This document shows positions 1 through 64,000 of a stretch of 64,000 nt of DNA, one piece after another. The notes beneath the pieces were generated by a model. The model saw nothing but the letters and a program-made list of their open reading frames with translations, was not told the origin of the DNA and ran no database searches. A program made the position numbers and the translations under genes. Origin of the DNA: Neoechinorhynchus agilis (taxonomy: Eukaryota; Animalia; Acanthocephala); contig CM121341.1 of NCBI GenBank assembly GCA_051530055.1, positions 9,898,784-9,962,783 on the forward strand. Reading direction: 5' to 3'. How positions within the stretch are numbered: position 1 is the first letter of the stretch; every line of letters starts with the position of its first letter.

Positions 1-1062
1 TACAATTCCGTGTTTCTTCGACCGAAATCCTAGTCCTCCTTTGGACAGTGGCAAGAAAACAACGCGGTTGTTAAAAAATGCGGCTAGATTTCTTGATCGG
101 CTTTGTATCTCATTAAATGCCCGACGACACACATTTACAATTTCGTGTTTCCTCGACCGAAATCTTAGTCCTCCTTTAGACAGTGGCAAGAAAACAACGC
201 GGTTGTTAAAAAATGCGGCTAGATTTCTTGATCGGCTTTGTATCTCATTAAATGCCCGACGACACACATTTACAATTTCGTGTTTCCTCGACCGAAATCC
301 TAGTCCTCCTTTAGACAGTGGCAAGAAAACAACGCGGTTGTTAAAAAATGCGGCTAGATTTCTTGATCGGCTTTGTATCTCATTAAATGCCCGACGACAC
401 ACATTTACAATTTCGTGTTTCCTCGACCGAAATCTTAGTCCTCCTTTAGACAGTGGCAAGAAAACAACGCGGTTGTTAAAAAATGCGGCTAGATTTCTTG
501 ATCGGCTTTGTATCTCATTAAATGCCCGACGACACACATTTACAATTTCGTGTTTCTTCGACCGAAATCTTAGTCCTCCTTTAGACAGTGGCAAGAAAAC
601 AACGCGGTTGTTAAAAAAAATGCGGCTAGATTTCTTGATCGGCTTTGTATCTCATTAAATGCCCGACGACACACATTTACAATTTCGTGTTTCTTTGACC
701 GAAATCTTAGTCCTCCTTTTAGACAGTGGCAAGAAAACAACGCGGTTGTTAAAAAATGCGGCTAGATTTCTTGATCGGCTTTGTATCTCATTAAATGCCC
801 GACGACACACATTTACAATTTCGTGTTTCCTCGACCGAAATCCTAGTCCTCCTTTAGACAGTGGCAAGAAAACAACGCGGTTGTTAAAAAAATGCGGCTA
901 GATTTCTTGATCGGCTTTGTATCTCATTAAATGCCCGACGATACACATTTACAATTTCGTGTTTCCTCGACCGAAATCTTAGTCCTCCTTTTGACAGTGG
1001 CAAGAAAACAACGCGAATGTTTAAAAAATGCGGCTAGATTTCTTGATCGGCTTTGTATCTCA
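1..1062. repeat. Tandem satellite array, 135-bp unit, ~7.9 copies, truncated by the window edge
   Basis: GACAGTGGCAAGAAAAC recurs at 44, 179, 314, 449, 584, 722, 857 and 993 with near-identical units. The ORFs 41..658 and 659..901 are just the 45-codon repeat read in frame. Confidence 0.97.
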
Positions 1063-1569
1063 TAAATATGTTTCTTAGGAATACGCGTGGGACTTGTTCA
1101 AAATTACTTGTAAGTTTTCTACTATCTAAACCCGTTTTCCCACGCATTTATCTCGCCCTCATCAAAACAAATTATAGACAGCATATCTACTCCAAGAAAG
1201 ACCGAAAGTAGTCTTTTTATATGAGGGAAATGGACTCAAATGACTTCAAAAAAAGCTGATATTCTCATCATCACTAAGTCCAATTATCACACTTAAACAT
1301 AGTTTCCGTGTATTTCACATTGACTAATAAAACCGATAAATAAACGAGAAATTTTTTTTAGCTTGTATATGGTAACATGAGCTCAAACTTCCAGTAATCA
1401 TTTACTGTTCGAATCAAATAAATTTTCTAAATTGTGGGTAAGCAACAACTAGCTTGCTACCTTCTACCCATTGCTTTTCACCTTGTAGCATCTCCTATGA
1501 TAAAGGCAAACCAACACACATTGGTGCTCGATATACAAAATATTGTTCCTGGCTCCTAACACCAAACCA

Positions 1570-2381
1570 ATGAGTCAGGAGAGGGTGACAACCGAACAGA
1601 ATCAATCGGATAACCAACGAGCCCGAAGGTCCAATCCATGGGGCCAGTTATCATATGAGGATTTGATAGTAGCAGCCATCAATAGTAGTCCCGAAGAACA
1701 ATTGTCAACAAAGCAAATCTGCAAATATTTATGTGATAATTTTCCGTATTTTGCAGAGCGTAGAAAAGGTGCAATTGCAAAAAATTTGAAGGTAGCAAAA
1801 CGATGTTATAAGAAAACGTTTTCATTGTAATTCATTTTTAGACTTCAGTAAGACATAAGTTGTCCGGTTCCCGTAGATTTATCCGAGTGCCAATTCCGAA
1901 CAAACCGAAAATATCTCATTGGCGAATTGATAAAAATTACAGAAGATACCAAGGAAGGCAAAAGAACAGAAATCCTACAGGAGTGGATCAGCAAGCTTCC
2001 AGAGTTGGGCATAACCATACAATAGTACGAAATTGGCCATCTCCTCCACTTCGTATAAAACGGCCAAGACCGGACGAAGGACAAGCGCCAATAGTTCCGC
2101 CTCCGACCAGAATAATACGACCATGCAATTCGTCCGGTCTTATTGTTCGGCGGTTGAATCCTCAAGAAATCGAAGATCAAACATTGAGAAAACAAGATGA
2201 TGCAGTATCTAAAAGTAGTGGTGTTGGTGGTGGTACAGGAGATGATTCTGATGACAACTCAAGTTCGTCAGTTCGAAAGCAGACAGCGTCTATAACAGAC
2301 CATCTTCTCGTCAATAGAACCGAACAAAATGAGGAGCACATTTACAATCAGAATCGCCGCCATTATGAAGCGTTAAAATAG
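1570..2381 (+). pseudogene. FoxO: FoxO-like forkhead transcription factor, copy A (exons 1570-1791 and 1842-2381); conserved W changed to L and 3' end scrambled
   Basis: RRSNPWGQLSYEDLIVAAINSS...NFPYF...NLK|TSVRHKLS...RFIRV...SHWRID. The GT..AG intron 1792-1841 joins the frames at the FoxO-typical WK|NSIRH position. Indels after ~2260 relative to copy B give an earlier stop. Confidence 0.75.
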
Positions 2382-2547
2382 CTGCGGACGAAAATGGGAG
2401 TTGCTCCTATCTCTCCACGTACTCCACTGCGCGGATCCATATTATACGGAGCTTACACCAGGAATAAATTATAGTCATTATAGGTTTACAATAAACGGAG
2501 GAAGGGGAGCTCTCGAAACAAAGAATCATTGTGGTCAAATGAAATGG

Positions 2548-2638
2548 GGAAAAATAATATATCAAAGACTGACTTTAAAAAGTCCAGTGTAATTGGACGA
2601 AATAGTTCAAAGTCAGTCTTTGATATAGAATTTTTTCC
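2548..2638 (+). other. ~29-bp hairpin whose loop holds a core-decayed hammerhead relic (second copy 11955-12045)
   Basis: Arms 2548-2576 and 2609-2638 share a perfect 19-bp core TATATCAAAGACTGACTTT. The loop contains AG-TCCA-GTGTAAT-TGGA-C-GAAA-TAGT, matching the stem II/GAAA of the 62949-62987 motif, but CTGAAGA is missing. Confidence 0.6.
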
Positions 2639-2689
2639 ATGGAATTTATCGGTTTCAAGGCATCATTGCATAATAGTTTACAAACTATC

Positions 2690-3320
2690 CCACAATCACC
2701 TATTCAACTCAAAATTAGATTCTTACGGGGATAACTCTTGACATCTCCTCCCCCTTATCGTCTCCAAACTTCTGGCGGGCGTCTGGTACGTGTACTCCTT
2801 CGAAGAGCAATAGTATGTTCAGGTTCGGATCTTTCTAATAATGGATTTTAGCGGCGTCACGTTCTATGGACGAAGTACTTTATTATTATTATATCCACAT
2901 TGGTCAAATGCTTGTTGTCCTTCTTCATTCGGCGAAAGGAAACTTCTTCCGGCTGCCCGTCATTCACGTGAAAGAAGTCGCCGCTACAGGATCGTCTTCC
3001 AATCTCTGTAATTTTGGATCGTCTTCTTTCTCGTCTCGCTTGTCTTCGATCGGTGAGCTGTTTCCCATCTTATTCCCTTCCGCATCTTTTCCGGATTCTT
3101 CTTCGCTGTACTTTTAAAAGTCCCCGTGAATCCTGTGCTCTCCCTCTGATTACTATCTTCGATCGTATATGAAACGGGGCCGCTTCTATCCGTTATCTCG
3201 CCTTCGTTCCAAGTCTGATCATTAGGTCTTTTAAACCAAATCGCTTGTCCTTTCTCGAATTCCCTGAATTTCCTCTTATGGTCGTATTCCCTCGTATACT
3301 TTTCCGCGACTGACTCGTGA
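2690..3320 (-). mobile_element. Ty3/Gypsy 3' end: integrase C-terminal region, polypurine tract and start of 3' LTR
   Basis: Minus strand reads YDHKRKFREFEKGQAIWFKRPNDQTWNEGEITDRSGPVSY. PPT AAGGGGGAGGAGA (2756-2744) is directly followed by TGTCAAG at 2743. Confidence 0.75.
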
Positions 3321-3468
3321 TTTTATTTATTCAGCCACACACAATAGACACAATACAAATACTAGTTCACAAACCAAATGGTCATCGGAAATCTTAACCC
3401 CAAATTCCCAAGGATCAAAACCTGTACTTTATCCTAAGGAACAATATTTGACTATTTGAATAGTAAAA

Positions 3469-3587
3469 GTATACGCCATGTTGTTTATGAACCGGTCACG
3501 TGTCCGCTCTCCTTATCCCAGGTAACGCCTACGGTTTCTTCTTTATATATTAGAAAATAGTTAAACACTCGCTACTTCATAACAACA
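3469..3587 (-). mobile_element. Short (109-bp) LTR 3479-3587 followed by a primer-binding site
   Basis: Termini TGTTGT..TATGA / TCATA..ACAACA form an imperfect inverted repeat. On the minus strand ACAACA is followed immediately by TGGCGTATAC (PBS-like). Confidence 0.65.
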
Positions 3588-3619
3588 TTCAATGTTGCCA
3601 AAAGTCATCATAAGTTTAT

Positions 3620-4870
3620 TCTGAATGGTTACTTTTCTTTACATTCACCACCTCCCACCAAATTCCAGCTTTTGTCCTTCCTCGACCGTCGCCATCACGC
3701 TGGCAGCATTGCCCCGTTGTACTGCCAGCGAGATATTTTGTCGAAGAAATAAGCCTGCTCTTGAGTCTCCGGTTGCCTCTCTCAATTTCTTCGAGAGATC
3801 CTTGAGCAGAGAGAGAGTGCCGAGCTGCCGAGCGCTCCATACGTCTCTACCCCAAAGGGGACAAAATAGTGAGCCCTCGATAGCTGCATATATTTTCGTA
3901 CCTTCCTCCCTTCCGCTGCACTGGCGGCACCACCGGCGATTTCGAGGGAGTAGGGGATGTTGCTGGCTGCGAGGGTGTCCACACACGTGGCGTCCCAGAG
4001 AAGGCATTTGCCCTCCCGCCACGGGAAGACCGAAATTCCATCGGGCCTACGGCCGTCTAGTCTGCAGAGGTGGGCGGGTTCCAGGATGTTCGGGAAGTTC
4101 GCCGTTCTCAACGCCCGAGAAATTACGTTATTGAATTCAGAATGGCGTGAAAACCTTCCTGCTGACCTTCTGCAGACGAGACCGTGTCGCCCGAAAGCAT
4201 CAACCAAAGACCCACATCGACAGCGAAGGGGCGTGCATATCGGGAGACCGAGTCTTAAGGATACTGCGATCCTCGTCACCTCGTCAGTAAGAAGAGTTCC
4301 CACAGATGCCAGAGGAACAGCCTCCAACCACGCCCCAGATTCTCGTGTTGAAACTGCCAACAGTCTAGCTCGGACAATCACATCGCGAGAACCTGAAAGA
4401 AGAGAGCTGTGAGCTCTCGCGACAAGAGGTCCGTCCCAGATCGACTGTCTGAGGCCATTCACGGGAACTTGGTTAGCGCCTGTCTGCTGGCACCATTCCT
4501 CAACCGCCACCACGAAATCCCGGTCAAGACAAAACTTTTCTTTCAAAATGTTCTTCGAGACTGGTAGGCTCCCCTCAAACGATCCAAGAAAGGCCGGCAA
4601 AGCAAGGTCGATTAGTGCCCGAATTCCCAATCCCCCAGATGACACAGGCAAAGAAGCTTGTCGCCACGCCTCATCTGAGAGCTGGACATTTAAAATACGC
4701 TCGAGGCAAGCCCTCACCTTGCCGTCGAGCTTAGCCAATCCTTCCTTGTGTTTGAAAAATGTTGCTGTGCGAACCTTGTACAATAACTTGGGGATGAAGA
4801 GCGCGTTCTTTATGAGAAACAAGGCTTCATGAGCCGAGAGAGAGCACACCCCATCGCACAGGCGCAATTG
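3620..4870 (-). mobile_element. CRE-type (RLE) non-LTR retrotransposon, 5'-truncated 3' part
   Basis: ORF 3782..4867 has the CRC..H..VC...RH zinc knuckle and the RPDG..PW..GK.LLWD restriction-like endonuclease motif. Highly similar to 55800-57020. An extra CT causes a late frameshift. Confidence 0.85.
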
Positions 4871-5220
4871 GAAAATGGTAGCGATACATACAAGCTAGAA
4901 CGTTGCAAAAATAGATTGGTCTGTGCATAACTGCCATTTCATCGACATTTCAACAATTAGCGCAACATTCCAAGAAACTTCAATGGCCCGCAGCAAATCC
5001 AATGATTCAAAATTTTGTGATATATTGCGACATCCAATGTTAATCTCCAATGAAAATTGCACAAATTATACCGCAAATAGTTCATGCGATAATCGCACTA
5101 CTTCGAGTGTTACAAAAACCTTGAAAATATATCCAATTTACGATGCGAGTTCAGCAAAGACGCGGAGTATTTCGTGCGCTTGCAAACCTACTGATTCGGA
5201 GCAATACGTTTTTTGAAATT

Positions 5221-5307
5221 ATGAACTGTTTCCGGAATTGTCTATGTCTACAATGCGTTCGTTCGTCGTTTGAGGAGGAGGATAAATATACTTGCCCAAT
5301 TTGCCGG
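5221..5307 (+). pseudogene. C-terminal half of a RING-finger-like motif
   Basis: MNCFRNCLCLQCVRSSFEEEDKYTCPICR (C..C...CPICR). The His position is not conserved and the frame ends at TGA (possible donor GTGAAT). Confidence 0.4.
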
Positions 5308-6364
5308 TGAATCCCGGATTCTATTTTCGACAGTATTTTGTGGCCCTCAAAAGAGAATGAACGATCGGCTTTAATAAAGGTCTTGCATGAAATCGATGTG
5401 GAAAATCAAAAAGTTGACGGTAAAATCAATGCAGAAGCTTTTTGAGGTGATAAAAGTTGCCATGGATAAAAGTAAATACGTTAAATTGAACTTCGTCCTC
5501 TCTATTTCGGAACTGATACAAGGATCTTTCCTGATTTATCATTCACGTCAATGATTGGAACTTTCCTAGTATGAGATTGGTGATTTTGTACAATTAGCCG
5601 TGAGCAGTCGAAGAGGTAGGAACATATATTCATTTTTGGAGCTGAGGTGGAAATATGAAGCCAGAGATAACAATGAAGCCTATAATTTGCGCTTAAAATT
5701 TTTCATAAATTAACAGAGATCTTGAAACATCAATTATTTATCTTTGCATTATTTCCTGATTTTCTACTACATTAAAAAAGACTATTTTTCTTCTGATTGG
5801 TGTATAAGTTAAGTGATTGGCGTCAAGTAGCGCAAAATCAGAATTTTTGTCCTATCTGAATCAAAATAAAAAGTTTGAAAACGTTGACGATATTCTAATA
5901 CCAACTTATGGTAGCGGTTTTGAAAAATTAAAACTTGGATGTTTAAATGTTGAGCGGATAGACGCAGTCTTATCATAAATTTGCGAAGGACATTCGACAC
6001 GTTGCAACAAAACCTTAATTTATCCACAATAGAAATCGAATAATTTTAAAGGGCTTATACATCTTTCTTGAAAAATTGAACGTTCCAAATTTTATTTTTG
6101 TTTCCATTTTCAAAGAAACACATTAAATCGACTCGCACTTGCTTGAATCAATTCAATTTCTCAATGTCTTACGCTCATAATTTTATTTATAGCAGTTAAA
6201 GAGCGCGTTTGGTCGACAACAACGGAATAAAATGTTTAACTACTGATCGCAGCAATGAGCGGGTTTTAATATTGCACAAACGTATCTCAAAAAAACGACG
6301 TATCACATGTTTGCAGCGCGTAGTTTTGCTGTTGATAAAAATTGCGCTCAGCAAAAAAAACCTT

Positions 6365-7250
6365 TTAAAAGATCCGGATCCTCTGGATGATAGAGGAGGA
6401 GGTATGTATGAAGCTTTGGATGTGGATAAAGAGGAGGTAAGTGCGTGTGTATGTGAGACGGGAATCGGTCAATACGATCCTGCCGTTGTTTCCTCCATGT
6501 TGCGTGAATGTGAGACAGTTAGATCTTCCATAGATCATTCCACCTTTTTTCCCTCCCACATTTCCCCTTCACAATCCATGAAAGGTTTCAAACGACTTAC
6601 CAGAAAAGAAGACCATATTGTCAAAATTGTTAAGGAAGAATCGGGAGACCGTACCCCCTCATTCCTGACCAAGTCATTCTTCTCAAAGTTTCTTCTTCCT
6701 AAAGGTTACGCTTCAAAAAGAACTACAATTTAAAAAGCTTTTTCAGCACCAAGTTTGCTTCCATATTGGGTAAAGAGTTATTCTTGAAAATGCTTAAAGA
6801 GCTACATATTAAGTGCGTTGATATGTCACGTAGAGTGACATTCCTTATGTATAACCCCCCACTGATCTTTCTCAGGAGGAATTTGCGGATATCCAAAAAG
6901 AATTCGGGATTTCTCCAATAAAATATTTCAAAAGACATCCTAACTCTGAACCCCATGACCTAACGTGCTCAGCTCCTCTAAATATCGCTGAAAAATCCGT
7001 GGCTCTGGACTAGGGATTAGATCGCACTGGGTCACTTTTTCTGCCCTTAAAGGGTCAATTTATGACTTTAACCTTATAATTTGTCAAAAATGCTCCCGCT
7101 GGGGTCATATGGCTTCTAATTGCTCACATAAAACTAGGTGCTTTCTATGTACTGGAAGTCATACAAAAAAGGAGTGTCCGGGAGAGTCGATAAAATATGC
7201 AAATTGCTCCGAATACCGGTCGTCATCCTGTTATCCTACTCTTCCTTAAC
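6365..7250 (+). mobile_element. Decayed LINE ORF1 (gag-like) with CCHC knuckles
   Basis: Near 7078-7240: ICQKCSRWGHMASNC..TRCFLCTGSHTKKECP..ANC. The RKEDHI motif is shared with 29690 (RKEDYI) and 48520. Confidence 0.7.
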
Positions 7251-8469
7251 TAGGTTTTTGTTTCATTCTTTACATCGTCCTTGGGCTCTGTCCTGACTCG
7301 GAATCATTGTGATTGAATGGCTGTAAATCAAAAGGCGGGGGAAACGGACAGCAGCAAAAGTTGTCTTGTTGAAAAGGAGTTCCTTGTTAGGGTGTTTGTA
7401 GCTGCCGTTCAAAAAGGAGTTAATAAAAACAATGAAATCTACAAAGTACTGTTAGAGCTAAAAAAATATTGTATATTCTTCACAGAATCAGCTTGTAAAT
7501 TGCATTAAATCGACTGATTTCGCCAATTGTTCGCTATGATAACTTTTTATCAATTTATTAAAAAACCCTGAGTTTAAAAAGCTTTAAAGGAGCTGCGACG
7601 AACAGAACTCCCAAAATGAACATTTCGATGTGGGCGTTTCGGTTAAAGTCGCGATGCGAAAGGAGCTATCCATCGGAATATAATGCCAAATCTTACTCCG
7701 TCAGAATTATTCAAATATATTCGAAGTTTCAGAGGACTATAATTATATAGCTACGCCCAATTCCGATTGGATTTTAGTTGAATGCCGAAGATCCAGTGGA
7801 AATGCCGTCCGTTGTGAAGATGGCCCCGAATTGTAGAGGAAATTATAGAACTCATTAACTCTTCGCTGTTACACTCGCGTATCAATAAGGCAAAATATTT
7901 GCGAATAAGAGAAAAAAACAATTGCTTGCGATCGCATGACTTGGTCGCTATGACAACTTTTGATCAATTTATTTAAATAAACCTTAGCTTTGAAAATTTC
8001 AAGGAAGCGACAAATATAACTTCGGATTTCTCAGGATACCGTATTCTTGGGCATCCCAATCCTTCGTTGGGATGGGGGGGATTCTTTAAAACGAAGGATT
8101 TCTCGGGATGCCGCTATAGTTGTGAATCCCAATCATTCGTTGAAAGATTCCTCAAAACGATGAATTTTTTGAGATATCGTCAAGCTAAAGGCATGAAATA
8201 TTCGGTACAATTCTTCTACCTTGAACTTCATGGACTAAGTCGATCAAGGCTTTTTTAACGGATTGAAGACTTTACTTGCATGTATTTAATAAATAAATTG
8301 TCTTTTGTAACTTCTAGACCTCTGATTTTATGATTCGCATTATATCCGTGAAAACAATTGAATCAATCTTAATATTCCACCGTTATGACATTTTCAAAAA
8401 AATCATAAAAATTAATCATTTGGCATATAAAAAACAGGGGTTGTAAAGAAATTATTCATTGTAGTTTCA

Positions 8470-8576
8470 GTTTCAATTAGCGATATTTGATAAGCAATTG
8501 ACTGAAGAAGGCCAACGATAGGACCGAAAATTTTCAATATAAACCTTTCTCTGAATCAAACATCGCTAATTGAAAC
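8470..8576 (+). ncRNA. Minimal type I hammerhead ribozyme motif (8497-8538) inside a 21-bp hairpin
   Basis: attga-CTGAAGA-a-ggcc..ggacc-GAAA-at-T-T-tcaat: stem I attga/tcaat, palindromic AATT stem III. Flanking inverted repeat 8470-8490 / 8556-8576 has one mismatch. Confidence 0.65.
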
Positions 8577-8929
8577 GGAAAAAACAGAGGTTTTAAAAGT
8601 TTTTACATTTTGCAATCACGTTTTTCATCATCAATACAAATTTCTCCTCGCGTTTTTTGACAATACAAAGAAACATTTAGGAGGACCCGTGTACCTTTAA
8701 GTCCTCGTAAACACTCGAGTTCTGATTGGAAAATGAAACTGGCTATTGATTTTGGAGTGAATTGCGAGTCCAGGCGGGTGGTAATATCCGGTCGGGTTGG
8801 AAGGTCCGCTCTAGTGGTAATTGGCGTTTATTTCTTACAGGAGCGCTTGTAATGTTGGTATTTCCTATGGTTCATTTCTGGGCATGATTATGTGAAAGTG
8901 GGGAAAATTATGTATCAAAGAATAACTTT

Positions 8930-8974
8930 AATTGAAATATTTCGTTTAATCACGCTGGACTTCTTCAGTCAATT
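8930..8974 (-). ncRNA. Minimal hammerhead ribozyme motif with weak stem II
   Basis: Reverse complement reads aattga-CTGAAGA-ag..c-GAAA-ta-T-T-tcaatt (6-bp stem I). Sequence 8900-8974 is homologous to 62915-62987. Confidence 0.55.
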
Positions 8975-10976
8975 ATCTGAAAAGGAATTTGGAAAAATTC
9001 ATGGCCTGATCTGTCCGAGTAATCGTGAAGGCCCAAGTGGTGCAGAAGAGCAACAAGAAGAAATTGATGCCATTCAATGGAACGTTGAAGAATTCATTCA
9101 AAGGTTAAAAAATGATGAATCCATTGTCTTCGGCGGTAAAGGGTTCATAACTGAGGTTACACCCGACGATGAAATCGAACTTGCAATCGAAGCAGCTCTT
9201 GCTTCAAACGAAACTTACAAGTATGGCTTTTGCGTTGAATCCGATGGAAGCATAGTTCCGACTACAAATATTTAAATTCTCTTTGCTTGTTGACCGTTGT
9301 GTTTTCCTTTAACTACCACTTTTTTTATTCAGATGATCGATAAAGGAAAAACTACTAAGACGCTTGTTGTTCACATTTCACGCTTGCCTGATTTTATTGA
9401 AAGAGAAGGCGCCCATCTCAGGGTGACCTATGTATGTTTCTGTACATTGATCTGGGTTGCTTTGTTGAGTTGCATTAGGCTTGAAAGTTAAAGAAAAAAC
9501 AGGGAGTTTATGGGAGAAATGAGCAGGGGTTTTGAAAAACTTTTAAACGCTAATTACGATGGGCAAATAAAGGTTACTTAATTCTTAAAGAAACATGTGG
9601 ATTCCGATAATTGAGGTCTTTGTCTTATACGTTGGACCCAAATAAACCATGATTCCCGTATTTGTGTACTTGTACAAACGCCAAGCGCACAGTTGAATAC
9701 GAATTATCCGCGTTTTAACATTTTTACACCAATTCGTATCAAAAAGATGAACAAATCAAAAAGACGCCTACAACTGAACGGCCAACATTGGTCAAACACT
9801 AAAGAATGAAAAACTAGGAAATTAGGCGATTAAGAATTAATAATAACACATTTTTTTGTTCAAAGCAGAAAAACCATGTACCTTTAAGTCATCGTGAGCA
9901 CTCGAGTTCTTATTTGTTAAATGAATGCGGTTCTTCACCTTGTAGTGGATTACGGGTTCGTTCTGGTGGGAATATCCCATCGGGGGATGTCCGATCTGGT
10001 GGAGATTCGCGGATATTGTTCGCAGAAGAGCTTGTGAGGTTGGGTCTTTCCTCAGGTTCATTTCTAGTCATGATATCCGCGAAGATTGAGCAGTGTTGTG
10101 AAGGGAGCTGAAGTGGACGGGGTCCGATGTATTGGAGGATTTAATGAATCGGGATTTCGATTGTTGTGTTCATGTTAAAAGGGGAATAGAATGTGGTAAA
10201 AATTGTAGTAATAGAGAAGATAGGCGTTTTAATTGTTTGATGAAATTCTATTAAGGAATTAAGTGAGCGGGGGAAAATCACGAGCCCATAGTGAATTTAA
10301 AACTCGATGCCGCATTCACTGTAAAACTTTATTTAAAATCTGTACAAGTTCACCAGTTTCTTGAATATCGCCTTATACAACTTTTTATTGTTTGTACGGA
10401 TCGAAGTTATATTCGTTGAGCATTATCGCCCAACGCACTAACGGGTTTTTTTAAATTCGTCAGAAATATGTTTCTTAGGAATACGCGTGGGACTTGTTCA
10501 AAATTACTTGTAAGTTTTCTACTATCTAAACCCGTTTTCCCACGCATTTATCTCGCCCTCATCAAAACAAACTATAGACAGCATATCTACTCCAAGAAAG
10601 ACCGAAAGTAGTCTTTTTATATGAGGGAAATGGACTCAAATGACTTCAAAAAAAGCTGATATTCTCATCATCACTAAGTCCAATTATCACACTTAAACAT
10701 AGTTTCCGTGTATTTCACATTGACTAATAAAACCGATAAATAAACGAGAAATGTTAAAAAAATTCTAGCTTGTATATGGCAACATGAGCTCAAACTTCCA
10801 GTAATCATTTACTGTTCGAATCAAATAAATTTTCCAAATTGTGGGTAAGCAACAACTAGCTTGCTACCTTCTACCCCTTGCTTTTCACCTTGTAGCATCT
10901 CCTATGATAAAGGCAAACCAATACACATTGGTGCTCTATATACAAAATATTGTTCCTGGCTCCTAACACCAAACCA

Positions 10977-11869
10977 ATGAGTCAGGAGAGGGTGACAACC
11001 GAACAGAATCAATCGGATAACCAACGAGCCCGAAGGTCCAATCCATGGGGCCAGTTATCATATGAGGATTTAATAGTAGCAGCCATCAATAGTAGTACCG
11101 AAGAACAATTGTCAACAAAGCAAATCTGCAAATATTTATGTGATAATTTTCCGTATTTTGCAGAGCGTAGAAAAGGTGCAATTGCAAAAAATTGGAAGGT
11201 AGCAAAACGATGTTATAAGAAAACGTTTTCATTGTAATTCATTTTTAGACTTCAGTAAGACATAAGTTGTCCGGTTCCCGTAGATTTATCCGAGTGCCAA
11301 TTCCGAACAAACCGAAAATATCTCATTGGCGAATTGATAAAAATTACAGAAGATACCAAGGAAGGCAAAAGAACAGAAATCCTACAAGAACGGATCAGCA
11401 AGCTTCCAGAGTTGGGCATAACCATACAATAGTACGAAATTGGCCATCTCCTCCACTTCGTATAAAACGGCCAAGACCGGACGAAGGACAAGCGCCAATA
11501 GTTCCGCCTCCGACCAGAATAATACGACCATGCAGTTCGTCCGGTCTTATTGTTCGGCGGTTGAGTCCTCAAGAAATCGAAGACCAAACATTGCGAAAAC
11601 AAGATGATGCAGTATCTAAAAGTAGTGGTGTTGGTGGTGGTACAGGAGATGATTCGGATGACAACTCAGGTTCGTCGTCTGAAAGTGGCAACAGCGTTCA
11701 CAATAGACCATCTTCTCAAGCCAATAGAACCGAACAAAATGAGAGCACATTGATGAATCGAGAATCGCCGCCACATTATGAAGCGTTAAATAGCTGGGTG
11801 GACGAAAATGGAGTTGCTCATTCCTCCACGTACTCACCGCGTGATCCATATTATATGGACGACAACTAG
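10977..11869 (+). CDS. FoxO: FoxO-like forkhead transcription factor, copy B (exons 10977-11198 and 11249-11869), apparently intact
   Basis: Same motifs as copy A but with WK retained (AKNWK|TSVRHKLS). GT-AG intron 11199-11248; open to TAG at 11869; AATAAA immediately downstream. Confidence 0.8.
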
Positions 11870-12084
11870 AATAAATTATAGTCATTATAGGTTTACAATA
11901 AACGGAGGGAGGGGAGCTCTCGAAACAAAGAATCATTGTGGTCAAATGAAATGGGGAAAAATAATATATCAAAGACTGACTTTAAAAAGTAAAGTGTAAT
12001 TGGACGAAATAGTTCAAGGTCAGTCTTTGATATAGAATTTTTTCCATGGATATGATCGGTTTCAAGGCACCATTTGTCATGTTT

Positions 12085-12800
12085 TACCGGTTCCAGTATG
12101 CGTCATCAACTCTGTCCATTTTAGATGACCAGCCGTATTTCAATTGCCGCCGCAGCTTTTTGAACGTCCGATCCTGCTTAGTTGCTAACTCGAGCGTTTT
12201 GCGCGACAGCTATATCTCCTCAACGCGTTGTTGGTGATTTGCAGCTAGTATCTTAACATCTACTGAATTCACAATAAATTTCTTCTGATCGTTCGGTAAC
12301 CTCGATAAGCAGTCAGCATACAAATTTGTTTTGCCTTTAACGTATCTTATATCGAAATTGTATTCGTTTAGCATTATCGCCCAACGCACTAACCTTCCGT
12401 AGGTCATCTTGCTGATATCCCTCTGGTACCCGAATATGTGCTTTAACGGTTGGTGATCAGTTTCTAGCATTTTATGTCGCCCATAAAGGTATTTATGAAA
12501 ACGCTTGATTGCGTGCACGATGGCTAAGGCTTCTTTGTCTATGGTAGCATATCGCACTTCCGTGGGATTAAGTTTTCGTGACGTCAACATGATTGGCGCT
12601 TCCCTGGGCCCCTGACCATTGGCTTGAATTAAGGCGGCTCCAATACCATAGTCACTTGCATCGCACGCCAAAATTAGTGGTTTCTTTTCGTCATATAATT
12701 TTAAAGAAATGTGATTCGCGGTAGCTTCCTTGACGCGCTCGAACACCGCTGTCTGCTCCTTCCGCCATATCCAAACAGCTTTAGTCTTTATCAAATCATT
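12085..12800 (-). mobile_element. Ty3/Gypsy RT-connection/RNase H fragment
   Basis: ORF 12210..12794 has ACDASDYGIGA, TDHQPL and RWAIMLNEYNFDIRYVKG..N..AD.LSR. Confidence 0.9.
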
Positions 12801-12807
12801 GGCCGAA

Positions 12808-13790
12808 TAATATGTCCTATATAGAAGACGGAAAAAATTGACTGAATCTCCTACTGCTTGGAAAAACCAATTAGGTTACCATTAAATAGAATAATGCAAT
12901 GGATTATTTATTTTTGTCATAAATTGTCACAGATGGAAAAATGTAACAAAAATAAGAAATGTTAACTTAATTCGGTGTTACCGTGGATGCTAGCGGTCGA
13001 CCTAAAGATTCCGTAGGATCGAATAATTCGAGTGCACAATAGTCCAGAAGATGAGATGGGCTAGGCGATGGAAACTGATTTTTAAGGAATTTTTAAAAAC
13101 GATTCGAAGGCACCGTGGGAGCATGCCAGAAAATGAACAAAAACAATCTATAAGGCTTGGACGGTTCCATTTACGTTGTATGAAGCGCTGGCGAAGGAAA
13201 AATGAGGCTGGGTTCCAAAGTTCTAGGAAGTAATGCTCAAACTCTAGTCTTTTTTCTCTATGAAGTCCTTTGGCGACTAATTAAACTCTTTCTGAAATCG
13301 TGGAGATTGCGAAGATCTTGGGGAGTCTAGAAAAAGACGCACCGACATCCACAATTTATACCGCTGTTTTAATTAATGTACAAGTATTCTACACCGCTGG
13401 ATTCTTAGTTAAGAAATTTTCGAAGTTAAATCGCTTTTAGGAATTGCAGTTATCTGCTGATTGTCGATAATCTGCTATTCTGGAAATTGTTGAGTGATTA
13501 TAAAAACATCTCTAGGACGTTTATTAAGAAAACAAGTCTCATAAATAGAGAAATGCGAATAACTCAGGAAATATTGCAGCTATCCAAAATCTGAAAACAT
13601 GTTTGGAATAAGCTCGTCAAGAAACTCGATTTTACAGTTGAAGAGCGATTCAAACTCTAGTCTTTTTTCTCTATGAAGTCCTTTGGCGACTAATTAAACT
13701 CTTGAGAAGGCGAGATTACCTCGCGAAATATTTCAAATAAATCAAAAATGTTATGACCGGGATTATTTTCACCAAAAGTATACATTGATT
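12808..13790 (+). repeat. Dispersed multi-copy repeat, also at ~20380-22720 and ~59560-60110
   Basis: GCCGAATAATATGTCCTATATAGAAGACGG... at 12812, 20378 and 59563. The sub-unit AAGAAACTCGATTTTACAGTTGAAGAGCG recurs at ~13620, 21099, 21510 and 22560. Confidence 0.9.
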
Positions 13791-14278
13791 AAACCGAAGG
13801 ATTTTCTGTCGATAATTATTATAATAATGGGGAAATTGGGGAACGTGATCATTTCTGGAATATTACGGGAAATATGTTTCGAAGTTTCATTGTGGAAATA
13901 ACCAAAATGACTAACCTCATTAAATGCGTGGGTTCGCATAGCGACATCAACGTTCCCGGTCGTAGCTTCAACCGCCTTCATATTACGGATAAAGGAGTCA
14001 ACGTCTCGATGGACGTAGCCATTCGAATCGTTAGGTCGGCGAGCGGAAACCGCTATCTTCTGATTATAATCTTTACGTTCTTTAACCCGCACGAATCTGC
14101 CTTTAAGTTCATCATACGCCATAGATGCAGAGGCGATTTCGAATTTTGAACAAATTTATATCTCTACTTTTCGAGAAAAGGTAGCCATGGTTACTATTTG
14201 GCAATCATCAATTGGGTATACAATGATACTTTTCAATAAGCAACTAACATTACCAGGGTTTATTCAAAGCTGAAGCCA

Positions 14279-14521
14279 ATGGTGCAATTAAAGAAAATAT
14301 TAAGTCAAAAAGGAGTTCTTGGAAGTCTTGGAATTTCGTTTGTTGTAACGGTTTTTTCCATATACACCGAAGCGTATCTTTTAGGACCCGAATGGATTCC
14401 CGACTTCTTTGTCGTTTTAATCGCAATTCCGATTATCCAGACATTACTTGAAATGCTGAATTGTGATATTCGTGAGGCAATCGACCAAGTTATTGATAAG
14501 ATTGACTTATTTCTTCACTGA
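14279..14521 (+). CDS. Small 80-aa protein with two hydrophobic segments, unknown function
   Basis: ATG-initiated ORF with hydrophobic stretches VLGSLGISFVVTVFSIY and FFVVLIAIPIIQTLL; AATAAA directly after the stop. Confidence 0.4.
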   Translation: MVQLKKILSQKGVLGSLGISFVVTVFSIYTEAYLLGPEWIPDFFVVLIAIPIIQTLLEMLNCDIREAIDQVIDKIDLFLH

Positions 14522-15613
14522 ATAAATAATTGTAAGCCGTTTTGATTTCATATTTCGAATCTACATTTACCAGCTGCGAACTTTTACAGGTTCACGTTTA
14601 GTCCGTGGTCTTTTTCGTTTCACTCCAAATACGTCAACCTTAATTTATAGCTGTTTGAATTTTTCCTAAGAATTACTGCTATAAACTCGAGTATATATTT
14701 TTCTTCAACCTTTTACCCTCATTATCTTCCAAAAATTTCTCTTGTTCTCGCATTGAATCGCACAATCGCGTGCTTCAATTAACTGAGACACAACTAATGC
14801 ACAAGTGCAACCTTTTCGATTAAATTTCACGAATTAAAGACAAATCCTTATCATTCTGTCCAAGTATTCACATTTATCGAGGTATATTTCTTGGTATAGA
14901 TTAACTTAAGTGATTAATTGGATGCGTAGTGATTGTGAGGGCTTATAAACGAGGACTTAGCGGAAATATTCGAAGACGTCGAATGGGAGATGAGAACAAC
15001 GAAGATCGGAATGCGCATGTTTCATCGGTTTAAATACATATTTAAAAGTTGATATTGGGATTACGTCGTGAAAGTTCTCTGCGTTTAATAAGAAACTCGT
15101 TTCACTAAAGGTTTGATTCTAAAGATTAAACGATGAATTTCTTACTAATTAATGGAAAAAATAATGCATTCGATTTTTGTTCAAAATTGTCATTGTAACG
15201 TTTTAACTGAGATTATGTTAATTTCTAAATCCTGCGATAGCGTTAGGAATTACTTAAGTGAATTTTATGTTTCTTCGTCATTATTTATACGCTCTCGAGA
15301 AGCCATGATAATATTAATTATCAAAAGAGCATAGCGTCCAAATTGATTGATATTTTACAAGAACCCTAAAAATTACCTCCTCTTTCACCTGATAATTTTC
15401 TTAGAACAATCAAGAACCGTAATATTCATTTGCGTTTGTGGGTGTATACTAATAGTGCGCTACTCGAAGTTATAAAAACGATTGAAAAATTGATTGTCGC
15501 AATAATTATTAACAACGATTCATATTAACGGAACTCGAGATATGAGTATTATATTTTTCACTAATCCAAAATTATTAAGACAACTTGACCACAGAATGAA
15601 ATCCACTCAAAAT

Positions 15614-16270
15614 TTATTGAGAATAACTCGAATAAACCCGATCAATGATCTTCCATACATCCTCAATTGACCAACGATTTGCAAAATACTCTTTCAAAAT
15701 CGGAACCGATTCTACCGTTCTCTTATTTCTAGAGACAAATTCACTTTTGGCTTCTTTGCGTAAATAGGAATGAATTGTTCGAAAATAGTAGTAGACATAA
15801 AGATCTGCGCAAGTCAATTGGTCAGTGATTATGTAACCACCTTTCCCATAGAGCTGCTCTAATTTTTCAAGTAGAGCGATTGATTTCGGTATTTCCTCGT
15901 CGTAAAACGTTTGCTGCCTTGCTGGGCTTTCATTAGGTGGGACTTGAAAAGCTTGTATAAGTTTTGAGAAATATTCATCAACGATCAAAAGGACTGCATC
16001 GCAACGTGCAGCGTCAATTCGCGTTTTTCCATTCAAGTTATACTTTTTACTGAGGAATCGAATTATCGAGCTTGTTTCACACAGGACTTCATCGTCTACC
16101 TTGAGAACTGGAACTTTGTTTAATGGCATAACGGGTTTATATTTCAAAGGCCAATCTTCAGTTTCAAATCTAAGGTCCGTGAACGGTATACCAATTGCAT
16201 GAAGCATTAGTCGTATAACTTCAGCTCGTCCTTCGAGATCAAAGTAATAAAGGGTGTATTCAGGGAACAT
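15614..16270 (-). CDS. Glutathione S-transferase, sigma-class-like, intronless and intact
   Basis: YTLYYFDLEGRAEVIRLML, MPLNKVPVLKVDD..LCETSSIIRFL, and C-terminal LTCADLYVY (N-capping box). Confidence 0.92.
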   Translation of the reverse strand: MFPEYTLYYFDLEGRAEVIRLMLHAIGIPFTDLRFETEDWPLKYKPVMPLNKVPVLKVDDEVLCETSSIIRFLSKKYNLNGKTRIDAARCDAVLLIVDEYFSKLIQAFQVPPNESPARQQTFYDEEIPKSIALLEKLEQLYGKGGYIITDQLTCADLYVYYYFRTIHSYLRKEAKSEFVSRNKRTVESVPILKEYFANRWSIEDVWKIIDRVYSSYSQ

Positions 16271-16835
16271 CGCGCTTGATGCTAGGTATTCTTTTTCGAC
16301 TAAGAACGAACTTCTGAGGTTTTGCTAAGACTCAAAAGTTTTTCATTGCTCATTGAAGTGAGACTGAGGTGAGCAAAGAGTCGCATTGTCATGATCGAAA
16401 ACTAGATCCTCACTTTATTTGTCGTTGTTGTAGTCCGGGCTAATTTTATTTTCAATTCCCAATAGCGATTCCATCGATTAATTTACAAAATTGGAAACAA
16501 AAATTTAGAGAGATTTAATTGCTCAAAATACAATTGGTAGGGGAATATATCACTAAAGTCTGCACTCGAGATTTTTTGACAGCATTGCAATAATATGCTT
16601 CTTTGTTGTTTAGAAGAAGATTTCAATTATGTTTTAAAGTAACTCACACGCCTAACCTATTGCAAAATATGTTTACGAAAATATCCATAAAATCGATTTT
16701 CACTTGCTTTCAAAAGCACGCTCGTTAGGGCACAATAACCAGTAATTTATTTACCAAATTTCACTAGAACTCTGATATGGCCAATCCGATTCAGCACGCT
16801 TAGTGTGTTAAAAAAACGTACAACAATAAAGCGAA

Positions 16836-17450
16836 ATGAGCAATCCAAAGCAAGTTGAACAAACGATTGAAATCGAAGACGAACCTGTGCTTGATAGTCC
16901 AATGATCAATTCATTATCAGAGAGTCAAATAGCGGAAACTCACAGCGAGTTAGAAAGACAACCAATAACTGAACTTATTATAGATTTACAAACGGATATT
17001 GTGAAGTGTCAGAAAGAGTTGGAAATATATCGGAATAAAGACGAAATCGTAAAAGATGAAATAAATCAAATTAGACTGAATTTGCGTAAATATCGTACAA
17101 TGATGGAACAACGCGTGGAGGAAAATAAAAACAAGTGTAAAAATAAGGCTCGCGAAACAAAATCTCGAGTTACAGTGATGTTATCAAAGCTCAAAACTGA
17201 AATCGATGACATGGAAGTTTTAAATAATAACTTGAGGGAATTGCTCACGAAGGAAAAAAATCAGATTGAGCAACTTAAAGTGGAAATCGATGACTTGAAT
17301 GTACATACTGATGAAGTTGAACGAATGTTGGTTAGAAAAGATCGTCAGATTGATTTCTTAAATAATTGGATCAAGGAATTCGAAAAGACTTATACTTCGA
17401 TGAAGGCTAGGTACCATGCGATTCAAACTGAAAATTCGCGCTGTGTGTAG
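16836..17450 (+). pseudogene. Coiled-coil protein gene, 3'-truncated copy (full copy 51857-52735)
   Basis: Near-identical to ORF 51857..52735 until 17435, where it is fused to a non-LTR RT fragment. Confidence 0.8.
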
Positions 17451-17900
17451 ACGAGGCACTGCAAGAAGTTCAAAGACTTTGTATAGGTGTTCAGCTAAAA
17501 GGTCATGTTCGTCTATCACATCTTGACGATGTTTCCTTGATGGCGGATAACTACGATAATCTGCAACAAATGATTGAGACACTGCAGGGCAAGCTCAAAG
17601 AGAAGGATCCTTTGTTAAGTGCAGAAAAGTGTCAGACATATAGGCAAGCCTATACGAATAATAAAATGTTTTCGATAGAGAACCGTCGGTTCAGATCGAA
17701 GGGTGTTACACTTAAAAGCGATAAAAGAAGGGGACCCGGTGAAATACCTAGGTGTCACCCTAGACGAAGGAATATCGTTGCTGGGCACCCTTTTTGAAGC
17801 GAATGAACGGGCACAACTCTCGCCGACTCAGGCCTTCCACCCGCTGAACGACTATGCAGGCGCATCCTTGGTGGCTAGGCTGCAAGCCTTCTGAAACATA
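17436..17900 (+). mobile_element. Non-LTR reverse transcriptase fragment
   Basis: FALCVDEAL..., DDVSLMAD (degenerate motif C) and PVKYLGVTL. Confidence 0.6.
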
Positions 17901-17914
17901 TCGTCTACCAATCT

Positions 17915-19260
17915 TAGATGTATTGAAGAGCAGTGGATGCCAAAGCTGAAGAAACTCCTGAGCTTTTGAAATTGCTATAGGTCGGTTCGGTTTTTAGCCA
18001 AATGGACCATCATCACGGTAAAGAATGTCGGCACGCAAGATTTCGCGAATTGAGACAAATGACAGAAGAGGATGAGAGACGGTCCCACCACCATGATTCG
18101 ACGGTGCCGATAACCGAGCAGGAGGAAGAGATGCAAGTTCAGGAACAGGAACCCGCTGACCCATATGAAGGCCTTAGCACCCTCTGCTGTAAACAGCCCA
18201 TTTTTAAAGGATGCTTTTGAATTTACGGTGGATCGGGGGAGATGGTTGCTGGAAAGGACTACTTCGTAAATCGATAATCGGTGACTGAAGAAATAATATA
18301 AAGACTACACATTGAAAACGTCGGACTGAGGCAAAGAGGATGGTGTATTATCAATCTCCTGGTTTTAGAAAAAGAAGTGGAAAATCGAAGATCGAGATTT
18401 TATGGAAAAATTAGTTAGTGATATCGCATTTCAACTAACTGGAAAACGGACGAATGCGCTTCATAAAACATCGTTGTAATCGCGTTGTTAAAGTAGAATA
18501 AAACGTCCACATTGGCAGGCAGGCGCCCAGTGGCCGTGCGGTGCGCGCGTTCATAAAGCGCTTGATATGTCGCTGGTTCAACACCACCGGTCGCTGGGTT
18601 CCACGGTTGTGTGAGGCTGCTGGAAGGGGTGGGGTCAGGTTTTGAGATCGCCCATGCCCTGTTCCTTCGAGTGCGGCTAAGCGCCTCCGTTGTGCGCAAG
18701 TTAGCCGAAAGGCTCAAAAAGGAATATAGCCGAAGCTATCAAAGAAGATGTCGCAGGACCAATGAGTGTATGTGGCCCTTGATAATAAAATAAAAATAAA
18801 ACAAATTGGCAGGCAGCTCAATTTATACTTTTCATGGAAAAACATTTTTTGACCCAATTGCCGAAATAAACGTACATCTCTAAACGAAAATCGGAATATC
18901 AACGTTTCCAGTAATTTTGAGAAATACTACTCGCATTGAGCCGCTCGTCCTAAATGCGAAGGTTCCACCATTCGCTTCAAAATCGCTCGATTCATCTTAG
19001 AACAAAAAAGAACGAAGTGAGGAACGCGAGTGCATCGATAGAAAGCGGGCAGCGATTTAGAAGGTACAAAAAATAGAAAAATTCACGGTCTCTGTAATGA
19101 TTTGGCGCCCGTTTAAAAAAATTGTCGTCATTTTTCCGCGACGCAATGGCCGAAATAAACGTATATTTTTAAACGAAAATTGGAATATCGACGTTTCCAA
19201 TAATTTCGAGAAATATTACTCACATTGAGGCGCCCGACCTTGTTACGAATGATCTATTAT
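17915..19260 (+). repeat. Segmental duplicate of ~47080-48110; includes a ~290-bp repeat unit also at 36100, 38755 and 40520
   Basis: CTTAG(A/G)TGTATTGAAGAGCAGTGGATG... shared. GAAAA(T/C)TGGAATATC recurs at 18885/19174 and 47764/48054. Confidence 0.9.
18511..18816 (+). mobile_element. 282-bp retroposed insertion with A-rich tail and 12-bp target-site duplication
   Basis: ATTGGCAGGCAG at 18511-18522 and 18805-18816 flanks a GC-rich insert ending ATAATAAAATAAAAATAAAACAA. The paralogous site at 47683-47694 has a single copy and no insert. Confidence 0.85.
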
Positions 19261-19793
19261 TCGCTCCAAAATCGCTCGATTCATCGTAGAACAAAAAGAA
19301 CGAAGTAGGGAACCAGAGTACATCGATAGAAAGTGGGCAGCGATTTAGAAGGTACAAAAAAATTGAAGAATTCAAGCTCTGTGTAATGATTTGGCGCCCG
19401 TTTAAAAAATTGTCGTCATTTATGTCGAAAAAATTAATTTGTGAGAAGTTGCCATTTAGTCCTCTTGCTCGAAGTGTTTTTAAATTAACGGTGATTTTAT
19501 TCGTTTTCTAGGCGGTTGCATATGAACTGTTTAAAAGTTCAACATTGAACCGATGGATAGTTGCAGGTTTCCTAGAATAGAAACTAACAATCGATTTTTA
19601 AGCCGCTTCGTTCGCTTAGCTCAGTTCATAAATCGCAGCACAATCCAAAATTAACAAATAACGCTTTTTATCCTAATCACATGGACCGCTTTGGGTCGTG
19701 GCCAGAAATTTTAAAAACAATTTTACTTTAAAAAAGTAAAAAACGGAATTGCAACCTAACGTTGAAACGGAAAGTGTCAAACCGCCTGCCAAT

Positions 19794-22700
19794 GTTTTGT
19801 AAAAGTGCACTTAACCTAGGAGCAGAAATTGTTCTCTCGCTCCTGAGCTCGGATACAAACTATCATCTCCTGGAAAAGGATGTTTAATTCGAATAACCTC
19901 GTGCCTAGTCGACATTTCAAAAACTTAAACCGGAAAGCATATTTCTCCTATCCCACTGAAAAATGGCCACCGGTTTTACCTAAACAATCATTACAAAAAT
20001 GACGGTCTAAAAAAGAATCAATCATTTCATCTCTGGAACAATGAGGTTCTACCTAACAACAAAAAAAAGCCCTCACTCATTTACGACTTACTAAATTCCA
20101 AACCCACCACGAGATCTTCACAGTCTTCACAGAGTTCATTTTCCTAAATTTTGCCACTGTGCCGAAGATAACCACGTCTCGGAAAAGTGCCCGAATTCTA
20201 AAAATATTCGTTACAGGACCAAATCTTGAATTTGTTTAGCCGCGACAACGCACCTTTCCCCCCGCACCTCGATACTTGCATTTTCTAGTCCATCGAAGAT
20301 ATTTCTCAAGAATAGCATTCCTATGTGTTGCTCAGCTGGTAGTCTTTTTATAGATATGTTTATTTTTTCCATAGTGGGCCGAATAATATGTCCTATATAG
20401 AAGACGGAAAAAATTGACTGAATCTCCTACTGCTTGGAAAAACCAATTAGGTTACCATTAAATAGAATAATGCAATTGATTATTTATTTTTGTCATGAAT
20501 TGTCACAGATGGAAAACTGTAACAAAAATAAAAAGTGTTAACTTAATTCGGTGTTACCGTGGATGCTAGCGGTCGACCTAAAGATTCCGTAGGATCGAAT
20601 AATTCGAGTGCACAATAGTCCAGAAGATGAGATGGGCTAGGCGATGGAAACTGATTTTTAAGGATTTTTAAAAACGATTCGAAGGCACCGTGGGAGCATG
20701 CTAGAAAATGAACAAAAACAATCTATAAGGCTCGGAGGGTTCCATTTGCATTGTATGAAGCGCTGGCGAAGGAAAAATGAAGCTGGGTTCCAAAGTTCTA
20801 AGAAGTAATGCTGAAGCTCGCCAATGCGAAGCCGATTGCGTTCGGCGATCAAGCTAGTAAAATGCTGACGAAAACCATAACGATGGGACATCTCAGGTGA
20901 AACACAATGACAACATTTAGGAAAATCAGGCAAGGGGCGATGTCCCATTGTTTACAAATATTGCAATGAGACAATACGTAGTCGTCCTTTTCTCTAAATT
21001 GATTTTAGGCGAGAAGCGAATCTAAAAGCAGTTGAATGGACAGGTTTGTTGGGAACATCAATAATCCCGAACGTGTCTAGAGGCTTCCACCATAAGAAGA
21101 AACTCGATTTTACAGTTGAAGAGCGATTCAAACTCTAGTCTTTTTTCTCTATGAAGTCCTTTGGCGACTAATTAAACTCTTTCTGAAGTCGTGGAGATTG
21201 CGAAGATCTTGGGGAGTCTAGAAAAAGACGCACCGACATCCACAATTTATACCGCTGTTTTAATTAATGTACAAGTATTCTACACCGCTGGATTCTTAGT
21301 TAAGAAATTTTCGAAGTTTAATCGCTTTTAGGAATTGCAGTTATCTGCTGATTGTCGATAATCTGCTATTCTGGAAATTGTTCAGTGATCATAAAAACAT
21401 CTCTAGGACGTTTATTAAGAAAACAACTCTGATAAATAGAGAAATGCGAATAACTCAGGAAATATTGCAGCCATCCAAAATCTGAAAACATGTTTGGAAT
21501 AAGCTCGTCAAGAAACTCGATTTTACAGTTGAAGAGCGATTCAAACTCTAGTCTTTTTTCTCTATGAAGTCCTTTGGCGACTAATTAAACTCTTTCTGAA
21601 GTCGTGGAGATTGCGAAGATCTTGGGGAGTTTGGAAAAAAAAGAGTGCCACATTTGAGTTGTTAAGTAGAACCTCATTGTCAGAGCAATGAGATGATTGT
21701 ATTCTTTTTACGCCGTCCTTTTTGATTGAACAAGCATATCGGGCAACTGTTTGATAATGATGGTTTAGGCATGACCGTTGGCCATCTTTTAGTGTGATAG
21801 GCGAAATATGCCTTCCGATTTACGTTTGAAAATGTGGACTAGGCACGAGGTTATTCGAGTTGGCACATCTCAACAGGAGCCCACTTGATGAATCAATATT
21901 GTTCCTGCTCATAAATCTCGTATAGAGTTAAATCGTCCGATAATGAAGAGTTTATGCATTGGTTTCCATCATTCGCAAAATATATAAAATTGCAATTGCA
22001 CCTAAACAAAGGATTTCGTACAAGATTGAAAGAAACTGCTTAGAGGGTTATTATTGATCGTATGGCACAGTAAGGGACAAATCTTTGAAAATTCACGTCG
22101 GAAAAACGATGTGGCTACTAAACTTGCTTTTTTATCCTATAAATCGGTCAATCAATAACAACAATGAAGTTTTCTCGTGCGCCTCTATTTTTCGAGGAGA
22201 ATACGTCTAATCATAGGATCTATCGATGAAATAATTATTGGCTGGTCCAAAAATGTAGAAAACGAAAAAACATATCCAAACCTCACAAAAGACGCACCGA
22301 CATCCACAATTTATACCGCTGTTTTAATTAATGTACAAGTATTCTACACCGCTGGATTCTTAGTTAAGAAATCGCTTTTAGGAATTGCAGTTATCTGCTG
22401 ATTGTCGATAATCTGCAATTCTGGAAATTGTTCAGTGATCACAAAAACATCTCTAGGACGTTTATTAAGAAAACAAGTCTCATAAATAGAGAAATGCGAA
22501 TAACTCAGGAAATATTGCAGCTATCCAAAATCTGAAAACATGTTTGGAATAAGCTCGTCAAGAAACTCGATTTTACAGTTGAAGAGCGATTCAAACTCTA
22601 GTCTTTTTTCTCTATGAAGTCCTTTGGCGACTAATTAAACTCTTAAGAAGGCGAGATTACCTCGCGAAATATTTCAAATAAATCAAAAATGTTATGACCG

Positions 22701-23520
22701 GGATTATTTTCACCAAATTTTAAATTGTCTTCAATATAAACTACGTCATTGAATTTGAACCAGCGTTAATAGTTAGGAAAGAAACGTCATGTTAATTATT
22801 GTGTATCGTACAGTTCACAGCCGGTTTTTATTAGGAAATATTCCATGGCTGACGAGTCTCCGCACCAGAAGGGTTTTCCTTCGCAAATGGGCGATTCAGG
22901 CGCAAAGCAGGATGAAGTTGAGCCTTACATTAAGTTGAAGGTAATCAGTCAAGAGATCGGGGAGGTATACTTTAAAGTGAAATCGAATACTGTTTTGGGT
23001 AAACTCATGAAGTCTTATGCTGAGCGGGTTGGTTTGCCCGTTGGGACTCTACGTTTTATGTATGACGGTAAAAGGATCAACGAGGGTGAAACAGCAAGGC
23101 ATTTGGGTATGGACGACGAGGATTGTATTGATGTGTATCAAGAACAAGTTGGTGGGCACGTTGATTGAGTTACTACTCATGTTCGAGAATAAAATATTTT
23201 ATCTGTTCGACTGTTCAATGAACTCACGGCTGATTTTTGGCTCAAGGCCAAGAAAGCTCTCTAAAGGGAAAAATATTTAATAGAAACCATTCTCCGTTCA
23301 ATTTTTGCCCCGTCTGTTTCAAACGAGACTGATCAATAATGATCTCGCTTCGCATTATTCAATAAAAAGTGGCTTTTGTTATCTCTGTAATTCAATGGTA
23401 TTCGTCGATATTCTCAAGTTTGCTTGCTTTTCTGGCTAAAACATTGCGGAACAACTCGGCGATCGGAGAACGACTTATAATGATCTTAATTATTCTTTTT
23501 TTGTCGCCATCGGCAAAAGC
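19794..23520 (+). repeat. Segmental duplication (with internal deletions) of ~58981-61050, carrying SUMO
   Basis: GTTTTGTAAAAGTGCACTTAACCTAGG at 19794 and 58981; identity resumes around SUMO and ends at CGGCAAAAGC (23520/61050). Confidence 0.9.
22845..23168 (+). CDS. SUMO: SUMO precursor, intronless
   Basis: YIKLKVISQ..EVYFKVK...KLMKSYAER.G....LRFMYDGKRI...T...LGMDDEDCIDVYQEQVGG + HVD extension. Confidence 0.95.
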   Translation: MADESPHQKGFPSQMGDSGAKQDEVEPYIKLKVISQEIGEVYFKVKSNTVLGKLMKSYAERVGLPVGTLRFMYDGKRINEGETARHLGMDDEDCIDVYQEQVGGHVD

Positions 23521-24835
23521 AGCCAGGAAGTTGTTGTGCCATCCGATGTATGCGGCGATTGCTGTAGTAATTCTTCGACCCTTGATGAGTGTGATCTTGA
23601 GATCTCGTCCTTTTTGAGAGCATTTATGTTGAACCTACTTTTTCTAGGGTTCGAATGCCTTGGTCGCTTTGCTTTAAGGAGAGGAATAAACCGGGCGATG
23701 ATCGGTCCAACAATGGTCAGCTCCGCGCAGAAGCCTCGTGACAAGGAAATCTGATCGATGATTTTGTCGGATTATGGTGTATTGATGAGATGCCAGTCCA
23801 AGTCGTCTTGTTACGGTTCTTTAGTCGAAAGAGAGTATTGGTGATCACAAGCTCGAACTCAGTGCACATGCCTAGAAGTAGTTGTCCGTTGTGGTTGACA
23901 TTTCCAACACTTTCCTTTCGGGTTATGTTTTTCCAGAGCTTATGATCTCGACCAACGCGAGTATTAAAATCTCCAAGGATTATCAGTTTATCTGTTCGCG
24001 GAACGGCAGATATAACCGATCTAAGTATCTCATTGAAGGTGGCTTTATGGTTATCGGATGAGGTGGTTGTAGTTTTGGAGAGGGATGCGGATGGATGTTA
24101 TCCTTTCATTTATATGAGTTGGCTGTAGATTGTACCTTGAAACAAGCGAGGTTTTGACCGCCAGACCAACGCCATGAATTTGGGGTTCTGATGCGGCCTT
24201 TGCTTTCCAAAAGTAAGTGTATCCGCTTCCAATTTCGGAGAGCTGTCATCTTGTCGTCCTGCTTCGCTTAGTGCCGCTGCATCAATATTGTATCTCGCTA
24301 ACTCCTTCGCAATAAGTGCTCAGATCTTTCGTTTACGACCACAATGGGGGCGAAGTCCGCCAGGTGCACTTTCCTAGTCGAATAGTTGTTGGCATCAACT
24401 TTTTTAGCCCACCTTTTCTAGGACCTTCTCCAGTTTGGAGAGAGCAGTGCTACGGCCACAAAAACCCTGCTCGACGTATCCGCAGCTGCCGAGGTTTGAT
24501 GTTCCGCTGATGTGGAAGTTCCTGACTAGAGGCTTCCAGAGATTCACCTTTTCCTACCTCCGTCACCAGTAGCTCCTCGCCACCAGACTTTAGAAGGGAG
24601 TAGTTCCCAAATGAATGAAGTCTTTAGCGTGAATGCTTAGAGTGGAGTTGGGGCGCCACCTCATCTTCCATTTCCTTGGCACAGAAGGAAAGGAGTGTTG
24701 CAGAACAGTCCTTTGTCAGGAATCTCATCGAAGATTTGCCCGACATGGGTAACCCTTCCAGCCGCAAGTGTTCCAGACGGCTTAACTCTCCCGATCATTA
24801 GAACACGCAAGCGCTGCCACCACGTCAAGGTGTCG
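23521..24835 (-). mobile_element. RTE-clade LINE 5' part: 5' leader and AP endonuclease
   Basis: Minus strand (with frameshifts) IAKELARYNIDAAALSE...SGYTYFW...HGVGLAVK and TRGFC..WTDHR. The leader starts CCTTGACGTGGTGGCAGCGCTTGCGTG, resembling RTE 5' UTRs as recalled. Confidence 0.8.
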
Positions 24836-24849
24836 GTTCAGAGCAGGGT

Positions 24850-25310
24850 CTAGAATGTAAGGCTCAATTATTTCACGTATTTATTCCCACAGAACAAGGA
24901 AACAATTTAATCGCCTATTAGATAATATTTATTAGAATGATGGATGAAGAATATTGCCACTCAGGAAATAACAGGTATAAATTTGGAAAACTGGGAAGCT
25001 ACCATGAACAACTTACTGCTGAAATTGTTTCAAGCGTAATACCACGGATTGAAATTTCCGTCTTTTAATTTATATATCTCGCCTGAATTAGAAAATATTG
25101 AATTCGAGTTAGGTTTTGAAGTTAAATCAATTGTTAGGTTTCTAAAATCTTCAAATTTAACTGAAACTGAAGTCGTGGCTTTTGCAGGATGTTTTCGTCA
25201 TTAGGGTCATCAATTACTCTGGAGATTTAAAGAACTTCTGTGGGTATGTAACTGAGAAGAAAGATATTGATCAAAATGTTATAGAAAAATTAGTTAGTGA
25301 TATGACATTT
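24850..25310 (+). other. Endogenous rhabdo/mononega-like virus L-protein fragment 1
   Basis: Across frameshifts: DEEYCHSGNNRYKFGKL/WEATMNNLL...FPSF...AGCFRH*GHQ (25193-25213) and YVTEKKDIDQNVIEKLVSD (25245-25301). Matches the vesiculovirus L pattern GN.SY...K..E.I.N, FRHWGHP and VT.KKDID...LASD. Confidence 0.8.
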
Positions 25311-25705
25311 AAGCTCATTGAAAAACGGAACATTTAATTGTGTTTGAATTAAGTGGCTGAATGCCGGAAACTACAAGTTGGCAGTTGTCTTAGCATTAAC
25401 TTCCAAACCAGCTTATCGGAATATAACAAATATGCTTCCTTGGAAACTGGTTTTATACAAAATTCACGGACAATCAAGATAATGTTATGGTATAAATTGA
25501 CAAAAAAGTTGTTCAAAAAATTACAAAGAGAAGAATTGGATTTGACATTGCTCTTGCTCCTGTTCGCTGCCGCATCACCAAGTGGAGCGGCACGCCGACC
25601 CCGCGTTGACAGGCTACTATCAGTAGCTGTCTGGCCGCCGGAGCTGCTTCTTTTACGTGGCCGACAAGAATCAGTAACATCAAGTCCGATCATCGTGGCA
25701 GCATT

Positions 25706-26767
25706 TTGAGACGCCGAATTCAGCCAATCCTCGAACCGTTTCTAAGAATTGAACAGAACGGCTTCAGGAAAGGTCGAGGCACCACAGAGCACATATTGGC
25801 TTTGAGGAGGATCCTCGAAGAGGCACGAATTCTTCAAACGGACGTGACGCTGGTATTTGTTGATTTCCGTCGTGCTTTCCATTCGGTAAATCGAACGATG
25901 ATTGGCGGTATCTTAAAGGAGTATGGAGTGCCGCCGATCATTGTCACATCCGTTATGGCATTATATAAAAACACAAGGTCCGCCGTAAAGATAGCTGGCG
26001 GTTTGACAGAATACTTTTCCACCACTTCAGGTGTTCTGCAGGGCGACACATTGGCTCCTTTCCTCTTCATCTTGGTGCTTGATTGGGTAATGAGATGGAC
26101 ACTACCGAATGATGAAGATGGATTTCTTCTTGGTCTGACCATCAACTCGAAAAAGACGGAATTCTTGACGATTCCGCATGTCGCGCATACAGTCTCTGGC
26201 GAAGGGCCGAATGGCGTTGAGCAATTAAAACAGATAGAGCGGTATGTCTATCTGGGAGCTGTCGTTCCTGAGGTGAGTGCGGATGTCAGCCGACGGAGAG
26301 CTATAGCTTGGAGAGCAATGGGGCAACTTAAACCACTGTTTGACAGTGAGTCTTTGCCAGATGAACTCCGTTCGCAGCTGTTCAGGAGTCTAATTGAGAG
26401 CATTCTCTACTTCAATGCAGAGACCTGGACACTGTCACTAACGGCGACGAGGCAGTTCGACCAAAATCATTCATCTCTCTTACGCACGACGTTCAAGGTC
26501 AGATGGTCAGATAAAGTGACCAACAAAGCACTGTATAAGAGAGCCGGAGCCCAACCGCCCCGTGAATATTTGCGCCGCAGACGACTGCAGTTCACGGGCA
26601 ATATAATTCGGTCCGAGGCATCTTGCCCACAGGTCGTGCAACAGTTCCTTTTCTGGAAGCCATCGACATTGTATCGTAAAGGCAAAGAGAACTGTCGTAC
26701 ATACGACGTAGGAAAGTACCGTTGCAAGTCAGTACTCACAAGGGATTTCGACAACTGCGTTCGATAA
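25706..26767 (+). mobile_element. Non-LTR (RTE-like) RT with deletion of motif C
   Basis: EQNGFRKGRGT, FVDFRRAFHSV, GVLQGDTLAPFLF, then a direct jump to GLTINSKKTE and YVYLG; no YADD. Confidence 0.88.
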
Positions 26768-26823
26768 ACCCTGTCAGAAGTCCTTAACCTACGACTATCC
26801 GGTCAGAGCGGTGACATCTTTGG

Positions 26824-27490
26824 TTGTTGCACCTCTTCAATCGCGCAGGAATGTTGACTTCATTGCGAGCGAAAAACTATTGTGCGAGTGGGGGGCACAT
26901 TGAATGTGGGGAAGATGACGGCAAGTTAATGGAAGTAGTGAGCATGATGGTAAGGAGACGAATTTTAATTCTATGTTTGCAGAAACTACGATGGAAAGGA
27001 TCGAAGGCGCGAGAATTAAGCGATGGCTACAAACTATACTATATTGGATCGAGCAATGGTAGAAACGGAGTGGGGATTATACTGGATCAGAAATACGTAG
27101 ATGATAATGGATCTTGGTGCTCAGAACTTGACGATAATCTCCTGCTAAGCTCCGCAGGTTGGCCGTCCTCAACAAGAGAAGGATGATTTCTGGAACGAGC
27201 TATACGAAGCTATACGAACTGTTAAGTACGATAGATTCATGGTATGTGGCGACTTCAATGGTCATGTTGGGCAGAACAATCAAGCTTGCAAAGATGTCCA
27301 CGGTGGACGAAGCATCGGAACACAAAATGAAAAAGGTCAACGAATCATCGAGTTCGTGCTTGCAAACAAGCTCAGGATCACGGACACCTTTTTCGATAAG
27401 GAAGATCAACATCTTGCAACATACGTTTCCGGAGGAAGGCGTACACAGATCGACTTTATTCTTTACCAGCGCGAGAAACGAAACAAACAC
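26824..27490 (+). mobile_element. RTE-clade AP endonuclease fragment
   Basis: LRWKGSKARELSDGYKLYYIGSSNGRNGVGIIL; APQVG..QQEKDDFW; VCGDFNGHVG; RRTQIDFIL. Confidence 0.88.
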
Positions 27491-28909
27491 TACGGAGGGA
27501 GACTCACCGAGTGTTGTATCGTCCAAATACCAAGCATTAAACTTGGACTTGAGCGAATGAGCGATCGGCCAGATGATATGGTCGTTAAAAACAAGAGGAG
27601 TCTCAGTCCCACAGGTGTTGAGGAAATACTGGTATGCGTCCGATGCGTAAGTTGCGACAGCTTCTAGGAGCACACTGCGATCAACACAGTTGAAGGCGTT
27701 TCGGAAGTCGCATTTGAGCACACCACAGGACTCTGAACTGCTTGTGACAAAAGAGCGAAGTGCGTGCACGACAGCTTCGGCTCCGCAAGGCGTACAGCAA
27801 CCCAGTTGTGATCCACTGCAAGCCGTTTGCAAAGAATCTTTGCTGCAAGACGCCGAAGTGTAGACCCTATAGCGATGGGACGAATCCCACCGTCTTTCTT
27901 TTTAAGGGCACAGAGTGAAGCGCCGAAAATCAATTGAATTGTGAAGGGAGGCAATTCGTCACCAACGAACAGATCAACGAGGCGGGAAAATCTATTCGAA
28001 AGGCTCAGAGCGGCTTCACCCACAGAAAAAGGACAACATATACTTGAGGTGTTGAGGCCTAAGCCCGTCGAGCCCATGACCGGATCCACTAGCAAAGGAG
28101 GATATCGCTGAATCGAGTTCCTTTACAGAGCAGGGAGACATCGAGGCAGGGGAATCTTGGTTCTTCCGATGATTTTGTTTGTTCAGGGTTTCGAGAGTTT
28201 CCTCGCTAACCTGGGTAAATACTTCCGAAGAGGAGAGGATGCGAACAGCTCCCGGATATCAACATCCGAAATTTTCGAGGAGGCGCGTTCCCCTCTGGAT
28301 CTAGCCGGAAACGTACCGTGTGTGGGGTGTTCTGTAGGTCCGTGATAGGCAGCTCGAATTGCGTCCGTAAAGAGTTGATCGAAGGAGGCGATTCTTTCTT
28401 TGACTGAACTGACCAACGACCCCTCAGAACTGTCACCAGCGCGAAGAGCCAGCCTGGGAAAAGCGAAGAGACGTGTTCATGCAATGTCAGACCCGTTTTC
28501 TAAGCAATCCCTTAGCAAAGCACTAAATGACTTCGTCATCTGATACCGAGCGCCCTTTGGGATCCGTTTCAGGATGTTACTGCGCAGAACGCGCAAGATA
28601 CCAGGGAATTTCGTGGGAATGACCTGAGGCGCTAGGACATTCCGAGGAGGTAGTGGGTTCGGGATGACAGATCTTGGGGGGCGGGAGGAACCAGAACAGC
28701 GCGATCTGAGGGGACCGTGTATCCGTACTCCGTACTAACAAGGATTTGTTAAGGCAAAAACAACCACCGCATTCCGAACAAAAACCTTTCGGAGAAGAGG
28801 TGGCCTGGAGGTTTGATAACTCGACCTGTTGTTGTAAAGCCGTTGCGTCATCATCATCATTCAACTCGACGTCGTCCGGTTGTCGTGTGATGGGCACAGG
28901 GTAATCCAA
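27491..28909 (-). mobile_element. CRE-type non-LTR element, N-terminal zinc finger and RT (motif B deleted)
   Basis: KGFCSECGGCF, GGIRPIAIGSTLRRLAAK, CGAEAVVH, KCDFRNAFN and WYLDD. HIIW joins directly to PIAHSL. Confidence 0.85.
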
Positions 28910-31900
28910 CTAAATTTATGACGTCACAGTCGGCACGGCAGAATCCGAGAGGTCAACGTTCGGCTGCATTGTGTAAAGAAAGACCTCAAAAAAGACCGGT
29001 CGAGACAACACAACGAATTCTCAGCTAGCTTATCGGTCGTTAATTCAAGAATGCTGTCGAGACCTATTGAGAAAGTTTCGCAGGAAATTACTATATATAT
29101 AACGCAGAAGTTCAGCCTTTTTGACACTAGAAGACAGGAAGACGCTGCAGGGTAGGAATAAAAAAATTTTGATCTTTTGTTGATTTGTCAAAATAACACG
29201 TTTTGGACGTGAAGAGCAGATACGAAATTGAATTGGCCTGAAATATGTCAATTTTACTACTTCGTCACGCTCACTCTTACGCCATGGAAAGAACTAACGA
29301 AAATGACAAACTTCCGTGGCAGAAATCTAAAGGGAAATTCCTGCGTATTCTTAGAATCACTGCTAAGAATGCACCGGCGGATTTCTACAAAAGATGTGCT
29401 AAGGAAGAAAAAACACTCGAAAATTTGCAGAAAATGGCTGAAGAATATTTACATTTTGCGACAGTGCTGAATGATCATTATGCGAAAGAGCCCTGCTCTC
29501 CCGAGGGAGTGCCGGGATGGACGCCGTTGATCATCCTCCACTTCGAGATGAAGGCGGAGGTTTTCGGACTTATGAGGTATTTGTGTTTTCACTGTTAACA
29601 CCCTCCCCCTATTCCCTGCTGAAATCCCTCCCCAGACCTCTCCTTCCCTCTGATTCGACTATCCAAGTTCCCATAACCAAACTTCCCATCAGAAAGGAGG
29701 ATTATATCCTTCGCATTCATAAAGAAAATATGGGCTCCAAATACAATATTTTGGAAAAATACAACAAACATACTCTCTCATCACACCAACGTAACCTTCC
29801 CACTTACCGTAACAAAAAAATTTCGACAACAAGTTCAGCTTTCTCTTTGCCTTTGTCGACAACAAGGGAAAATCCATATTCTCAGATATGCTTACAGATA
29901 TGAAAATAAAACATGATTATCTTTCCAGAAAAGTCTCCTTCTTGATGACCAACCCTCCTCTTGATCTCCCGATTGACGAACAAAAAATTACTGAGAGCGA
30001 TCTCAAAATCAAACTCATAAAATACCTATTCCGCAAAAACAGTAGCTCTCCATATGCCTTTCTTTGCCCCGCCCCAATTGATGTAGCTGATTGCTTATGT
30101 GGTTCCAAAAAAAGTGTGTTCTCGCATTTTGTATCCTTCACCAATTATAGGGATTCGATCTACGATTTCAATCTCGCTCCCACTGGGGTCATCAGCCTCA
30201 TGGATGCAAAATCACTCCTAGGTGTATTTTCTGCGCTGGAGACCACTGCGAGGATAAATGTCCGGACCCCAAACAAAAGTCAAATGCGCCAATTGCCATC
30301 TTCCTCATCCTTCTTTCGCCAGATCATGCCAAGCTGCTAAACAATTTTTGGCCCAATGCTCTTACTTGGCCAAGAAACCTCTAAAGGAAACCATCATCAA
30401 ATCTAGCTTTCCCGTTCCTGGGCCCATAAATATGAATTCTGGCGCACCCTCCTTTGCATCCCCCCAAAAAGTTCTCTCCCCAACCTCAAATTCGGAAGGT
30501 CCTTGCCGTTACTGCTCCCGTGGCCTTTTGAAGTCCCCCTCACATCGCTCCTCAAGTTCTGTTTTCCCTACTTCTAGCTCTAACTAAAAACCAGTATTTC
30601 CCTCAGAATCTGAAGCTACTCCAATTATTCCGATCCTCTTGCAGGATATGGAATCCATAAAAAAACACCCTTAGTTGTCTACTGGGCATCATGTCTGCTT
30701 ACGGCCTTTTAAAAGAAAGTCAAAGCAGCCCTTCCGACTCGGAGGAGATGATCATCGTCCCCTCCCCAAAAAAACCCTCTTTGTCATCTTTCGAGTTTCT
30801 TACTCATAAGAAAGGCAGGGTTAACTAAATAGAATGTTTAAGTTCGCTATAACTACACATAATTTATCGAGAGCTTTTTCTCTTCCCCCTCATATTCTAA
30901 ACCCAATTTCCGATTCGATTCCAGACATCCTCTTTTTTCAGGAATCTCTTCTGACTCCTACCTATCTTTTTTTCTTCCCCCCTCTAATCCAGGGGCGAAT
31001 AATCTCATTGGGTTCTCCGGAGGCTTGCAATCTTTTATTCTCAGGAAATGGCAACCCAAATTGCTTGTCCAGGAAAAAAAACAGTGATTTCACATTCCAA
31101 ATTATTTCTATTCTTAATCCTCTCTACTCCCATCTCCCTTTCTTGGACACTCATCTTATTATCATTAACGTTTACGTTGCTCCCCGTAAAATTCCTTCAT
31201 TCCTCAAATCCCAAGCCTACAAAGTTTTGAATTGGAATCCAGATATTATTGGGGGAGATCTCAATTCTAACTATCTGATAGCTTTCCGTGAAACCTTCAA
31301 ATTTCATAATTGTATGTTACCTAAGTTCTCCTCGTTTCACAGCTTCCATAAAAACGCTCACCTCATTCTTGGACGGATTTTTTATAAAAAAATCGCTTCC
31401 CTTCTCTCTATACCCGACCCTTCAATTACAGTCACAACAGTTTATGGGGCATGATTTTATTTTATTTCAACAAACGGATTCATCTTTAAAATCCCTTAAT
31501 GATTCCATTGCCCTCTCGCTTAATAGCAAGTCTCTAATTTCCCTCTCCGATTTTAACCACATAATTTTAACCTCGGCTGAATCCTGCTTGGTCAAAAAAT
31601 CCTTTGTACCAAGGGCTCAAAAATCCAAAAAGGCCAACCAATTTTATCGACAAGCTATAATAGCTAATCTTAGGAACCTACCTGACCTTCACCAAACTTT
31701 TATGAATCGATTTTATTATACTCTTCACTACGAGGACCCCCTTCTAAGCCTTTATGGAACATAATTTTTAACAAGAAATTTACTAGTTGGAAAGCTAAAG
31801 CTTCCAACTGGATCGGTTCGGTTTCTTATCCCGTGGTAATTTAAACCATTCTGAATGCCCACACTTTTAGTGCCTTTTCGGATCCCCCTATTCCCATTCT

Positions 31901-31997
31901 TCGACATAAGAAGTTTAATGTCATATATCATTGTCCTCGGGGTGAATTTGATTGTGCGTTGGCGAATCCTTTCCCCGGTGTTTTCGTTACTCATTTA

Positions 31998-32047
31998 TTT
32001 TAGAAATATTTCGCAAGGTTTTCCTTGCCTCTTCAGTCTATCTAAAA
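31998..32047 (-). ncRNA. Minimal hammerhead ribozyme in the inverted pseudo-LTR
   Basis: Reverse complement: ttttagataga-CTGAAGA-g-GCAAGG aaaa CCTTGC-GAAA-ta-T-T-tctaaaa (perfect 6-bp stem II). Confidence 0.8.
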
Positions 32048-33898
32048 TGGAGGGCATAGACAGCATGCACAGCCGGTCACGTCTGGATGTAGCTCAGATC
32101 TGCGGGTTTGCTAATACCCGAATTGTGGGGAGTTCCATCCGCACACACCTCTTGCGGTTTGTTGCCGACTAATTTGCCCGTCATGCTACGCAACTTTGGT
32201 AGCACCAGCGTGTGCCTGGACTCTGGCAAGTTCGTCAAACTCAGTTCCAATCCAACAGTAAAACGGGAGACACAACTAAATGCATTCTTGAGGACTCTAC
32301 GGAAAAATAACTCGATTACTGAGCACTTTCATCAACATACGAGGTCTTCTACAGCCAGGGCTTCCTTCTTGTATCTTTCCCCAAAAATACACAAACCAAC
32401 GATACAATACCGACCAATAATAGCCAGCTACAATGCCTTCAATCATCGTTTGGCCCGTAGAATCAATGCACTAATAAGAAGCGTAATGCCGAACACTCCG
32501 TCATACATAGCTGACGGCCCTTCCTTTGGAACCCGAATGCGACTGGAAAAGTATGCACAGTGCAAATTCTTCACGGCCGACGTAAAGTCCTTATTTACCA
32601 ACATTCCACTCCAAGAGACAATTTCCATAGCAGCTGAACTTCTACAAAATCAATGCGAAGAACCGCGCCTTGATCATAAAACGTAGATAGCTCTACTGCA
32701 GTGGTGCACATGCAAGACCGTTTTTGAATTCGATCAAGTTTTCTATGAACAACGCGACGGAGTTGCAATGGGTTCACCTCTGGTACCCACTCTAACAGGT
32801 CTCTACATGAGAAGATGGGAAAACAACTTCTTGAAAATGCAATCCAACATCAAAATCTGGTATCGCTATGTTGACGACGTGTTCATAGTCACTGATGATG
32901 AAACAAGCATGGGAGACCTAAGCATTCCACTCAACATGAAGGATTCAAACATCCAGTGGTCAATGACTCAGGAAGACGACGAGGGTGCTATCTCCTTTTT
33001 GGACGTAAGGATAAAACACGATGATAAAGGCAATATCAAAACACAGCTCTATCGCAAACCAGGTATAGCATGGGGTCCACCTCACTGGTCGAGCCACCAA
33101 CCGTTCCACTATAAAATAACAGCGGCAACGTCCTACTACTTCAAGAGGGCCAGGATGATTTCTTCAGAAAGCAGGGATTGGGAAGAAGAAAAACAAAATA
33201 TCACCAAAGTTCTCAGATAACGAGGCTTCCCTGAATATGCCATCAAAATCAGTCTGAAAAAGGCAAAACAGCGGCCACCGCAAGAAGAAGGAAACCGCGA
33301 GCATCTCCCTCGAATACACTGACTTTTACCACATAAGAGGGAACGCGACCGAAAAACTGAGGCGCCTCAACTACCTCGCTCCAAATCTTTTGATCTACAA
33401 CAAACGGGGCGCATCCATTGCGGGCATTCTCAAGAGGAAAACCAAGCAAGAGACCAAATTAGGGATATACAAAATCCCATGTGCAGAATGCCCAAAGGTC
33501 TACATTGGACAAACCATGCAAGGGATCATTAAACGGATTTCGCAGCATAAACAAGCTTGCAGGACATTCGACAAATCCTCAGCAATCTCGAACCACCAGC
33601 AAACAATCCAGCACAAGGTGGATTTTGAAAAGGCGAGATTCATAACCAGCGAACCGGATCTTAGAAGAAGACTGATTCTTGAGGCCATTCACATCCGGGG
33701 AAATCCGACGATAGAAGGCGATAAATCAAACCACACACTGGTGCTACCAAAGTTGCGTAGCATGACGGGCAAATTAGTCGGCAACAAACCGCAAGAGGTG
33801 TGTGCGGATCGAACGCCCCACACTTCGGGTATTAGCAAACCCGCGGATCTGAGCTACATCCAGACGTGACCGGCTGTGCATGCTGTCTATGTCCTCCA

Positions 33899-33947
33899 TT
33901 TTAGATAGACTGAAGAGGCAGGGAAACCTTGCGAAATATTTCTAAAA
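33899..33947 (+). ncRNA. Minimal hammerhead ribozyme in the 3' pseudo-LTR
   Basis: taga-CTGAAGA(33910-33916)-g-gcaggg aaa ccttgc-GAAA-ta-T-T-tcta; stem II has a G-U pair. Confidence 0.78.
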
Positions 33948-35691
33948 TAAATGAGTAACGAAAACACCGGGAAAGGATTCGCCAACGCACAATAAGAAGT
34001 TCAGATGGAAATTCCGTGCTGACGAACTTTTTAAAGCCTGGAGATCTAACCCCTCCAGAGCGAACAACAATTTTGGTGTTTCTCCTTCCATTTTCAGCAG
34101 TGTAGAGGAGGGTAATAAACTCCTCTTTTTCAACCACTTCAATGATAAAATTGAAGTGAAGGATCTGCTGAAAATTAATATACTTAAAAAGACTTTTATC
34201 CGCAAAAATAAAGTTAAAAAATCACTACTGCCTCTCACATACGCATTATATCTATTCAAAATCCGCTAATCTCAGTTTTTGAAAGAATCTTTAATGGTAA
34301 ATTATTGAATCACCTAATCAAGAAGAATGTTATTCCTAGTTATTTTCATGGTTTTATTCCGGCCAGAGGTGTTCATACCCTTCTTGAAAATCTCAATCAA
34401 CTAAACATTGACTTCATATATGTTAATAAATTTCTTCTTCAACTGGACCTGCCTAAGGCTTTCGATTGTGTTGATAGAAATTTTTTATATGAAGCCTTGA
34501 ATTTGTTTGAGCTTTCCTCTAATCTTATCTTCAAAATTAACCATATTATCGAAACCAAATCTTTTTACTATGATATAGACCCTGATCGTACAAAATATAT
34601 TCTTGCTGTGTTGAAATTCAATCTTGTTGTCATGACAACGCTTAGTTTAGGCTATATGTGTTTTCAAAGTTTAACAATGCACACGGTGTTCCACAGGGCT
34701 CACCTCTCCCCCACCCTTTTCCTCTGTATACTCATGTATATTTTTAAATCCAAACTGCCTAAGAGCAAGAGCATATTTCCTTTAATACATGCTGATGATA
34801 TTTTCCTCTTTTGCATACATAAGAGCCGCAGTTTTTTAATCTCCCACGTCTTATCATTCTTGACTCAGCTCCAATTCCACTTCAAAGCAGCTGACTTATC
34901 TATCAACCCCAGGAAAAATGTATTGACCCCTTTAAGCAAATCTTCTCATGCGAGATCGCTTCTAAAGAAAGATCTCAGATCTAATTTTACTTTCTCCCAA
35001 TTCGTTTTGTCGAGTAACGATAGAATTTTAGGCATCGACTTCCCTTCGTCTAAAAATCGAACATATGCTAATTCTTCTTTAATGGCTTTTTCTTTTCCAT
35101 TAGGCGTATTTTAAAAAGATCCTTGAAACTTGATCTATGTCACTCCTTCATCCCAAATATTATTTTACTTTCATACATAGGCGGAGCCATCTGTTTTTTT
35201 GCTCGAGGCCGTCCTACCGAACTAAGATTTTTCTTTTTTAATAAATTTATCGACAAATTTAAAAAATTACTCCGCCATTTTCCGTTTACAGAATATTTTT
35301 AACTAAGGCATGTTATTACTCCTCTTCCTTTCCCTTAACCAAGCTTTTATTTTTTAACAATCCGGTGCATTTCAGCTTTCAGAGGGTTTCAATATTCTAC
35401 TATAAAGTACTTTATCAATTCTATGTCTTATAAAGACAAAAAGAGCTGTTTGTATTAACTACGAGGCTAGTTTTCTTGTTTTTTGAAGGTAAGTAGGGGT
35501 ATTGAGGAGCTAAGAGTTCGCTCATTACTCAGCCCCCACTCGCTTCTTCGTTTTCTTTACCTTTAGATTTTACATTGATTATTAGAATCAACTCAATCTA
35601 AAGAAAACAACTCATAAACTTTTTTTGCTTTTTAATTTTTTTGCGGAAAATATATATTTTAAACAATTCAAACAATGTGTTTGAAGCACAC

Positions 35692-35814
35692 TCACCACCT
35701 CCCGCCAAATTCCAGCTTTTGTCCTTCCTCGATCGCCGCGATGACGCTGGCAGCATTGCCTCGTTGTTGCCAGCGAGATATTTTGTCGAAGGAATACGCC
35801 TGCTCTTGAGTCTC
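35692..35814 (-). mobile_element. CRE-type element 3' terminal fragment
   Basis: Encodes RQNISLA..NAASV.A.IEEGQKLEFGGRW, as at 3645 and 57019. Confidence 0.85.
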
Positions 35815-36229
35815 GTATGCGTGTATTAATAAATAAATAAATAAGATAGTGTCTGTGTGGTTAATGAACCCTGTTGTAAATCGGTGTGCAAGGATGAAAG
35901 ATCGCAACCGCAGGTCGCTGTTAATATTCTGTCGACCGCGACCGACTTAATGTACAAAAGCATCGAGGTTTTAGGTCAGACGGTGGGCAATCTCAGGGAT
36001 TTCTACCATGCGGAATCTAATCCCGTCCGCTTTTCTTCAACTTTTAATAAGTTCAAAATAAAGCGTCCACGATGCAATGACCTAAATGAACGTACATTCC
36101 TAAGCGAAAATTGGAATATCGACGTTTCCAATAATTTCGAGCAATATTACTTACATTGAAGCGCCCGACCTTGTTACGAATGATCTATTACTCGCTCCAA
36201 AATCGCTCGATTCATCGTCTAGTTTATGT

Positions 36230-36940
36230 TTGCAAAAGAATGACCCCATAAAGCACACAAAAGTTCATTTACGAGTCGATGCAGATACACAGTGTGTCCG
36301 ATTTCCGACGAGACGAATTCCGTTCGCACTAAACAAACCGTTAAAAGAAGAACTTGACCGTTTGGTCCAGCGTAGAATTATAGAGCCTGTAGAGAAGGAG
36401 GACAATGATGTCAGCTGAATCACGCCGATAGTCATTGTTCGGAAAAAAGACGGATCCGTGAGAATATGCGGGGATTTCAGGATCACGATTGATCCCCATT
36501 TAATTACCGACTCATATCAGATGCCGACTACGGATGAGCTTCTCAGCAAACTGACGGGAGGAAAAAAATACTCCGTTCTGGATTTGTCAGATGCATACCT
36601 GCAAGTTGAGCTCGATAAGGAAAGTAGCAAACTTTGCGTATTCTGCACACCATTTGGGCTATTCAGATACAGGCGTTTACCTTTTGGACTAACAAATGCC
36701 CCTCAGTTATTCCAGCAGATAGTGGATGAAATGTTGAGAGACGTTCCGAATGTTGGAGTGTATTTGGACGACATAATAATCACCGGAGGGGATGATAAGG
36801 AGCATATTTCGATTCTTCGAAGGGTATTAAGTATTCTGGAAGAGAAGGGTTTTAATTTAACGGAAGAGAAGTGCAAGTTCATGCAAACAAAAGTTACGTA
36901 TTTGGGGCATACGTTGGAGAATGGTTGGATAAGGCGTCCA
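36230..36940 (+). mobile_element. Ty3/Gypsy reverse transcriptase fragment
   Basis: RICGDFR, DLSDAYLQ, PFGLTNAPQLFQ, YLDDIII and YLGH; nonsense codon at ~36418. Confidence 0.92.
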
Positions 36941-37390
36941 ACTGATTATCGAGATGACTAAAAACTGGGCAGTCGTTCGAGGTGCCAACTTGACTTCTAC
37001 TGTTGGCGATCCTATCACAATGCCCTGGTGGCGGCGAGCTTACTACCGAGTGTTAGTCAGCGTACGTAATAGGCAACAATTAAAGCGCTTTGCGGTTATG
37101 GGGCATTTGTTATGGGCTCATTTAGTTGGGCATTATGGTGATTCCTATTTGCCCTACTTGTGGACTGAGTCAACTGTGGCGAGCTACACGGTGCATTGCC
37201 CTGTCAAGGACGCCACTTCTGTCAAGCTGCGTAAACAGGGTTGTCCCTTTCCGGGCAGGCGGGCGAATTGTGTTCCCTACGTTGATGATCAACTCGAGCA
37301 AGGTTCCCGACTGGGGGTTGTAGAGCCAAATAGCCAGTATACAGACCAGGGTAACCAATCTCACGCCACGCGTCCACCCAGCGCTGCTAA
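36938..37390 (+). other. Noda-like virus protein A fragment, piece 3 (region approaching the RdRp)
   Basis: Overlaps piece 2 by ~105 bp (7 substitutions, 1 gap). Continues NLTSTVGDPITMPWWRR...; in a shifted frame SQIASIQTRV resembles the nodavirus SI..RV motif upstream of the RdRp core. Confidence 0.55.
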
Positions 37391-38525
37391 GCCCGAAACT
37401 TGCCCACGACAATGCCCTCAGCCTCCCAGCTGTGGTACTCATGAGCGTAGACGTCGCCGCCTCTCGTGGTCATCGTGACGAACTCATTTTGGACTCGTCC
37501 TGTTACCTCTCCATCAAACAAACTGAACTCTGCAGCGGGACGGTAACGCGCAAACTCATGGGTTATAATGACAAAGGGTGAGTTACAAGCGTCAGTAAAA
37601 TTCAACAAGTGGAATGTAAAAGTCCCACATAAGACAGCACAGCCATCTTATTTGGATCAGTGCACTCCTGGAGTCTATGATAACACAGTGATGGTGAGTC
37701 AACAGACAACAGCGTGGCTTTATCAATGACAGTGATGTTCAGGTAGCAGATGTGGTCGGTTTGCAGGGTGTCCCTCTTCGCAGACCCTCCTACATCACGA
37801 TAGGCTTTGTTGGCCAGCCTCTTCATAACGGAATCAGCAAACTCTTCCAGCTGGGCTCTGACGTAAGCCATGGTCAGGTGCCCTGTCAAGTCATTGCTTT
37901 GAACGAGTGGATGATCCTTGGTGAACTGCTTGAACAGTGCTTTGATCGTTCCAACTTCAATAGGCAATACAGGAGCATCTTGCTTAATACCATATCCAAT
38001 ACACCGGCAACACCACAACATGACAGCCCTTGACACGAACAAAGTGACATACATCGCTGTGCCCAATACGACGAAACAGATAGCGGCCCAGACAACTGGG
38101 ACAATCAACTTAATCAAATCAATGGCAGTCCAGAACGATAGATAATTCAACACTTGGTGACGAGGTACCTCGAACCCCAGGGCAGCATACAAGCTGCAAA
38201 TTAGTGGGATTTTTCGGGTCAATTCACATTGTCGAATGATCGAATCTGCAGAATGGCGAGACAATCGACGTAACAAAACGTCGGATACCTGTTTCTCGAG
38301 CACGCGTCGCAAACACACGAGGTGCCAGGGCTCCTTTCCCGAAAGTAAGCTGCTGGCAACGCTTACACTATCAATGACAGGTATAACCATCGTGCCGAGG
38401 GAGTAAACTAATCTGGTCCAAAAGCGCTCGAACAAGCCAATAGCAGCTGGGATACCACAAACCATTAGGAACAGTGGTAGCACAGTCGTGAAGGGCGAGA
38501 AAATCAGTCGAATCAGGAAAATCAT
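37390..38525 (-). other. Noda-like virus protein A N-terminus: hydrophobic anchor and capping methyltransferase, piece 1
   Basis: GHLTMAYVR (37883), RDVGGSAKRD (37799), CYHRLQEC, (Y)VDFYI after a frameshift, and PFVIITHEF..DGE..V..TTRGGDVYAHEYHSW. This parallels Flock House virus H..A.R / VDYY / HTF..VSGGA.WVH.VWDW. Confidence 0.8.
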
Positions 38526-38934
38526 GATCAGAGGAATCGGTGTGCAAGGATGAAAGATCGCAACCGCAGGTCGCTGTTAATATTCTGTCGACCGCGACCG
38601 ACTTAATGTACAAAAACATCGAGGTTTTAGGTCAGACGGTGGGCAATCTCAGGGATTTCTACCATGCGGAATCTAATCCCGTCCGCTTTTCTTCAACTTT
38701 TAATAAGTTCAAAATAAAGCGTCCACGATGCAATGACCTAAATGAACGTACATTCCTAAGCGAAAATTGGAATATCGACGTTTCCAATAATTTCGATCAA
38801 TATTACTTATATTGAGGTTGTAGTGAGCATTAACGACGTCATAAGGTCCATGTTAACGTTTTCCGTGTTATGTTGAATAAATAAGCCATTTTTGTGCAAC
38901 GACAGTAGATTTTTCGATCTACTGATGCCAGCCG

Positions 38935-39399
38935 TCGTTAATTACGCGCGACTTTGTTCCTGGGGTCAATCAATAGTAATTTTCATGTACCCAGTTAGGT
39001 GGTCTTATATCACTGGCGACCAAAAGAACTTGGCCAATACTGTTCCAAAACATGCATCTAGCTATGTCATTGGGTCTTACAGGCAGCACAATGTTCAGGC
39101 TGTGCATGAAGGTCAAGACTACGTCTTCAAATCGTTTGACAATCACACTGTCACGTTGGGCTCCATTCGCGCCACCACGGTCATGCAAGCAGCCTTTCAG
39201 GTTGCTTTTTTAGAGAGAATTGAGAATTGGGCTGGCGTGTGCCGCACTCTTATCAGCCACAATGATGACAAAATGGAGGTTATTGATATGGCGGCCCAAC
39301 TGATTATCGAGATGGCTAACGACTGGGCAGTCGTTCGAAGTGTTAACTTGACTTCTATTGTTGCGATCCTATCACAATGCCCTGGTGGCGGCGAGCTTA
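38935..39399 (+). other. Noda-like virus protein A fragment, piece 2 (post-methyltransferase region)
   Basis: Open frame QSIVIFMYPVRW...AAQLIIEMANDWAVVRSVNLTS; shares its 3' 104 bp with piece 3. Confidence 0.55.
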
Positions 39400-39429
39400 G
39401 AGTTGCTTCATTTATGAATTTTGATTCCA

Positions 39430-40050
39430 AGAATATTTTCTAATTGGCGGTGGGTTTAGGGTTGCTTTTCGATGTAGTGTTCGTCTCATTCTTCTCTCGC
39501 TGAAAACTCATCCTCGTCTTCATTAAGGACCTTTTAATTGCCCAATTCGGATATCCTTCCTCTCTGAGCATTGATGTTATTGAGTCAATTCCTTGCCTCC
39601 GTCATTTCTCCTCGGAGCATATTCTCATAGCTCTCCTGAATAAGGCATCCGATGCTGCTATCTTGTATCTCACAGGGTGGTCAAGTCCAGTTTTGGTTCG
39701 CCACAGTTTTTCTTGAGTATTTTATCCGTCAACTCAATGGCCTCTTGAAGAGGAATGTTAGTGAATAAAGATTTAATATCGGCCGTTATAAACCATGATA
39801 TGTTTGATGGAAGATTCCGCACTTCTGCGAAATTCATCAATAAAGCAACGCTGAACAAATTACAACCTCCTATAAGAAGATGCGAGACCCACTCGGTGTC
39901 AATATATTCAAAAGCAGCAACGAAGTTGGCGGGTATATTCAAAAAGAAACCAAAACAAGAGGATAAAAGTATAATCTAAAAAGTACCATGCAGACAATGC
40001 GGAAAATATTATGTTGGACAAACAATTCAAGGACTAAAAAAGCGCCCCCC
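39430..40050. mobile_element. Penelope-like fragments in opposite orientations
   Basis: Minus 39790-39480: ADIKSLFTNIPLQE and HPVRYKIAA..LFRRAMRIC. Plus 39820-40050: II*KVPCRQCGKYYVGQT (GIY-YIG). Confidence 0.8.
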
Positions 40051-40869
40051 CTTTTCCTTTGAAAATCGGGATCATAATACTTCACCTCGATTCGTCTGGA
40101 ATCCGCTCAATATCGAAGATACGTCGTACAAATTTAGTCAATAAATGAATAGCATCATCTCTAAATTTTTCGATCTACTGATGCCAGCTACCACAACAAT
40201 TGGTGACCCCGACGCTGTCGACCGTGGTTCGACAGTAGAAGCGAATAGCAACTTGTATACCTTCCGTTTACAAGCGTAAACATTATTATTGTGATTTGAG
40301 TTTTGAAAACTATTTACAATCTACCGCCGTCATTATCATGAAATAAAAAGACATCAGGTGTACCAATACCATTATTCGCTTTATGGAGATCGCTACCACG
40401 CCCAAAAGGAAAAGTTTATTTGTGTGTGGCGCTAAAACCAAAGGGATGCCCTAATACTTCAATGCAACAAACTGATTTCACCAATTACACAAAAAATGCA
40501 CTACATTTTTAAAAGAAAGTTGGAATGTGGAAGTCTTCAATAATTTCAAACGAAGTTTCCATTATTCGCTCCCAAATCGCTCGACTCATCTTAGAACAAC
40601 AAAGAACGATGGGAGGAACACAAATGCAACAATAGAAAGCGGACAGCGATTTGGAAATTACGAAAAAATAGAAGAATTCAAGCTCTATGTGATGATTCGG
40701 CGCCCGTTTAAAAAAATTATCGTCATTTTTATTGAAAAAATTAATTTCTGAGAAGTTGCCATTTAGTCTTCTTGCTCCAAGTGTTTTTAATTTAACGTCG
40801 ATTTTATCCGTTTTCTAAGGTGTTACAGGTTTTCTAGAATGGAAACTAACAATCGATTTTAAGTGGATA

Positions 40870-41065
40870 TCCTATCAAGTCCAGAGTTCCGATCTAATGA
40901 TGAATGTCCCACTACAAAACGAAAAAAGATGTTAAATCTATTCTTGCGCTGAAGAAACGTGGAAGGATTGATCCTGAAATATACCAAAAACATCGTTCCA
41001 GTAACGGAATGACATCGATTATGTAGTTATTGGCCAAAGTTCATAAGTCCCCATTAAAGATCAAC
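40870..41065 (+). mobile_element. Penelope-like RT N-terminal fragment
   Basis: LKKRGRIDPEIYQK...LLAKVHKSPLK, comparable to PKIHK/AKIHK in the other PLE copies. Confidence 0.55.
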
Positions 41066-41358
41066 GCTACAAATTTCATCACTTTTGTGTGCTGTTCTCT
41101 TCTTGGCATAAGGGTAAAAGAAAATATTTTACGGTTGATATTATCGTTGTGATTGCCACACTAAATAAAAGGGTGTATTATATATTTAAAAAATAATTCC
41201 CCTTATCTTATATAGATTCTCGTTTGAACTGGAAATGGCGATTTTTTGCTAAGATTTATTCCCAGGAATCTTTCCTTTAATTTTCAAGTTTCATTTGTCG
41301 TGGCTTCTTCGCGGGACCAATCAGAGGCACAATAAAAAATTAAATCAGTGAATAGTTT

Positions 41359-41547
41359 CCGCCATTAACGAAAAAGGATTTTGCTCTCGTACGTTAAATT
41401 AATGTACGTTGAGATCGCTCTTCGCCATTTTAAGTTAAAAGTGCCAACCTTCTCCGCCATTAACGAAAAAGGATTTTGCTCTCGTACGTTAAATTAATGT
41501 ACGTTGAGATCGCTCTTCGCCATTTTAAGTTAAAAGTGCCAACCTTC
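41359..41547. repeat. Exact tandem duplication, 2 x 95 bp
   Basis: CCGCCATTAACGAAAAAGG... at 41359 and 41454. Confidence 0.92.
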
Positions 41548-42559
41548 ACGAATCAATGCTGTACATTTTGTTAGCTTTACCTTGTCTTACAATATAACAC
41601 CGTCCATAAAATTGTAATTGAGCGCTTCCTTCGCCTCCTTTTCTTCGTATTGGATCTCCCTAAGAGGTTATCACACCGATTTAGATAAATCGATAACTTC
41701 AGCAGTTTAAAATATGCGATAATCGGTCGCTCTTAAGTTTTTACAGGTGAGACATCAAGAATCTGTACTTTACGCACAGTATTATAGCCGGAACTTTCCT
41801 TCATTTAAGAGAAAGCAGATTGTTGTATTTAATTTAAAGTATTTGCGTTCCTTTCCAGCCCTTCGCTACGATTTTCATACTTTTTTATTTGTTCAACATT
41901 TTAGTTCTCGCTGCACTGTTCAATAATACGCTCGACCGAATTCTATTCATTATAAAGTTTAATTTTTAAATGCCTTGATAGCACCCTGAAGTAGTCATTG
42001 TTATAAATTAGATCAATCGACTTAGCATCCTATGTTTCTCAGAATTCTAAGTGAAAACGTTCCGTTACTGAAAATACATTCTAAACTCAACCGAGTCAAA
42101 CTTATGGTACACAGACGTTTGTGATTTGTGTGGAAGGTTCTCTGTTTATAACAAGACTGTATTTAGTGCAGAAGTTTAATCATAAATGAATTTAGTTGTT
42201 CATAGATTAACCTTATCCGTCATATTCCGTAACACCGAGTGGCCGCTTAACTCCTTTTTTCCACCTATGCGGCTATATTTGAATTAATGTGATTTTCAAG
42301 TACAAAAAGGAGGATAACATGTCGCATTGTAGTTTAGATTGCAAATAAAAGATACAATGCACTGCTACATTAGAATCAAGCATACATTTTCACACCTAAA
42401 AAATATAAAAACACAAACTTCAAGCGCACACACAAAAATTAGGGATTTAAAAACCTAGAAATGATCCATCAGAGGAAATCTCTGCCTTCCTGTAGATTCA
42501 TTACATACTCTACCATTCTCCTTTGTTCCTCTTCAGTTTCCAAATTTATCAATTTTCTC

Positions 42560-43290
42560 ATTTCACTTTCAGCCTCCGTGCCGCCGTATTGAAAGAAGAA
42601 ACAAAAACCGACAGTATTTTATCAAAAATCCGCCAATACTTTAAATATGACTGGTCAAACTTTTTGGGAAAAAGAATTCAACACTTTCCATGGGAAAAGA
42701 ACTGAATTTTCGTTGGAAGATGGCGTTTTGTTTTGGTTGAGAAGGATGATTACACTGACAAGTCTTATACAGGTGGTCTTAACCAGTTTGCATACCGGCC
42801 ATCCAGGAATGGCCTCAATGAAATCATTGGGTGGTCTCAACTCTCAGTCAACGCATTAATTGAGCTCTCGTGATTTTCCGTAATAGCATCATCCTTAAAT
42901 TTTTGTGGCAACATGTACTCCGTGTCAGTGTGTCTGACCTTCAAGGCCCGAGGTACCTCTAGAACAGCGAAACATTCCGTCCAAGGCATACAACATATTG
43001 ATTTTGCCAGCCCAAAGAATAACACATACTTGCTGGTCGTGGTGGACGCCCACAGTAAATGGCCTGAGGTGATTCAGATGCGATCGTGCAAGACACCCAC
43101 GGTAATTTTACGATTATGCGAGATGTTTGCTAGATTTGGTGTACCAAAGAAAATTATCTTCAGATCCGAAGGCTTCAAAGAATTTTTGGATTAAAACAAC
43201 ATTCGTTTAAGACACGCGACTCCGTATCATCCAAAGAGTAATGGGTTAGCTGAGCGTTTTATAAGGACGATAAAAAGTCGGATAATTAAT
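42560..43290 (+). mobile_element. Ty3/Gypsy integrase fragment, frameshifted
   Basis: LHTGHPG, HIDFA, YLLVVVDAHSKWPEV, FARFGVP and YHPKSNGLAERFIRT. Confidence 0.88.
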
Positions 43291-43318
43291 GTGTAAAGAA
43301 ATATGGATGCGCAGGCCG

Positions 43319-43760
43319 TTAAGACTGCAACAATTCTGCAAGGAATTTCAGGAGGTGTTCTGGCGGTCTGCCTCTAGAGAAGAAGACAAGGCCCGAAATG
43401 TCCCAAGAATTCCAGACCGATTTGATCGCGTTTAGTCCAAGACCTAGACTAAACGCACTCTTGGCTTGGATTCTGGCAATCTTCAGCAGCTTCTTGAGCT
43501 TAAATATGTTGTGCGTAATACTCAAATGAATACTGAAAGTATACCCCAGAATATCAATCTTATTATAATGGGGGAGGCTATCCAGCTTAAAGAAGTCCGA
43601 GCAGAATTCTCTGGCTTTGCGTTTCCCTAGCACTGATTTAGATTTTAAAATAAATCTAGTTTTGTTGGGATTGAGCTCGAGGCCCATCCGAGAAAGCTTC
43701 TCAATGAGAAAGGAAAAATAGGCTGCGATGAACAGACGATTCGAACCCAAATTTTTCTCT
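43319..43760 (-). mobile_element. LINE RT C-terminal fragment
   Basis: LSRMGLELNPNKT and DILGYTF (post-motif-C region). Confidence 0.6.
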
Positions 43761-43789
43761 ACCGATGACATAGTTGCGCCGGAGGCCGA

Positions 43790-44980
43790 CTTGTCGGAAG
43801 AAGTTGAGCCAACAATCTTCACAAGCTTCAGAGAGGTGGCGCTGAGGACACCAGACTGGCAGTGCGGGGAGTTGCCGGAGGCACTCCGACGTATGATCCC
43901 GTCTGCGTGGTTGCTCAGTGAGGATAACGGGAGCTTCCGATTGGGACTCTCATTGGTTTATAATTATGAGCAAGGAGGCAGGGTTTGGAATCGGGATATT
44001 GAGGTGCGGTTTTCCACAGTGAGAGAAGGCGTGCAATGTAGGTATCTGAGTTCGGGAAGGAGTACGAACGAATATCCCCCCTGACACTGTTGGAGATGTG
44101 CTCAGGACTGACTGATATAGTGAGAGACGGGGCCTGGCTACAAGCACTCAAGAACACAAGTCAGTTTGTGGGAGGAGTAAGAGCACAGGATTATCAGCCC
44201 GGGCACGCCAAGGCGATAAAGACACTCATGAGCAGGAAAGTGCAGCCGGAGAGGTTCGTGATGCGCATGGCTGCGGTGTATTGCGCACAAGCATTGAGAG
44301 AGGCAGGAGCACAAACTAAACGCCGCCTGGGCGGGGCACGGACATTGCGGTGGTTGAACGTCAACAACAGTCAGGCTCATGGCGATTTATTGATACAAGC
44401 AGTGATGGGGAGAAGTGACATCGTGTACGTACCGTCCGAAGTGGGCGACCCCCGTACAGTGCTGGCGGCGGTATGCCTTGCCGCTTCGCCAGAGTTCCCA
44501 TTCCGGGACATGCTTCTTGGGCGGACAGCCTGGCCCAACATAAACAATCCATTGATAGCATATAGCAGGCTGCTAGATACAGAGTATGATTTGGAGGAAT
44601 TGAACCTGCCGGCAACAGAGTTGTGGAACATCTATTCTCGAATCTGCCATCATTACGGAAGGACAAATCTCTGGTGGAACATGGTGCGAGGAGTAATGTT
44701 TGATGCGCTCCGAGTGGAAAATCTCGCTTTCCAGGGCCCACTGCTGGAACAGTACACGCCAATGGAGCAGTGACCAGCCCCCTACATAGATGAAATGGTG
44801 CGCGAGGCGATGATGCGGCACATCCTCCTATCCAGTTGCTATGGAGAAGCAACACAATGGGCATGGGAGGCCGAGTGGCTAACTCGATGCTCTTGAGAGA
44901 TTTAACAACATGGACGGGTGCTTGACAGCCCGCGTCGCGGATCTGCTGGCGCGGACAGGATGGAAGCGAAACTTATCCGC
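43790..44980 (+). other. GC-rich, long, coding-like insert; probable toti-like (dsRNA virus) capsid fragment
   Basis: ~400 codons in one orientation with a frameshift at ~44080 and a stop at 44773. No retroelement or host motif; composition foreign to the AT-rich host. ERFVMR, DIVYVP..AAVCLAA and WPNI segments resemble toti-like capsids as recalled. Confidence 0.45.
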
Positions 44981-45669
44981 AGGGTGATGGTGGCATCTCA
45001 GGAAACGGCTACTGGCGCAGAGGAAATGAAGAAACGCACATCCCAGGCGTCGTTGAAGGACCTTAGGGCAATGTCCGAAGAGTTCGAGAACTTGGAAGAA
45101 TCAGTTTAGAGGCAGTGGGAACTTTGACTGCCTCAGAGAGAGCCTCCCTTGGCGGCGTGGGTTTTCTGAAGGATACAACCCAGAGTCAGGGTTTTCGGTC
45201 TGGGACTTCTTTGGCAGGCCGGGTCTCCCCACCCATGACCCGAGCGAAGTCGAGGGTGTCCAAAGCGCGAGAGACGGCTGCCAGCCCGCCACCGGGGCCG
45301 GCAACAACGGAGCCCAGCGACCGACAAGCTGCATTGGGTGCGGATGCAGCCTCCAATTCATCTACACTCAATATCGGACCCTCAAAGAAGGCTTCTCGGA
45401 AACGAGGAGGTCAATGAGCCGGAGACCTAGTTGCTGTGGATAGACAACAAAGAGTGTGTTGTCTCCAGGATTGTTTGTGTTCGGCGACAAACGTAGAGAG
45501 GGACACCCAAACTGGGCGAGAGCGAAGGCTCGCGCGGCGATAGCAAGAGTGGAGAGGAGAAAACACTGTTGCGGGCTGGCGCCGGAGGCCTGGTTGCGCA
45601 TATTGCGGACTCTTGATGCTGCTAGCATTTTGGCCAGCGCCGATGAATGGGAGCGTTGATGAAACTAAA

Positions 45670-46130
45670 TTATGTATGCTCGACAAAGAAATAAAAATGA
45701 ACAATTAAAAAAAAATATTTCGAGATCAAACCCATATAGTTAAGCTCCTTGATGATGACCGTCAGATCTTCTGCATACCAAGTGACAGAAGGGCATATTG
45801 AACAGTTCTGGTAGACTCTGTCAAATGCTATCTTGATATCAAAGGAGATTAAGATATTCATAGGTCGGACACCGTTAGAAAAATTGCTAATTATTTCTCT
45901 TATTGCTGTGAGCACAGATTTCCCGAGTAAAAAGCTATGGCAGCGGTTATCGATGCAGCCGTGTTCCATAGCGAATCCAGTATCCAAAATTAATTCTGGC
46001 CGTTATGCCTCAGACTTTCTGCCCAGTAATTCGGTCCGGACGGAATTTCTTAGCCGGTCCTACCACTTCCTGATACAAACTTCGAAGAACAACATTATCT
46101 GCAACTGTTGGCATCCTTTTTGACTATCAC
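45670..46130 (-). mobile_element. Non-LTR RT fragment
   Basis: HSFLLGKSVLTAI, ISFDIKIAFDRV and WYAED. Confidence 0.65.
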
Positions 46131-46139
46131 TTCAATGAG

Positions 46140-46990
46140 GTGCTCGGTACCTGAATTGCAGTCGAGGGCTTGGACGCGTATGAAGGAGGAATTTGGCGAG
46201 GGTCCAGTCGCTCCTCGCCAATCTTACAATGGGCACAACAATGCCCAAATCCGACCACTCGGCGGATAAATGCCCCAACAAAGGCAGCAACAAATGATAT
46301 GCCAATTGTAGCGGAAAGCACTCTGCTTTCTACAGATGGTGTTCACACTTCAAGAATTACTGGACGTGGTTCCAAAAGCGTCAGGCGAAACATGCAAGCT
46401 CGTTTCTCTGAAGCGATCGCAACCATCGAGAGGAAGATTTGCACCCTCCTTAACAATATATTCAAGCTTCCTGACCTTCTTGCTTCATGTGCCCCAATCC
46501 AAAAAATCCAAAAAACGTGTTCCTTCAACAAAAGGCCCCGGCCCGCAAAGGAAGACATGAGACACGAAAATCAAGAAGCTTAACGATGCAGCGGAGGACA
46601 ACAATGACTATCATATGGAGGTCGAGGAATCGGACAACTAGTTTGTTTCAGCTAACATCGGAATCCAAACGGATTTGATCAACATAGGCACAGCGGATCT
46701 AATCAAGAATGCCTCAGCCAGGAAACCCTGATGGCTCCTATCAGGTATTAGCGGGAATATTTGGGTGCTGCAATGGAACTGTGGTGGGACGACTAATCTC
46801 AGGAAGTTCGCACGTTTTCTACCCGGAGTGTCTATACTCCTTATTCAGGAAACGAACCGCATCTGCAATTTAGATTCTCTGTACCCTCATCTACCTAGTC
46901 GCATCGTCACTCACATCTAGTAATCAAAGCTTCGTCGAGGCGTCAAGCAAGGGTACCCGCTTTCGCCATATTTATTTGCATCCGCCATCG
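46140..46990 (+). mobile_element. LINE ORF1 knuckle, endonuclease start and an RT motif-B scrap
   Basis: DHSADKCP..ANCSGKHSA; VLQWNCGG..LLIQET; GVKQGYPLSPYLF. Confidence 0.6.
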
Positions 46991-48599
46991 ACCCGCTTAT
47001 TCGCGAATTGTCAACATCGGGGGAGGGAGTCCGAATAAGATAACGGTTCGTGGTGTTCGATCCGTTACTACTGGGTCATTAAATCTTAGGTGTATTGAAG
47101 AGCAGTGGATGTCAAAGCTGAAGAAACTCCTGAGCTTTTGAAATTGCTGGAGGTCGGTTCGGTTTTTAGCCAAATGGACCATCATCACGGTAAAGAATGT
47201 CGGCACGCAAGATTTCGCGAATTGAGACAAATGACAGAAGAGGATGAGAGACGGGCCCACCACCATGATTCGACAGTGCTGATAACCGAGCAGGAGGAAG
47301 AGGTGCAAGTTCAGGAACAGGAACCCGCTGACCCATATGAAGGCCTTAGCACCCTCTGCTGTAAACAGCCCATTTTTAAAGGATGCCTTTGAATTTACGG
47401 TGGATCGGGGGAGATGGTTGTTGGAAAGGACTACTTCGTAAATCAATAATCGGTGACTGAAGAAATAATATAAAGACTACACATTGAAAACGTCGGACTG
47501 AGGCAAAGAGGATGGTGTATTATCAATCTCCTGGTTTTAGGAAAAGAAGTGGAAAATCGAAGATCAAGATTTTATGGAAAAATTAGCTAGTGATATCGCA
47601 TTTCAACTAACTGGAAAACGGACGAATGCGCTTCATAAAACATCGTTGTAATCGCGTTGTTAAAGTAGAATAAAGCGTCCACATTGGCAGGCAGCTCAAT
47701 TTATACTTTTCATGGAAAAACATTTTTTGACCCAATTGCCGAAATAAACGTACATCTCTAAACGAAAATTGGAATATCAACGTTTCCAGTAATTTTGAGA
47801 AATACTACTCGCATTGAGCCGCTCGTCCTAAATGCGAAGGTTCCACCATTCGCTTCAAAATCGCTCGATTCATCTTAGAACAAAAAAGAACGAAGAGAGA
47901 AACGCGAGTGCATCGATAGAAAGCGGGCAGCGATTTAGAAGTTACAAAAAAATAGAAGAATTCAAGCTCTGTGTAATGATTTGGCGCCCGTTTAAAAAAA
48001 ATGTCGTCATTTTTCCGCGACGCAATGGCCGAAATAAACGTATATTTTTAAACGAAAATTGGAATATCGACGTTTCCAATAATTTCGAGAAATATTAGTC
48101 ACATTGAGGCGTTCGTCGTTTACACACAATAGAACGCCGTAGCCTGAGCAATTGTCAATTTTGGACATTTGACCTTGCTTGAAGGGGCCTCGATGCGCGC
48201 TCAAATTTAATAAAAATTGCGCTCTCCGTTCAAATAGGAATATACTTGAAGGCAAACCTCCCGATCCTTCGGGTTTTGGTGCAGTCAGTTCATCGTCCGA
48301 TATGGATTGTGAACGAATTACCCGGGATCGAAAGGAAGTAATTGATCAAGGTTTGTTTCGATTCAATGACTCTAACTCCGTTTTTGATGGAGTTTTGGGA
48401 TTATCATATTCTCAAGGTCAGGTGGATGATCATTAGGAATCTGGTAAGTTTTCTGTCGTCTCTGGTCGTGATAGAGACAAAAGTTCTGCCCACAAAAGTA
48501 GTTATGTCCTTCGTCCTGTAAGGAAAGAGGATTACATAGTGATAATCAAAAATGAAGATCTTTCATCAAAAAAGTAATATCAAAAAGTCATCAAAGATT

Positions 48600-48790
48600 T
48601 TGGAAAGTCTTTCCCAATATATGTTGATGACACTTCCATATACCTGCTCTGCTGCCGAGGAATCAAGGTCGCCTTTGGGCGCGGTGCGAATTCCTAACAA
48701 AATCCAAAGAAATTCGTCGATCCAATTGTTTCCGCAGAGGCGAGCTTTCAAAGCCGATTTCAGATTGATCGGTTGAGCAGAGATCCATGG
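48600..48790 (-). mobile_element. Ty3/Gypsy integrase C-terminal core fragment
   Basis: LKSALKARL..W..LLGIRTAPKGDLDSSAAEQVYG. Confidence 0.75.
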
Positions 48791-48799
48791 GACCACCAT

Positions 48800-49530
48800 A
48801 TATGGAACCCCATGCTTCCTCTAACCGACGTCATGAAACCATTGCCCGTAACGCGTGTTACTTGTACGCCCAAAATAAGATAAATTGTTATTTTCCTCCT
48901 CTTCCATTGTCCATTTTGGTGGCAGTTATTCAGCTCTTTGACAAGTTGTATCCGTGAACTCCTATTGGGATCTAGGATAATGAACGTATCATCCACATAT
49001 CTTAGCCAGAGTGGAGACAATGGACTTCCCATCGCCAGCCCATCCACCTGGTCAAAATTTTCATTTTCAAACACAAAGTTTGAATATTGTGTACAAAATC
49101 GAAGTAGCTGTGGCCAATTAACAGCTGAGATCTTCCATTCTGAACAGTTTTTAACCAACAAGTTTATGGCTAGCTCAATTACCTCTTTCACCGGTATCTT
49201 AGTAAATAAGGACGTAACATCTGCAGAAACCATGAGACCAGATTCGTTTGCATTCATCTTATTCAATCGATCAATGAAATCTACTCCCGATTCAACCACA
49301 TGATTTGATGGGGGTAGAAGCTGTTTAAGAAAACTCGCTAATTTCCTCGATGACTTATAATTATAGGAAGAGTTTGCAGCGATGATCGGTCGTGCTTTGA
49401 TGGATATTTTGTGGATCTTTGCCAATAAATACATTTTCGGCGTCTTTGCATTCACAGATCGTATTCTTTTATACTAATTACACGTCAGTTTAAAAATTTT
49501 GCCTTATTAACTGTCATTAAAAAAAACCAA
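48800..49530 (-). mobile_element. Penelope-like RT fragment with a deletion between motifs B and C
   Basis: LAKIHK..RPII, SADVTSLFTKIP, GLAMGSPLSP joined directly to LWLRYVDD. Confidence 0.88.
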
Positions 49531-51856
49531 TATCCGCAGATGGTGTTCAATAGGTTCTACGAAGCTTGGAACATCTTTCCAGGAGCTCACTTTACAAATC
49601 AATATTGTTCATGTTCATCAATCTCGCATAGAGTTGAATCGTCAGATAATGCCGAGTTTCTGCACTGGTTTCCATCATTCGCAAAATATATAAAATCGCA
49701 ATTTCACCTGAACAAAGTGTTTCGTACAAGATTGAAAGGAACTGCCTAGAGGGTTATTATCGATTAGATGGCCTAGTAACAGAGAAATCTTAGAAAATTC
49801 ATGTCGAAAAAAAGATGTTGTTGCTAAAGATTGGTACAGGTCAGTATAATACTTTGACTGCGTGGGGGGCATGATATAACTTCTCGAGCTGTTCATTATC
49901 CGTATCTTGAAAGGTCAATAAACTTCCCAAAGCAAATCGCGATTATCTTTTAGGCGACAGTCGATGTAGCTGAATCATTCAGTGACCAATCATATGGAAT
50001 CTGAATACCCAATAGTTTTAGAATCGATATTTTATTACATCCTAAACATATGAATGTAATAAAATAAGTGCACGAAGGTAAAAAGAGTTCATTTTTCTTG
50101 CCGGAATTCATCCGCCATTCAACATAGAAATTACGGCATTAGGCACCTTTAACGGATTCAAGTGTCAGCCATCGCTCAACCTTACATTCAATACTCCGAG
50201 TACAAAAGGAGGCAATCCACTAAGGTCGAGATCGCTCCAAATGAATATAAGCGACTGAAACAGAAAAATTCGTAAATTGCACAAAAGCTTGAAAACTTTC
50301 CGAAAATAATCGAAGCACTAAAAGAGCAAACGGAATTGCTTAACAAACAAATAGAGCACCAAAGAAATCAATTCAGCAATTTGGGAAATAACTCTTCCTT
50401 TAACACTAATTCCAAAATAGTACTTTCAACAAAATTTAACAGTCGCGATGAACAAAGAGGTGAAGCTAAAGAACTCCGATGCTTTAAGCGTATCGAGAAG
50501 TTGTTTGTAACGATATAAATGATTGGGGTCTTACAAAACTTCAAATTTTCGATTGCCGCCCACAGTCTGTCTAAATGTTTGAATGGCTATAAAAGATGAA
50601 GAAATTTCAATTTTAACTTTTCAAGAAACTGGAGTTCCTGCTCTTATTGATTCTAGTAAAATCGATGGTTTGATTTTTTACCTTTGCGGCTACCAAGTAA
50701 TACTTTAATGGCCGTAAGATTTTCAGGTGGGCTGATGAATGTCTTTTATAGATATAAACAGTTAGGGAAAGTCTCTTTTTTGGTTAAAAATCACATAACA
50801 AAGAAAGCGTAACATTTCGGGTCATGATTTTATCCTCTTTATTCATAATGGGCAAAATTAGAAAGACAGAATTATTTTTAATCAGTAGTAGTTAATCGAT
50901 TTCAACAAATAAATATCTAGATTCCTAGATCTAATCAAGAAATGTAAGCCTGCAGGCAGTACCAAAGCAGAATTTTAACCGTATCCTCCAATTATTAAGC
51001 GACGAAATGTTTTATAAAAAGAGACACTCTTATTGAGTAGCTAATCTATTCTACACACTTGGTATTCTGTCGAATTAAATAAATAACATCAAACAATCAA
51101 AACTTTATAAATCTTTTTTTTTGAAAAATTTGTCACAATCAACTGAAAATGGACTTGAGAAAGCGTTAATTTTTATTATAAAGTAGAGTTCGTAAAGTTT
51201 CTTTATTTTTAATCATTGGAAAATATTCACTCCCGATATAATAGTTACGATCAATCAGATGTTCTTAATATACTTTAAAACGGCCTTTCTCCCAATCGAT
51301 TTAACTACGTAATTTCTATCAGGTAATCGCGATCTAAAACATTGAATTTATGGAACCACTGCCATTTTCTTAAAAGATAAACCTGAGGGTTGTACTTTAA
51401 GTTCTAAAAAATATTGGAAATTGTATCGCTGGCATTTATATTCAAGGTTTTGCCTGATATTATGAATGCTTAATACTGATTGCTTTTTGTACGAGCAACG
51501 AGGAGGCCAATGCGCAATAAGATTTCATCGAACGTTCTAGAGTCCTTACGGTACTCACTTTTTTGTGAAGAAGCTTTCTATTTTTGTTTCAAAATGTAAA
51601 TGTTCGCATTGCCGCTTGCAATTCAATAATGAAGTATTTTCGACTACAAAGAATGTTCTTGAACTCTAAAAAAATAGATATATAAATACGTGCTGATTTT
51701 AGACCAATTCTCGGCTAATTATGAAGTTTTGTGCGTGGACAACTTGAGATCGTGCGAATATTGCGGTTGATCTTTATTAATAAACAATCTTTAACACAAC
51801 CATCAAATACATTAGCAGAAGTTTGTACTCGTACAGTCTCATTTCGATCGTTTGAA

Positions 51857-52735
51857 TCAGTGGAATTTCAGAGGAAATGCACCTGAGATTCTATGAATTA
51901 TAGAGCGTATCCTGAGGAAAATCATTTGGCCGAGTCTCGCTGTTTGGTATTTGCAAGCACGATAATATGTTTGGAATGATGGTTTGTTTGATCCAGGAAA
52001 TAACCACTGAACAGCATTTTCGATGAAGCTCTTGCACTTAATGGCAGTTGCCGATACAACCATCGACCGTTCTTTGTATCTTATCTCCATCTCGAGATCT
52101 TGACTCGTCTCGTGCATAAAATTTGATAGCTGGTCATTTTCAGTTTGAATCGCATGGTACGGAACCTTCATCGAAGTATAAGTCTTTTCGAATTCCTTGA
52201 TCCAAGTATTTAGGAGATCAATCTGACGATCTTTTCTAGCCAACATTCGTTCAACTTCACCAGTATGTACATTCAAGTCATCGATTTCCACTTCAAGTTG
52301 CTGAGTCTGATTTTTTTCCTTCGTGAGCAATTCTCTCAAGTTATTATTTAAAACTTCCATGTCATCGATTTCATTTTTAAGCTTTGATAACATCACTGTA
52401 ACTCGAGATTTTGTTTCGCGAGCCTTATTTTTACACTTGTTTTTATTTTCCTCCACGCGTTGTTCCATCATTGTACGATATTTACGCAAATTCAGTCTAA
52501 TTTGATTTATTTCATCTTTTACGATTTCGTCTTTATTCCGATATATTTCCAACTCTTTCTGACACTTCACAATATCCGTTTGTAAATCTATAACAAGTTC
52601 AGTTATTGGTTGTCTTTCTAACTCGCTGTGAGTTTCCGCTATTTGACTCTCTGATAATGAATTGATCATTGGACTATCAAGCACAGGTTCGTCTTCGATT
52701 TCAATCGTTTGTTCAACTTGCTTTGGATTGCTCAT
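51857..52735 (-). CDS. Coiled-coil protein of unknown function (292 aa), full-length copy
   Basis: Uninterrupted ATG ORF with heptad-like E/K/L-rich middle; lies within the inverted duplicate 52136-53356 of 16216-17435. Confidence 0.75.
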   Translation of the reverse strand: MSNPKQVEQTIEIEDEPVLDSPMINSLSESQIAETHSELERQPITELVIDLQTDIVKCQKELEIYRNKDEIVKDEINQIRLNLRKYRTMMEQRVEENKNKCKNKARETKSRVTVMLSKLKNEIDDMEVLNNNLRELLTKEKNQTQQLEVEIDDLNVHTGEVERMLARKDRQIDLLNTWIKEFEKTYTSMKVPYHAIQTENDQLSNFMHETSQDLEMEIRYKERSMVVSATAIKCKSFIENAVQWLFPGSNKPSFQTYYRACKYQTARLGQMIFLRIRSIIHRISGAFPLKFH

Positions 52736-53301
52736 TTCGCTTTATTGTTGTACGTTTTTTTAACACACTAAGCGTGCTGAATCGGATTGGCCATATCAGA
52801 GTTCTAGTGAAATTTGGTAAATAAATTACTGGTTATTATGCCCTAACGAGCGTGCTTTTGAAAGCAAGTGAAAATCGATTTTATGGATATTTTCGTAAAC
52901 ATATTTTGCAATAGGTTAGGCGTGTGAGTTACTTTAAAACATAATTGAAATCTTCTTCTAAACAACAAAGAAGCATATTATTGCAATGCTGTCAAAAAAT
53001 CTCGAGTGCAGACTTTAGTGATATATTCCCCTACCAATTGTATTTTGAGCAATTAAATCTCTCTAAATTTTTGTTTCCAATTTTGTAAATTAATCGATGG
53101 AATCGCTATTGGGAATTGAAAATAAAATTAGCCCGGACTACAATAACGACAAATAAAAGTGAGGATCTACTTTTCGATCATGACAATGCGACCCTTTGCT
53201 CACCTCAGTCTCACTTCAATGAGCAATGAAAAACTTTTGAGTTTTAGCAAAACCTCAAAAGTTCGTTCTTAGTCGACAAAGAATGCCAAGTATCAAGCGC
53301 G

Positions 53302-53356
53302 ATGTTTCCTGAATACACTCTTTATTACTTTGATCTCGAAGGACGAGCTGAAGTTA
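53302..53356 (+). pseudogene. GST 5' stub (first 18 codons)
   Basis: MFPEYTLYYFDLEGRAEV is identical to the start of 15614..16270, then unrelated sequence follows. Confidence 0.9.
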
Positions 53357-54039
53357 CACACAAAATATTTTTGACGGAGGTACAAGCTACAGTCCAAGTG
53401 GATGGGCCATATGGCGGACTGGGCTCTCTGGGTTCAAAGATGGACACAAATGGAAGAGGAGTACGCGAGACGCAAGATGTTAGAAGCGCTGGAACAATTG
53501 GGTGGACTTGATAACCCAAGTTTATCCCAAATGTTGACAAAGGGTCATTGTGAGCAATTCGGCATTAAGGCTACTCCATATTTACTAGATTCTATCTCTG
53601 ATTTTAAAATGGGTAAAACAATGGATCTATGTCGAATGATAAACAGTTCTCCAGAACATGTAATTGCATCAACTCTGCCCTTTATCGAGGTCACGGATAA
53701 TTTGTTAAAGCTCTGTGTAAGCTTAAAAGCCTATTGGAACACTGTCTCAATACCAACTTAGAAATCTTCCAATTACAATTAGCAATAGAATCTATAGGTA
53801 GCAAAATTGACCAAAATCCAGTTCATTAATCGATGGATTATACCATTACCAACAAATTGCAGTTCATTTCCACGACTAAGATGAACAGTAGGAATTCCAT
53901 AACATCATTGGGTATGGATTTTTAATGGACTTACAAAATTCCAACAATCCAATCGATGCATCGCCAAAATCACTTTCACTTGGTAACACTGTCCAATCTC
54001 TTCACTTTTAAAAGCAAGACCACCAACTTTATTCGTGGT

Positions 54040-57000
54040 GCTTTGTGGTAGTAGTCATTGCCCTACAAGACCTACTTAACAAGAGCAGAAGTAGTGACCT
54101 CTTTACCTCTCTTAAGGGGCCGCGATGCTCTGGGATCGATCTGATTGAACGTTTGTTGTCTTAATTTTTTCTTTGAAGGATAATTCAACGATGCCACCAC
54201 CGCCGTCAACGATGCCACCACCGCCGTCCCCTTGCTCCGCTCCGGCCGAAATCGATCAGACGACCAACCCCACATCAATCACCAGCACCGCTTCCTCTAC
54301 GCTAGGCGACGAAGTACCGACCACCCCGAAGTCACCGCCCAAAGCCAAGCAATCAGACGATGGATATTGCGACGGATCAGATTCATCTCCCAGCCCTATA
54401 CCTCCAAGAAGGCTCAGGACGATCTCAGCATAGGATAGGTTTTTCCGAATTTCCAAATTTCATCACAATGTGTTCAAATCGCCTACAATCGACGCTGGTG
54501 ACGCAGATAATTTGAACGCGCCACTCATCGATCATGGTCAACCTGAGAAGACCAACGCTGCCGGGCTCCCACGCGTCTCTACTGGTTTGTGTCCGGTTTG
54601 CGGTAAGTCTTTTAAATTAACTAATCTGGGGTTTTTGTTCGTCCATGGTCCCCGGGATCTCCGCTGTAGTGGGTCTGGTTCTCCACCACAATTAACCGAA
54701 CCTTTTGTGCCTGAGACCCCTCAGATCACCACTGATTCTATTTCGATACCTGATATCGTGCGGTTTCTGCCCAGGAACGTCCTGAAACGGATCCCTAAAG
54801 GCGCGCGATATCTGGTCGCCAAAGCATTTTCGGGATTGGTCAACGATTGCCTGCAAACGAACTGTGCGCCATCATGGACACGGCTCTTCGCTTTCCCGCG
54901 CTTAGTCCTCTGCACCAGCGGTGATTCTGGGGTGTCTTTGACATCAACAATCAAGGAAAGGTTAGCCTCCTTTGAACAAATATTCAACGATTTTGAAAGG
55001 AATCTCCGCGAGGTTCGTAATCGACGCACGAAGGAAGTTTCGCTGCCGTTTTTCAAAACGGACACTGACTGAGCGTGTCTCTTCGAAGCTTGCGGACGGG
55101 GATGTTCGGGGGGCTGTTCGGTTATTGTCATCCTCCGACAGTTTCGCAAAAGGAGACAGCGAGACGCTACAAATACTCCAGTCGAAGCACCCATGTAGTA
55201 GCGGAAGTTTTGAAATTCCATCTCCTCCCAATTGTCCACTCGCTCCGAAACTTTGCTACGAGAAGCTCAGAGTCGTGCGTGATTCTTAAGTGCGATTTTC
55301 GGAACGCCTTTAACTCTCTCAATTAGGGATCACGCACCAGAAGCCTTCCAGTATTTTCTCAATGCCTACGGAACCGCGACTCCTTTGCTTTTCGAAGACC
55401 ACCTAATTTGGTCCGAAAGAGGAGTGCAGCAAGGAGATCCCCTCAGTCCAATCGCATTCTCCCTAACAGTAAATCCAATAGCGCATTCTCTCCATTCCAG
55501 CTTCAACGCTTGGTACTTGGATGACGCTACGCTCGGATGTGATCCCTCCGTTGTACTGCGCGATCTGGAGACGCTGATTAGGGAGACCTCGAAGATGGGC
55601 ATTGAGCTTAATGCTGGAAAATGTGAGCTCCTTGTACTGAATATTGGAGACGCCGCCAAAGTCAAAGAACTAATGGCTGGGTTCGAGGCCGCAGCTCCAG
55701 GCCTGAAACTCGTGACTCGGGAACAACTCAACCTCCTGGGCAGTTGCGTCTTCGATTAGAATGTGGAAGATGAGATCGGCCATATCATACCGAAACGTTC
55801 GTTGCTGTGCTATAGAGTGTGCGCTCTCTCGGCTCATGAACCCTTGTTTCTCATAAAGAACGCGCTCTTCATCCCCAAATTATTGTACAAGGTTCGCACA
55901 GCAACATTTTTCAAACATAAGGAAGGATTGGCTAAGCTCGACGGCAAGGTGAGGGCTTGTCTCGAGCGTATTTTTAATGTCCAGCTCTCAGATGAGGCGT
56001 GGCGACAAGCTTCTTTGCCTGTGTCATCTGGGGGATTGGGAATTCGGGCACTAGTGGACCTTGCTTTGCCGGCCTTTCTTGGATCGTTTGAGGGGAGCCT
56101 ACCAGTCTCGAAGAACATTTTGAAGGAAAAGTTCTGTCTTGGCCGGGATTTCGTGGTTGCGGTTGAGGAATGGTGCCAGCAGACAGGCGCTAACCATGTT
56201 CCCGTGAATGGCCTCAGACAGTCGATCTGGGACGGACCTCTTGTCGCGAGAGCTCACAGCTCTCTACTTTCCGGTTCTCGCGATGGGGTCGTCCGAGCTA
56301 GACTGTTGGCAGTTTCAACACGAGAATCTGGGGCGTGGTTGGAGGCTGTTCCTCTGGCATCAGTGGGAACTCTTCTTACTGACGAGGTAACGAGGATCGC
56401 AATATCCTTAAGACTTGGTTTCCCGGTATGCACGCCCCATCGCTGTCGATGTGGGTCTTTGGTTGATGCTTTCGGGCGACACGGTCTCGTCTGCAGAAGG
56501 TCAGCAGTAAGGTTCTCACGCCATTCTGAAATCAATAACACAATTTCTCGGGCGTTGAGAACGGCGAACTTGCCGAACATCCTGGAACCCGCCCACCTTT
56601 GTGGAATAGACGACCGTAGGCCCGATGGAATTTCGGTCTTCCCGTGGCGGTAGAGCAAATGCCTTCTCTGGGACGCCACGTGTGTGGATACCCTCGCAGC
56701 CAGCAACATCCCCTACTCCCTCGAAATCGCCGGTGGTGCCGCCAGTGCAGGGGAAGGGAGGAAAATACGGAAATATCTTCACTTACCGAGGGCTCACTAT
56801 TTTGTCCCCTTTGGGGTAGAGACGTATGGAGCGCTCGGCAGCTCGGCACTCTCTCTGCTCCAGGATCTCTCGAAGAAATTGAGAGAGGCAACCGGAGACT
56901 CAAGAGCAGGCGTATTCCTTCGACAAAATATCTCGCTAGCAGTACAACGGGGCAATGCTGCCAGCGTGATGGCGACGGTCGAGGAAGGACAAAAGCTGGA

Positions 57001-57060
57001 ATTCGGCGGGAGGTGGTGAGTGTGTTAATTGTCGAGAAATGAAGATTGATTGAATACATT
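54040..57060 (+). mobile_element. Near full-length CRE-type RLE retrotransposon, inactivated
   Basis: Zn finger CPVC..VHG..C, KRIPKGAR, KCDFRNAFN, GVQQGDPL, WYLDD, CCHC knuckle, RPDG. Stops at 55072 and 56653; RT domains 1-2 deleted near 55230. Confidence 0.9.
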
Positions 57061-58586
57061 TATCGTTATTGACAAAAAAATCTTTTTAAAAAATCAAAGC
57101 ATTAGAAAAAAAACTAACAATTATCAGCCAATAATGGATTTATTCACTAAAAATTATAATGATTACATTGGGAATAGCAATGGTTATGATCAAAATGACC
57201 ACGGTAATGAGTTTAGTTAAGAAAATGTTCATCAAAACAATGAGACTATCCAATAACCGACTATTCACTAAATTCTCCTAATATTGATTGTATAATCGTC
57301 AAACGGGACGGGTTCGATCATACATCGGACCACTGAAATCCGCTGTGACGTCAAAATGAGATCCAAGCCTTGACCAAACTCGGATGTAGGTGGCGCTAAT
57401 TGCGGTTTTCTCTCATCTTTTCAATTCAACTAGTGACTGTTGCCTTAAATTGTATAATTTTATGTTAAAATAATTGGCGGACCGAATTTGGTCCGCGGTC
57501 AGTAGTTTGCCGAAAGTACAAAATTCGGACACATTACCTGACTATCTCCCTGGGCTAAGATATTAACGACAGCATTTCCATTTTTTTACACACTAGACAA
57601 TAGGCTAATAATACACCAGTCCTTTTTGTGTCCTCTTCTGAATTAAAACAGGTTCTAGACTCCATCAATCAGAACATTTGCTCTGACTCCAATTACAACC
57701 ATTGCTCCACATCAGAATGCACGCAATCTTTCACATCAGCGTCTGAAACTTTTGTCAATTCGAAGATACTCCCCTTAGTTTCGTCATACGAAGTACTACA
57801 GCATCTCAAGAAATTACCTCGAAATTCGTGCTCTTCATCCGAAATCCAAAACTGGGCTCTTCGCTGCATCAATGTATACGAGATCGCACGGTACGATTTG
57901 GTGACACTCGTGGAAATGTTCATGCTGAGGGTCGCAAAAGTTATCACGTGATTCATAATGTACAAGGCGAAGAATCGCGCTAGCCAGTCGGTCGTGTTGA
58001 ACGGCGAACACAACATCGAAGCAACATGAAAGGTTTTTCCTAATGGACCGTGTCAACCCAGTACCAACAACGCTCTGGATAGTTTGGATGTTGTTACATC
58101 TAAAGTACCAGTTTCAGGCATAGGTGAAAGACCATTGCACGGTGCAAAGGCCTCTTGCGCCGCTTACAGTTGAATGTACAGAGACGAACATTTTGAATTC
58201 TCGGCCTATTCGCACCAGATTGTATCGTGTATGTTCCTCATCGCATCGTTCAGCGGTCGAAATTGCAATCCAGTGATCATTCAGGATGTCTCGGCTCCAC
58301 ACTCGACTACCTTCACAGTTGCAAAAGCTTACGATTTCGTACTAACCTGTTTGAACTCTCCGAATTAGCATCCAAGATAATCCTTTTCTATAGTCTATGG
58401 CCTCGCTACTTCGAGAGCATCGATTTCAATTTGATCAGTCTTTTTTGGACAAAATTTACGGTACTTATTTGGACTACCTTCGATGTGGAAACGAAAGAGA
58501 TCATCCGTCCCTCACAGCGGCAGCAAAATCCTTTGGCCCAAATATTATCTAGCTAAAAAAGTGGGGCAGAATGAGCCTAAACGCGG

Positions 58587-58877
58587 TTGCTTTTCACGAC
58601 TCGGAGAATTCTGGCGAGCCTTCTTGATCAGAAAAATTACTACGAGTCAATTATGAAATACGTAACCGACACATCACTGAACGAATTAATAGATCATATG
58701 AGAAAAGGTAGTATTGTATCTGACATGCTGGTGCTGTGGGCTGCCTCCAAAGTGTACAACTGCAACTTCGAGGTCCACAGATCCGATGGTCAACTGCTCG
58801 TCATACAGCTACTGACTGCTATTCCAAGTGGCTCTAAGACTCAAATCTTCTTCGCTGCGTACGTAGCTGTGCCATAA
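58587..58877 (+). pseudogene. OTU-like cysteine protease C-terminal fragment
   Basis: HMRKGSIVSDMLVLWAASKVYNCNFEV...FAAYVAVP follows the OTU pattern M.k..wg..lel.Aas..y..i.V...HY.av.P; no catalytic Cys or His seen. Confidence 0.4.
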
Positions 58878-60373
58878 ACCGACACTAAAACCGTCCAATC
58901 AATCGAAGGCGTAATCGTGCGCTTTACTTCGCAACTCCCTTGTCACACAATCTCTACGAGGTGGTCAACTGTCATCCAACGTTTTGTAAAAGTGCACTTA
59001 ACCTAGGAGCAGAAATTTCTCTCTCGCTCCTGAGCTCGGATACAAACTATCATCTCCTGGAAAAGGATGTTTAATTCGAATAACCTCGTGCCTAGCCGAC
59101 ATTTTCAAACGTAAATCAGAAAGCATATTTCGCCTATCCCACTGAAAAATGGCCACCGGTTATACCTAAACAATCATTACAAAAATGACGGTCTAAAAAA
59201 GAATCAATCATTTCATCTCTGGAACAATGAGGTTCTACCTAACAACAAAAAAGGCCCTCACTCATTCACGACTTACTAAATTCCAAACCCACCACGAGAT
59301 CTTCACAGTCTTCACAGAGTTCATTTTCCTAAATGTTGCCACTGTGCCGATGATAACCACGTCTCGGAAAAGTGCCCGAATTCTAAAAATATTCGTTACA
59401 GGACCAAATCTTGAATTTGTTTAGCCGCGACAACGCACCTTTCCCCCCGCACCTCGATACTTGCATTTTCTAGTCCATCGAAGATATTTCTCAAGAATAG
59501 CATTCCTATGTGTTGCTCAGCTGGTAGTCTTTTTATAGATATGTTTATTTTTTCCATACTGGGCCCAATAATATGTCCTATATAGAAGACGGAAAAAATT
59601 GACTGAATCTCCTACTGCTTGGAAAAACCAATTAGGTTACCACTAAATAGAATAATGCAATTGATTATTTATTTTTGTCATTAATTGCCACAGATGGAAA
59701 ACTGTAACAAAAATAAAAATGTTAACTTAATTCGGTGTTACCGTGGATGCTAGCGGTCGACCTAAAGATTCCGGAGGCTCGAATAATTCGAGTGCACAAT
59801 AGTCCAGACGATGAGATGGGCTAGGCGATGGAAACTGATTTATAAGGATTTTTAAAAACGATTCGAAGGCTCCGTGGGAGCATGCTAGAAAATGAACAAA
59901 AACAATCATTTTCGAAGTTAAATCGCTTTTAGGAATTGCAGTTATCTGCTGATTGTCGATAATCTGCAATTCTGGAAATTGTTCAGTGATCACAAAAACA
60001 TCTCTAGGACGTTTATTAAGAAAACAAGTCTCATAAATAGAGAAATGCGAATAACTCAGGAAATATTGCAGCTATCCAAAATCTGAAAACATGTTTGGAA
60101 TAAGCTCGTCAAAAGTCATAAGCGTGTTAGATCATGAAAATTGCAATAAACAACCAATTTGATGTCTCCGTGAATCGTGCAAACGATTTTCGAAGAAATA
60201 TCGCTTTCTTATCAACGCTTAGATAATTACTTCGTCCAGCGATTCTTTTTAAATTGTCTTCAATATAAACTACGTCATTGAATTTGAACCAGCGTTAATA
60301 GTTAGGAAAGAAACGTCATGTTAATTATTGTGTATCGTACAGTTCACAGCCGGTTTTTATTAGGAAATATTCC

Positions 60374-60697
60374 ATGGCTGACGAGTCTCCGCACCAGAAG
60401 GGTTTTCCTTCGCAAATGGGCGATTCAGGCGCAAAGCAGGATGAAGTTGAGCCTTACATTAAGTTGAAGGTAATCAGTCAAGAGATCGGGGAGGTATACT
60501 TTAAAGTGAAATCGAATACTGTTTTGGGTAAACTCATGAAGTCTTATGCTGAGCGGGTTGGTTTGCCCGTTGGGACTCTACGTTTTATGTATGACGGTAA
60601 AAGGATCAACGAGGGTGAAACAGCAAGGCATTTGGGTATGGACGACGAGGATTGTATTGAAGTGTATCAAGAACAAGTTGGTGGGCACGTTGATTGA
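60374..60697 (+). CDS. SUMO: SUMO precursor, second intact copy
   Basis: Identical to 22845..23168 except CIDVY changed to CIEVY. Confidence 0.95.
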   Translation: MADESPHQKGFPSQMGDSGAKQDEVEPYIKLKVISQEIGEVYFKVKSNTVLGKLMKSYAERVGLPVGTLRFMYDGKRINEGETARHLGMDDEDCIEVYQEQVGGHVD

Positions 60698-61055
60698 GTT
60701 ACTACTCATGTTCGAGAATAAAATATTTTATCTGTTCGACTGTTCAATGAACTCACGGCTGATTTTTGGCTCAAGGCCAAGAAAGCTCTCTAAAGGGAAA
60801 AATATTTAATAGAAACCATTCTACGTTCAATTTTTGCCCCGTCTGTTTCAAACGAGACTGATCAATAATGATCTCGCTTCGCATTATGCAATAAAAAGTG
60901 GCTTTTGTTATCTCTGTTATTCAATGGTATTCGTCGATATTCTCAAGTTTGCTTGCTTTTCTGGCTAAAACATTGCGGAACAACTTGGCGATCGGAGAAC
61001 GACTTATAATGATCTTAATTATTCTTTTTTTTGTCGCCATCGGCAAAAGCAAACA

Positions 61056-61596
61056 ATATCGACGAATACCATTGAATTACAGAGATAACAAAAGCCACTT
61101 TTTATTGCATAATGCGAAGCGAGATCATTATTGATCAGTCTCGTTTGAAACAGACGGGGCAAAAATTGAACGTAGAATGGTTTCTATTAAAGATTTTTCC
61201 CTTTAGAGAGCTTTCTTGGCCTTGAGCCAAAAATCAGCCGTGAGTTCATTGAACAGTCGAACAGATAAAACATTTTATTCTCGAACATGAGTAGTAATTC
61301 AATCAACGTGTCCACCAACTTGTTCTTGATACACTTCAATACAATCCTCGTCGTCCATACCCAAATGCCTTGCTGTTTCACCCTCGTTGATCCTTTTACC
61401 GCCATACATAAAACGTAGAGTTCCAACGGGGAAACCAACCCGCTCAGCATATGACTTCATGAGTGTACGCAGAGCAATATTTGATTTCACTTTAAAGTAT
61501 AATTCCCTGCTCTGTGGGACTCAACTTCATCCTGCATTGCGCCTGAATCGCCCATTGGCGAAGAAAAGCCCTTCTGGTGTGGAGACTCATCAGCCA
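61056..61596 (-). pseudogene. SUMO: Inverted SUMO pseudogene with 3' flank, forming a fold-back with 60375-60940
   Basis: Reverse complement of the upstream SUMO gene and flank. ATG changed to TTG, a ~20-25 bp deletion in the YIKLKV region, several substitutions; 115-bp spacer. Confidence 0.9.
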
Positions 61597-61989
61597 AGAT
61601 TGATAAACGATATCATTTCTAGAATGTTACGGGAAATATGTTTCGAAGTTTCATTTGGCGGAACTTTTCCAGCATTTCGATGGAAATACCCCAAATGGCT
61701 TATACTTTCCTCATAGCTTAATTGCGTTTTTGAATAAATTTAGGTACCCTTTGTTCAATATGGCAAGACTAAATGCATTCACATTGTTTTTAATCTGTGC
61801 AAATCAAGAATCCCGTTGATTGTGCTTTTTAAGAAGCATTTTTAATTTTTTGGGACACATGTCTGAACAGCAAGGAGCTTGATTCTAATTTCTACCAAAC
61901 GACCTCTTTCTTATTCTCCTTTGAGCAACGCAATCATCAAAATAGTACCAACGTCAATTTGATGCCTGAGTCCAATTCACGATTTCCCT

Positions 61990-62515
61990 GCAAGTGGTAT
62001 TGGTTATCGATAAAGCTTTTGTCCTACAAGGTGCCTTTTTGGAGCGAGGTTCCGGTGCTTATCAATCTTGATTATCTGTAAATGATTCAAAATGTTCTGA
62101 GGTCAATAGTGTATAGCCTTATCGGCTAATAGATACCAGGAAATGGAATCCGGAAAATGTTCAGTCATCTCATAGACAAAGTCTACTCCTTGGTCGATAA
62201 AGTTTATTGTCATGCAGGAAACAACGGGTACTAATCCGGAAAACTGTGGGAGGCAATCATGAATAGTTTCTTGTTTGACTTGTCTAGAAACTCATATAAA
62301 GAATTGGATTTTCCATCATTTTGGTTGTTGAATCTGGGTTTAAAAGTTTGGATGATGACTTGAGTATTCAAGTAACTTCGTTTGTTGATTATCTAAACAA
62401 TTGGACCTCATCACGACTTAAGTAGTTGCTCCTGCGTGTTGTTTCCAGCATTGGGCATCCGACTATTGATTATCAAGAAGGGCTAAAAGCAATCCATTAG
62501 TACGTGACAGAACCA
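61990..62515 (+). other. Endogenous rhabdo/mononega-like virus L-protein fragment 2
   Basis: VYSLVDKVYCHAGNNGY*SGKLWEAIMNSFLFDLSRNSYKELDFPSF (62181-62321) and FQHW/GHPTIDYQEGLKAIH*YVT (62443-62509). Compare vesiculovirus L GNFSYDLIKMVEPICNL..FPHF and FRHWGHPFIDY..GLEKLH.QVT. Confidence 0.85.
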
Positions 62516-63630
62516 ATATGGGCTCTGCTAAAACAATTTTCTCGTCTAATGCGCACGATTTGGAACCCGATTTTTGTTGGAGAACAATATGTGATAGTCG
62601 GAGGGCCACTTTTCTTACCATGTGCTCATGGGTGCTTTCGAGATGCAGACGGCCCAGACATTTTATGTGGTTACAGTGACATTGGAGGGCGGCTCCCAGG
62701 TGGTCGAGCGGTTTACGTTCGGCCGCGAGAACTGCATTGGTGGCTTTCCTTACGACGTCTTCGGATCATCAATTAAGGGGCTCTAGATGAAGGAAAAGAC
62801 TATGTTTTCTCTTCTTGTGTTAGTTTGTCCCTGTCTGAGAAAGGACTTATAGATTATGAAGAGGTGGAGTTTGGTGTTGACGTTAATAGTAGACTAAAAG
62901 GTTTTGACTCAAAAGCAGGTAAAATTATATCAAAGAATGAATTATGTTTGAAATATTTCATCCAATCGCACTGGACTTCTTCAGTCAGGTATTGCTTGTA
63001 AGTTTTAACAATCGTGAACAATATAAAGAGGCTGGTTTCAAGATATTAATGGCAAGTGAGTTTAAACGTCTTAGTGTTTGCCCTACTCTGAAACGGATCA
63101 TTTGAAGTGTTCTTCTATCTCATCACTCAGTGTGTGTGAATGGATGGTATGATGATGAGCATTGGGAGAGCCGAACACGGTTGACTTCATTGGTGTGAAA
63201 GAGTGGTGGCAGACACACTGGTGTATCGGTTAACAACGGGAATGCCTTCTGGTTCCAATTTGACGACCTTCTACAATTCATTGGCTTATGCAATTATATT
63301 GTCTCAAGCGGTGTTTGATAGCCTTCACAGTTTAAGGGGTATCAGGGTTGCGACGCCATGGAAAAACTAAAGCCTTTGGAATGGTTTGGTCACTATGGTA
63401 TGGTTTATACCGATGCAAACAAAGGTCAGGCATTGTCATTGTTGGAGTCCGGAGAAGTATCTTTTCTTAAGAGAAAGTTTCTTCAGCTATGAAGTACGCC
63501 AGTTATGCTAATGAGTTTGGATGATGTTGCAGTCCCTCAAATGATACAGAAAAACAAGCGAAACTCGGACATGGTCCACTAGAGCATTGACGGAAGGAGC
63601 AGCAATTGAAGTTGCTTTACATGGTCGGAT
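62516..63630 (+). other. Endogenous picorna-like virus RdRp fragment, heavily decayed
   Basis: EEVEFGVD..GFDSKAG (~62860-62918), VNGWYDDEH..R, motif B GMPSGSNLTTFYNS (63239-63280), GMVYTDANK, FLKRKF (63463-63480) and IEVALHG (63605-63625). The GDD motif is deleted. Confidence 0.88.
62949..62987 (-). ncRNA. Minimal hammerhead ribozyme motif inserted in the picorna-like fragment
   Basis: Reverse complement: tga-CTGAAGA-a-GTCCA gtgcgat TGGAT-GAAA-ta-T-T-tca. Flank 62915-62948 is homologous to 8900-8930. Confidence 0.6.
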
Positions 63631-64000
63631 GAGGAGTCAAAATTAAAAAATGTAAAATTCCTTAATTTTCTGCCGAAAATAGGAGAACATTTGCAAAGTC
63701 CGCTAAGTATGGAAGGAAGGAAACCTACTTCAAGGCAATTACAGAAACCTCAAATGGCAAAATTTAAAGGACAAAAGCGTCGAAATTATCGATGAATTAA
63801 AAGAATAAAGGAATCACACCACGATCAATAAATAACCACAAAAATTGGAATTCATTTTAAATGCGATCGTGATGAGAACCAGCAGTTGCAAAAGAACCAA
63901 AATATGAAATATTGCGGGAAAATATGATCTCCGACAAACAATTTCTCGGGATATTTACCCCATTTCTGGAATACTACGATTATAATCTTTTGCCATTTCA

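Follow-up and report, generated by a model that had tools for sequence, protein, structure and literature searches.

A 64,000-nucleotide window of a 19.4-Mb contig of the acanthocephalan Neoechinorhynchus agilis carries, between 18 and 63.6 kb, chroparavirus/noda-type pieces, rhabdovirus-like L pieces and a picorna-like RdRp piece amid Gypsy, Penelope, CRE-like and LINE scraps. These are non-retroviral EVEs, showing viral homology above chance, a position in host DNA with host flanks, and decay by stops and frameshifts. Part of the locus appears to be read antisense into RNA and likely feeds the small-RNA silencing system of the worm. We lean toward a piRNA-cluster-like trap and source of small RNAs, giving this reading a slightly better than even chance; the locus would then be of a known kind in a new phylum.

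Viral pieces and their surroundings

Virus-supported sequence makes up ~3.1 of the 45.7 kb of this range (~7% of bases), and no viral match was found in window positions 1-17,899. Nested TE fragments are dense, with at least 24% of the range being TE coding scraps (a lower bound, for this one range). A previous sequence-only reading had claimed at least three RNA-virus lineages with recognizable motifs, interleaved with Gypsy, Penelope-type and LINE scraps. This is borne out by matches for the chroparavirus, rhabdo and picorna pieces (Pfam, PDB, custom profiles and tblastn) and by domain matches for each retroelement type, although that reading overlooked duplicated and intact-looking host genes, including SUMO, inside the range. 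The features are listed below, X8 being a raw WGS genomic read set from a different study.

18,323-18,450, +: rhabdo-like L fragment, motif-B region with part of the N-terminal RdRp region directly after it; 16.2 bits
24,898-25,329, +: rhabdo-like L fragment, N-terminal RdRp region (profile 292-403); 10.3 and 13.1 bits, colinear
32,093-33,866, +: Penelope-type element (RT and GIY-YIG), multi-copy; X8 depth 200-430
36,104-36,958, +: Gypsy-type RT fragment, adjoining the chroparavirus piece; RVT_1 E 6e-30
36,928-37,350, +: chroparavirus-like replicase piece, joined directly to the end of the Gypsy RT fragment; right end approximate
37,390-38,576, -: chroparavirus-like methyltransferase, N-terminal half (profile 4-173), two frames; PF19223 E 7e-12 and 1e-18
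38,934-39,399, +: chroparavirus-like methyltransferase, C-terminal half (profile 173-302); PF19223 E 1e-11
43,722-45,414, +: GC-rich orphan insert (55% GC), coding but broken, nested in a LINE copy
47,495-47,622, +: rhabdo-like fragment, duplicate of the 18.3-kb piece
54,149-57,023, +: long CRE-like non-LTR element; RVT_1 E 8e-11
57,505-57,630, -: rhabdo-like L fragment, motifs B-C; 19.0 bits
60,302-61,596, strand (.): SUMO gene copy, then an inverted partial SUMO copy
62,028-62,515, +: rhabdo-like L fragment, N-terminal RdRp region (profile 226-380); 14.2 and 14.2 bits
62,076-62,136, -: candidate 61-nt intron, GT...AG ends, antisense to the rhabdo piece
63,161-63,549, +: frameshifted picorna-like RdRp fragment covering motifs B to E

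The chroparavirus methyltransferase family (Pfam PF19223) was matched by three of the 359 scanned ORFs, all above the curated cut-off, and on these profile matches the pieces are confirmed as noda-related, of +ssRNA type. The piece at 37,390-38,576, inverted relative to the other two, contains a 324-aa ORF that is the least decayed viral piece, and was matched in tblastn (E 5e-4) by L449, an IMG/VR contig of the size of an RNA virus. A comparison of 36,928-37,042 with 39,285-39,399 reveals 90.5% identity; the rest of the 36,928-37,350 piece is probably viral too, judging from its open frame (36,933-37,475), for which Pfam gave no viral match. The C-terminal piece lies, together with a Penelope scrap, inside one copy of a 289-nt repeat family, and joints from 38,879/38,881 to ~40,165-40,206 in X1 (DNA contigs) and X8 represent uninterrupted copies or alleles.

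For the rhabdovirus-like pieces, a profile of 72 rhabdovirus L proteins matched seven stretches at five places (10.3-19.0 bits); the reversed window gave no match at ≥4.5 bits and the best of six further controls reached 5.3 bits. The range thus holds five such pieces, one being a local duplicate, more than previously noted. Each piece alone is weak as a sequence match, and none was matched by Pfam. The 18.3-kb piece aligns with VSV L 681-704 at E 0.38, the 57.5-kb piece with rabies L 700-742 in PDB at E 0.004, and the 62,028-62,515 piece, with several stops and frameshifts, gave a tblastn E of 2e-7; the 24,898-25,329 piece is also frameshifted, with stops. A 613-nt segment holding the 18.3-kb piece (17,910-18,522) is duplicated at 47,082-47,694 with 97.6% identity, the X8 depth of the 47-kb duplicate being ~2x that of unique bins. 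The frame 17,882-18,451 had no match among 1.84 billion representatives, and its upstream part (17,910-18,320) is without database support. Several rhabdo donors or ages are suggested because the pieces differ, with 82% nucleotide identity between 18,390-18,450 and 25,269-25,329, and 65% over 321 nt between 24,898-25,329 and 62,152-62,479. Differences between the 24.9- and 62.2-kb pieces, distributed 13/9/20 by codon position over 44 codons, show a third-position excess that hints at separate viral donors, to which we give little weight because the compared blocks were chosen by protein similarity.

A profile of 59 RdRps matched the picorna-like piece over 63,191-63,549, with scores of 29.4 and 26.6 bits (controls ≤8.8 bits); against Pfam RdRP_1 it reached E 5e-4, below the cut-off. 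The orphan insert, formerly proposed as a probable toti-like dsRNA capsid, gained no support for that assignment, although a remote relative is conceivable: it has no viral match in Pfam, PDB, Atlas or virus sets, nor any match among 198 toti-motif loci and eight capsid clusters, a reference set of mostly fungal-type viruses. Two fold predictions (pLDDT 30-35) were unusable. In the N. agilis annotation the insert is ACOME3_002324, its one paralogue (59%) lying on another contig, and an X1 joint (43,718 to 45,743) runs around it. No close relatives of the chroparavirus, orphan or picorna ORFs were found in viral contigs or metagenomes, and Pfam-type scans gave no family match for the ORFs at 29,242, 46,155, 53,375, 57,696 and 58,581. 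A further viral candidate at 62,912-62,987 was rejected as a short repeat with copies at 2.6, 8.5 and 8.9 kb.

The retroelement domains among the viral pieces comprise Gypsy RT, RNase H and integrase, Penelope-type RT with GIY-YIG, and APE/RT LINE scraps; the non-LTR scraps are tentatively labelled CRE, RTE and R2-like by their motifs. The CRE-like element is of high copy elsewhere (X8 depth up to 1,900) and has a 95% inverted copy at 3,641-4,861.

Transcription and strand

Putative RNA comes from X2-X5, runs of a single study guessed to be RNA, whose contigs carry no strand or level information. It reaches 25-28 of the 30 bins and leaves some stretches silent (X4 and X5 depth 0 over 50,076-52,067 and 53,396-54,059). 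In X4, contigs tile 61,435-63,988 at depth 67, 23.5 and 12.7, and in X5 at 29, 7 and 4-5. Depth in both is 290-567 over SUMO; over the chroparavirus, orphan and 47-kb pieces the putative RNA depth is 3-18, and at 57.5 kb the adjoining repeat confounds the depth of the viral piece. This suggests transcription across 61.4-64 kb, weaker over the other viral pieces, and not a single continuous transcription unit, because expressed host genes and silent parts lie inside the range.

The candidate intron is skipped in one X5 contig (depth 29) and is unspliced in an X4 contig and in an X1 DNA contig, being seen in one of the two putative RNA runs there among the joints listed. The minus-strand GT-AG ends of this 61-nt gap in the rhabdo piece point to a spliced transcript antisense to viral genes, although the gap could be a deletion allele instead. 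Moreover, putative RNA depth climbs toward the 3' end of the would-be minus-strand transcript. The forkhead host intron in the window measures 50 nt.

The + strand holds 79% of the virus-supported bases between 18 and 63.6 kb and 72% of the TE coding bases mapped there, a bias resting on only a few, non-independent pieces. The dual-strand locus proposed earlier does not follow, because the pieces lean to + and the sole strand clue is the minus-strand transcript; together, these at most hint at a uni-strand antisense-EVE pattern.

A proposed piRNA-cluster-like trap and its alternatives

In a piRNA-cluster-like trap, viral RNA would have been reverse-transcribed by resident retroelements and then inserted at the locus. 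Long transcripts made by the host, of which at least one seems to be spliced and to run antisense to viral genes, would be processed into small RNAs that PIWI binds. We infer both the retroelement-mediated capture and the processing into piRNAs. Counting for this reading are the at least three virus lineages in 46 kb and the fusion of a chroparavirus piece to a Gypsy RT. The main present-day targets of the putative piRNAs would be transposons; of the viral pieces, only the chroparavirus one, the least decayed, could plausibly have an antiviral effect.

The sequence-only reading had proposed a trap or immune-memory locus in a compact-genome metazoan. The trap part gains from the piRNA pathway reported for N. 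agilis (PMC12256650), where PIWI gave two hits and ping-pong piRNAs occur in clusters, from putative RNA over the EVEs, and from one sign of antisense splicing. Nonetheless, the rhabdo and picorna pieces, riddled with stops and frameshifts, are doubtful candidates for immune memory in a functional sense. A fuller version, in which the locus captures RNA viruses repeatedly, spliced antisense piRNAs still silence a circulating chroparavirus-like virus as Aedes-style heritable memory, and the orphan is the capsid of an undescribed acanthocephalan virus group, is unlikely. EVE clustering itself is putative, being seen within this one window; the pieces may be scattered widely, because 18 rhabdo-like sequences are described for Pomphorhynchus laevis in the accessible part of a preprint (bioRxiv 2024.09.25.614983) and the orphan has its paralogue on another contig.

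Alternatively, the locus could be a passive graveyard, a low-recombination, satellite-adjacent region tolerating any insertion, where duplicated host genes would give rise to the RNA by read-through and this RNA would play no part in silencing. This is a possibility we hold tentatively: the window opens within a 135-nt tandem array that continues past its start, 34% of the window is self-duplicated, host-gene duplicates are interspersed, the viral pieces are heavily decayed, and the reads contain many structural variants. However, spliced-looking antisense RNA over an EVE, RNA across EVE junctions, three virus lineages together and the piRNAs reported, in the text available, as clustered in the species speak against it, while also being compatible with it.

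More doubtful still is a hairpin/endo-siRNA locus, where the 64-61 kb transcript would enter the inverted SUMO duplication and form long dsRNA for Dicer-type siRNAs, the EVEs being passengers. The inverted SUMO pair (459-nt arms, 96% complementary, 113-nt loop) lies beside transcribed EVEs where EVE RNA depth is highest, and folds into a single long hairpin of -762 kcal/mol (none of 20 shuffles was equally stable). Nonetheless, no contig crosses both SUMO arms among the contigs listed, and the explanation accounts for the last 4 kb only.

Finally, a chimeric assembly, or viral or host-gut contamination, is very improbable and already largely refuted. The depth of the chroparavirus bins (12.6-12.9x) is indeed among the lower values for unique bins, and the same concern was raised about the EVEs of P. 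laevis, which lie on unplaced contigs. However, X8 covers 30 of 30 bins, X1 contigs bridge 37,006-38,564, 43,659-45,206, 61,372-62,977 and 63,033-64,000, virus-host junctions are bridged by contigs from both DNA and putative RNA runs, the viral pieces contain stops and frameshifts, duplicates appear at double depth, and the contig is 19.4 Mb long. The junctions are thus backed by reads, and the locus is not chimeric.

Comparison with known EVE loci

According to the available part of one preprint (bioRxiv 2022.08.22.504762), Aedes core piRNA clusters trap antisense nrEVEs, which are enriched there. Within that description, the N. agilis locus is similar in having several RNA-virus lineages as short fragments amid retroelement scraps, nearby host genes that could drive read-through, and an antisense transcript clue. 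However, it is known from DNA and putative RNA, its piRNA output being only proposed, and its fragments are older and sparser, among mostly non-LTR and Penelope scraps. The host also differs, being a spiralian parasite reported, in the text available, to be without cellular RdRP and, for N. agilis itself, without zucchini.

In the dog whelk, a rhabdo EVE yields antisense 5'U piRNAs (PMC6085071). Both cases share a spiralian host, a rhabdo-derived insert and antisense host transcription, putative in N. agilis. The dog whelk case is a single nucleoprotein EVE with small RNAs shown and no locus context, whereas N. agilis provides the context of a multi-virus locus. Because small-RNA reads of N. 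agilis have been made public (BioProject PRJNA1127840, cited in PMC12256650), the locus offers a direct test case for EVE-trapping piRNA clusters beyond arthropods.

The locus also records germ-line infections by chroparavirus-, rhabdovirus- and picorna-like viruses in a phylum with hardly any known viruses; the literature searches turned up only the rhabdo-like sequences of P. laevis. As far as the preprint text goes, and comparing the species by description only, both genomes contain fragmented, divergent rhabdo-like L copies; in N. agilis these are joined by chroparavirus- and picorna-like pieces. The P. laevis copies sit on contigs that are unplaced, and their host origin was not decided, whereas those of N. 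agilis are read-supported on a 19.4-Mb scaffold, which removes the contamination doubt attached to the P. laevis sequences.

Viral pieces and their likely capture

A Pfam scan of 359 of the 763 ORFs (all of at least 66 aa, plus those of at least 40 aa in seven candidate regions) matched PF19223, the chroparavirus methyltransferase, in three.

PF19223 matches in the window
37,605-38,576, minus strand, profile 4-96
37,390-37,647, minus strand, profile 104-173
38,877-39,440, plus strand, profile 173-302

The N-terminal half of this chroparavirus-like sequence is inverted with respect to the remainder, and a repeat copy lies between the halves. A further piece at 36,928, sharing 116 nt at 90.5% identity with that at 38,877-39,440, is joined to a Gypsy RT. 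Retroelement RT can capture viral RNA, and because of this Gypsy fusion, we infer that the viral RNA would have been captured here by such an enzyme.

Also, a rhabdovirus profile of 72 L proteins, from 120 motif-matching viral loci, gave scores of 10.3-19.0 bits, and a picorna-like profile of 59 RdRps gave two matches.

Rhabdo-like L and picorna-like RdRp matches
18,323-18,391, L
47,495-47,563, L, duplicate of 18,323-18,391
24,995-25,325, L, two colinear stretches
57,505-57,624, minus strand, L
62,055-62,512, L, two colinear stretches
63,191-63,319, RdRp, 29.4 bits
63,379-63,549, RdRp, 26.6 bits

The reversed window held no L-profile match of at least 4.5 bits, the best score in six other controls was 5.3 bits, and a PDB search was concordant for two of the pieces. 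The L matches are weak singly and strong jointly. Identities of 65% between the pieces at 24.9 and 62.2 kb and of 82% between 18,390-18,450 and 25,269-25,329 indicate several rhabdovirus donors or ages. For the RdRp profile, the next-best score in the window was 7.8 and the best control 8.8. Approximately 3.1 kb is supported as viral, including 2.5 kb on the plus strand, and none was found in positions 1-17,899.

The orphan insert

The sequence-only reading had seen a probable toti-like capsid at 43,722-45,414. This claim found no support, since the insert has no match in Pfam, NCBIfam, PDB, Atlas or homologue searches, nor to 198 toti-motif loci or eight capsid clusters. The sequence is an orphan, its toti origin being neither shown nor excluded. 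The insert has 55% GC and broken coding, and lies inside a LINE copy (a contig of the DNA run X1 joins 43,718 to 45,743). An annotated N. agilis protein on the 19.4-Mb contig matches its ORF at 44 kb exactly, and one paralogue exists in this species, namely P0004 (ACOME3_010430), with 59-67% identity on a 61-kb contig. The GC richness, breakage, LINE nesting and paralogue fit a foreign insert, and the small contig is a second candidate EVE-rich locus.

Reality, transcription and nature of the locus

Raw WGS reads (X8), from a sample and study other than those of X1, cover 30/30 bins in both stretches compared (28.5-48.4 and 44.1-64 kb). Their depth is approximately 13-23 in unique bins and 36-48 in local duplicates, which indicates that the latter are true second copies. 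Contigs of X1, possibly the source of the assembly itself, span virus-host junctions at 37,006-38,564, 43,659-45,206, 57,051-57,658, 61,372-62,977 and 63,033-64,000, and putative-RNA contigs also span such junctions (X4, 61,435-62,483; X2, 38,903-39,495). An artefact in place of a real locus is thus very improbable.

The putative RNA runs X2-X5, available as contigs only and from one study, reach depths of 290-567 over SUMO, fall to zero at 50,076-52,067 and 53,396-54,059, and are near zero at 30,492-31,819, a pattern that fits RNA. Contigs tile 61,435-63,988 at depths of 67, 23.5 and 12.7 in X4 and of 29, 7 and 4-5 in X5. Among the joints listed, 62,076-62,136 is skipped in one X5 contig (one of the two putative RNA runs compared there); the skipped stretch has GT...AG ends on the minus strand, and its length is similar to that of a host intron of 50 nt. 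This points to a putative spliced transcript that runs antisense to both the rhabdo and the picorna pieces and terminates near the inverted SUMO copy. The antisense clue is useful. On the remaining viral pieces, putative-RNA contigs have depths of 3-18 only.

In N. agilis, PIWI genes, clustered piRNAs and ping-pong, with no cellular RdRP, are reported in PMC12256650. Published work also describes antisense EVEs trapped in Aedes core clusters, with host-gene read-through as driver (bioRxiv 2022.08.22.504762), and a dog whelk rhabdo EVE giving antisense 5'U piRNAs (PMC6085071). On balance, we lean towards a putative piRNA-cluster-like source. The locus had been called a dual-strand small-RNA trap; the dual-strand label is not established because orientation is skewed rather than symmetric, TE coding sequence being 8.6 kb on the plus strand vs 3.4 kb on the minus. 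A passive graveyard is a possible but less probable alternative. A hairpin or siRNA locus is improbable. The inverted SUMO duplication at 60,483-61,513 has 459-nt arms adjoining the transcribed EVEs, is predicted to be able to form a 459-bp hairpin, and could be a source of dsRNA against an essential host gene.

A literature search covering few subscription journals turned up neither a description of EVEs for N. agilis nor one of chroparavirus-like or picorna-like EVEs for the Acanthocephala. Rhabdo-like sequences are known in Pomphorhynchus laevis, on unplaced contigs (bioRxiv 2024.09.25.614983). The locus is real and of a kind already known, the phylum being new for such loci.

Host genes and repeats

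The window spans 64 kb without an N, has 41% GC and is 34% self-duplicated, and its SUMO gene sits on the 19.4-Mb contig; the published assembly has 46.2 Mb, 94% in three scaffolds (PMC12690905). A 135-nt tandem array at 1-1,067 extends past the window start and is a possible satellite boundary.

Host genes and repeats in the window
1,504-2,378 and 10,911-11,866, divergent forkhead gene, two copies, 50-nt intron
15,617-17,447, GST and coiled-coil gene pair, inverted 97.6% duplicate at 51,860-53,359
22,773-23,165, third SUMO copy
18,802-19,510; 36,066-36,218; 38,722-38,817; 40,550-40,817; 47,680-48,117, 289-nt repeat family
2,547-2,638; 8,460-8,586; 8,895-8,971; 11,954-12,045; 62,912-62,987, short MITE-like repeat, inverted ends
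31,904-33,992, Penelope element, 264-nt inverted ends

The forkhead copies are presumably FoxO-like. In the inverted duplicate of the gene pair, the GST is truncated by silent sequence (53,360-54,150). The 289-nt family lies beside or around most viral pieces, and one MITE-like copy separates the rhabdo and picorna pieces. Finally, the empty site of the Penelope element is also present in reads, which suggests that the element is polymorphic or that other copies of its flanks are free of it.

Follow-up and report, generated by a model that had tools for sequence, protein, structure and literature searches.

Two decayed fragments of a rhabdo-like virus L gene, separated by 37 kb in a window of 64,000 nucleotides from the acanthocephalan Neoechinorhynchus agilis (the whole stretch of DNA analysed here), most probably derive from two separate reverse-transcription captures from related viruses and decayed afterwards; we put the probability of this reading at about 0.8. 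It is drawn from the coding-type divergence between the two copies, together with the lesions, end points and immediate flanks that they do not share. The positions of the fragments and of the neighbouring features are given in Table 1.

Table 1. Positions of the L copies, related pieces and neighbouring features in the window
Feature	Position	Strand	Remarks
61-nt L piece	18390-18450	+	82% identical to the copy 1 tail (25269-25329), E 2e-9
SUMO-like gene block	22718-23521	+	ends ~1.4 kb ahead of copy 1
LINE 5' part	23530-24849	-	adjoins copy 1; endonuclease domain 23720-24097, Exo_endo_phos_2 E 3e-6
L copy 1	24897-25331	+	decayed rhabdo-like L fragment; VSV L ~259 to at least 395
High-copy LINE piece	25554-26767	+	opposite side of copy 1; RVT_1 E 2e-13
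Chroparavirus-like methyltransferase EVE	37390-39440	split over both strands	PF19223 E 7e-12, 1e-11, 1e-18
Second copy of 61-nt L piece	47562-47622	+	within a duplicated block
Second SUMO-like block	60247-61051	+	ends ~1 kb ahead of copy 2
Inverted, broken SUMO copy	61047-61596	-	~90%
L copy 2	62034-62515	+	decayed rhabdo-like L fragment; VSV L ~217-378
Possible 61-nt GT-AG intron	62076-62136	-	antisense across copy 2; one contig, in one of four runs
Picorna/calici-like RdRp fragment	63140-63500	+	immediately follows copy 2; RdRP_1 E 8e-4, short of the curated cut-off

Identity and state of the two L copies

Raw whole-genome reads covered both L copies at a depth of about 13-21, resembling that of single-copy neighbours (the runs may include the window's own sample). 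DNA contigs crossed the copy 1 region (24589-25204 and 25206-25583) and copy 2 (61372-62977 in run X3 and 61372-63987 in run X1) and spanned the edges of the copies, which are thus integrated and contiguous with host sequence. L copies 1 and 2 are single-copy genomic fragments.

VSV L was the best PDB match for two non-overlapping profiles (E 0.032 and E 0.024; PDB 5chs, 5a22). The E-values are weak individually, but the two matches were colinear (residues 217-305 and 362-395), with a spacing that differed from expectation by one residue. As judged from sequence similarity, the two copies are homologous and stem from a Mononegavirales L gene, both in a decayed state. VSV L, colinear but distant (E 0.02-0.03 per profile), is the nearest solved structure and gives no taxonomic placement. 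Both motifs read in the copies by the preliminary description, one of YCHSGNNRY type and one of YCHAGNNGY type, were present where it had located them. It was also right that the copies cover the same L region, but not that this region lies only ahead of the HWGHP motif, since the pieces continue through a broken copy of a motif that we take to be of HWGHP type.

Pfam gave no L match for any single frame of either copy and no L domain among 24, 15 and 150 translated pieces from the window, the last set comprising 150 of the 314 window frames of at least 62 aa; since even the L copies went unmatched, the silence of Pfam is uninformative on other L pieces. Single-frame PDB searches gave no L match in five of six queries, and the sixth, from copy 2, matched VSV L at E 0.34; one of the five, a frame of 25261-25550, had no PDB match. 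Protein searches by word matching, run with alignments of the EVEs, returned nothing at E <=10 among 1000 and 37 candidates of up to 2000 aa, a range that excludes full-length L. None of 36 pattern matches was confirmed in an IMG/VR scan for relatives, and phage tblastn gave no match, as expected. A metagenome match (L001, one of 51 pattern matches) was attributed to chance, since it lacked an ORF of 80 aa and did not extend past the pattern. These searches and scans thus yielded no close relative among viruses. Apart from the 61-nt pair (E ~0.2), a window-wide profile of both copies detected no more pieces of this L region.

In VSV L numbering, the copies share about 120 codons and their end points differ; the edges of copy 1 are uncertain, and it may start at 24850 and extend towards 25553. 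Copy 1 carried stops at 25037 and 25202 and frame breaks near 24933, 24991 and 25207. In copy 2, stops were located inside the compared blocks at 62232, 62419 and 62498, with further stops upstream, and frame breaks near 62334, 62394 and 62456. The disabling lesions therefore amounted to two stops in copy 1 and three in copy 2 within 111 codons, with three frame breaks apiece, and no stop, frame break or end point was common to both.

Divergence between the copies

Local alignment of both regions scored 204.5, against 76 +/- 10 (maximum 107) in 200 shuffles, and the L cores only scored 189, against a maximum of 73.5 in 100 shuffles. For the codon test, six blocks (111 codons) were hand-picked from the automatic alignment, two of them were framed by hand, and ambiguous stretches were omitted. 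The copies were 59.8% identical in nucleotides and 51 of the 111 amino acids were identical. Differences at codon positions 1, 2 and 3 numbered 40, 32 and 62, with a pS of 0.76, a pN of 0.31 and a pN/pS of 0.41; in the alternative two phases of the same alignment, pS was about equal to pN. The excess of third- over second-position differences was matched by none of 20000 column shuffles at fixed phase, and by 178 of 20000 when the best phase was taken for each block. Neutral simulations gave a pN/pS of 0.81-0.84 +/- 0.14, and none of 2000 reached 0.41 or less, starting from either copy. The broken SUMO duplicate, used as a control within the window, differed at 7, 8 and 9 sites by codon position. 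Given the third-position excess and a pN/pS never reached under neutrality, the L copies are, on this codon-level comparison, sequences that diverged while still protein-coding.

The preliminary description had held that the copies are not a recent local duplicate, and this was borne out, as the differences were enriched at third positions and the immediate flanks were non-homologous. The codon-aware alignment that it proposed revealed the excess of synonymous change expected of viral divergence; neither randomly distributed codon-position differences nor homologous flanks, which it had named as signs of duplication after insertion, were seen. A pN below pS would likewise result if the host had co-opted one insertion as a coding sequence and, after its duplication, purifying selection had acted on the diverging copies until each of them died. 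Such a history is very improbable, because each copy holds fewer than 170 codons of a 2109-aa protein, the ends differ, both carry several lesions, and no intact copy was found among the reads mapped to the two L stretches only.

Flanking sequences and SUMO duplicates

Homology between the flanks of the L copies did not exceed that of shuffled sequences in any of eight tests (7-75 of 100 shuffles reached the score). Upstream of both copies stand SUMO-like blocks that are a 99.3% duplicate of each other and had escaped the preliminary description, and the sequence linking the SUMO block to the L piece showed no homology between the two sites. These near-identical blocks, 1.0-1.4 kb upstream and in the same orientation, hint at an older shared SUMO-L arrangement. 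A single insertion might have been duplicated long ago with the SUMO gene, gene conversion keeping the SUMO copies alike, with neutral drift of the viral part and replacement of the flanks. At both sites the SUMO block precedes the L piece and the orientation is the same, which fits this history, as do more duplicated blocks upstream (19789-20723, equivalent to 58976-59907). We consider it improbable, although slightly less so than co-option: neutral drift cannot yield a pN/pS of 0.41 (0 of 2000), so that the codon test had already largely refuted it, no stop or frame break is common to the copies, and the SUMO-to-L interval is non-homologous. Together with the gene at 60374-60697, the inverted SUMO copy makes up a long inverted repeat.

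Separate captures agree with the codon test and with the unshared lesions and flanks, and this part of the earlier proposal is likely right. Its other part, that the source viruses were different, is one of two readings that fit, the second being a single lineage sampled at two times. Synonymous sites can also become saturated with time inside a single RNA-virus lineage, and a large share of the amino acid differences may have arisen by decay after insertion.

The 61-nt piece, which the preliminary description had overlooked, differed from the copy 1 tail at 11 sites, distributed 4/3/4 by codon position (pS 0.17, pN 0.19), and no homology was seen upstream or downstream of the piece at 18390-18450. 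It lies in a block of 613 bp that has a 97.6% identical duplicate (17910-18522, equivalent to 47082-47694). Since the differences look neutral, the piece is likely, on sequence grounds, either part of copy 1 duplicated long ago or captured from a virus nearly identical to its source. L pieces are therefore likely to undergo neutral duplication at this locus as well.

Overlap of the captured regions

The preliminary description had suggested a template-switch hotspot or selection for repeated capture of one region; this found no support, as the ends differ and overlap is not rare once a few L fragments exist. If this part of L were preferentially captured or retained, by template switching or by antiviral small-RNA selection on a conserved region, the overlap of at least 370 nt would be explained, which has a probability of only 3-7% for exactly two random L fragments; the third small piece (61 nt) touching the same region would also fit, and so would antisense transcription of copy 2, of which the signs are weak. 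We consider this unlikely. The L copies have no common end, chance overlap rises to 18-36% for four fragments and 41-69% for six, and the window was chosen for this overlap. Moreover, the 61-nt piece looks like a neutral duplicate, and copy 1 had zero depth in two probable RNA runs. The overlap within L is most likely the product of chance plus ascertainment.

Neighbouring retroelements and other EVEs

The window contained reverse transcriptase, endonuclease, RNase H and integrase domains and three kinds of virus fragment. The LINE adjoining copy 1, presumably of RTE type as labelled from a motif, has a second genomic copy that aligns as far as 24848. A loose end of 13-14 nt was observed at 24849, for which a spliced leader is a candidate reading; such leaders are reported to be present in bdelloids and absent from Brachionus. 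In run X8, depth over the LINE piece on the opposite side was about 50- to 100-fold that of single-copy sequence. The sole PDB match of the fragment downstream of copy 2 was RNA-directed RNA polymerase 1khv (E 0.4). The chropara-like EVE was split into halves, with profile positions 4-173 on the minus strand (37390-38576) and 173-302 on the plus strand (38877-39440). A host GST was nearest to that of Neoechinorhynchus agilis, the one informative hit among 249 candidates. The best Atlas score for the ORF at 44042-44770, 0.82, was uninformative.

Retroelement reverse transcriptase is an established route for non-retroviral EVEs. With LINE pieces adjoining copy 1, a host retroelement enzyme may have captured viral L RNA; the host would have met the same rhabdo-like lineage repeatedly, and EVEs would have accumulated in a retroelement- and EVE-rich locus.

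Comparison with known systems

In the accessible part of a report on Pomphorhynchus laevis, 18 divergent Mononegavirales RdRp-like sequences, placed near Cytorhabdovirus and at least sometimes transcribed, were ascribed to multiple insertions, in part ancient (PMC12548735). As here, these were differently fragmented pieces with indels, many in number and with a mean mutual identity of 60%; they came from unplaced contigs, and their host origin was described there as unproven (PMC12548735). In contrast, the L copies here have host genes as neighbours on a chromosome-scale contig of 19.4 Mb, are supported by raw reads and were compared codon by codon; such a placement was beyond the reach of that report as far as its accessible part goes (PMC12548735). 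The words 'virus' and 'viral' had no occurrences in the P. laevis genome paper. Our results support, at the level of sequence, more than one entry of a rhabdo-like virus lineage into the host germ line.

The Rhabdoviridae nrEVEs in Aedes piRNA clusters, as the accessible portions of the sources describe them, resemble the copies in length (median 620 bp, ~0.5 kb here), in that a single transposon-rich region holds fragments of several virus families, and in the mixture of duplications and unique integrations (10.1101/127498, PMC5497376, PMC7161354). According to the same portions, transcription of Aedes nrEVEs is mostly antisense, and the EVEs, which lie with LTR elements and share one orientation, are a source of piRNAs; L-derived EVEs are few in Aag2 cells (10.1101/127498, PMC5497376, PMC7161354). 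Unlike what is described there, the neighbours here are LINEs, orientations are mixed and host genes are interspersed.

Acanthocephalans keep PIWI and piRNAs, according to the accessible text of PMC12256650. The locus could conceivably be an antiviral piRNA archive holding fragments of at least three RNA-virus groups, including the repeat rhabdo-like captures, a tentative reading that we hold to be doubtful and in which antisense transcripts of the EVE fragments would be spliced and then give rise to piRNAs. The window was dense in transposon and EVE fragments, as piRNA clusters are; a flamenco-like single-strand bias was not seen, with retroelement domains and the chropara-like EVE on both strands. 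If the reading is true, the mosquito-type EVE-piRNA system would extend to a parasitic spiralian, and piRNAs from the locus would mean EVE-based antiviral memory in a parasite group for which the literature found held no prior description. Without piRNA output, the locus would represent ordinary, well-supported repeated endogenisation, a kind of event already known.

Transcription over copy 2

Copy 2 may be covered by antisense, spliced transcription, of which weak signs were seen. It was covered, and copy 1 was at zero depth, in two runs guessed to be probable RNA, both from one study. The antisense strand call derives from a single contig joint and a single end resembling a splice acceptor. 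The contig supporting the candidate intron came from run X4, with a depth of 14 and 29 nt on its shorter side; the intron has CT..AC ends, and such ends at this spacing occurred at 9 of 2528 positions.

Homology and identity of the two L fragments

Both motifs quoted for the fragments in the preliminary description were located on the plus strand. The regions of copy 1 and copy 2, two decayed pieces of a rhabdo-like polymerase (L) gene, are homologous, with a local DNA score of 204.5 against 76 ± 10 in 200 shuffles; their cores scored 189 (maximum of 73.5 in 100 shuffles). Both copies are genomic. Raw WGS reads (run X8) covered copy 1 at a depth of ~15-21 and copy 2 at ~13-15, like the single-copy reference stretch 58151-58584 (~13-15), although the runs used for depth may include the window's own source sample, and DNA contigs crossed the edges of both copies.

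Single frames of both fragments gave no Pfam match, and L was absent from five of six single-frame PDB searches, while the remaining one returned L of vesicular stomatitis virus (VSV) at E 0.34. The upstream-frame profile placed the N-terminal domain of VSV L (residues 217-305) at the top of 177,635 sequences with E 0.032, and a separate downstream-frame profile again ranked VSV L first (E 0.024, residues 362-395). The 69 linking codons of copy 1 predicted a histidine at VSV 358, and the second anchor put the same histidine at 357. A motif that we take to be of the HWGHP type was present in broken form. Given the order and spacing of the anchors and this broken motif, assignment of both pieces to the L gene, not to any family, is safe.

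Features of the window
Feature	Position (strand)	Remarks
L copy 1	24897..25331 (+)	about VSV 259 to at least 395
L copy 2	62034..62515 (+)	about VSV 217-378
SUMO blocks	22718..23521 (+); 60247..61051 (+)	99.3% identical
61-nt L piece	18390-18450	duplicated at 47562-47622; 82% identical to copy 1 tail
Chroparavirus-like methyltransferase EVE	37390-39440	two halves in opposite orientation, continuing each other in profile
Picorna-like RdRp fragment		immediately following copy 2
High-copy short repeat	62948-63055; 8857-8976	related to unannotated ORF 8853-9272
Glutathione S-transferase (GST) gene	15614-16324	on 19.4-Mb contig
GC-rich ORFs	43722-45440	including 44042-44770 (243 aa)
Forkhead-domain gene	1060-2667; 10460-12074	duplicated, 95%
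Inverted duplicate with coiled-coil ORF	16213-17435; 52136-53359	97.6%
Tandem repeat array	1-660	seen as recurring translations

Probable separate capture and its alternatives

A frameshift-tolerant codon alignment yielded six blocks of 111 codons, in two of which the frame was fixed manually with the VSV anchor and copy 1's open frame as guides; the ambiguous 25067-25084 and everything beyond 24897-25256 were left out. The copies shared 59.8% of nucleotides and 51 of 111 amino acids, and their differences fell 40/32/62 by codon position. The pS (0.76) was higher than the pN (0.31), an excess found in all six blocks, whereas the two alternative phases gave pS close to pN. Column shuffles reached this excess in 0 of 20000 cases with the phase fixed and in 178 of 20000 with each block allowed its best phase. 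With substitutions placed at random at the rate observed, pN/pS was 0.81-0.84, and values of 0.41 or below never appeared in 2000 simulations from either copy. As a control, a broken SUMO duplicate of the same window differed 7/8/9 by codon position, as expected of a neutral duplicate. Two stops in copy 1 and three in copy 2 were all unshared, no frame break or end was common to both, and homology of the immediate flanks was absent in eight tests. Because of the codon-position excess, the unshared lesions and ends, and the unrelated flanks, we conclude that the copies diverged while still coding, for which divergence within viruses is the simplest account.

The codon-aware alignment proposed in the preliminary description thus favoured its independent captures over the alternative named there, a duplicate with randomly placed differences and homologous flanks; on this sequence evidence we put separate captures at about 80%. 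Its view that different viruses were the sources holds as to divergence while coding, but two species would look the same as one lineage sampled twice. Since post-insertion decay was estimated from stop counts at 13% and 21%, with very wide intervals, identity between the source proteins may have been well above 46%.

Each L copy sits 1.0-1.4 kb behind a SUMO block, and this repeated arrangement, which an older duplication of SUMO and L together would produce, is unexplained. The 99.3% SUMO duplication does not account for the L copies because it stops short of both and the intervening DNA is unrelated; that unrelated DNA, together with the failure of neutral divergence to give so low a pN/pS, also argues against the older event. 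Duplication of L scraps probably occurs in the window too, since the 61-nt piece differed from the copy 1 tail in a neutral-looking 4/3/4 by codon position, with only 11 changes.

Preferential capture or retention of this L region, suggested earlier as a template-switch hotspot or as selection, is improbable and found no support: a hotspot predicts common ends, which the copies lack. When fragments of this kind were drawn uniformly from a 6.3-kb L gene, two of them overlapped by at least 370 nt in 3-7% of draws, but some pair did so in 18-36% for four fragments and 41-69% for six, and the window was chosen for its overlap, which is thereby subject to ascertainment.

Surroundings and hints of transcription

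Host genes were mixed with retroelement domains on both strands, and copy 1 had LINE sequence on either side, the 5' part of an element at one end and a high-copy piece of a different element at the other. Such viral insertions can arise by retroelement-driven capture, and retroelement machinery would have captured the L fragments. The high-copy repeat, with a depth at 62960 ~50 times single copy, lies after copy 2 and before the picorna-like fragment; neither it nor the related ORF matched Pfam. At 63394-63625, a diverged contig of run X4 (depth ~95) matched the picorna-like fragment in two pieces and may represent another EVE or a living relative.

In two putative RNA runs of one study, contigs covered 61372-63987 at a depth of 20-37, while 57934-58801 was empty and copy 1 had zero depth. 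One contig, in one of four runs, skipped 62076-62136, with only 29 nt on its shorter side; the ends are GT..AG on the minus strand, a combination seen at 9 of 2528 positions. In the two putative RNA runs, contigs departed from the genome exactly at 24849/24850, ahead of a minus-strand AG, and carried 13-14 extra letters identical to 62993-63006. As that stretch belongs to a multi-copy repeat and lacks a GT donor, the letters may stem from a different copy of the repeat, from a leader or from a long intron of non-canonical type. These contigs, which cannot show strand, hint at spliced antisense transcription across copy 2. Beside copy 2, a long inverted repeat (60370-61600) is made up of the SUMO gene and its broken copy in reverse orientation; the minus-strand fold of this repeat was predicted at -949 kcal/mol against ~-300 in five shuffles, making it a possible candidate source of hairpin siRNA.

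PMC12548735 describes 18 Mononegavirales RdRp-like sequences (mean identity 60%) in Pomphorhynchus laevis, on unplaced contigs with host origin unproven; they were interpreted as multiple insertions, in part ancient, close to Cytorhabdovirus. Acanthocephalans have piRNAs and PIWI, as stated in PMC12256650, and flatworm rhabdoviruses are the subject of PMC9241645. In Aedes (bioRxiv 10.1101/127498, PMC5497376, PMC7161354), EVE clusters of several virus families yield antisense transcripts that give piRNAs; those clusters have a single orientation, unlike the window. Our literature search found no description of clustered EVEs on a chromosome of an acanthocephalan. The locus would be of wider interest only if small RNAs showed it to be an antiviral archive.

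The GC-rich ORFs, without match in Pfam and Atlas searches, may be of toti-like capsid origin. Judging from the GST, a single protein, the host is likely an acanthocephalan: of the 249 candidates compared, the only other one to match with an E of 1e-10 or less came from Neoechinorhynchus agilis, at 49% identity.

Follow-up and report, generated by a model that had tools for sequence, protein, structure and literature searches.

In the stretch of DNA analysed here (64,000 nt, hereafter the window), the reverse transcriptase (RT) frame of a Ty3/Gypsy element runs directly into the sequence of an RNA virus. The locus raises the question of how these two parts came to be joined. The first-pass annotation read the join as the product of an RT that switched templates onto viral RNA, and it named a later rearrangement of the DNA as the alternative. 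In the layout of the locus, a single viral RNA is represented by about 2 kb in three pieces (V3, V1 and V2) with host repeats between them, and the order of features is block X, a 289-bp repeat, the Gypsy stub, V3, inverted V1, block X', repeat R, V2 and a fold-back repeat (Table 1).

Table 1. Features of the locus and other Gypsy pieces, with positions in the window
Feature	Position	Strand	Evidence or remark
Gypsy C-terminal pol piece	3077-3310	-	
Gypsy RNase H piece	12063-12800	-	
Block X: 187 nt of two-copy DNA and part of the 289-bp host repeat	35879-36159	+	repeats, depth
289-bp host repeat piece, 5' boundary of the Gypsy stub	36066-36218	+	91.5% to 19135-19287
Ty3/Gypsy pol stub, 717 nt (pre-RT linker and most of RT)	36219-36935	+	RVT_1, tblastn, depth
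Microhomology	36928-36935	+	7/8 nt shared with viral 39285-39292, upstream of the second copy
V3: ORF1 past the methyltransferase and start of the overlapping RdRp ORF	36936-37392	+	RdRp N-terminus and ORF1 matches
RdRp ORF start in V3	37243-37386	+	one stop, 37321-37323
V1: inverted 5' part of ORF1, Chropara_Vmeth 4-170	37393-38534	-	frameshift near 37610
Block X': young direct copy of X, adjoins the V1 5' end	38535-38815	+	3/281 nt differ
High-copy host repeat R	38816-38932	+	depth >200 in X8
V2: Chropara_Vmeth 173-302	38933-39399	+	Pfam E 1.2e-11; mapped to P0122, L001-L004
High-copy fold-back-type repeat, terminates V2	39400-39853	.	opposite-strand joints
Gypsy integrase piece	42574-43419	+	

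The passage from Gypsy RT to virus without a spacer was borne out. The break lies at 36935/36936, with no host DNA between the two parts, because reads of a second Gypsy copy agree with the window up to 36935 and then diverge (10 in X8 and 14 in X6, which are raw-read runs of one sample); one contig in X1 and one in X3 likewise leave the window after 36935. The position first given, about 36938, is slightly displaced as the exact break but does mark where the match to the second viral copy becomes clean. Similarly, the motif YLGH...WIRRP ends the RT ORF at 36419-36961 (+), as had been noted, whereas the codons of its terminal RP span the break or lie past it. The join is crossed with zero differences by a contig of run X1, which may be the source sample (36880-37035), and by a contig of run X2 from another study (36862-37034), that is, in 2/4 contig runs; no join-bridging piece was listed for the X3 and X5 contig runs. 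In X8, letters of the window type were found on either side of the join, in 17/29 reads at 36910 and 11/39 at 36957. The junction is real and is not an assembly slip.

The Gypsy part carries one in-frame stop (36416-36418), followed by the RT ORF, which matched Pfam RVT_1 with E 6e-30. Pol-like relatives of this ORF made up 252/1481 candidate longer proteins at E<=1e-40, and those among the 120 matches listed were pol-like and 39-57% identical; the order protease-RT-RNase H-integrase, typical of Ty3/Gypsy, was present in the relative P0009. When the 120 pol proteins were used in tblastn, they aligned with about 36200-36950 and nothing contiguous was found past it; nor does Gypsy sequence resume past the viral pieces in the pol protein alignments. 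Gag, LTR, RNase H and integrase are all missing from the stub. The locus is not enclosed by a pair of LTRs; the sole near-identical direct repeat around the stub is X/X', and this terminates within a host repeat. Beginning at 36219, the depth over the stub in X1 is that of approximately two copies, copy numbers here being read-based and not whole-genome counts. A 1-nt deletion in an A run at 36562 was found in 17/32 Gypsy reads and probably belongs to the second copy.

Other Gypsy pieces are present in the window (Table 1), and Gypsy pol-like DNA amounts to 2823/64000 bases (4.4%). In pol coordinates the RNase H piece overlaps the integrase piece, yet the two share no DNA identity; they therefore come from different elements. 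The idea that the RT, RNase H and integrase parts are one shattered element was unsupported for the same reason, with score correlations near zero, and no link of the RNase H or the integrase piece to the RT stub was obtained. Block X was also considered as a Gypsy protease/LTR, and this was rejected: it has no match to pol proteins, reaches only two-copy depth in X1 and ends inside a host repeat. A viral origin of block X was rejected as well, there being no match to viral relatives (L001-L004).

To the viral side of the join, the pieces were ordered using a 725-aa protein carrying the whole Chropara_Vmeth domain (P0122) and viral contigs from IMG/VR carrying the capping domain (L001-L014, 1.3-5.7 kb). 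The latter came from searches in which 4/47 and 14/51 candidate stretches matched. V1 was matched by 14/14 viral loci; its Pfam matches to Chropara_Vmeth cover positions 4-96 (E 7e-12) and 105-170 (E 1.8e-18), and it corresponds to L001 ORF1 residues 167-358. V2 corresponds to residues 361-489 of the same ORF. In the coordinates of five relatives, the end of V1 and the start of V2 lie no more than about one codon apart, yet the two pieces have opposite orientation and are separated by 400 nt of host repeats. V3 corresponds to L001 ORF1 residues 503-563 and, in a second frame, to residues 3-50 of the RdRp ORF. The match of V3 to the RdRp N-terminus of L004 (E 6.5e-6, z 13.6) is accompanied by matches to ORF1 of five relatives (z 4.6-9.1), and the RdRp-frame match (z about 14) was equalled in 0/200 shuffles. 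About 48 residues only of the RdRp N-terminus survive. No RdRp core was found elsewhere in the window, and neither were other pieces of a chropara-like virus when 14 relatives were used as queries. The inversion and the X' joint are covered by one X1 contig (37006-38564, 1 difference).

The first ~105 nt past the junction (36938-37042) are repeated, with a 1-nt deletion, at the end of V2 (39296-39399), where the base at 39297, at the start of the duplicated stretch, is polymorphic. Since the V2 copy, 2.36 kb from the junction copy, continues the V2 frame, the natural upstream flank of the duplicated stretch is viral. The junction therefore cuts inside a longer insert, viral sequence from upstream of it being present at the same locus. 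A viral copy with another, older flank had been named at first pass as evidence against template switching. This was found in part, the copy at V2 having virus and not Gypsy upstream; among 18 of the 20 loose ends listed, no flanks of the duplicated stretch were found beyond the two in the window.

The repeats around the viral pieces indicate how far the locus has been rearranged. The final 27 nt of R are found again at 40162-40188, which places V2 and the sequence after it inside a split R copy; reads of X8 join 38908 to 40165. The joints of the fold-back repeat were found in the same run at 39399/39853 (87 reads) and 39401/39851 (79 reads). Non-Gypsy repeats adjoin 3/4 of the host-facing viral ends. 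Local duplications with >=90% identity take up 17472/64000 bases (27% of the window), and a part of them may be ordinary transposon copies.

An NCBI hypothetical protein from Neoechinorhynchus agilis (P0001) matches the V1 frame at every residue (99 + 168 of 267 aa). It is encoded at 37602-38576 (-) and skips a predicted 60-nt (20-codon) intron; P0001 is a viral fossil annotated as a host gene. Template switching by LTR-retrotransposon RT had been introduced at first pass from insects, and this setting is unsupported here, the host being probably the acanthocephalan N. agilis according to the single source label that P0001 carries. The locus as a whole is a non-coding fossil and at most a putative piRNA source; acanthocephalans retain PIWI and piRNAs (PMC12256650). 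Contig depth over V1, X', R and V2 (37660-39547) was about 4-10 in X2 and X5, runs that are guessed to be RNA and are possibly DNA, while it was 0-4 over V3 and none at 35000-35401. The V1 contigs stop at 37660 (X2), 37658 (X5) and 37716 (X3). The contig depth in X2 and X5 gives a hint of a transcript across V1-V2.

The virus had been called noda-like, which holds in a broad sense only: it belongs with the chropara group and not with Nodaviridae proper. Pfam has a separate nodavirus model. V1, V2, P0122 and L001 ORF1 match Chropara_Vmeth only and not the capping domain of the noda group; the bit scores for Chropara_Vmeth (PF19223) were 45.4, 67.1 and 44.7 at a curated cut-off of 22.9. Furthermore, the RdRp starts in a second overlapping frame in V3 as well as in L001-L004 (contigs of 3.5-3.6 kb with a two-ORF layout), so that the RdRp has an overlapping ORF of its own after ORF1 and the two are not fused in a single ORF. 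ORF2 of L004 passes the RdRP_3 cut-off of 27 with 29.4 bits, and ORF2 of L001 is below it (25.1). Nodaviruses have the capping domain and the RdRp in one protein A (PMC4392871), whereas CBPV RNA1 and the Lake Sinai viruses have a capping ORF and a separate overlapping RdRp ORF (PMC3911697). The chropara group, which also includes Anopheline-associated C virus, thus shares with the fossil the Chropara_Vmeth ORF1 and the overlapping RdRp ORF (PMC3911697, PMC4392871). However, the amino acid identity of the fossil to the nearest relatives compared, none of them a named virus, is only about 40-56%. Judged by domain content and ORF layout, the fossil virus is classified as chroparavirus-like and not as a nodavirus proper, and L001-L014 are a putative undescribed set of chropara-like viruses. 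Searches for longer homologs of V1 ORF residues 190-324 gave 0/144 candidates, those with P0122 against viral contigs 0/1 candidate stretches and those with A2 against metagenome contigs 0/184. ESM Atlas returned low-score leads only (best 0.84), and L001 RdRp gave three weak rows in PDB (best 8fm9_A, E 0.087).

Comparison of the Gypsy sequence before the break with the corresponding viral sequence gave the microhomology of 7/8 nt. An equal or better score was obtained in 2690/297471 Gypsy x virus position pairs (0.9%; p about 0.009), with offsets of up to 3 nt permitted in the scoring. A base loss and a substitution both lie at most 3 nt from the break. The join was made through microhomology. 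Short homologies are a mark of RT jumps and of microhomology-mediated DNA repair alike, and since both fit, the microhomology does not discriminate between them. The Gypsy stub and V3 also have the same polarity, which is required by a copy-choice switch and is yielded by random rejoining half the time.

The ages of the parts were then compared by their divergence. The viral duplicates differ at 7/104 nt and by one gap, and 6/6 changed codons change the residue, whereas in the same region of L001-L003 the changed codons are mostly silent (20/27, 19/25 and 14/18). This neutral pattern indicates that the duplicates decayed as host DNA; an origin of the two copies from different virus strains was rejected on the same 6/6 nonsilent codons. 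The neutral divergence fits a host duplication and two overlapping co-integrated cDNAs alike. The duplicates diverged by about 3.4% per copy (total 6.7%, CI 2.7-13.4%), and 0 stops in 679 ORF1 codons give a bound of <=3.8% (95%) for viral decay. The two Gypsy copies differ at 11/373 nt, with 4/10 changed codons silent (p 0.08 in comparison with the viral duplicates). The confidence intervals of the junction age and the integration age overlap, so the join may be as old as the integration. Blocks X and X' are younger than the viral duplicates (3/281 versus 7/104 nt, Fisher p 0.005), and scrambling therefore continued after the viral copies had split.

Based on the above results, we give an even chance to a join that arose once the virus had integrated, through microhomology-guided DNA repair or replication slippage and not by reverse transcriptase. 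The first step would be the copying of ~2 kb of viral RNA1 into cDNA and its entry into the germline, by way of an RT not identifiable at the locus. Two or more rounds of cutting and re-ligation among nearby repeats would have followed for this insert, one of which may have connected its 3' part (V3) to the Gypsy stub through short homology. Later rearrangement, the alternative raised at first pass, is at least as likely as a template switch, with the ORF in three pieces and one of them inverted. It is rated at this level because viral sequence from upstream of the junction is present at the same locus and most viral ends adjoin other repeats. Against it, a Gypsy element is not the likeliest neighbour to be met by chance, since Gypsy pol-like DNA makes up only 4.4% of the window.

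A primary template switch is a serious possibility that falls somewhat short of an even chance. Gypsy RT, copying viral plus-strand RNA, would have jumped to Gypsy RNA at the 8-nt homology during minus-strand synthesis. Integration of the chimera would have involved a further overlapping cDNA, or else a return switch would first have duplicated the 105 nt; the LTRs would have been lost, and V1 and V2 displaced, in later rearrangements. The direct join, the shared polarity, the 7/8-nt homology, the small share of Gypsy DNA in the window and the compatible ages all agree with such a switch, as do virus-LTR hybrids in mosquito cells, formed apparently without need for homology (PMC6797480), and the enrichment of same-orientation Ty3/gypsy neighbours next to Aedes EVEs (10.1101/127498). 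The cost lies in the extra switches or co-integration needed for V1 and V2 and in the loss of all other Gypsy parts. Moreover, the locus is demonstrably scrambled, no LTR-bounded element with target-site duplication encloses the direct junction, and the RNase H and integrase pieces come from different elements, neither of which could be linked to the RT stub. That the junction is the surviving primary footprint of Gypsy RT switching onto chroparavirus-like RNA in a thorny-headed worm is a reading we hold tentatively, as less likely than not.

It is improbable that viral cDNA fragments, produced by an RT of any kind (LINE, Penelope or LTR), were captured by a double-strand break in an existing Gypsy copy through microhomology-mediated end joining, with all viral joints formed in one event. 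Several non-LTR RT fragments are present in the window, and the microhomology, the 1-nt loss and the substitution within 3 nt of the break fit such end joining; however, Gypsy sequence is not resumed beyond the viral pieces and X' is younger than the viral duplication. An assembly chimera or live-virus contamination is scarcely credible even in a region so rich in repeats, given the bridging contigs from two studies, genomic WGS reads of a third study covering 30/30 bins of 35000-41000, the frameshifts and stop in the viral ORFs and the location of P0001 on a 19.4-Mb contig.

A non-retroviral EVE next to an LTR element is an already known type of arrangement. The non-retroviral EVEs beside Ty3/gypsy elements in Aedes (PMC6797480; 10.1101/127498; PMC8048955) show the same direct adjacency in the same orientation, a repeat-dense region and post-integration copies, EVE duplication after integration being described in PMC8048955. 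The present case differs in that the host is probably a spiralian parasite, the Gypsy part is a 717-nt RT stub without LTR or gag, and the viral pieces lie in both orientations. In the acanthocephalan Pomphorhynchus laevis, rhabdovirus-like RdRp sequences were reported (PMC12548735), which in the literature found are the sole viral sequences described for Acanthocephala, and fragmented RNA-virus sequence was likewise annotated as a host hypothetical protein; those sequences are from negative-strand viruses on unplaced contigs, whereas here a positive-strand capping-enzyme gene has its protein record on a 19.4-Mb contig. The titles and abstract openings found contain no description of a chropara-like EVE or a positive-strand virus in Acanthocephala.

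The main value of the locus lies in its probable host and virus group and not in proof of a mechanism. Under either mechanism, it is fossil evidence that a chroparavirus-like virus reached the germline of a probable acanthocephalan; the chroparavirus-like group was described from insects, and the host group has few described viruses. If the footprint is primary, the LTR-driven virus capture known from insects would also operate in a spiralian parasite with piRNAs, and a lineage of positive-strand viruses that infected acanthocephalan germlines would be recorded in the EVE. A secondary junction would warn against taking Gypsy adjacency together with microhomology as proof of template switching.

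Several other features of the window should be noted. No tRNA genes were found in the 64 kb. A 236-codon open frame at 15614-16324 (-) has glutathione S-transferase N and C domains and is an intronless gene or a retrocopy; it partly overlaps one of the duplicated blocks with 95-98% identity (1060-2667 / 10460-12074 and 16213-17435 / 52136-53359). These blocks gave weak Forkhead and coiled-coil matches below the cut-off and may be fragments of host genes that were copied to several places in this region. At 31951-33993, RT fragments and a weak GIY-YIG match (E 5e-4, below the cut-off) lie between 264-nt inverted repeats of 96.6% identity, which looks like a Penelope-type element. In addition, a 135-bp tandem array of 7.9 copies occupies 1-1067, and a 1.2-kb imperfect palindrome is located at 60375-61596.

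What the first reader, a model, noticed from the sequence alone, without database searches (positions are those of the whole stretch)
36938..39399. Noda-like RNA1 present as three scrambled pieces from at least two variants
The inferred viral order is piece 1 (38525 to 37390, minus), piece 2 (38935-39399, plus), piece 3 (36938-37390, plus). Pieces 2 and 3 overlap by ~105 bp with 7 substitutions and 1 gap. About 2 kb of replicase, including a long hydrophobic N-terminus, can be reconstructed. Noda-like EVEs are less commonly reported than rhabdo-like ones.
Basis: partly seen in the sequence, partly recalled or inferred. Interest (0 to 1): 0.75.

Follow-up and report, generated by a model that had tools for sequence, protein, structure and literature searches.

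The report
Sinaivirus-like fossil in thorny-headed worm
An animal genome, likely a thorny-headed worm's, holds a broken 2-kb fossil of the capping-enzyme gene of a Lake Sinai virus-like RNA virus, likely copied in by a retrotransposon and likely scrambled later by one inversion: a familiar kind of viral fossil in a group with almost no known viruses.

Summary
The three pieces, their order (1, 2, 3) and the 105-nt overlap with 7 substitutions and 1 gap are real. The virus is not Nodaviridae proper. Pieces 1 and 2 hit Pfam Chropara_Vmeth. Piece 3 matches the same relatives and carries the start of an RdRp frame overlapping in +1, the layout of Lake Sinai/chroparavirus-type genomes (32 of 32 relatives). 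The RdRp core is absent, so these 2 kb are the capping-enzyme ORF1, not a protein-A replicase. Pieces 1 and 2 abut within one codon, so one 1.5-kb inversion likely split them. Piece 3 is joined, in the same sense and with 7/8 microhomology, to a Ty3/gypsy RT fragment. 'Two variants' is not supported: 6 of 7 overlap differences change the residue, unlike natural strains (68% synonymous) and like neutral decay. DNA from three studies covers it at single-copy depth, with stops and indels segregating. A matching predicted protein is deposited as a hypothetical protein of the acanthocephalan Neoechinorhynchus agilis. Verdict: a decaying endogenous viral element of a known kind, from a virus group and host phylum where my searches found no earlier report.

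The parts
35879..36159 (+). Copy A of a 281-bp direct repeat. Not an LTR: its 3' part is a piece of a dispersed 289-bp host repeat that runs on to 36218.
   Evidence: 3 differences from copy A'; the 289-bp family also lies at 18851-19421, 47729-48111 and 40494-40817
36219..36935 (+). Decayed Ty3/gypsy-type reverse transcriptase fragment (one stop), joined directly to viral piece 3
   Evidence: RVT_1 E 6e-30; a paralogous contig in run X4 follows it to 36935 and then leaves; paralog contigs differ at 22 of 530 bases. The gypsy assignment rests on recalled motifs.
36936..37389 (+). Viral piece 3: C-terminal part of ORF1 (end of the Iceberg region and downstream), open for 150 codons; its first 105 bases overlap the end of piece 2
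   Evidence: Profile of relatives E 5e-14, positions 462-623; no Pfam virus hit
37243..37386 (+). Start of the RdRp reading frame, overlapping ORF1 in +1 and interrupted by one stop; no RdRp core motifs
   Evidence: Profile of 4 relatives' RdRp ORFs, positions 3-50 of 577, E 9e-7 with X at stops; same +1 offset in 32 of 32 relatives
37390..38534 (-). Viral piece 1: hydrophobic N-terminus and methyltransferase-guanylyltransferase core, with two frame breaks close together near 37590-37630
   Evidence: PF19223 E 7e-12 and 1e-18; H-x6-R, HxC and C-x6-C motifs; 25 of 27 invariant columns of 13 relatives kept; the part before the breaks is deposited as a hypothetical protein of N. agilis
38535..38817 (+). 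Copy A' of the 281-bp repeat
38819..38932 (+). High-copy LTR-like repeat, starting with TG and cut 10 bases short of its 3' end at the junction with piece 2
   Evidence: Reads from other copies have varied 5' flanks and continue into an LTR end plus a primer-binding-site-like word; window copy at 40162-40216; 6/8 terminal inverted match. That the word matches tRNA-Trp is recalled, not tested.
38933..39399 (+). Viral piece 2: Iceberg region of ORF1; its copy of the overlap carries the one-base gap
   Evidence: PF19223 173-302, E 1e-11; profile positions 344-472; a premature stop segregates in reads
39400..40150 (.). Penelope-like retroelement fragments in both orientations, flanking piece 2
   Evidence: tblastx to the RT/GIY-YIG element at 32093-33869, E 1e-18; high read depth and opposite-strand joints

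Best explanation
This is a decaying endogenous copy of most of ORF1 (capping enzyme) and the first 50 codons of the overlapping RdRp frame of an unknown Lake Sinai/chroparavirus-like RNA virus, lying among retroelement fragments of a host that is likely the acanthocephalan N. agilis; it was likely made into DNA by a Ty3/gypsy reverse transcriptase, and pieces 1 and 2 were likely split later by one inversion. SHOWN: identity, order, +1 RdRp stub, presence in DNA of three studies at single-copy depth, broken frames, and the direct same-sense RT-virus junction with imperfect microhomology. INFERRED: (a) capture by template switching between gypsy RNA and viral RNA (about 0.55); (b) pieces 1 and 2 were one stretch, cut once by an inversion of about 37390-38932 that also carried copy A' and the LTR-like repeat (about 0.8); (c) piece 3 is a second, overlapping copy from the same viral source, and its differences from piece 2 arose mostly after insertion (about 0.6); (d) it makes no working protein (about 0.95). 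Any role would be as a source of small RNAs, which is untested.
For: Pfam and profile mapping. All 13 relatives scanned are PF19223 proteins without an RdRp domain; named members of the group include Lake Sinai virus, Hubei tombus-like virus 43, Wenzhou crab virus 4 and Wenling tombus-like viruses 4 and 5. The last codon of piece 1 and the first of piece 2 fall on the same position in 13 of 14 relatives where both could be placed (41 in the set). The cut LTR-like repeat continues for 2 bases across the far breakpoint (weak, 1 in 16). The RT junction matches at 7 of 8 bases, null 0.002. Contigs bridge RT|3 (X1, X2), 3|1 (X1, X4), 1|A' (X2-X5) and 2|Penelope (X2, X3), and no joint restores another order. 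Of 9 listed segregating SNPs, 2 are synonymous, 6 change the residue and 1 makes a stop. Precedents: PMC5177903, 10.1101/127498.
Against: No intact LTR pair, PBS-PPT layout or target-site duplication surrounds the virus, and my first idea that the 281-bp repeat is an LTR failed. A third of the window is short duplicated patches (54 pairs, 9 inverted), so the RT junction could be a later DNA-level join. The overlap copies differ far more (7/104) than A and A' do (3/281; P=0.005), though not more than the RT and its paralog (P=0.30). At 3.4% decay per copy 2.6 stops are expected in the ORF1 frames and none is fixed (P=0.07). All 8 differences sit in the first 68 of 105 bases (P=0.03). The LTR|piece 2 junction is bridged by only 30 letters on one side, below the tool's bar of 31. 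The tree leaves piece 1 unplaced on a long branch. 17 rows of read differences were not shown.
Confidence: 0.6

Rival explanations
1. Two different viral variants were captured separately (pieces 1+2 and piece 3) and landed side by side.
For: 7 differences in 104 bases against 3 in 281 for the neighbouring duplicate; no fixed stop in 659 ORF1 codons; runs of 7 differences with at most 1 synonymous do occur between natural strains in 3/137, 13/254 and 20/242 cases.
Against: Only 1 of 7 is synonymous, against 65-75% over ORF1 and 15:4, 23:9 and 21:8 in the matching region of three natural strains of one relative (P=0.005). The neighbouring RT has decayed to a similar degree. Scoring the two copies against the relatives' profile could not tell which is the more virus-like.
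Confidence: 0.25
2. The virus entered once by any host reverse transcriptase, and all present junctions, the RT junction included, are later DNA-level duplications, deletions and inversions by microhomology-mediated repair in a repeat patchwork.
For: 33% of the window has a second copy inside the window, median 180 bp. Each of the other viral ends joins a different repeat (LTR-like, copy A', Penelope-like). Microhomology fits end-joining as well as template switching. Rearrangement and duplication of such elements is reported in mosquitoes (10.1101/128637, passages).
Against: The junction is same-sense and inside a gypsy pol region, the pattern enriched at mosquito EVEs (10.1101/127498, passages). 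This rival does not say what made the cDNA.
Confidence: 0.3
3. The part of piece 1 before the breaks is a domesticated host gene, as its deposited gene model implies.
For: 307 open codons with the catalytic H-x6-R, HxC and C-x6-C motifs kept; a gene model exists.
Against: The domain is cut by frame breaks within the core. A one-base indel (5 of 19 reads, X6) and a 7-base deletion (X5 contig) segregate inside this frame. Segregating SNPs are mostly nonsynonymous.
Confidence: 0.03
4. Assembly chimera or contamination with viral or other DNA.
For: The region is repeat-rich; no listed contig spans the whole stretch.
Against: Raw genomic reads of another study (X8, X6; one sample) cover every bin, and contigs of further runs bridge the junctions. 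The matching gene model lies on a 19.4-Mb contig. An RNA virus has no DNA stage of its own (established knowledge).
Confidence: 0.02

Closest known systems
Lake Sinai virus (Sinaivirus) and chroparavirus-type ORF1, Pfam PF19223; unclassified relatives such as Hubei tombus-like virus 43, Wenzhou crab virus 4 and IMG/VR contigs L001-L005
   Same: Hydrophobic N-terminus, MTase-GTase core with H-x6-R, HxC and C-x6-C, Iceberg region, RdRp in a separate overlapping +1 frame (PMC4392871).
   Different: Best identities are only 42% (piece 1a), 43-53% (1b), 25-27% (2) and 24-33% (3); no supported sister in the tree; it is integrated, broken, and lacks the RdRp core and capsid.
eBxnv-1, the endogenous nodavirus element of the nematode Bursaphelenchus xylophilus (PMC5177903)
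   Same: Single-copy DNA fossil of a noda-related positive-strand virus tied to an LTR retrotransposon; template switching proposed.
   Different: eBxnv-1 is an intact RdRp ORF inside a Bel/Pao element with both LTRs, PBS and PPT, and is expressed. This one is the capping-enzyme gene of the chropara/sinai side, in three pieces, next to a gypsy RT fragment without an LTR pair.
Aedes non-retroviral EVEs among Ty3/gypsy fragments in piRNA clusters (10.1101/127498, 10.1101/128637)
   Same: Viral fragments interleaved with LTR-element pieces, same-sense with gypsy, duplicated and rearranged.
   Different: Those are mostly flavi-, rhabdo- and chuvirus-derived, in unidirectional clusters with small-RNA data. 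Here the orientation is mixed and small RNAs were not examined.
Rhabdovirus-like RdRp EVEs of the acanthocephalan Pomphorhynchus laevis (PMC12548735)
   Same: RNA-virus fossils in a thorny-headed worm assembly, deposited as uncharacterised proteins.
   Different: Negative-strand RdRps on unplaced contigs of uncertain origin. This is a positive-strand capping gene whose matching model lies on a 19.4-Mb contig, and an RdRp-based screen would not see it.

Membership tests
Chropara/sinaivirus-group ORF1 (MTase-GTase, PF19223) | Profile match above the curated cut-off | tested here: met
   45.4, 67.9 and 44.7 bits against a cut-off of 22.9 for three native frames
Chropara/sinaivirus-group ORF1 (MTase-GTase, PF19223) | Catalytic His with Arg at +7 (PMC4392871) | tested here: met
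   Residue 216 of piece 1, at the start of the profile match
Chropara/sinaivirus-group ORF1 (MTase-GTase, PF19223) | HxC motif and two Cys spaced by 6 residues, which set chropara apart from noda (PMC4392871 section 12) | tested here: met
   Residues 258 and 281, one occurrence each
Chropara/sinaivirus-group ORF1 (MTase-GTase, PF19223) | DxY motif after the Cys pair | tested here: inconclusive
   Such a word lies at the expected place but in a third frame between the two breaks; too short to score
Chropara/sinaivirus-group ORF1 (MTase-GTase, PF19223) | [quoted passage not shown] | tested here: met
   Kyte-Doolittle peaks of 2.18 (residues 1-33) and 2.53 (131-170); hydropathy only
Chropara/sinaivirus-group ORF1 (MTase-GTase, PF19223) | Amphipathic helix just after the Iceberg region | tested here: inconclusive
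   A basic 18-mer near 37020-37090 scores high through charge; hydrophobic moment only 0.13-0.31
Chropara/sinaivirus-group ORF1 (MTase-GTase, PF19223) | RdRp in a separate, overlapping frame | tested here: met
   +1 stub, E 9e-7; +1 overlap in 32 of 32 loci holding both ORFs (35 loci held, one contig counted twice, 3 too short)
Nodaviridae protein A | Capping domain and RdRp in one reading frame | tested here: not met
   The RdRp start lies in another frame
Nodaviridae protein A | Noda_Vmethyltr (PF19222) match | tested here: not met
   12.1 bits, E 0.16, cut-off 30; no PDB chain of a nodavirus found with single pieces or the relatives' profile
Non-retroviral endogenous viral element | Present in host genomic DNA, joined to host sequence, in more than one sample | tested here: met
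   Runs of three studies, one of which may be the source; junction-bridging contigs; single-copy depth 117-129 in X1 against 239 on the two-copy repeat
Non-retroviral endogenous viral element | Decay after insertion | tested here: met
   Three fixed frame breaks, one stop in the RdRp frame, a segregating stop and indels
Non-retroviral endogenous viral element | Empty or orthologous site that dates the insertion | not testable with these tools
   No genome is held for this window
EVE captured inside an LTR retrotransposon (eBxnv-1 type) | Paired LTRs, PBS and PPT, and a target-site duplication around the viral sequence | tested here: not met
   The 281-bp repeat is not an LTR; only one cut LTR-like repeat lies inside the locus
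EVE captured inside an LTR retrotransposon (eBxnv-1 type) | Direct same-sense junction with element sequence, with microhomology | tested here: met
   RT ends at 36935; 7/8 match, null 0.002; fits DNA repair too
piRNA-cluster EVE | Antisense 27-32 nt RNAs mapping to the element | not testable with these tools
   No small-RNA data laid; the likely host keeps PIWI, piRNA clusters and ping-pong (PMC12256650, passages)

The most novel reading that the evidence does not exclude
A thorny-headed worm captured a positive-strand Lake Sinai-like virus as a gypsy-virus chimeric cDNA in a piRNA-producing repeat patchwork. That would be heritable antiviral memory of the mosquito type in a spiralian parasite, and a record of a sinaivirus-like lineage that infects Acanthocephala, perhaps gained from crustacean intermediate hosts.
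Probability: 0.17. Interest if true: 0.68.

Novelty: new member of a known kind. Interest (0 to 1): 0.42.

Why it matters
It is fossil evidence that a sinaivirus/chroparavirus-like positive-strand virus reached the germ line of an acanthocephalan. For this phylum my searches found only rhabdovirus-like EVEs in one other species. Searches for EVEs of this virus group listed none; only some of the listed papers were opened, and subscription journals are not covered. It shows that capping-enzyme profiles find EVEs that RdRp screens miss, and that one such EVE is deposited as a host protein. The RT junction and the clean inversion make it a compact case of how such fossils form and break up. The mechanism itself is known.

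Tried and rejected
(1) The 281-bp direct repeat as an LTR pair: it looked like TG...CA, but a dispersed 289-bp repeat runs straight through the supposed end; rejected. (2) A 5-base word shared by the end of piece 1 and the start of piece 2 as the breakpoint: relatives place the ends about 6 codons further apart than that idea needs; rejected. (3) An LTR-element insertion between pieces 1 and 2: the LTR-like repeat is cut and piece 1 does not join its TG end; rejected. (4) Word-indexed protein searches with pieces 2 and 1b found nothing; pattern scans of viral contigs with four pieces and of metagenome contigs with piece 1b found nothing; the Atlas gave no usable hit; PDB sequence searches found nothing. 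(5) Telling which overlap copy is more virus-like failed: both scored below zero. (6) The tree of the native MTase part of piece 1 with 39 relatives left it unresolved. (7) Expression: no RNA holder listed. Runs X2-X5 are only guessed to be RNA; their contig depth is about 2-4 over the RT and piece 3 and 5-10 over pieces 1a and 2, but no silent control was laid and contig depth is no measure of expression, so I draw nothing from it. (8) No RdRp core in the window. (9) P0013, 1 of 15 phmmer hits (a 33-residue match in 4 stretches), was dropped unscanned. (10) The chropara alignment in the supplement of PMC4392871 is not held as text, so motifs were checked against its main text and my own set of relatives. 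(11) No earlier findings of this scan. No structure was predicted.
Full report
OBSERVATION. The window is eukaryotic and made largely of retroelement fragments and short duplications: 20,941 of 64,000 bases have a second copy inside it (54 pairs, 9 inverted, median 180 bp). The overlap between 36938-37042 and 39296-39399 has 7 substitutions and 1 gap. The pieces sum to 2066 bases.

IDENTITY. Each native frame was scanned alone. The two frames of piece 1 and the frame of piece 2 hit Pfam Chropara_Vmeth at consecutive positions 4-96, 104-173 and 173-302; the nodavirus model reached only E 0.16; piece 3 had no virus hit. A full HMMER search with the first frame of piece 1 gave 15 proteins. One is this locus's own gene model, one was dropped as a short repetitive match, and 13 are 639-925-residue PF19223 proteins with no RdRp domain, on contigs of 2.5-5.1 kb. 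Their profile finds 4 of 2698 window ORFs, the four viral frames, in the order 1, 2, 3, with piece 3 at E 5e-14. A larger profile agrees. Piece 1 keeps the His with Arg at +7, the HxC motif and the Cys pair spaced by 6 residues that PMC4392871 gives for the chropara group (I read passages and sections 8 and 12 of that paper). Fetched relatives carry ORF1 and an RdRP_3 ORF overlapping it in +1, in 32 of 32 loci holding both. Piece 3 holds the first 50 positions of that RdRp frame, also in +1 and cut by a stop (E 9e-7). Named members of the group are Lake Sinai virus, Hubei tombus-like virus 43, Wenzhou crab virus 4, and Wenling, Sanxia and Beihai tombus-like viruses. The source was therefore a sinaivirus/chroparavirus-type virus. 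The element is most of ORF1 plus an RdRp stub, with no polymerase core. No close relative was found, and the tree leaves it unplaced.

HOST AND REALITY. P0001 is identical at 267 of 267 aligned residues apart from a 20-residue gap. It is deposited as a hypothetical protein of Neoechinorhynchus agilis, Acanthocephala, on a 19.4-Mb contig. The host assignment is an inference from this. Five indexed runs of two studies hold the stretch. Raw genomic reads of a third study (X8 and X6, one sample) cover every bin. Contigs bridge RT|piece 3 (X1, X2), piece 3|piece 1 (X1, X4), piece 1|repeat (X2-X5) and piece 2|Penelope (X2, X3). The LTR|piece 2 junction is bridged by 30 letters on the left, one under the tool's bar. 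Depth is single-copy, and no listed joint gives another order. X1 may be the source of the window.

ANATOMY. From left to right: copy A of a 281-bp repeat, a gypsy-type RT fragment to 36935, piece 3 (+), piece 1 (-), copy A', an LTR-like repeat cut 10 bases short, piece 2 (+), and Penelope-like fragments. The 281-bp repeat is not an LTR. At the RT junction, 7 of the last 8 RT bases match the viral bases that precede the overlap in piece 2, offset by one (null 0.002). The last codon of piece 1 and the first of piece 2 fall on the same position in 13 of 14 relatives. Independent fragments would rarely abut so closely in about 650 codons, so one break is inferred. One inversion of about 37390-38932 accounts for the opposite strand of piece 1 and for the cut repeat, which continues for 2 bases across the far breakpoint (weak).

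ONE SOURCE OR TWO VARIANTS. Six of the 7 overlap substitutions change the residue. Three natural strains of one relative, 6-12% apart, show 65-75% synonymous differences over ORF1 and in the matching region; 1 of 7 against the pooled 68% has P=0.005, and against the neutral 29% P=0.36. Differences segregating in reads look neutral too: 2 synonymous, 6 nonsynonymous and 1 stop among the 9 listed, plus indels, one of them inside the broken stretch of piece 1 (17 rows not shown). Against this: A and A' are much closer (3/281, P=0.005), no stop is fixed in 659 ORF1 codons where 2.6 are expected (P=0.07), and the differences cluster in the first 68 bases (P=0.03). Runs of 7 with at most 1 synonymous occur in 2-8% of cases between natural strains. 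The RT and its paralog differ by 22/530, not distinguishable from 7/104. Decay after insertion is favoured (about 0.6) over two variants (about 0.25); error-prone synthesis near the junction remains possible.

MECHANISM. Shown: a viral ORF1 fossil joined directly and same-sense to a gypsy RT fragment. Inferred: a gypsy reverse transcriptase switched between its own RNA and viral RNA, the cDNA entered a repeat-dense region, and later duplication, an LTR-element insertion into copy A' and one inversion produced today's order. The rival is that all junctions are later DNA repair products (0.3). A working protein is unlikely.

COMPARISON. PMC5177903 (parts 1-2 of 4 read) describes a nodavirus RdRp captured inside a Bel/Pao element in a nematode. 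10.1101/127498 and 10.1101/128637 (passages) describe gypsy-linked, rearranged EVEs in mosquito piRNA clusters. PMC12548735 (passages) reports rhabdovirus-like EVEs in Pomphorhynchus laevis and no other virus described for that host. PMC12256650 (passages) reports piRNAs, clusters and ping-pong in acanthocephalans. PMC12690905, PMC12922265 and PMC4231630 (term look-ups) showed no EVE of this virus group. Searches listed no such report; other papers were seen as listings only, supplements were not searched except that of PMC4392871, and bioRxiv supplements are closed. Recalled, from no call: gypsy RT motifs, the tRNA-Trp primer site, and crustacean intermediate hosts for this species (one search states that for P. 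laevis only).

VERDICT. A real endogenous viral element of a known kind, correctly spotted but mis-assigned within the noda-related viruses and over-read as two variants. Its value lies in the virus group, the host phylum and the readable junctions. Interest 0.42.

Noticed in passing
window:43720-45660 (+): GC-rich (50-54%) gene-like stretch of about 640 codons in several broken frames, ending in an A-rich tail. It may be a second viral fossil (capsid or nucleoprotein; a guess). No Pfam, PDB or word-index hit; a viral-contig scan did not complete.
   Followed up: partly
window:22718-23521, 60247-61051 and 61047-61596: SUMO gene in two 99% identical copies plus an inverted, more diverged partial copy next to the second.
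   Followed up: no
window:15614-16324 (-): Intronless glutathione S-transferase frame, next to a coiled-coil gene duplicated in inverted form at 16213-17435 / 52136-53359 (97.6%).
   Followed up: no
window:31951-33993: Penelope-like element (RT plus GIY-YIG) between 264-bp inverted repeats, 96% alike.
   Followed up: partly
window:18851-19421, 47729-48111, 36066-36218, 40494-40817: Dispersed 289-bp repeat that also occurs as head-to-tail dimers; nature unknown.
   Followed up: partly
window:1-1067 and 41358-41547: Tandem arrays of 135 bp (7.9 copies) and 95 bp (2 copies).
   Followed up: no
window:12801-13776, 20377-22717, 59562-60112: A mosaic of 50-450-bp segments copied several times at 95-100% identity, beside a gypsy RNase H fragment at 12210-12875: recent patchwork duplication like that around the viral pieces.
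   Followed up: no
P0001 (window:37605-38465, -): A public gene model turns the viral frame into a host 'hypothetical protein' with a 20-codon gap, likely a predicted intron.
   Followed up: yes

Follow-up and report, generated by a model that had tools for sequence, protein, structure and literature searches.

Decayed rhabdovirus-like L and Picornavirales-like RdRp fragments with a Penelope remnant at one locus of Neoechinorhynchus agilis

Near one end of a 64-kb stretch of Neoechinorhynchus agilis DNA (the window), we observed a decayed rhabdovirus-like L fragment, followed on the same strand by a decayed Picornavirales-like RdRp that carries a remnant of a Penelope element and lacks its motif F to A region and its GDD motif. 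The pieces lie in single-copy DNA in the order L-like fragment (62030-62512), a segment at 62513-62779, a first RdRp piece (62780-62920), the Penelope insert (~62921-63096) and the main part of the RdRp (63097-63628) (Table 1). On balance, we favor the view that two unrelated viral fragments came to lie end to end through separate integrations and that a Penelope element was inserted in the second afterwards.

The locus and its surroundings

The window is eukaryotic and dense in decayed LTR, LINE and Penelope fragments, together with further viral pieces. It contains an LTR-type reverse transcriptase (RT) with RNase H, several LINE-type RTs, at least three Penelope ORF remnants and duplicated SUMO-like genes. 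The latter include an intronless ORF present at both 60302-61596 and 22718-23521 (99% identity) and a third copy, inverted and 90% identical, which lies tail to tail at 61047-61596 and is predicted to be able to form a long hairpin RNA. Both L copies described below are located ~1-1.4 kb downstream of SUMO-like repeat copies. An intact-looking intronless glutathione S-transferase ORF (15617-16324, minus strand) was found among repeats. Fragments of a Chroparavirus-type methyltransferase (Pfam PF19223, E down to 1e-18) occupy both strands at 37390-39440 and adjoin an LTR-type RT (36419-36958); judging from their sequence, they are a rearranged positive-strand virus fossil. A G+C-rich ORF of 243 codons (44042-44900, plus strand) had no Pfam match, and we take it, by impression, to be a candidate toti-like capsid.

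Of the sampled words of 61600-63800, 95-98% were present in each of five public runs. The raw genomic and Hi-C reads of S6, an independent sample with its own fixed and mixed differences from the window, covered the non-repeat parts of 61460-64000 at ~8-30x. Their depth was 9-15 over the virus-virus junction (62480-62564), with no joint, and no loose end among those listed, near 62512. Four contigs (X1, X2, X3, and X4) also cross this junction, and reads and contigs together represent three studies. One contig runs across 61460-63987 with a single difference from the window, while X2 and X4 match 62400-63250 exactly and are possibly the source of the window sequence. The virus-virus junction of the original prediction is thus supported by raw reads as well as by contigs. 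Insert repeats aside, the locus is single-copy chromosomal DNA, and no empty-site allele was seen in the reads and contigs over it. The viral frames at the locus are all broken, and nothing intact is encoded.

Table 1. Features of the focal locus and related features elsewhere in the window.
Feature	Position	Strand	Basis
Decayed Mononegavirales (rhabdovirus-like) L fragment	62030-62512	+	Profile, blastx, second copy
Unassigned single-copy segment, possibly RdRp N-terminus of the same virus as the next piece	62513-62779	+	
Probable Picornavirales-like RdRp piece ending at motif G	62780-62920	+	Anchored nulls, register agreement
Penelope-type pLTR fragment with minimal hammerhead	62921-63006	-	Hammerhead core 62948-62987
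Penelope RT N-terminal fragment	63005-63096	+	F-x-x-L-x-x-x-P-T-x-K-R block
Decayed Picornavirales-like RdRp	63097-63628	+	Post-motif-A helix, motifs B, D, E, C-terminal helix
Second L-like fragment, independently decayed	24850-25550	+	~65% identical to 62030-62512
Near-complete Penelope element	31951-34265	+	Inverted pLTR, sense RT, GIY-YIG, pLTR
Further Penelope remnants	39560-40050, 40830-41070, 48763-49473		

The two viral fragments

A motif derived from the window retrieved 75 loci. An L-type ORF was present in 70, and 53 of these 70 proteins were used to build an L profile. Two spans, 62028-62297 and 62372-62512, scored 19.5 and 17.0 bits with this profile (null maximum of 3.4 bits in 438 tiles), the first being outside the motif used for fetching the relatives. 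The N-terminal L blocks and the HWxHPxIDY motif follow one another in order over 62028-62512, with 28-34% identity to L relatives. The fragment corresponds to about residues 220-375 of these relatives and stops short of the catalytic core. The best blastx E-value was 1.8e-6, the match to Pfam PF00946 was weak (E 0.12), and PDB provided nothing useful, with the L-protein chain 5chs only at E 0.28. Six stops and several frameshifts interrupt the fragment, and one frameshift splits its HWxHP motif.

The second L copy runs past YVTE in register with L relatives, whereas the focal copy drops to background at that point. Aligned as DNA, the two copies score 78 in the 200 nt that lead up to the anchor, whereas the score beyond it falls to -6.5 (null mean 2, sd 14). 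Since the second copy and the relatives continue past YVTE, we placed the break of the focal copy at ~62512, in agreement with the original prediction that the rhabdo-like frame stops at YVTEP (~62515). The two copies differ mostly at third codon positions (35/25/50 differences in 96 codons, p = 0.013) and have their stops at different places in the aligned blocks. These differences suggest two integrations of related viruses, each followed by decay. Directly after the second copy comes a LINE-type RT ORF (25610-26764).

Relatives of the RdRp were collected with the D-E block as query, which yielded 64 picorna-like loci. Profiles were made from thinned protein sets (25 of 63 RdRp proteins, then 40 of 59 and 35 of 51 in later tests, including the F-A profile), and the letters A to G given here to RdRp motifs are our own assignment. 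The stretch 63133-63628 matches the relatives in order, first in the post-motif-A helix and motif B, then in the D and E motifs and the C-terminal helix, and the spacing of motifs B, D, and E and the C-terminal helix is that of a Picornavirales RdRp. Profile scores over this stretch were 40.7 and 13.0 bits, the D-E block is 50-57% identical to Picornavirales-like relatives, and motif B matches Pfam RdRP_1 with an E-value of 5e-4, a match that falls below the curated cut-off. Upstream of the insert, 62780-62920 is probably a piece of a Picornavirales-like RdRp ending at motif G. None of 1,500 nulls was as good when anchored (18 of 400 unanchored), the anchor falls on the repeat edge that the reads define at 62921, and three of the top six relatives agreed on the same register (best p 0.005).

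Motif B and FLKR are separated by 73 codons at the locus and by ~91-105 codons in relatives in which both motifs were located. Approximately 24 codons including GDD are absent near 63340-63370, confirming the predicted loss of GDD. Similarly, ~480 nt separate motif G from the WY-D helix in relatives and only 51 nt are left here outside the insert, so that ~430 nt, motifs F and A included, are missing. By spacing and profile, motifs F, A, and C (GDD) are all absent at the locus. We infer that they were lost later, which lowers the case for function, not for origin.

Neither virus can be assigned to a genus or family, since no close relative was present in the collections searched. IMG/VR scans with L or motif-B queries gave no relative. 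None of the 26 loci obtained with a motif-B pattern was closer than the earlier relatives, nor was any of those listed from a metagenome scan with at least eight loci. We take the IMG/VR loci L086-L160 to be Rhabdoviridae-like L and L001-L085 to be Picornavirales RdRp, with family labels of our own, based on genome size and motifs. For the helicase-protease-polymerase module and the capsid, 61600-62060, 62513-62925, and 63600-64000 had no match below E 0.01 among L001-L160.

The segment right after the junction (62513-62779, 267 nt) has the length of an RdRp N-terminus and is in frame with the motif-G piece, with one stop in the 136 codons of 62513-62920. Its likeness to RdRp relatives was at chance level, matched by 56 of 300 shuffles and 85 of 300 window tiles, with no register significant. 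Word-seeded protein searches gave no relative, and the ESM Atlas had no usable match for two frames. It had been predicted that picorna-like sequence follows at once on the rhabdo-like stop. The common strand stands, while "at once" was not borne out over these 267 nt, and picorna-like sequence directly after the L fragment is plausible. A more scrambled locus, in which the segment would be the motif F-A part of the same virus moved out of place, or would come from a third source, is a tentative alternative that we find less probable; it is compatible with all the main explanations discussed below. Indeed, 62681-62803 gives an ungapped 41-residue alignment (p 0.008) with the part of L001 that ends at motif A, and no other relative fits motifs D and E as well as L001. 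The G+C content at 62600-62799 (51-54%) is above that of the flanks. However, wrong frames reached p 0.004 in the same test, the F-A profile scored -2.9 bits (matched by 788 of 1,212 nulls), and both the reading frame and the length of the segment agree with an RdRp N-terminus. L161 was rejected as a relative of this segment, the match being an octapeptide shared by chance with a repeat protein of no relation. A separate G+C-rich insert at 62600-62775 was unsupported, its piece 62516-62605 being matched by 260 of 400 nulls.

The Penelope insert

The RdRp is interrupted by ~176 bp, made of an antisense minimal hammerhead piece and a sense piece of the N-terminus of a Penelope RT. The original prediction had placed a hammerhead-family piece of ~75 bp (62915-62987) exactly where motif F is lost. 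The hammerhead was retained, the extent of the insert was corrected to ~62921-63096, and motif A was found to be missing too. The hammerhead has CUGAAGA at 62984-62978, an unpaired A, a 7-bp helix II, GAAA, and a minimal palindromic helix III, that is, the CUGAnGA and GAAA core with a long helix II carrying an unpaired 5' base. Helix I has only 3 bp, compared with 7 bp in the copy at 8.9 kb and with the 4-5 bp expected of a Penelope minimal hammerhead. Its predicted fold was no better than shuffles (z -1.04), with a non-hammerhead minimum fold, and Rfam gave no match to 62948-62987.

Other hammerhead copies of the window are at 2.6, 8.9, and 12 kb, and depth over the family was ~50x single-copy at 90% likeness and ~110x at 80%. 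Many reads from other loci over 62940-63012 carried two closely spaced hammerheads in opposite orientation, so that inverted pairs are common in this family. In the copy at 2545-2650 (plus strand), the core is broken and lies within a long hairpin of very high stability (z -8.9); together with the copy at 11954-12045, this copy is part of a 1.6-kb duplication with Forkhead and FHA fragments.

The other half of the insert (63005-63094) belongs to a second repeat family, at ~30x single-copy depth, whose copies are ~85-90% alike and elsewhere have flanks unlike the focal locus on both sides. With the window's own Penelope ORFs as references, the best match of 63005-63096 among 2,523 six-frame window tiles was the Penelope RT N-terminus at 40830-40922 (0 of 5,000 shuffles), and the element at 32231 was matched as well (17 of 5,000 shuffles). 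Pairwise BLASTP gave no alignment with the 32-kb ORF, and Smith-Waterman aligned the two. A reading of 63020-63090 as viral motif A was ruled out, as this is a 30-copy repeat matching Penelope. With Penelope RT sequence from a multi-copy family next to a hammerhead-bearing pLTR, the insert is, on its sequence, Penelope in nature. The insert has no RT core, GIY-YIG, downstream pLTR, or target-site duplication.

A near-complete element at 31951-34265, broken by a few stops, offers a comparison. It begins with an inverted hammerhead-bearing pLTR, continues with a sense RT from the same PT block and GIY-YIG, and ends with a hammerhead-bearing pLTR. The layout of the focal insert is that of its 5' end, where the inverted pLTR is followed directly by the sense ORF at the PT block. 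By analogy with this one element, the hammerhead piece and the ORF piece may come from a single Penelope family. Inverted 5'-truncated Penelope copies beside the ORF are described as usual in the accessible text of PMC8557442.

Formation of the locus and comparison with known systems

In the scenario that we favor, host reverse transcriptases would have copied viral mRNA-sense RNA, because all viral pieces at the locus read on the plus strand. The two viruses would have integrated separately, the picorna-like cDNA inserting into or beside an older L copy and cutting it short at 62512, or else a deletion would have joined both. A Penelope element would later have inserted just after motif G as an inverted pLTR and a 5'-truncated ORF. 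One deletion would then have removed the rest of this element with ~430 nt of adjacent virus, and a separate small deletion the GDD region. A single insertion with a single deletion would account for the insert, for a loss on one side only, and for the intact order of the virus, the identified picorna-like pieces keeping their native order on both sides of the insert. Stops are found in 6 of 153 codons of the L piece and 3 of 304 in the rest (p = 0.066, in frames chosen by homology). The difference is not significant, but it weakly favors an L piece that is older or more decayed and, for the meeting of the two viruses, a nested integration or a deletion. The sequential acquisition proposed in the original prediction is hinted at by this difference, and neither an array structure nor a repeated junction was found at the locus. 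Between the Penelope ORF piece and its family, 9-13 letters differ in ~90. This is similar to the decay of the picorna-like sequence (roughly 8%, with a wide range), so that the piece does not stand out as younger than the virus. Against the scenario, neither a target-site duplication nor an empty-site allele was seen, no host DNA lies between the L piece and the next segment, and the mRNA sense is shared by the Penelope ORF piece and the two viruses, which is what template jumping would produce.

A single chimeric cDNA, formed by an LTR or LINE RT jumping between two viral RNAs in a co-infected cell, with Penelope arriving later, would account for the shared strand, the mRNA sense, and the lack of a host spacer at 62512. 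Copy-choice capture by LTR elements was proposed for Aedes (10.1101/127498), and composite viral fragments formed before integration were reported there (PMC8048955), as far as the accessible parts of both sources go. We nevertheless find such a chimera unlikely: decay may have gone further in the L piece than in the rest, the ORFs examined near 61600-64000 yielded no LTR-element or LINE fragment, and the sequence right after the junction resembles RdRp relatives only at chance level.

Still less probable, in our opinion, is that a Penelope RT stitched a negative-strand virus, a positive-strand virus, and its own RNA into one integrated cDNA. The original hint that Penelope machinery takes part did gain from the finding of an ORF piece, in the sense of both viruses, beside the hammerhead inside viral sequence, and the ages of the Penelope piece and the viruses are inseparable. 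A weak direct likeness over 48 nt between 62803-62850 and 63060-63101 (63 of 3,000 random pairs, post hoc) could be microhomology or chance. According to the accessible portion of PMC11167929, a Penelope RT in vitro initiates internally, at a site that shares no homology with the DNA that was cut, and pLTRs have carried foreign cargo in what could be consulted of PMC6431247. On the other hand, the insert is ~410 bp from the virus-virus junction, inside the picorna-like gene, with the layout of an ordinary insertion. By single-copy depth, no Penelope sequence lies at that junction or at the outer ends, and at least four jumps would be needed, one of which would have to lead onto an antisense pLTR and another to return, with the order preserved, to the same viral RNA. 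The suggested association of viral fragments with pLTR sequences held, within the 64-kb window, for the focal insert and not for the other three viral or virus-like fragments, which are 3.5, 6.5, and 10.1 kb from the nearest hammerhead (the 44-kb ORF being viral by impression only); three of the four thus lie >3 kb away. Other viral pieces in the window adjoin retroelements of other kinds and not hammerheads. At the hammerhead density of the window, the chance that a stretch of 1.6 kb contains one is ~14-16%. Finally, an assembly artefact or a contaminating viral sequence is highly improbable, since, although X2 and X4 may be the window's own source, the independent S6 genomic and Hi-C reads cover the locus as deeply as its flanks, 61460-62977 is also bridged by X3, which comes from a further study, and the stops and frameshifts in the viral frames exclude a live virus.

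If a Penelope RT had made the chimera, a new enzyme class would be added to the ways by which RNA-virus sequences enter germ lines, and Penelope elements would join LTR elements and LINEs as a third route of RNA-virus endogenization, one by which unrelated viruses could be fused. We found no report of Penelope-mediated viral endogenization in the literature searched, which consisted of main texts mostly outside subscription journals; the accessible parts of PMC12219104 and PMC11286205 contained nothing relevant. Under the favored scenario of separate integrations, the locus most likely records past infection of the host by two divergent viruses, one rhabdovirus-like and the other Picornavirales-like. 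The former would have integrated at least twice in 64 kb, and the locus would mark a region that traps viral cDNA. Rather than a system for archiving viruses, it is probably a commonplace jumble within repeat-rich DNA, and a putative role of the locus as a source of small RNAs is possible.

Composite viral fossils in repeat clusters are already known. In Aedes aegypti, non-retroviral fragments of several RNA-virus families occur in transposon-dense piRNA-cluster loci, according to the available text of 10.1101/127498 and PMC8048955. The locus resembles these in having RNA-virus fragments of more than one family among transposons, a same-strand bias, a prominent rhabdovirus L, and a composite structure. 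As far as these texts go, the Aedes composites are non-consecutive parts of one virus, whereas here two unrelated viruses appear to abut without a spacer. The partner in Aedes is mostly an LTR element, while the interrupting element here is Penelope, and the locus is known from DNA alone. Unlike its Rhabdoviridae-like L and Picornavirales RdRp relatives, the focal locus has only broken frames and no close relative. With regard to the insert, dispersed hammerheads are derivatives of Penelope elements in the accessible parts of PMC4209133 and 10.64898/2026.07.22.740005. The focal hammerhead shares the core, the 7-bp helix II with an unpaired 5' base, and the minimal palindromic helix III with the minimal hammerheads of Penelope described in the former. 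At ~176 bp, with a 3-bp helix I and without the RT core, GIY-YIG, downstream pLTR, or target-site duplication, the insert is unlike full Penelope-like elements. It is like them, as described in the consulted parts of PMC4209133 and PMC8557442, in belonging to families with many dispersed single copies and in having an inverted 5'-truncated copy beside a sense ORF.
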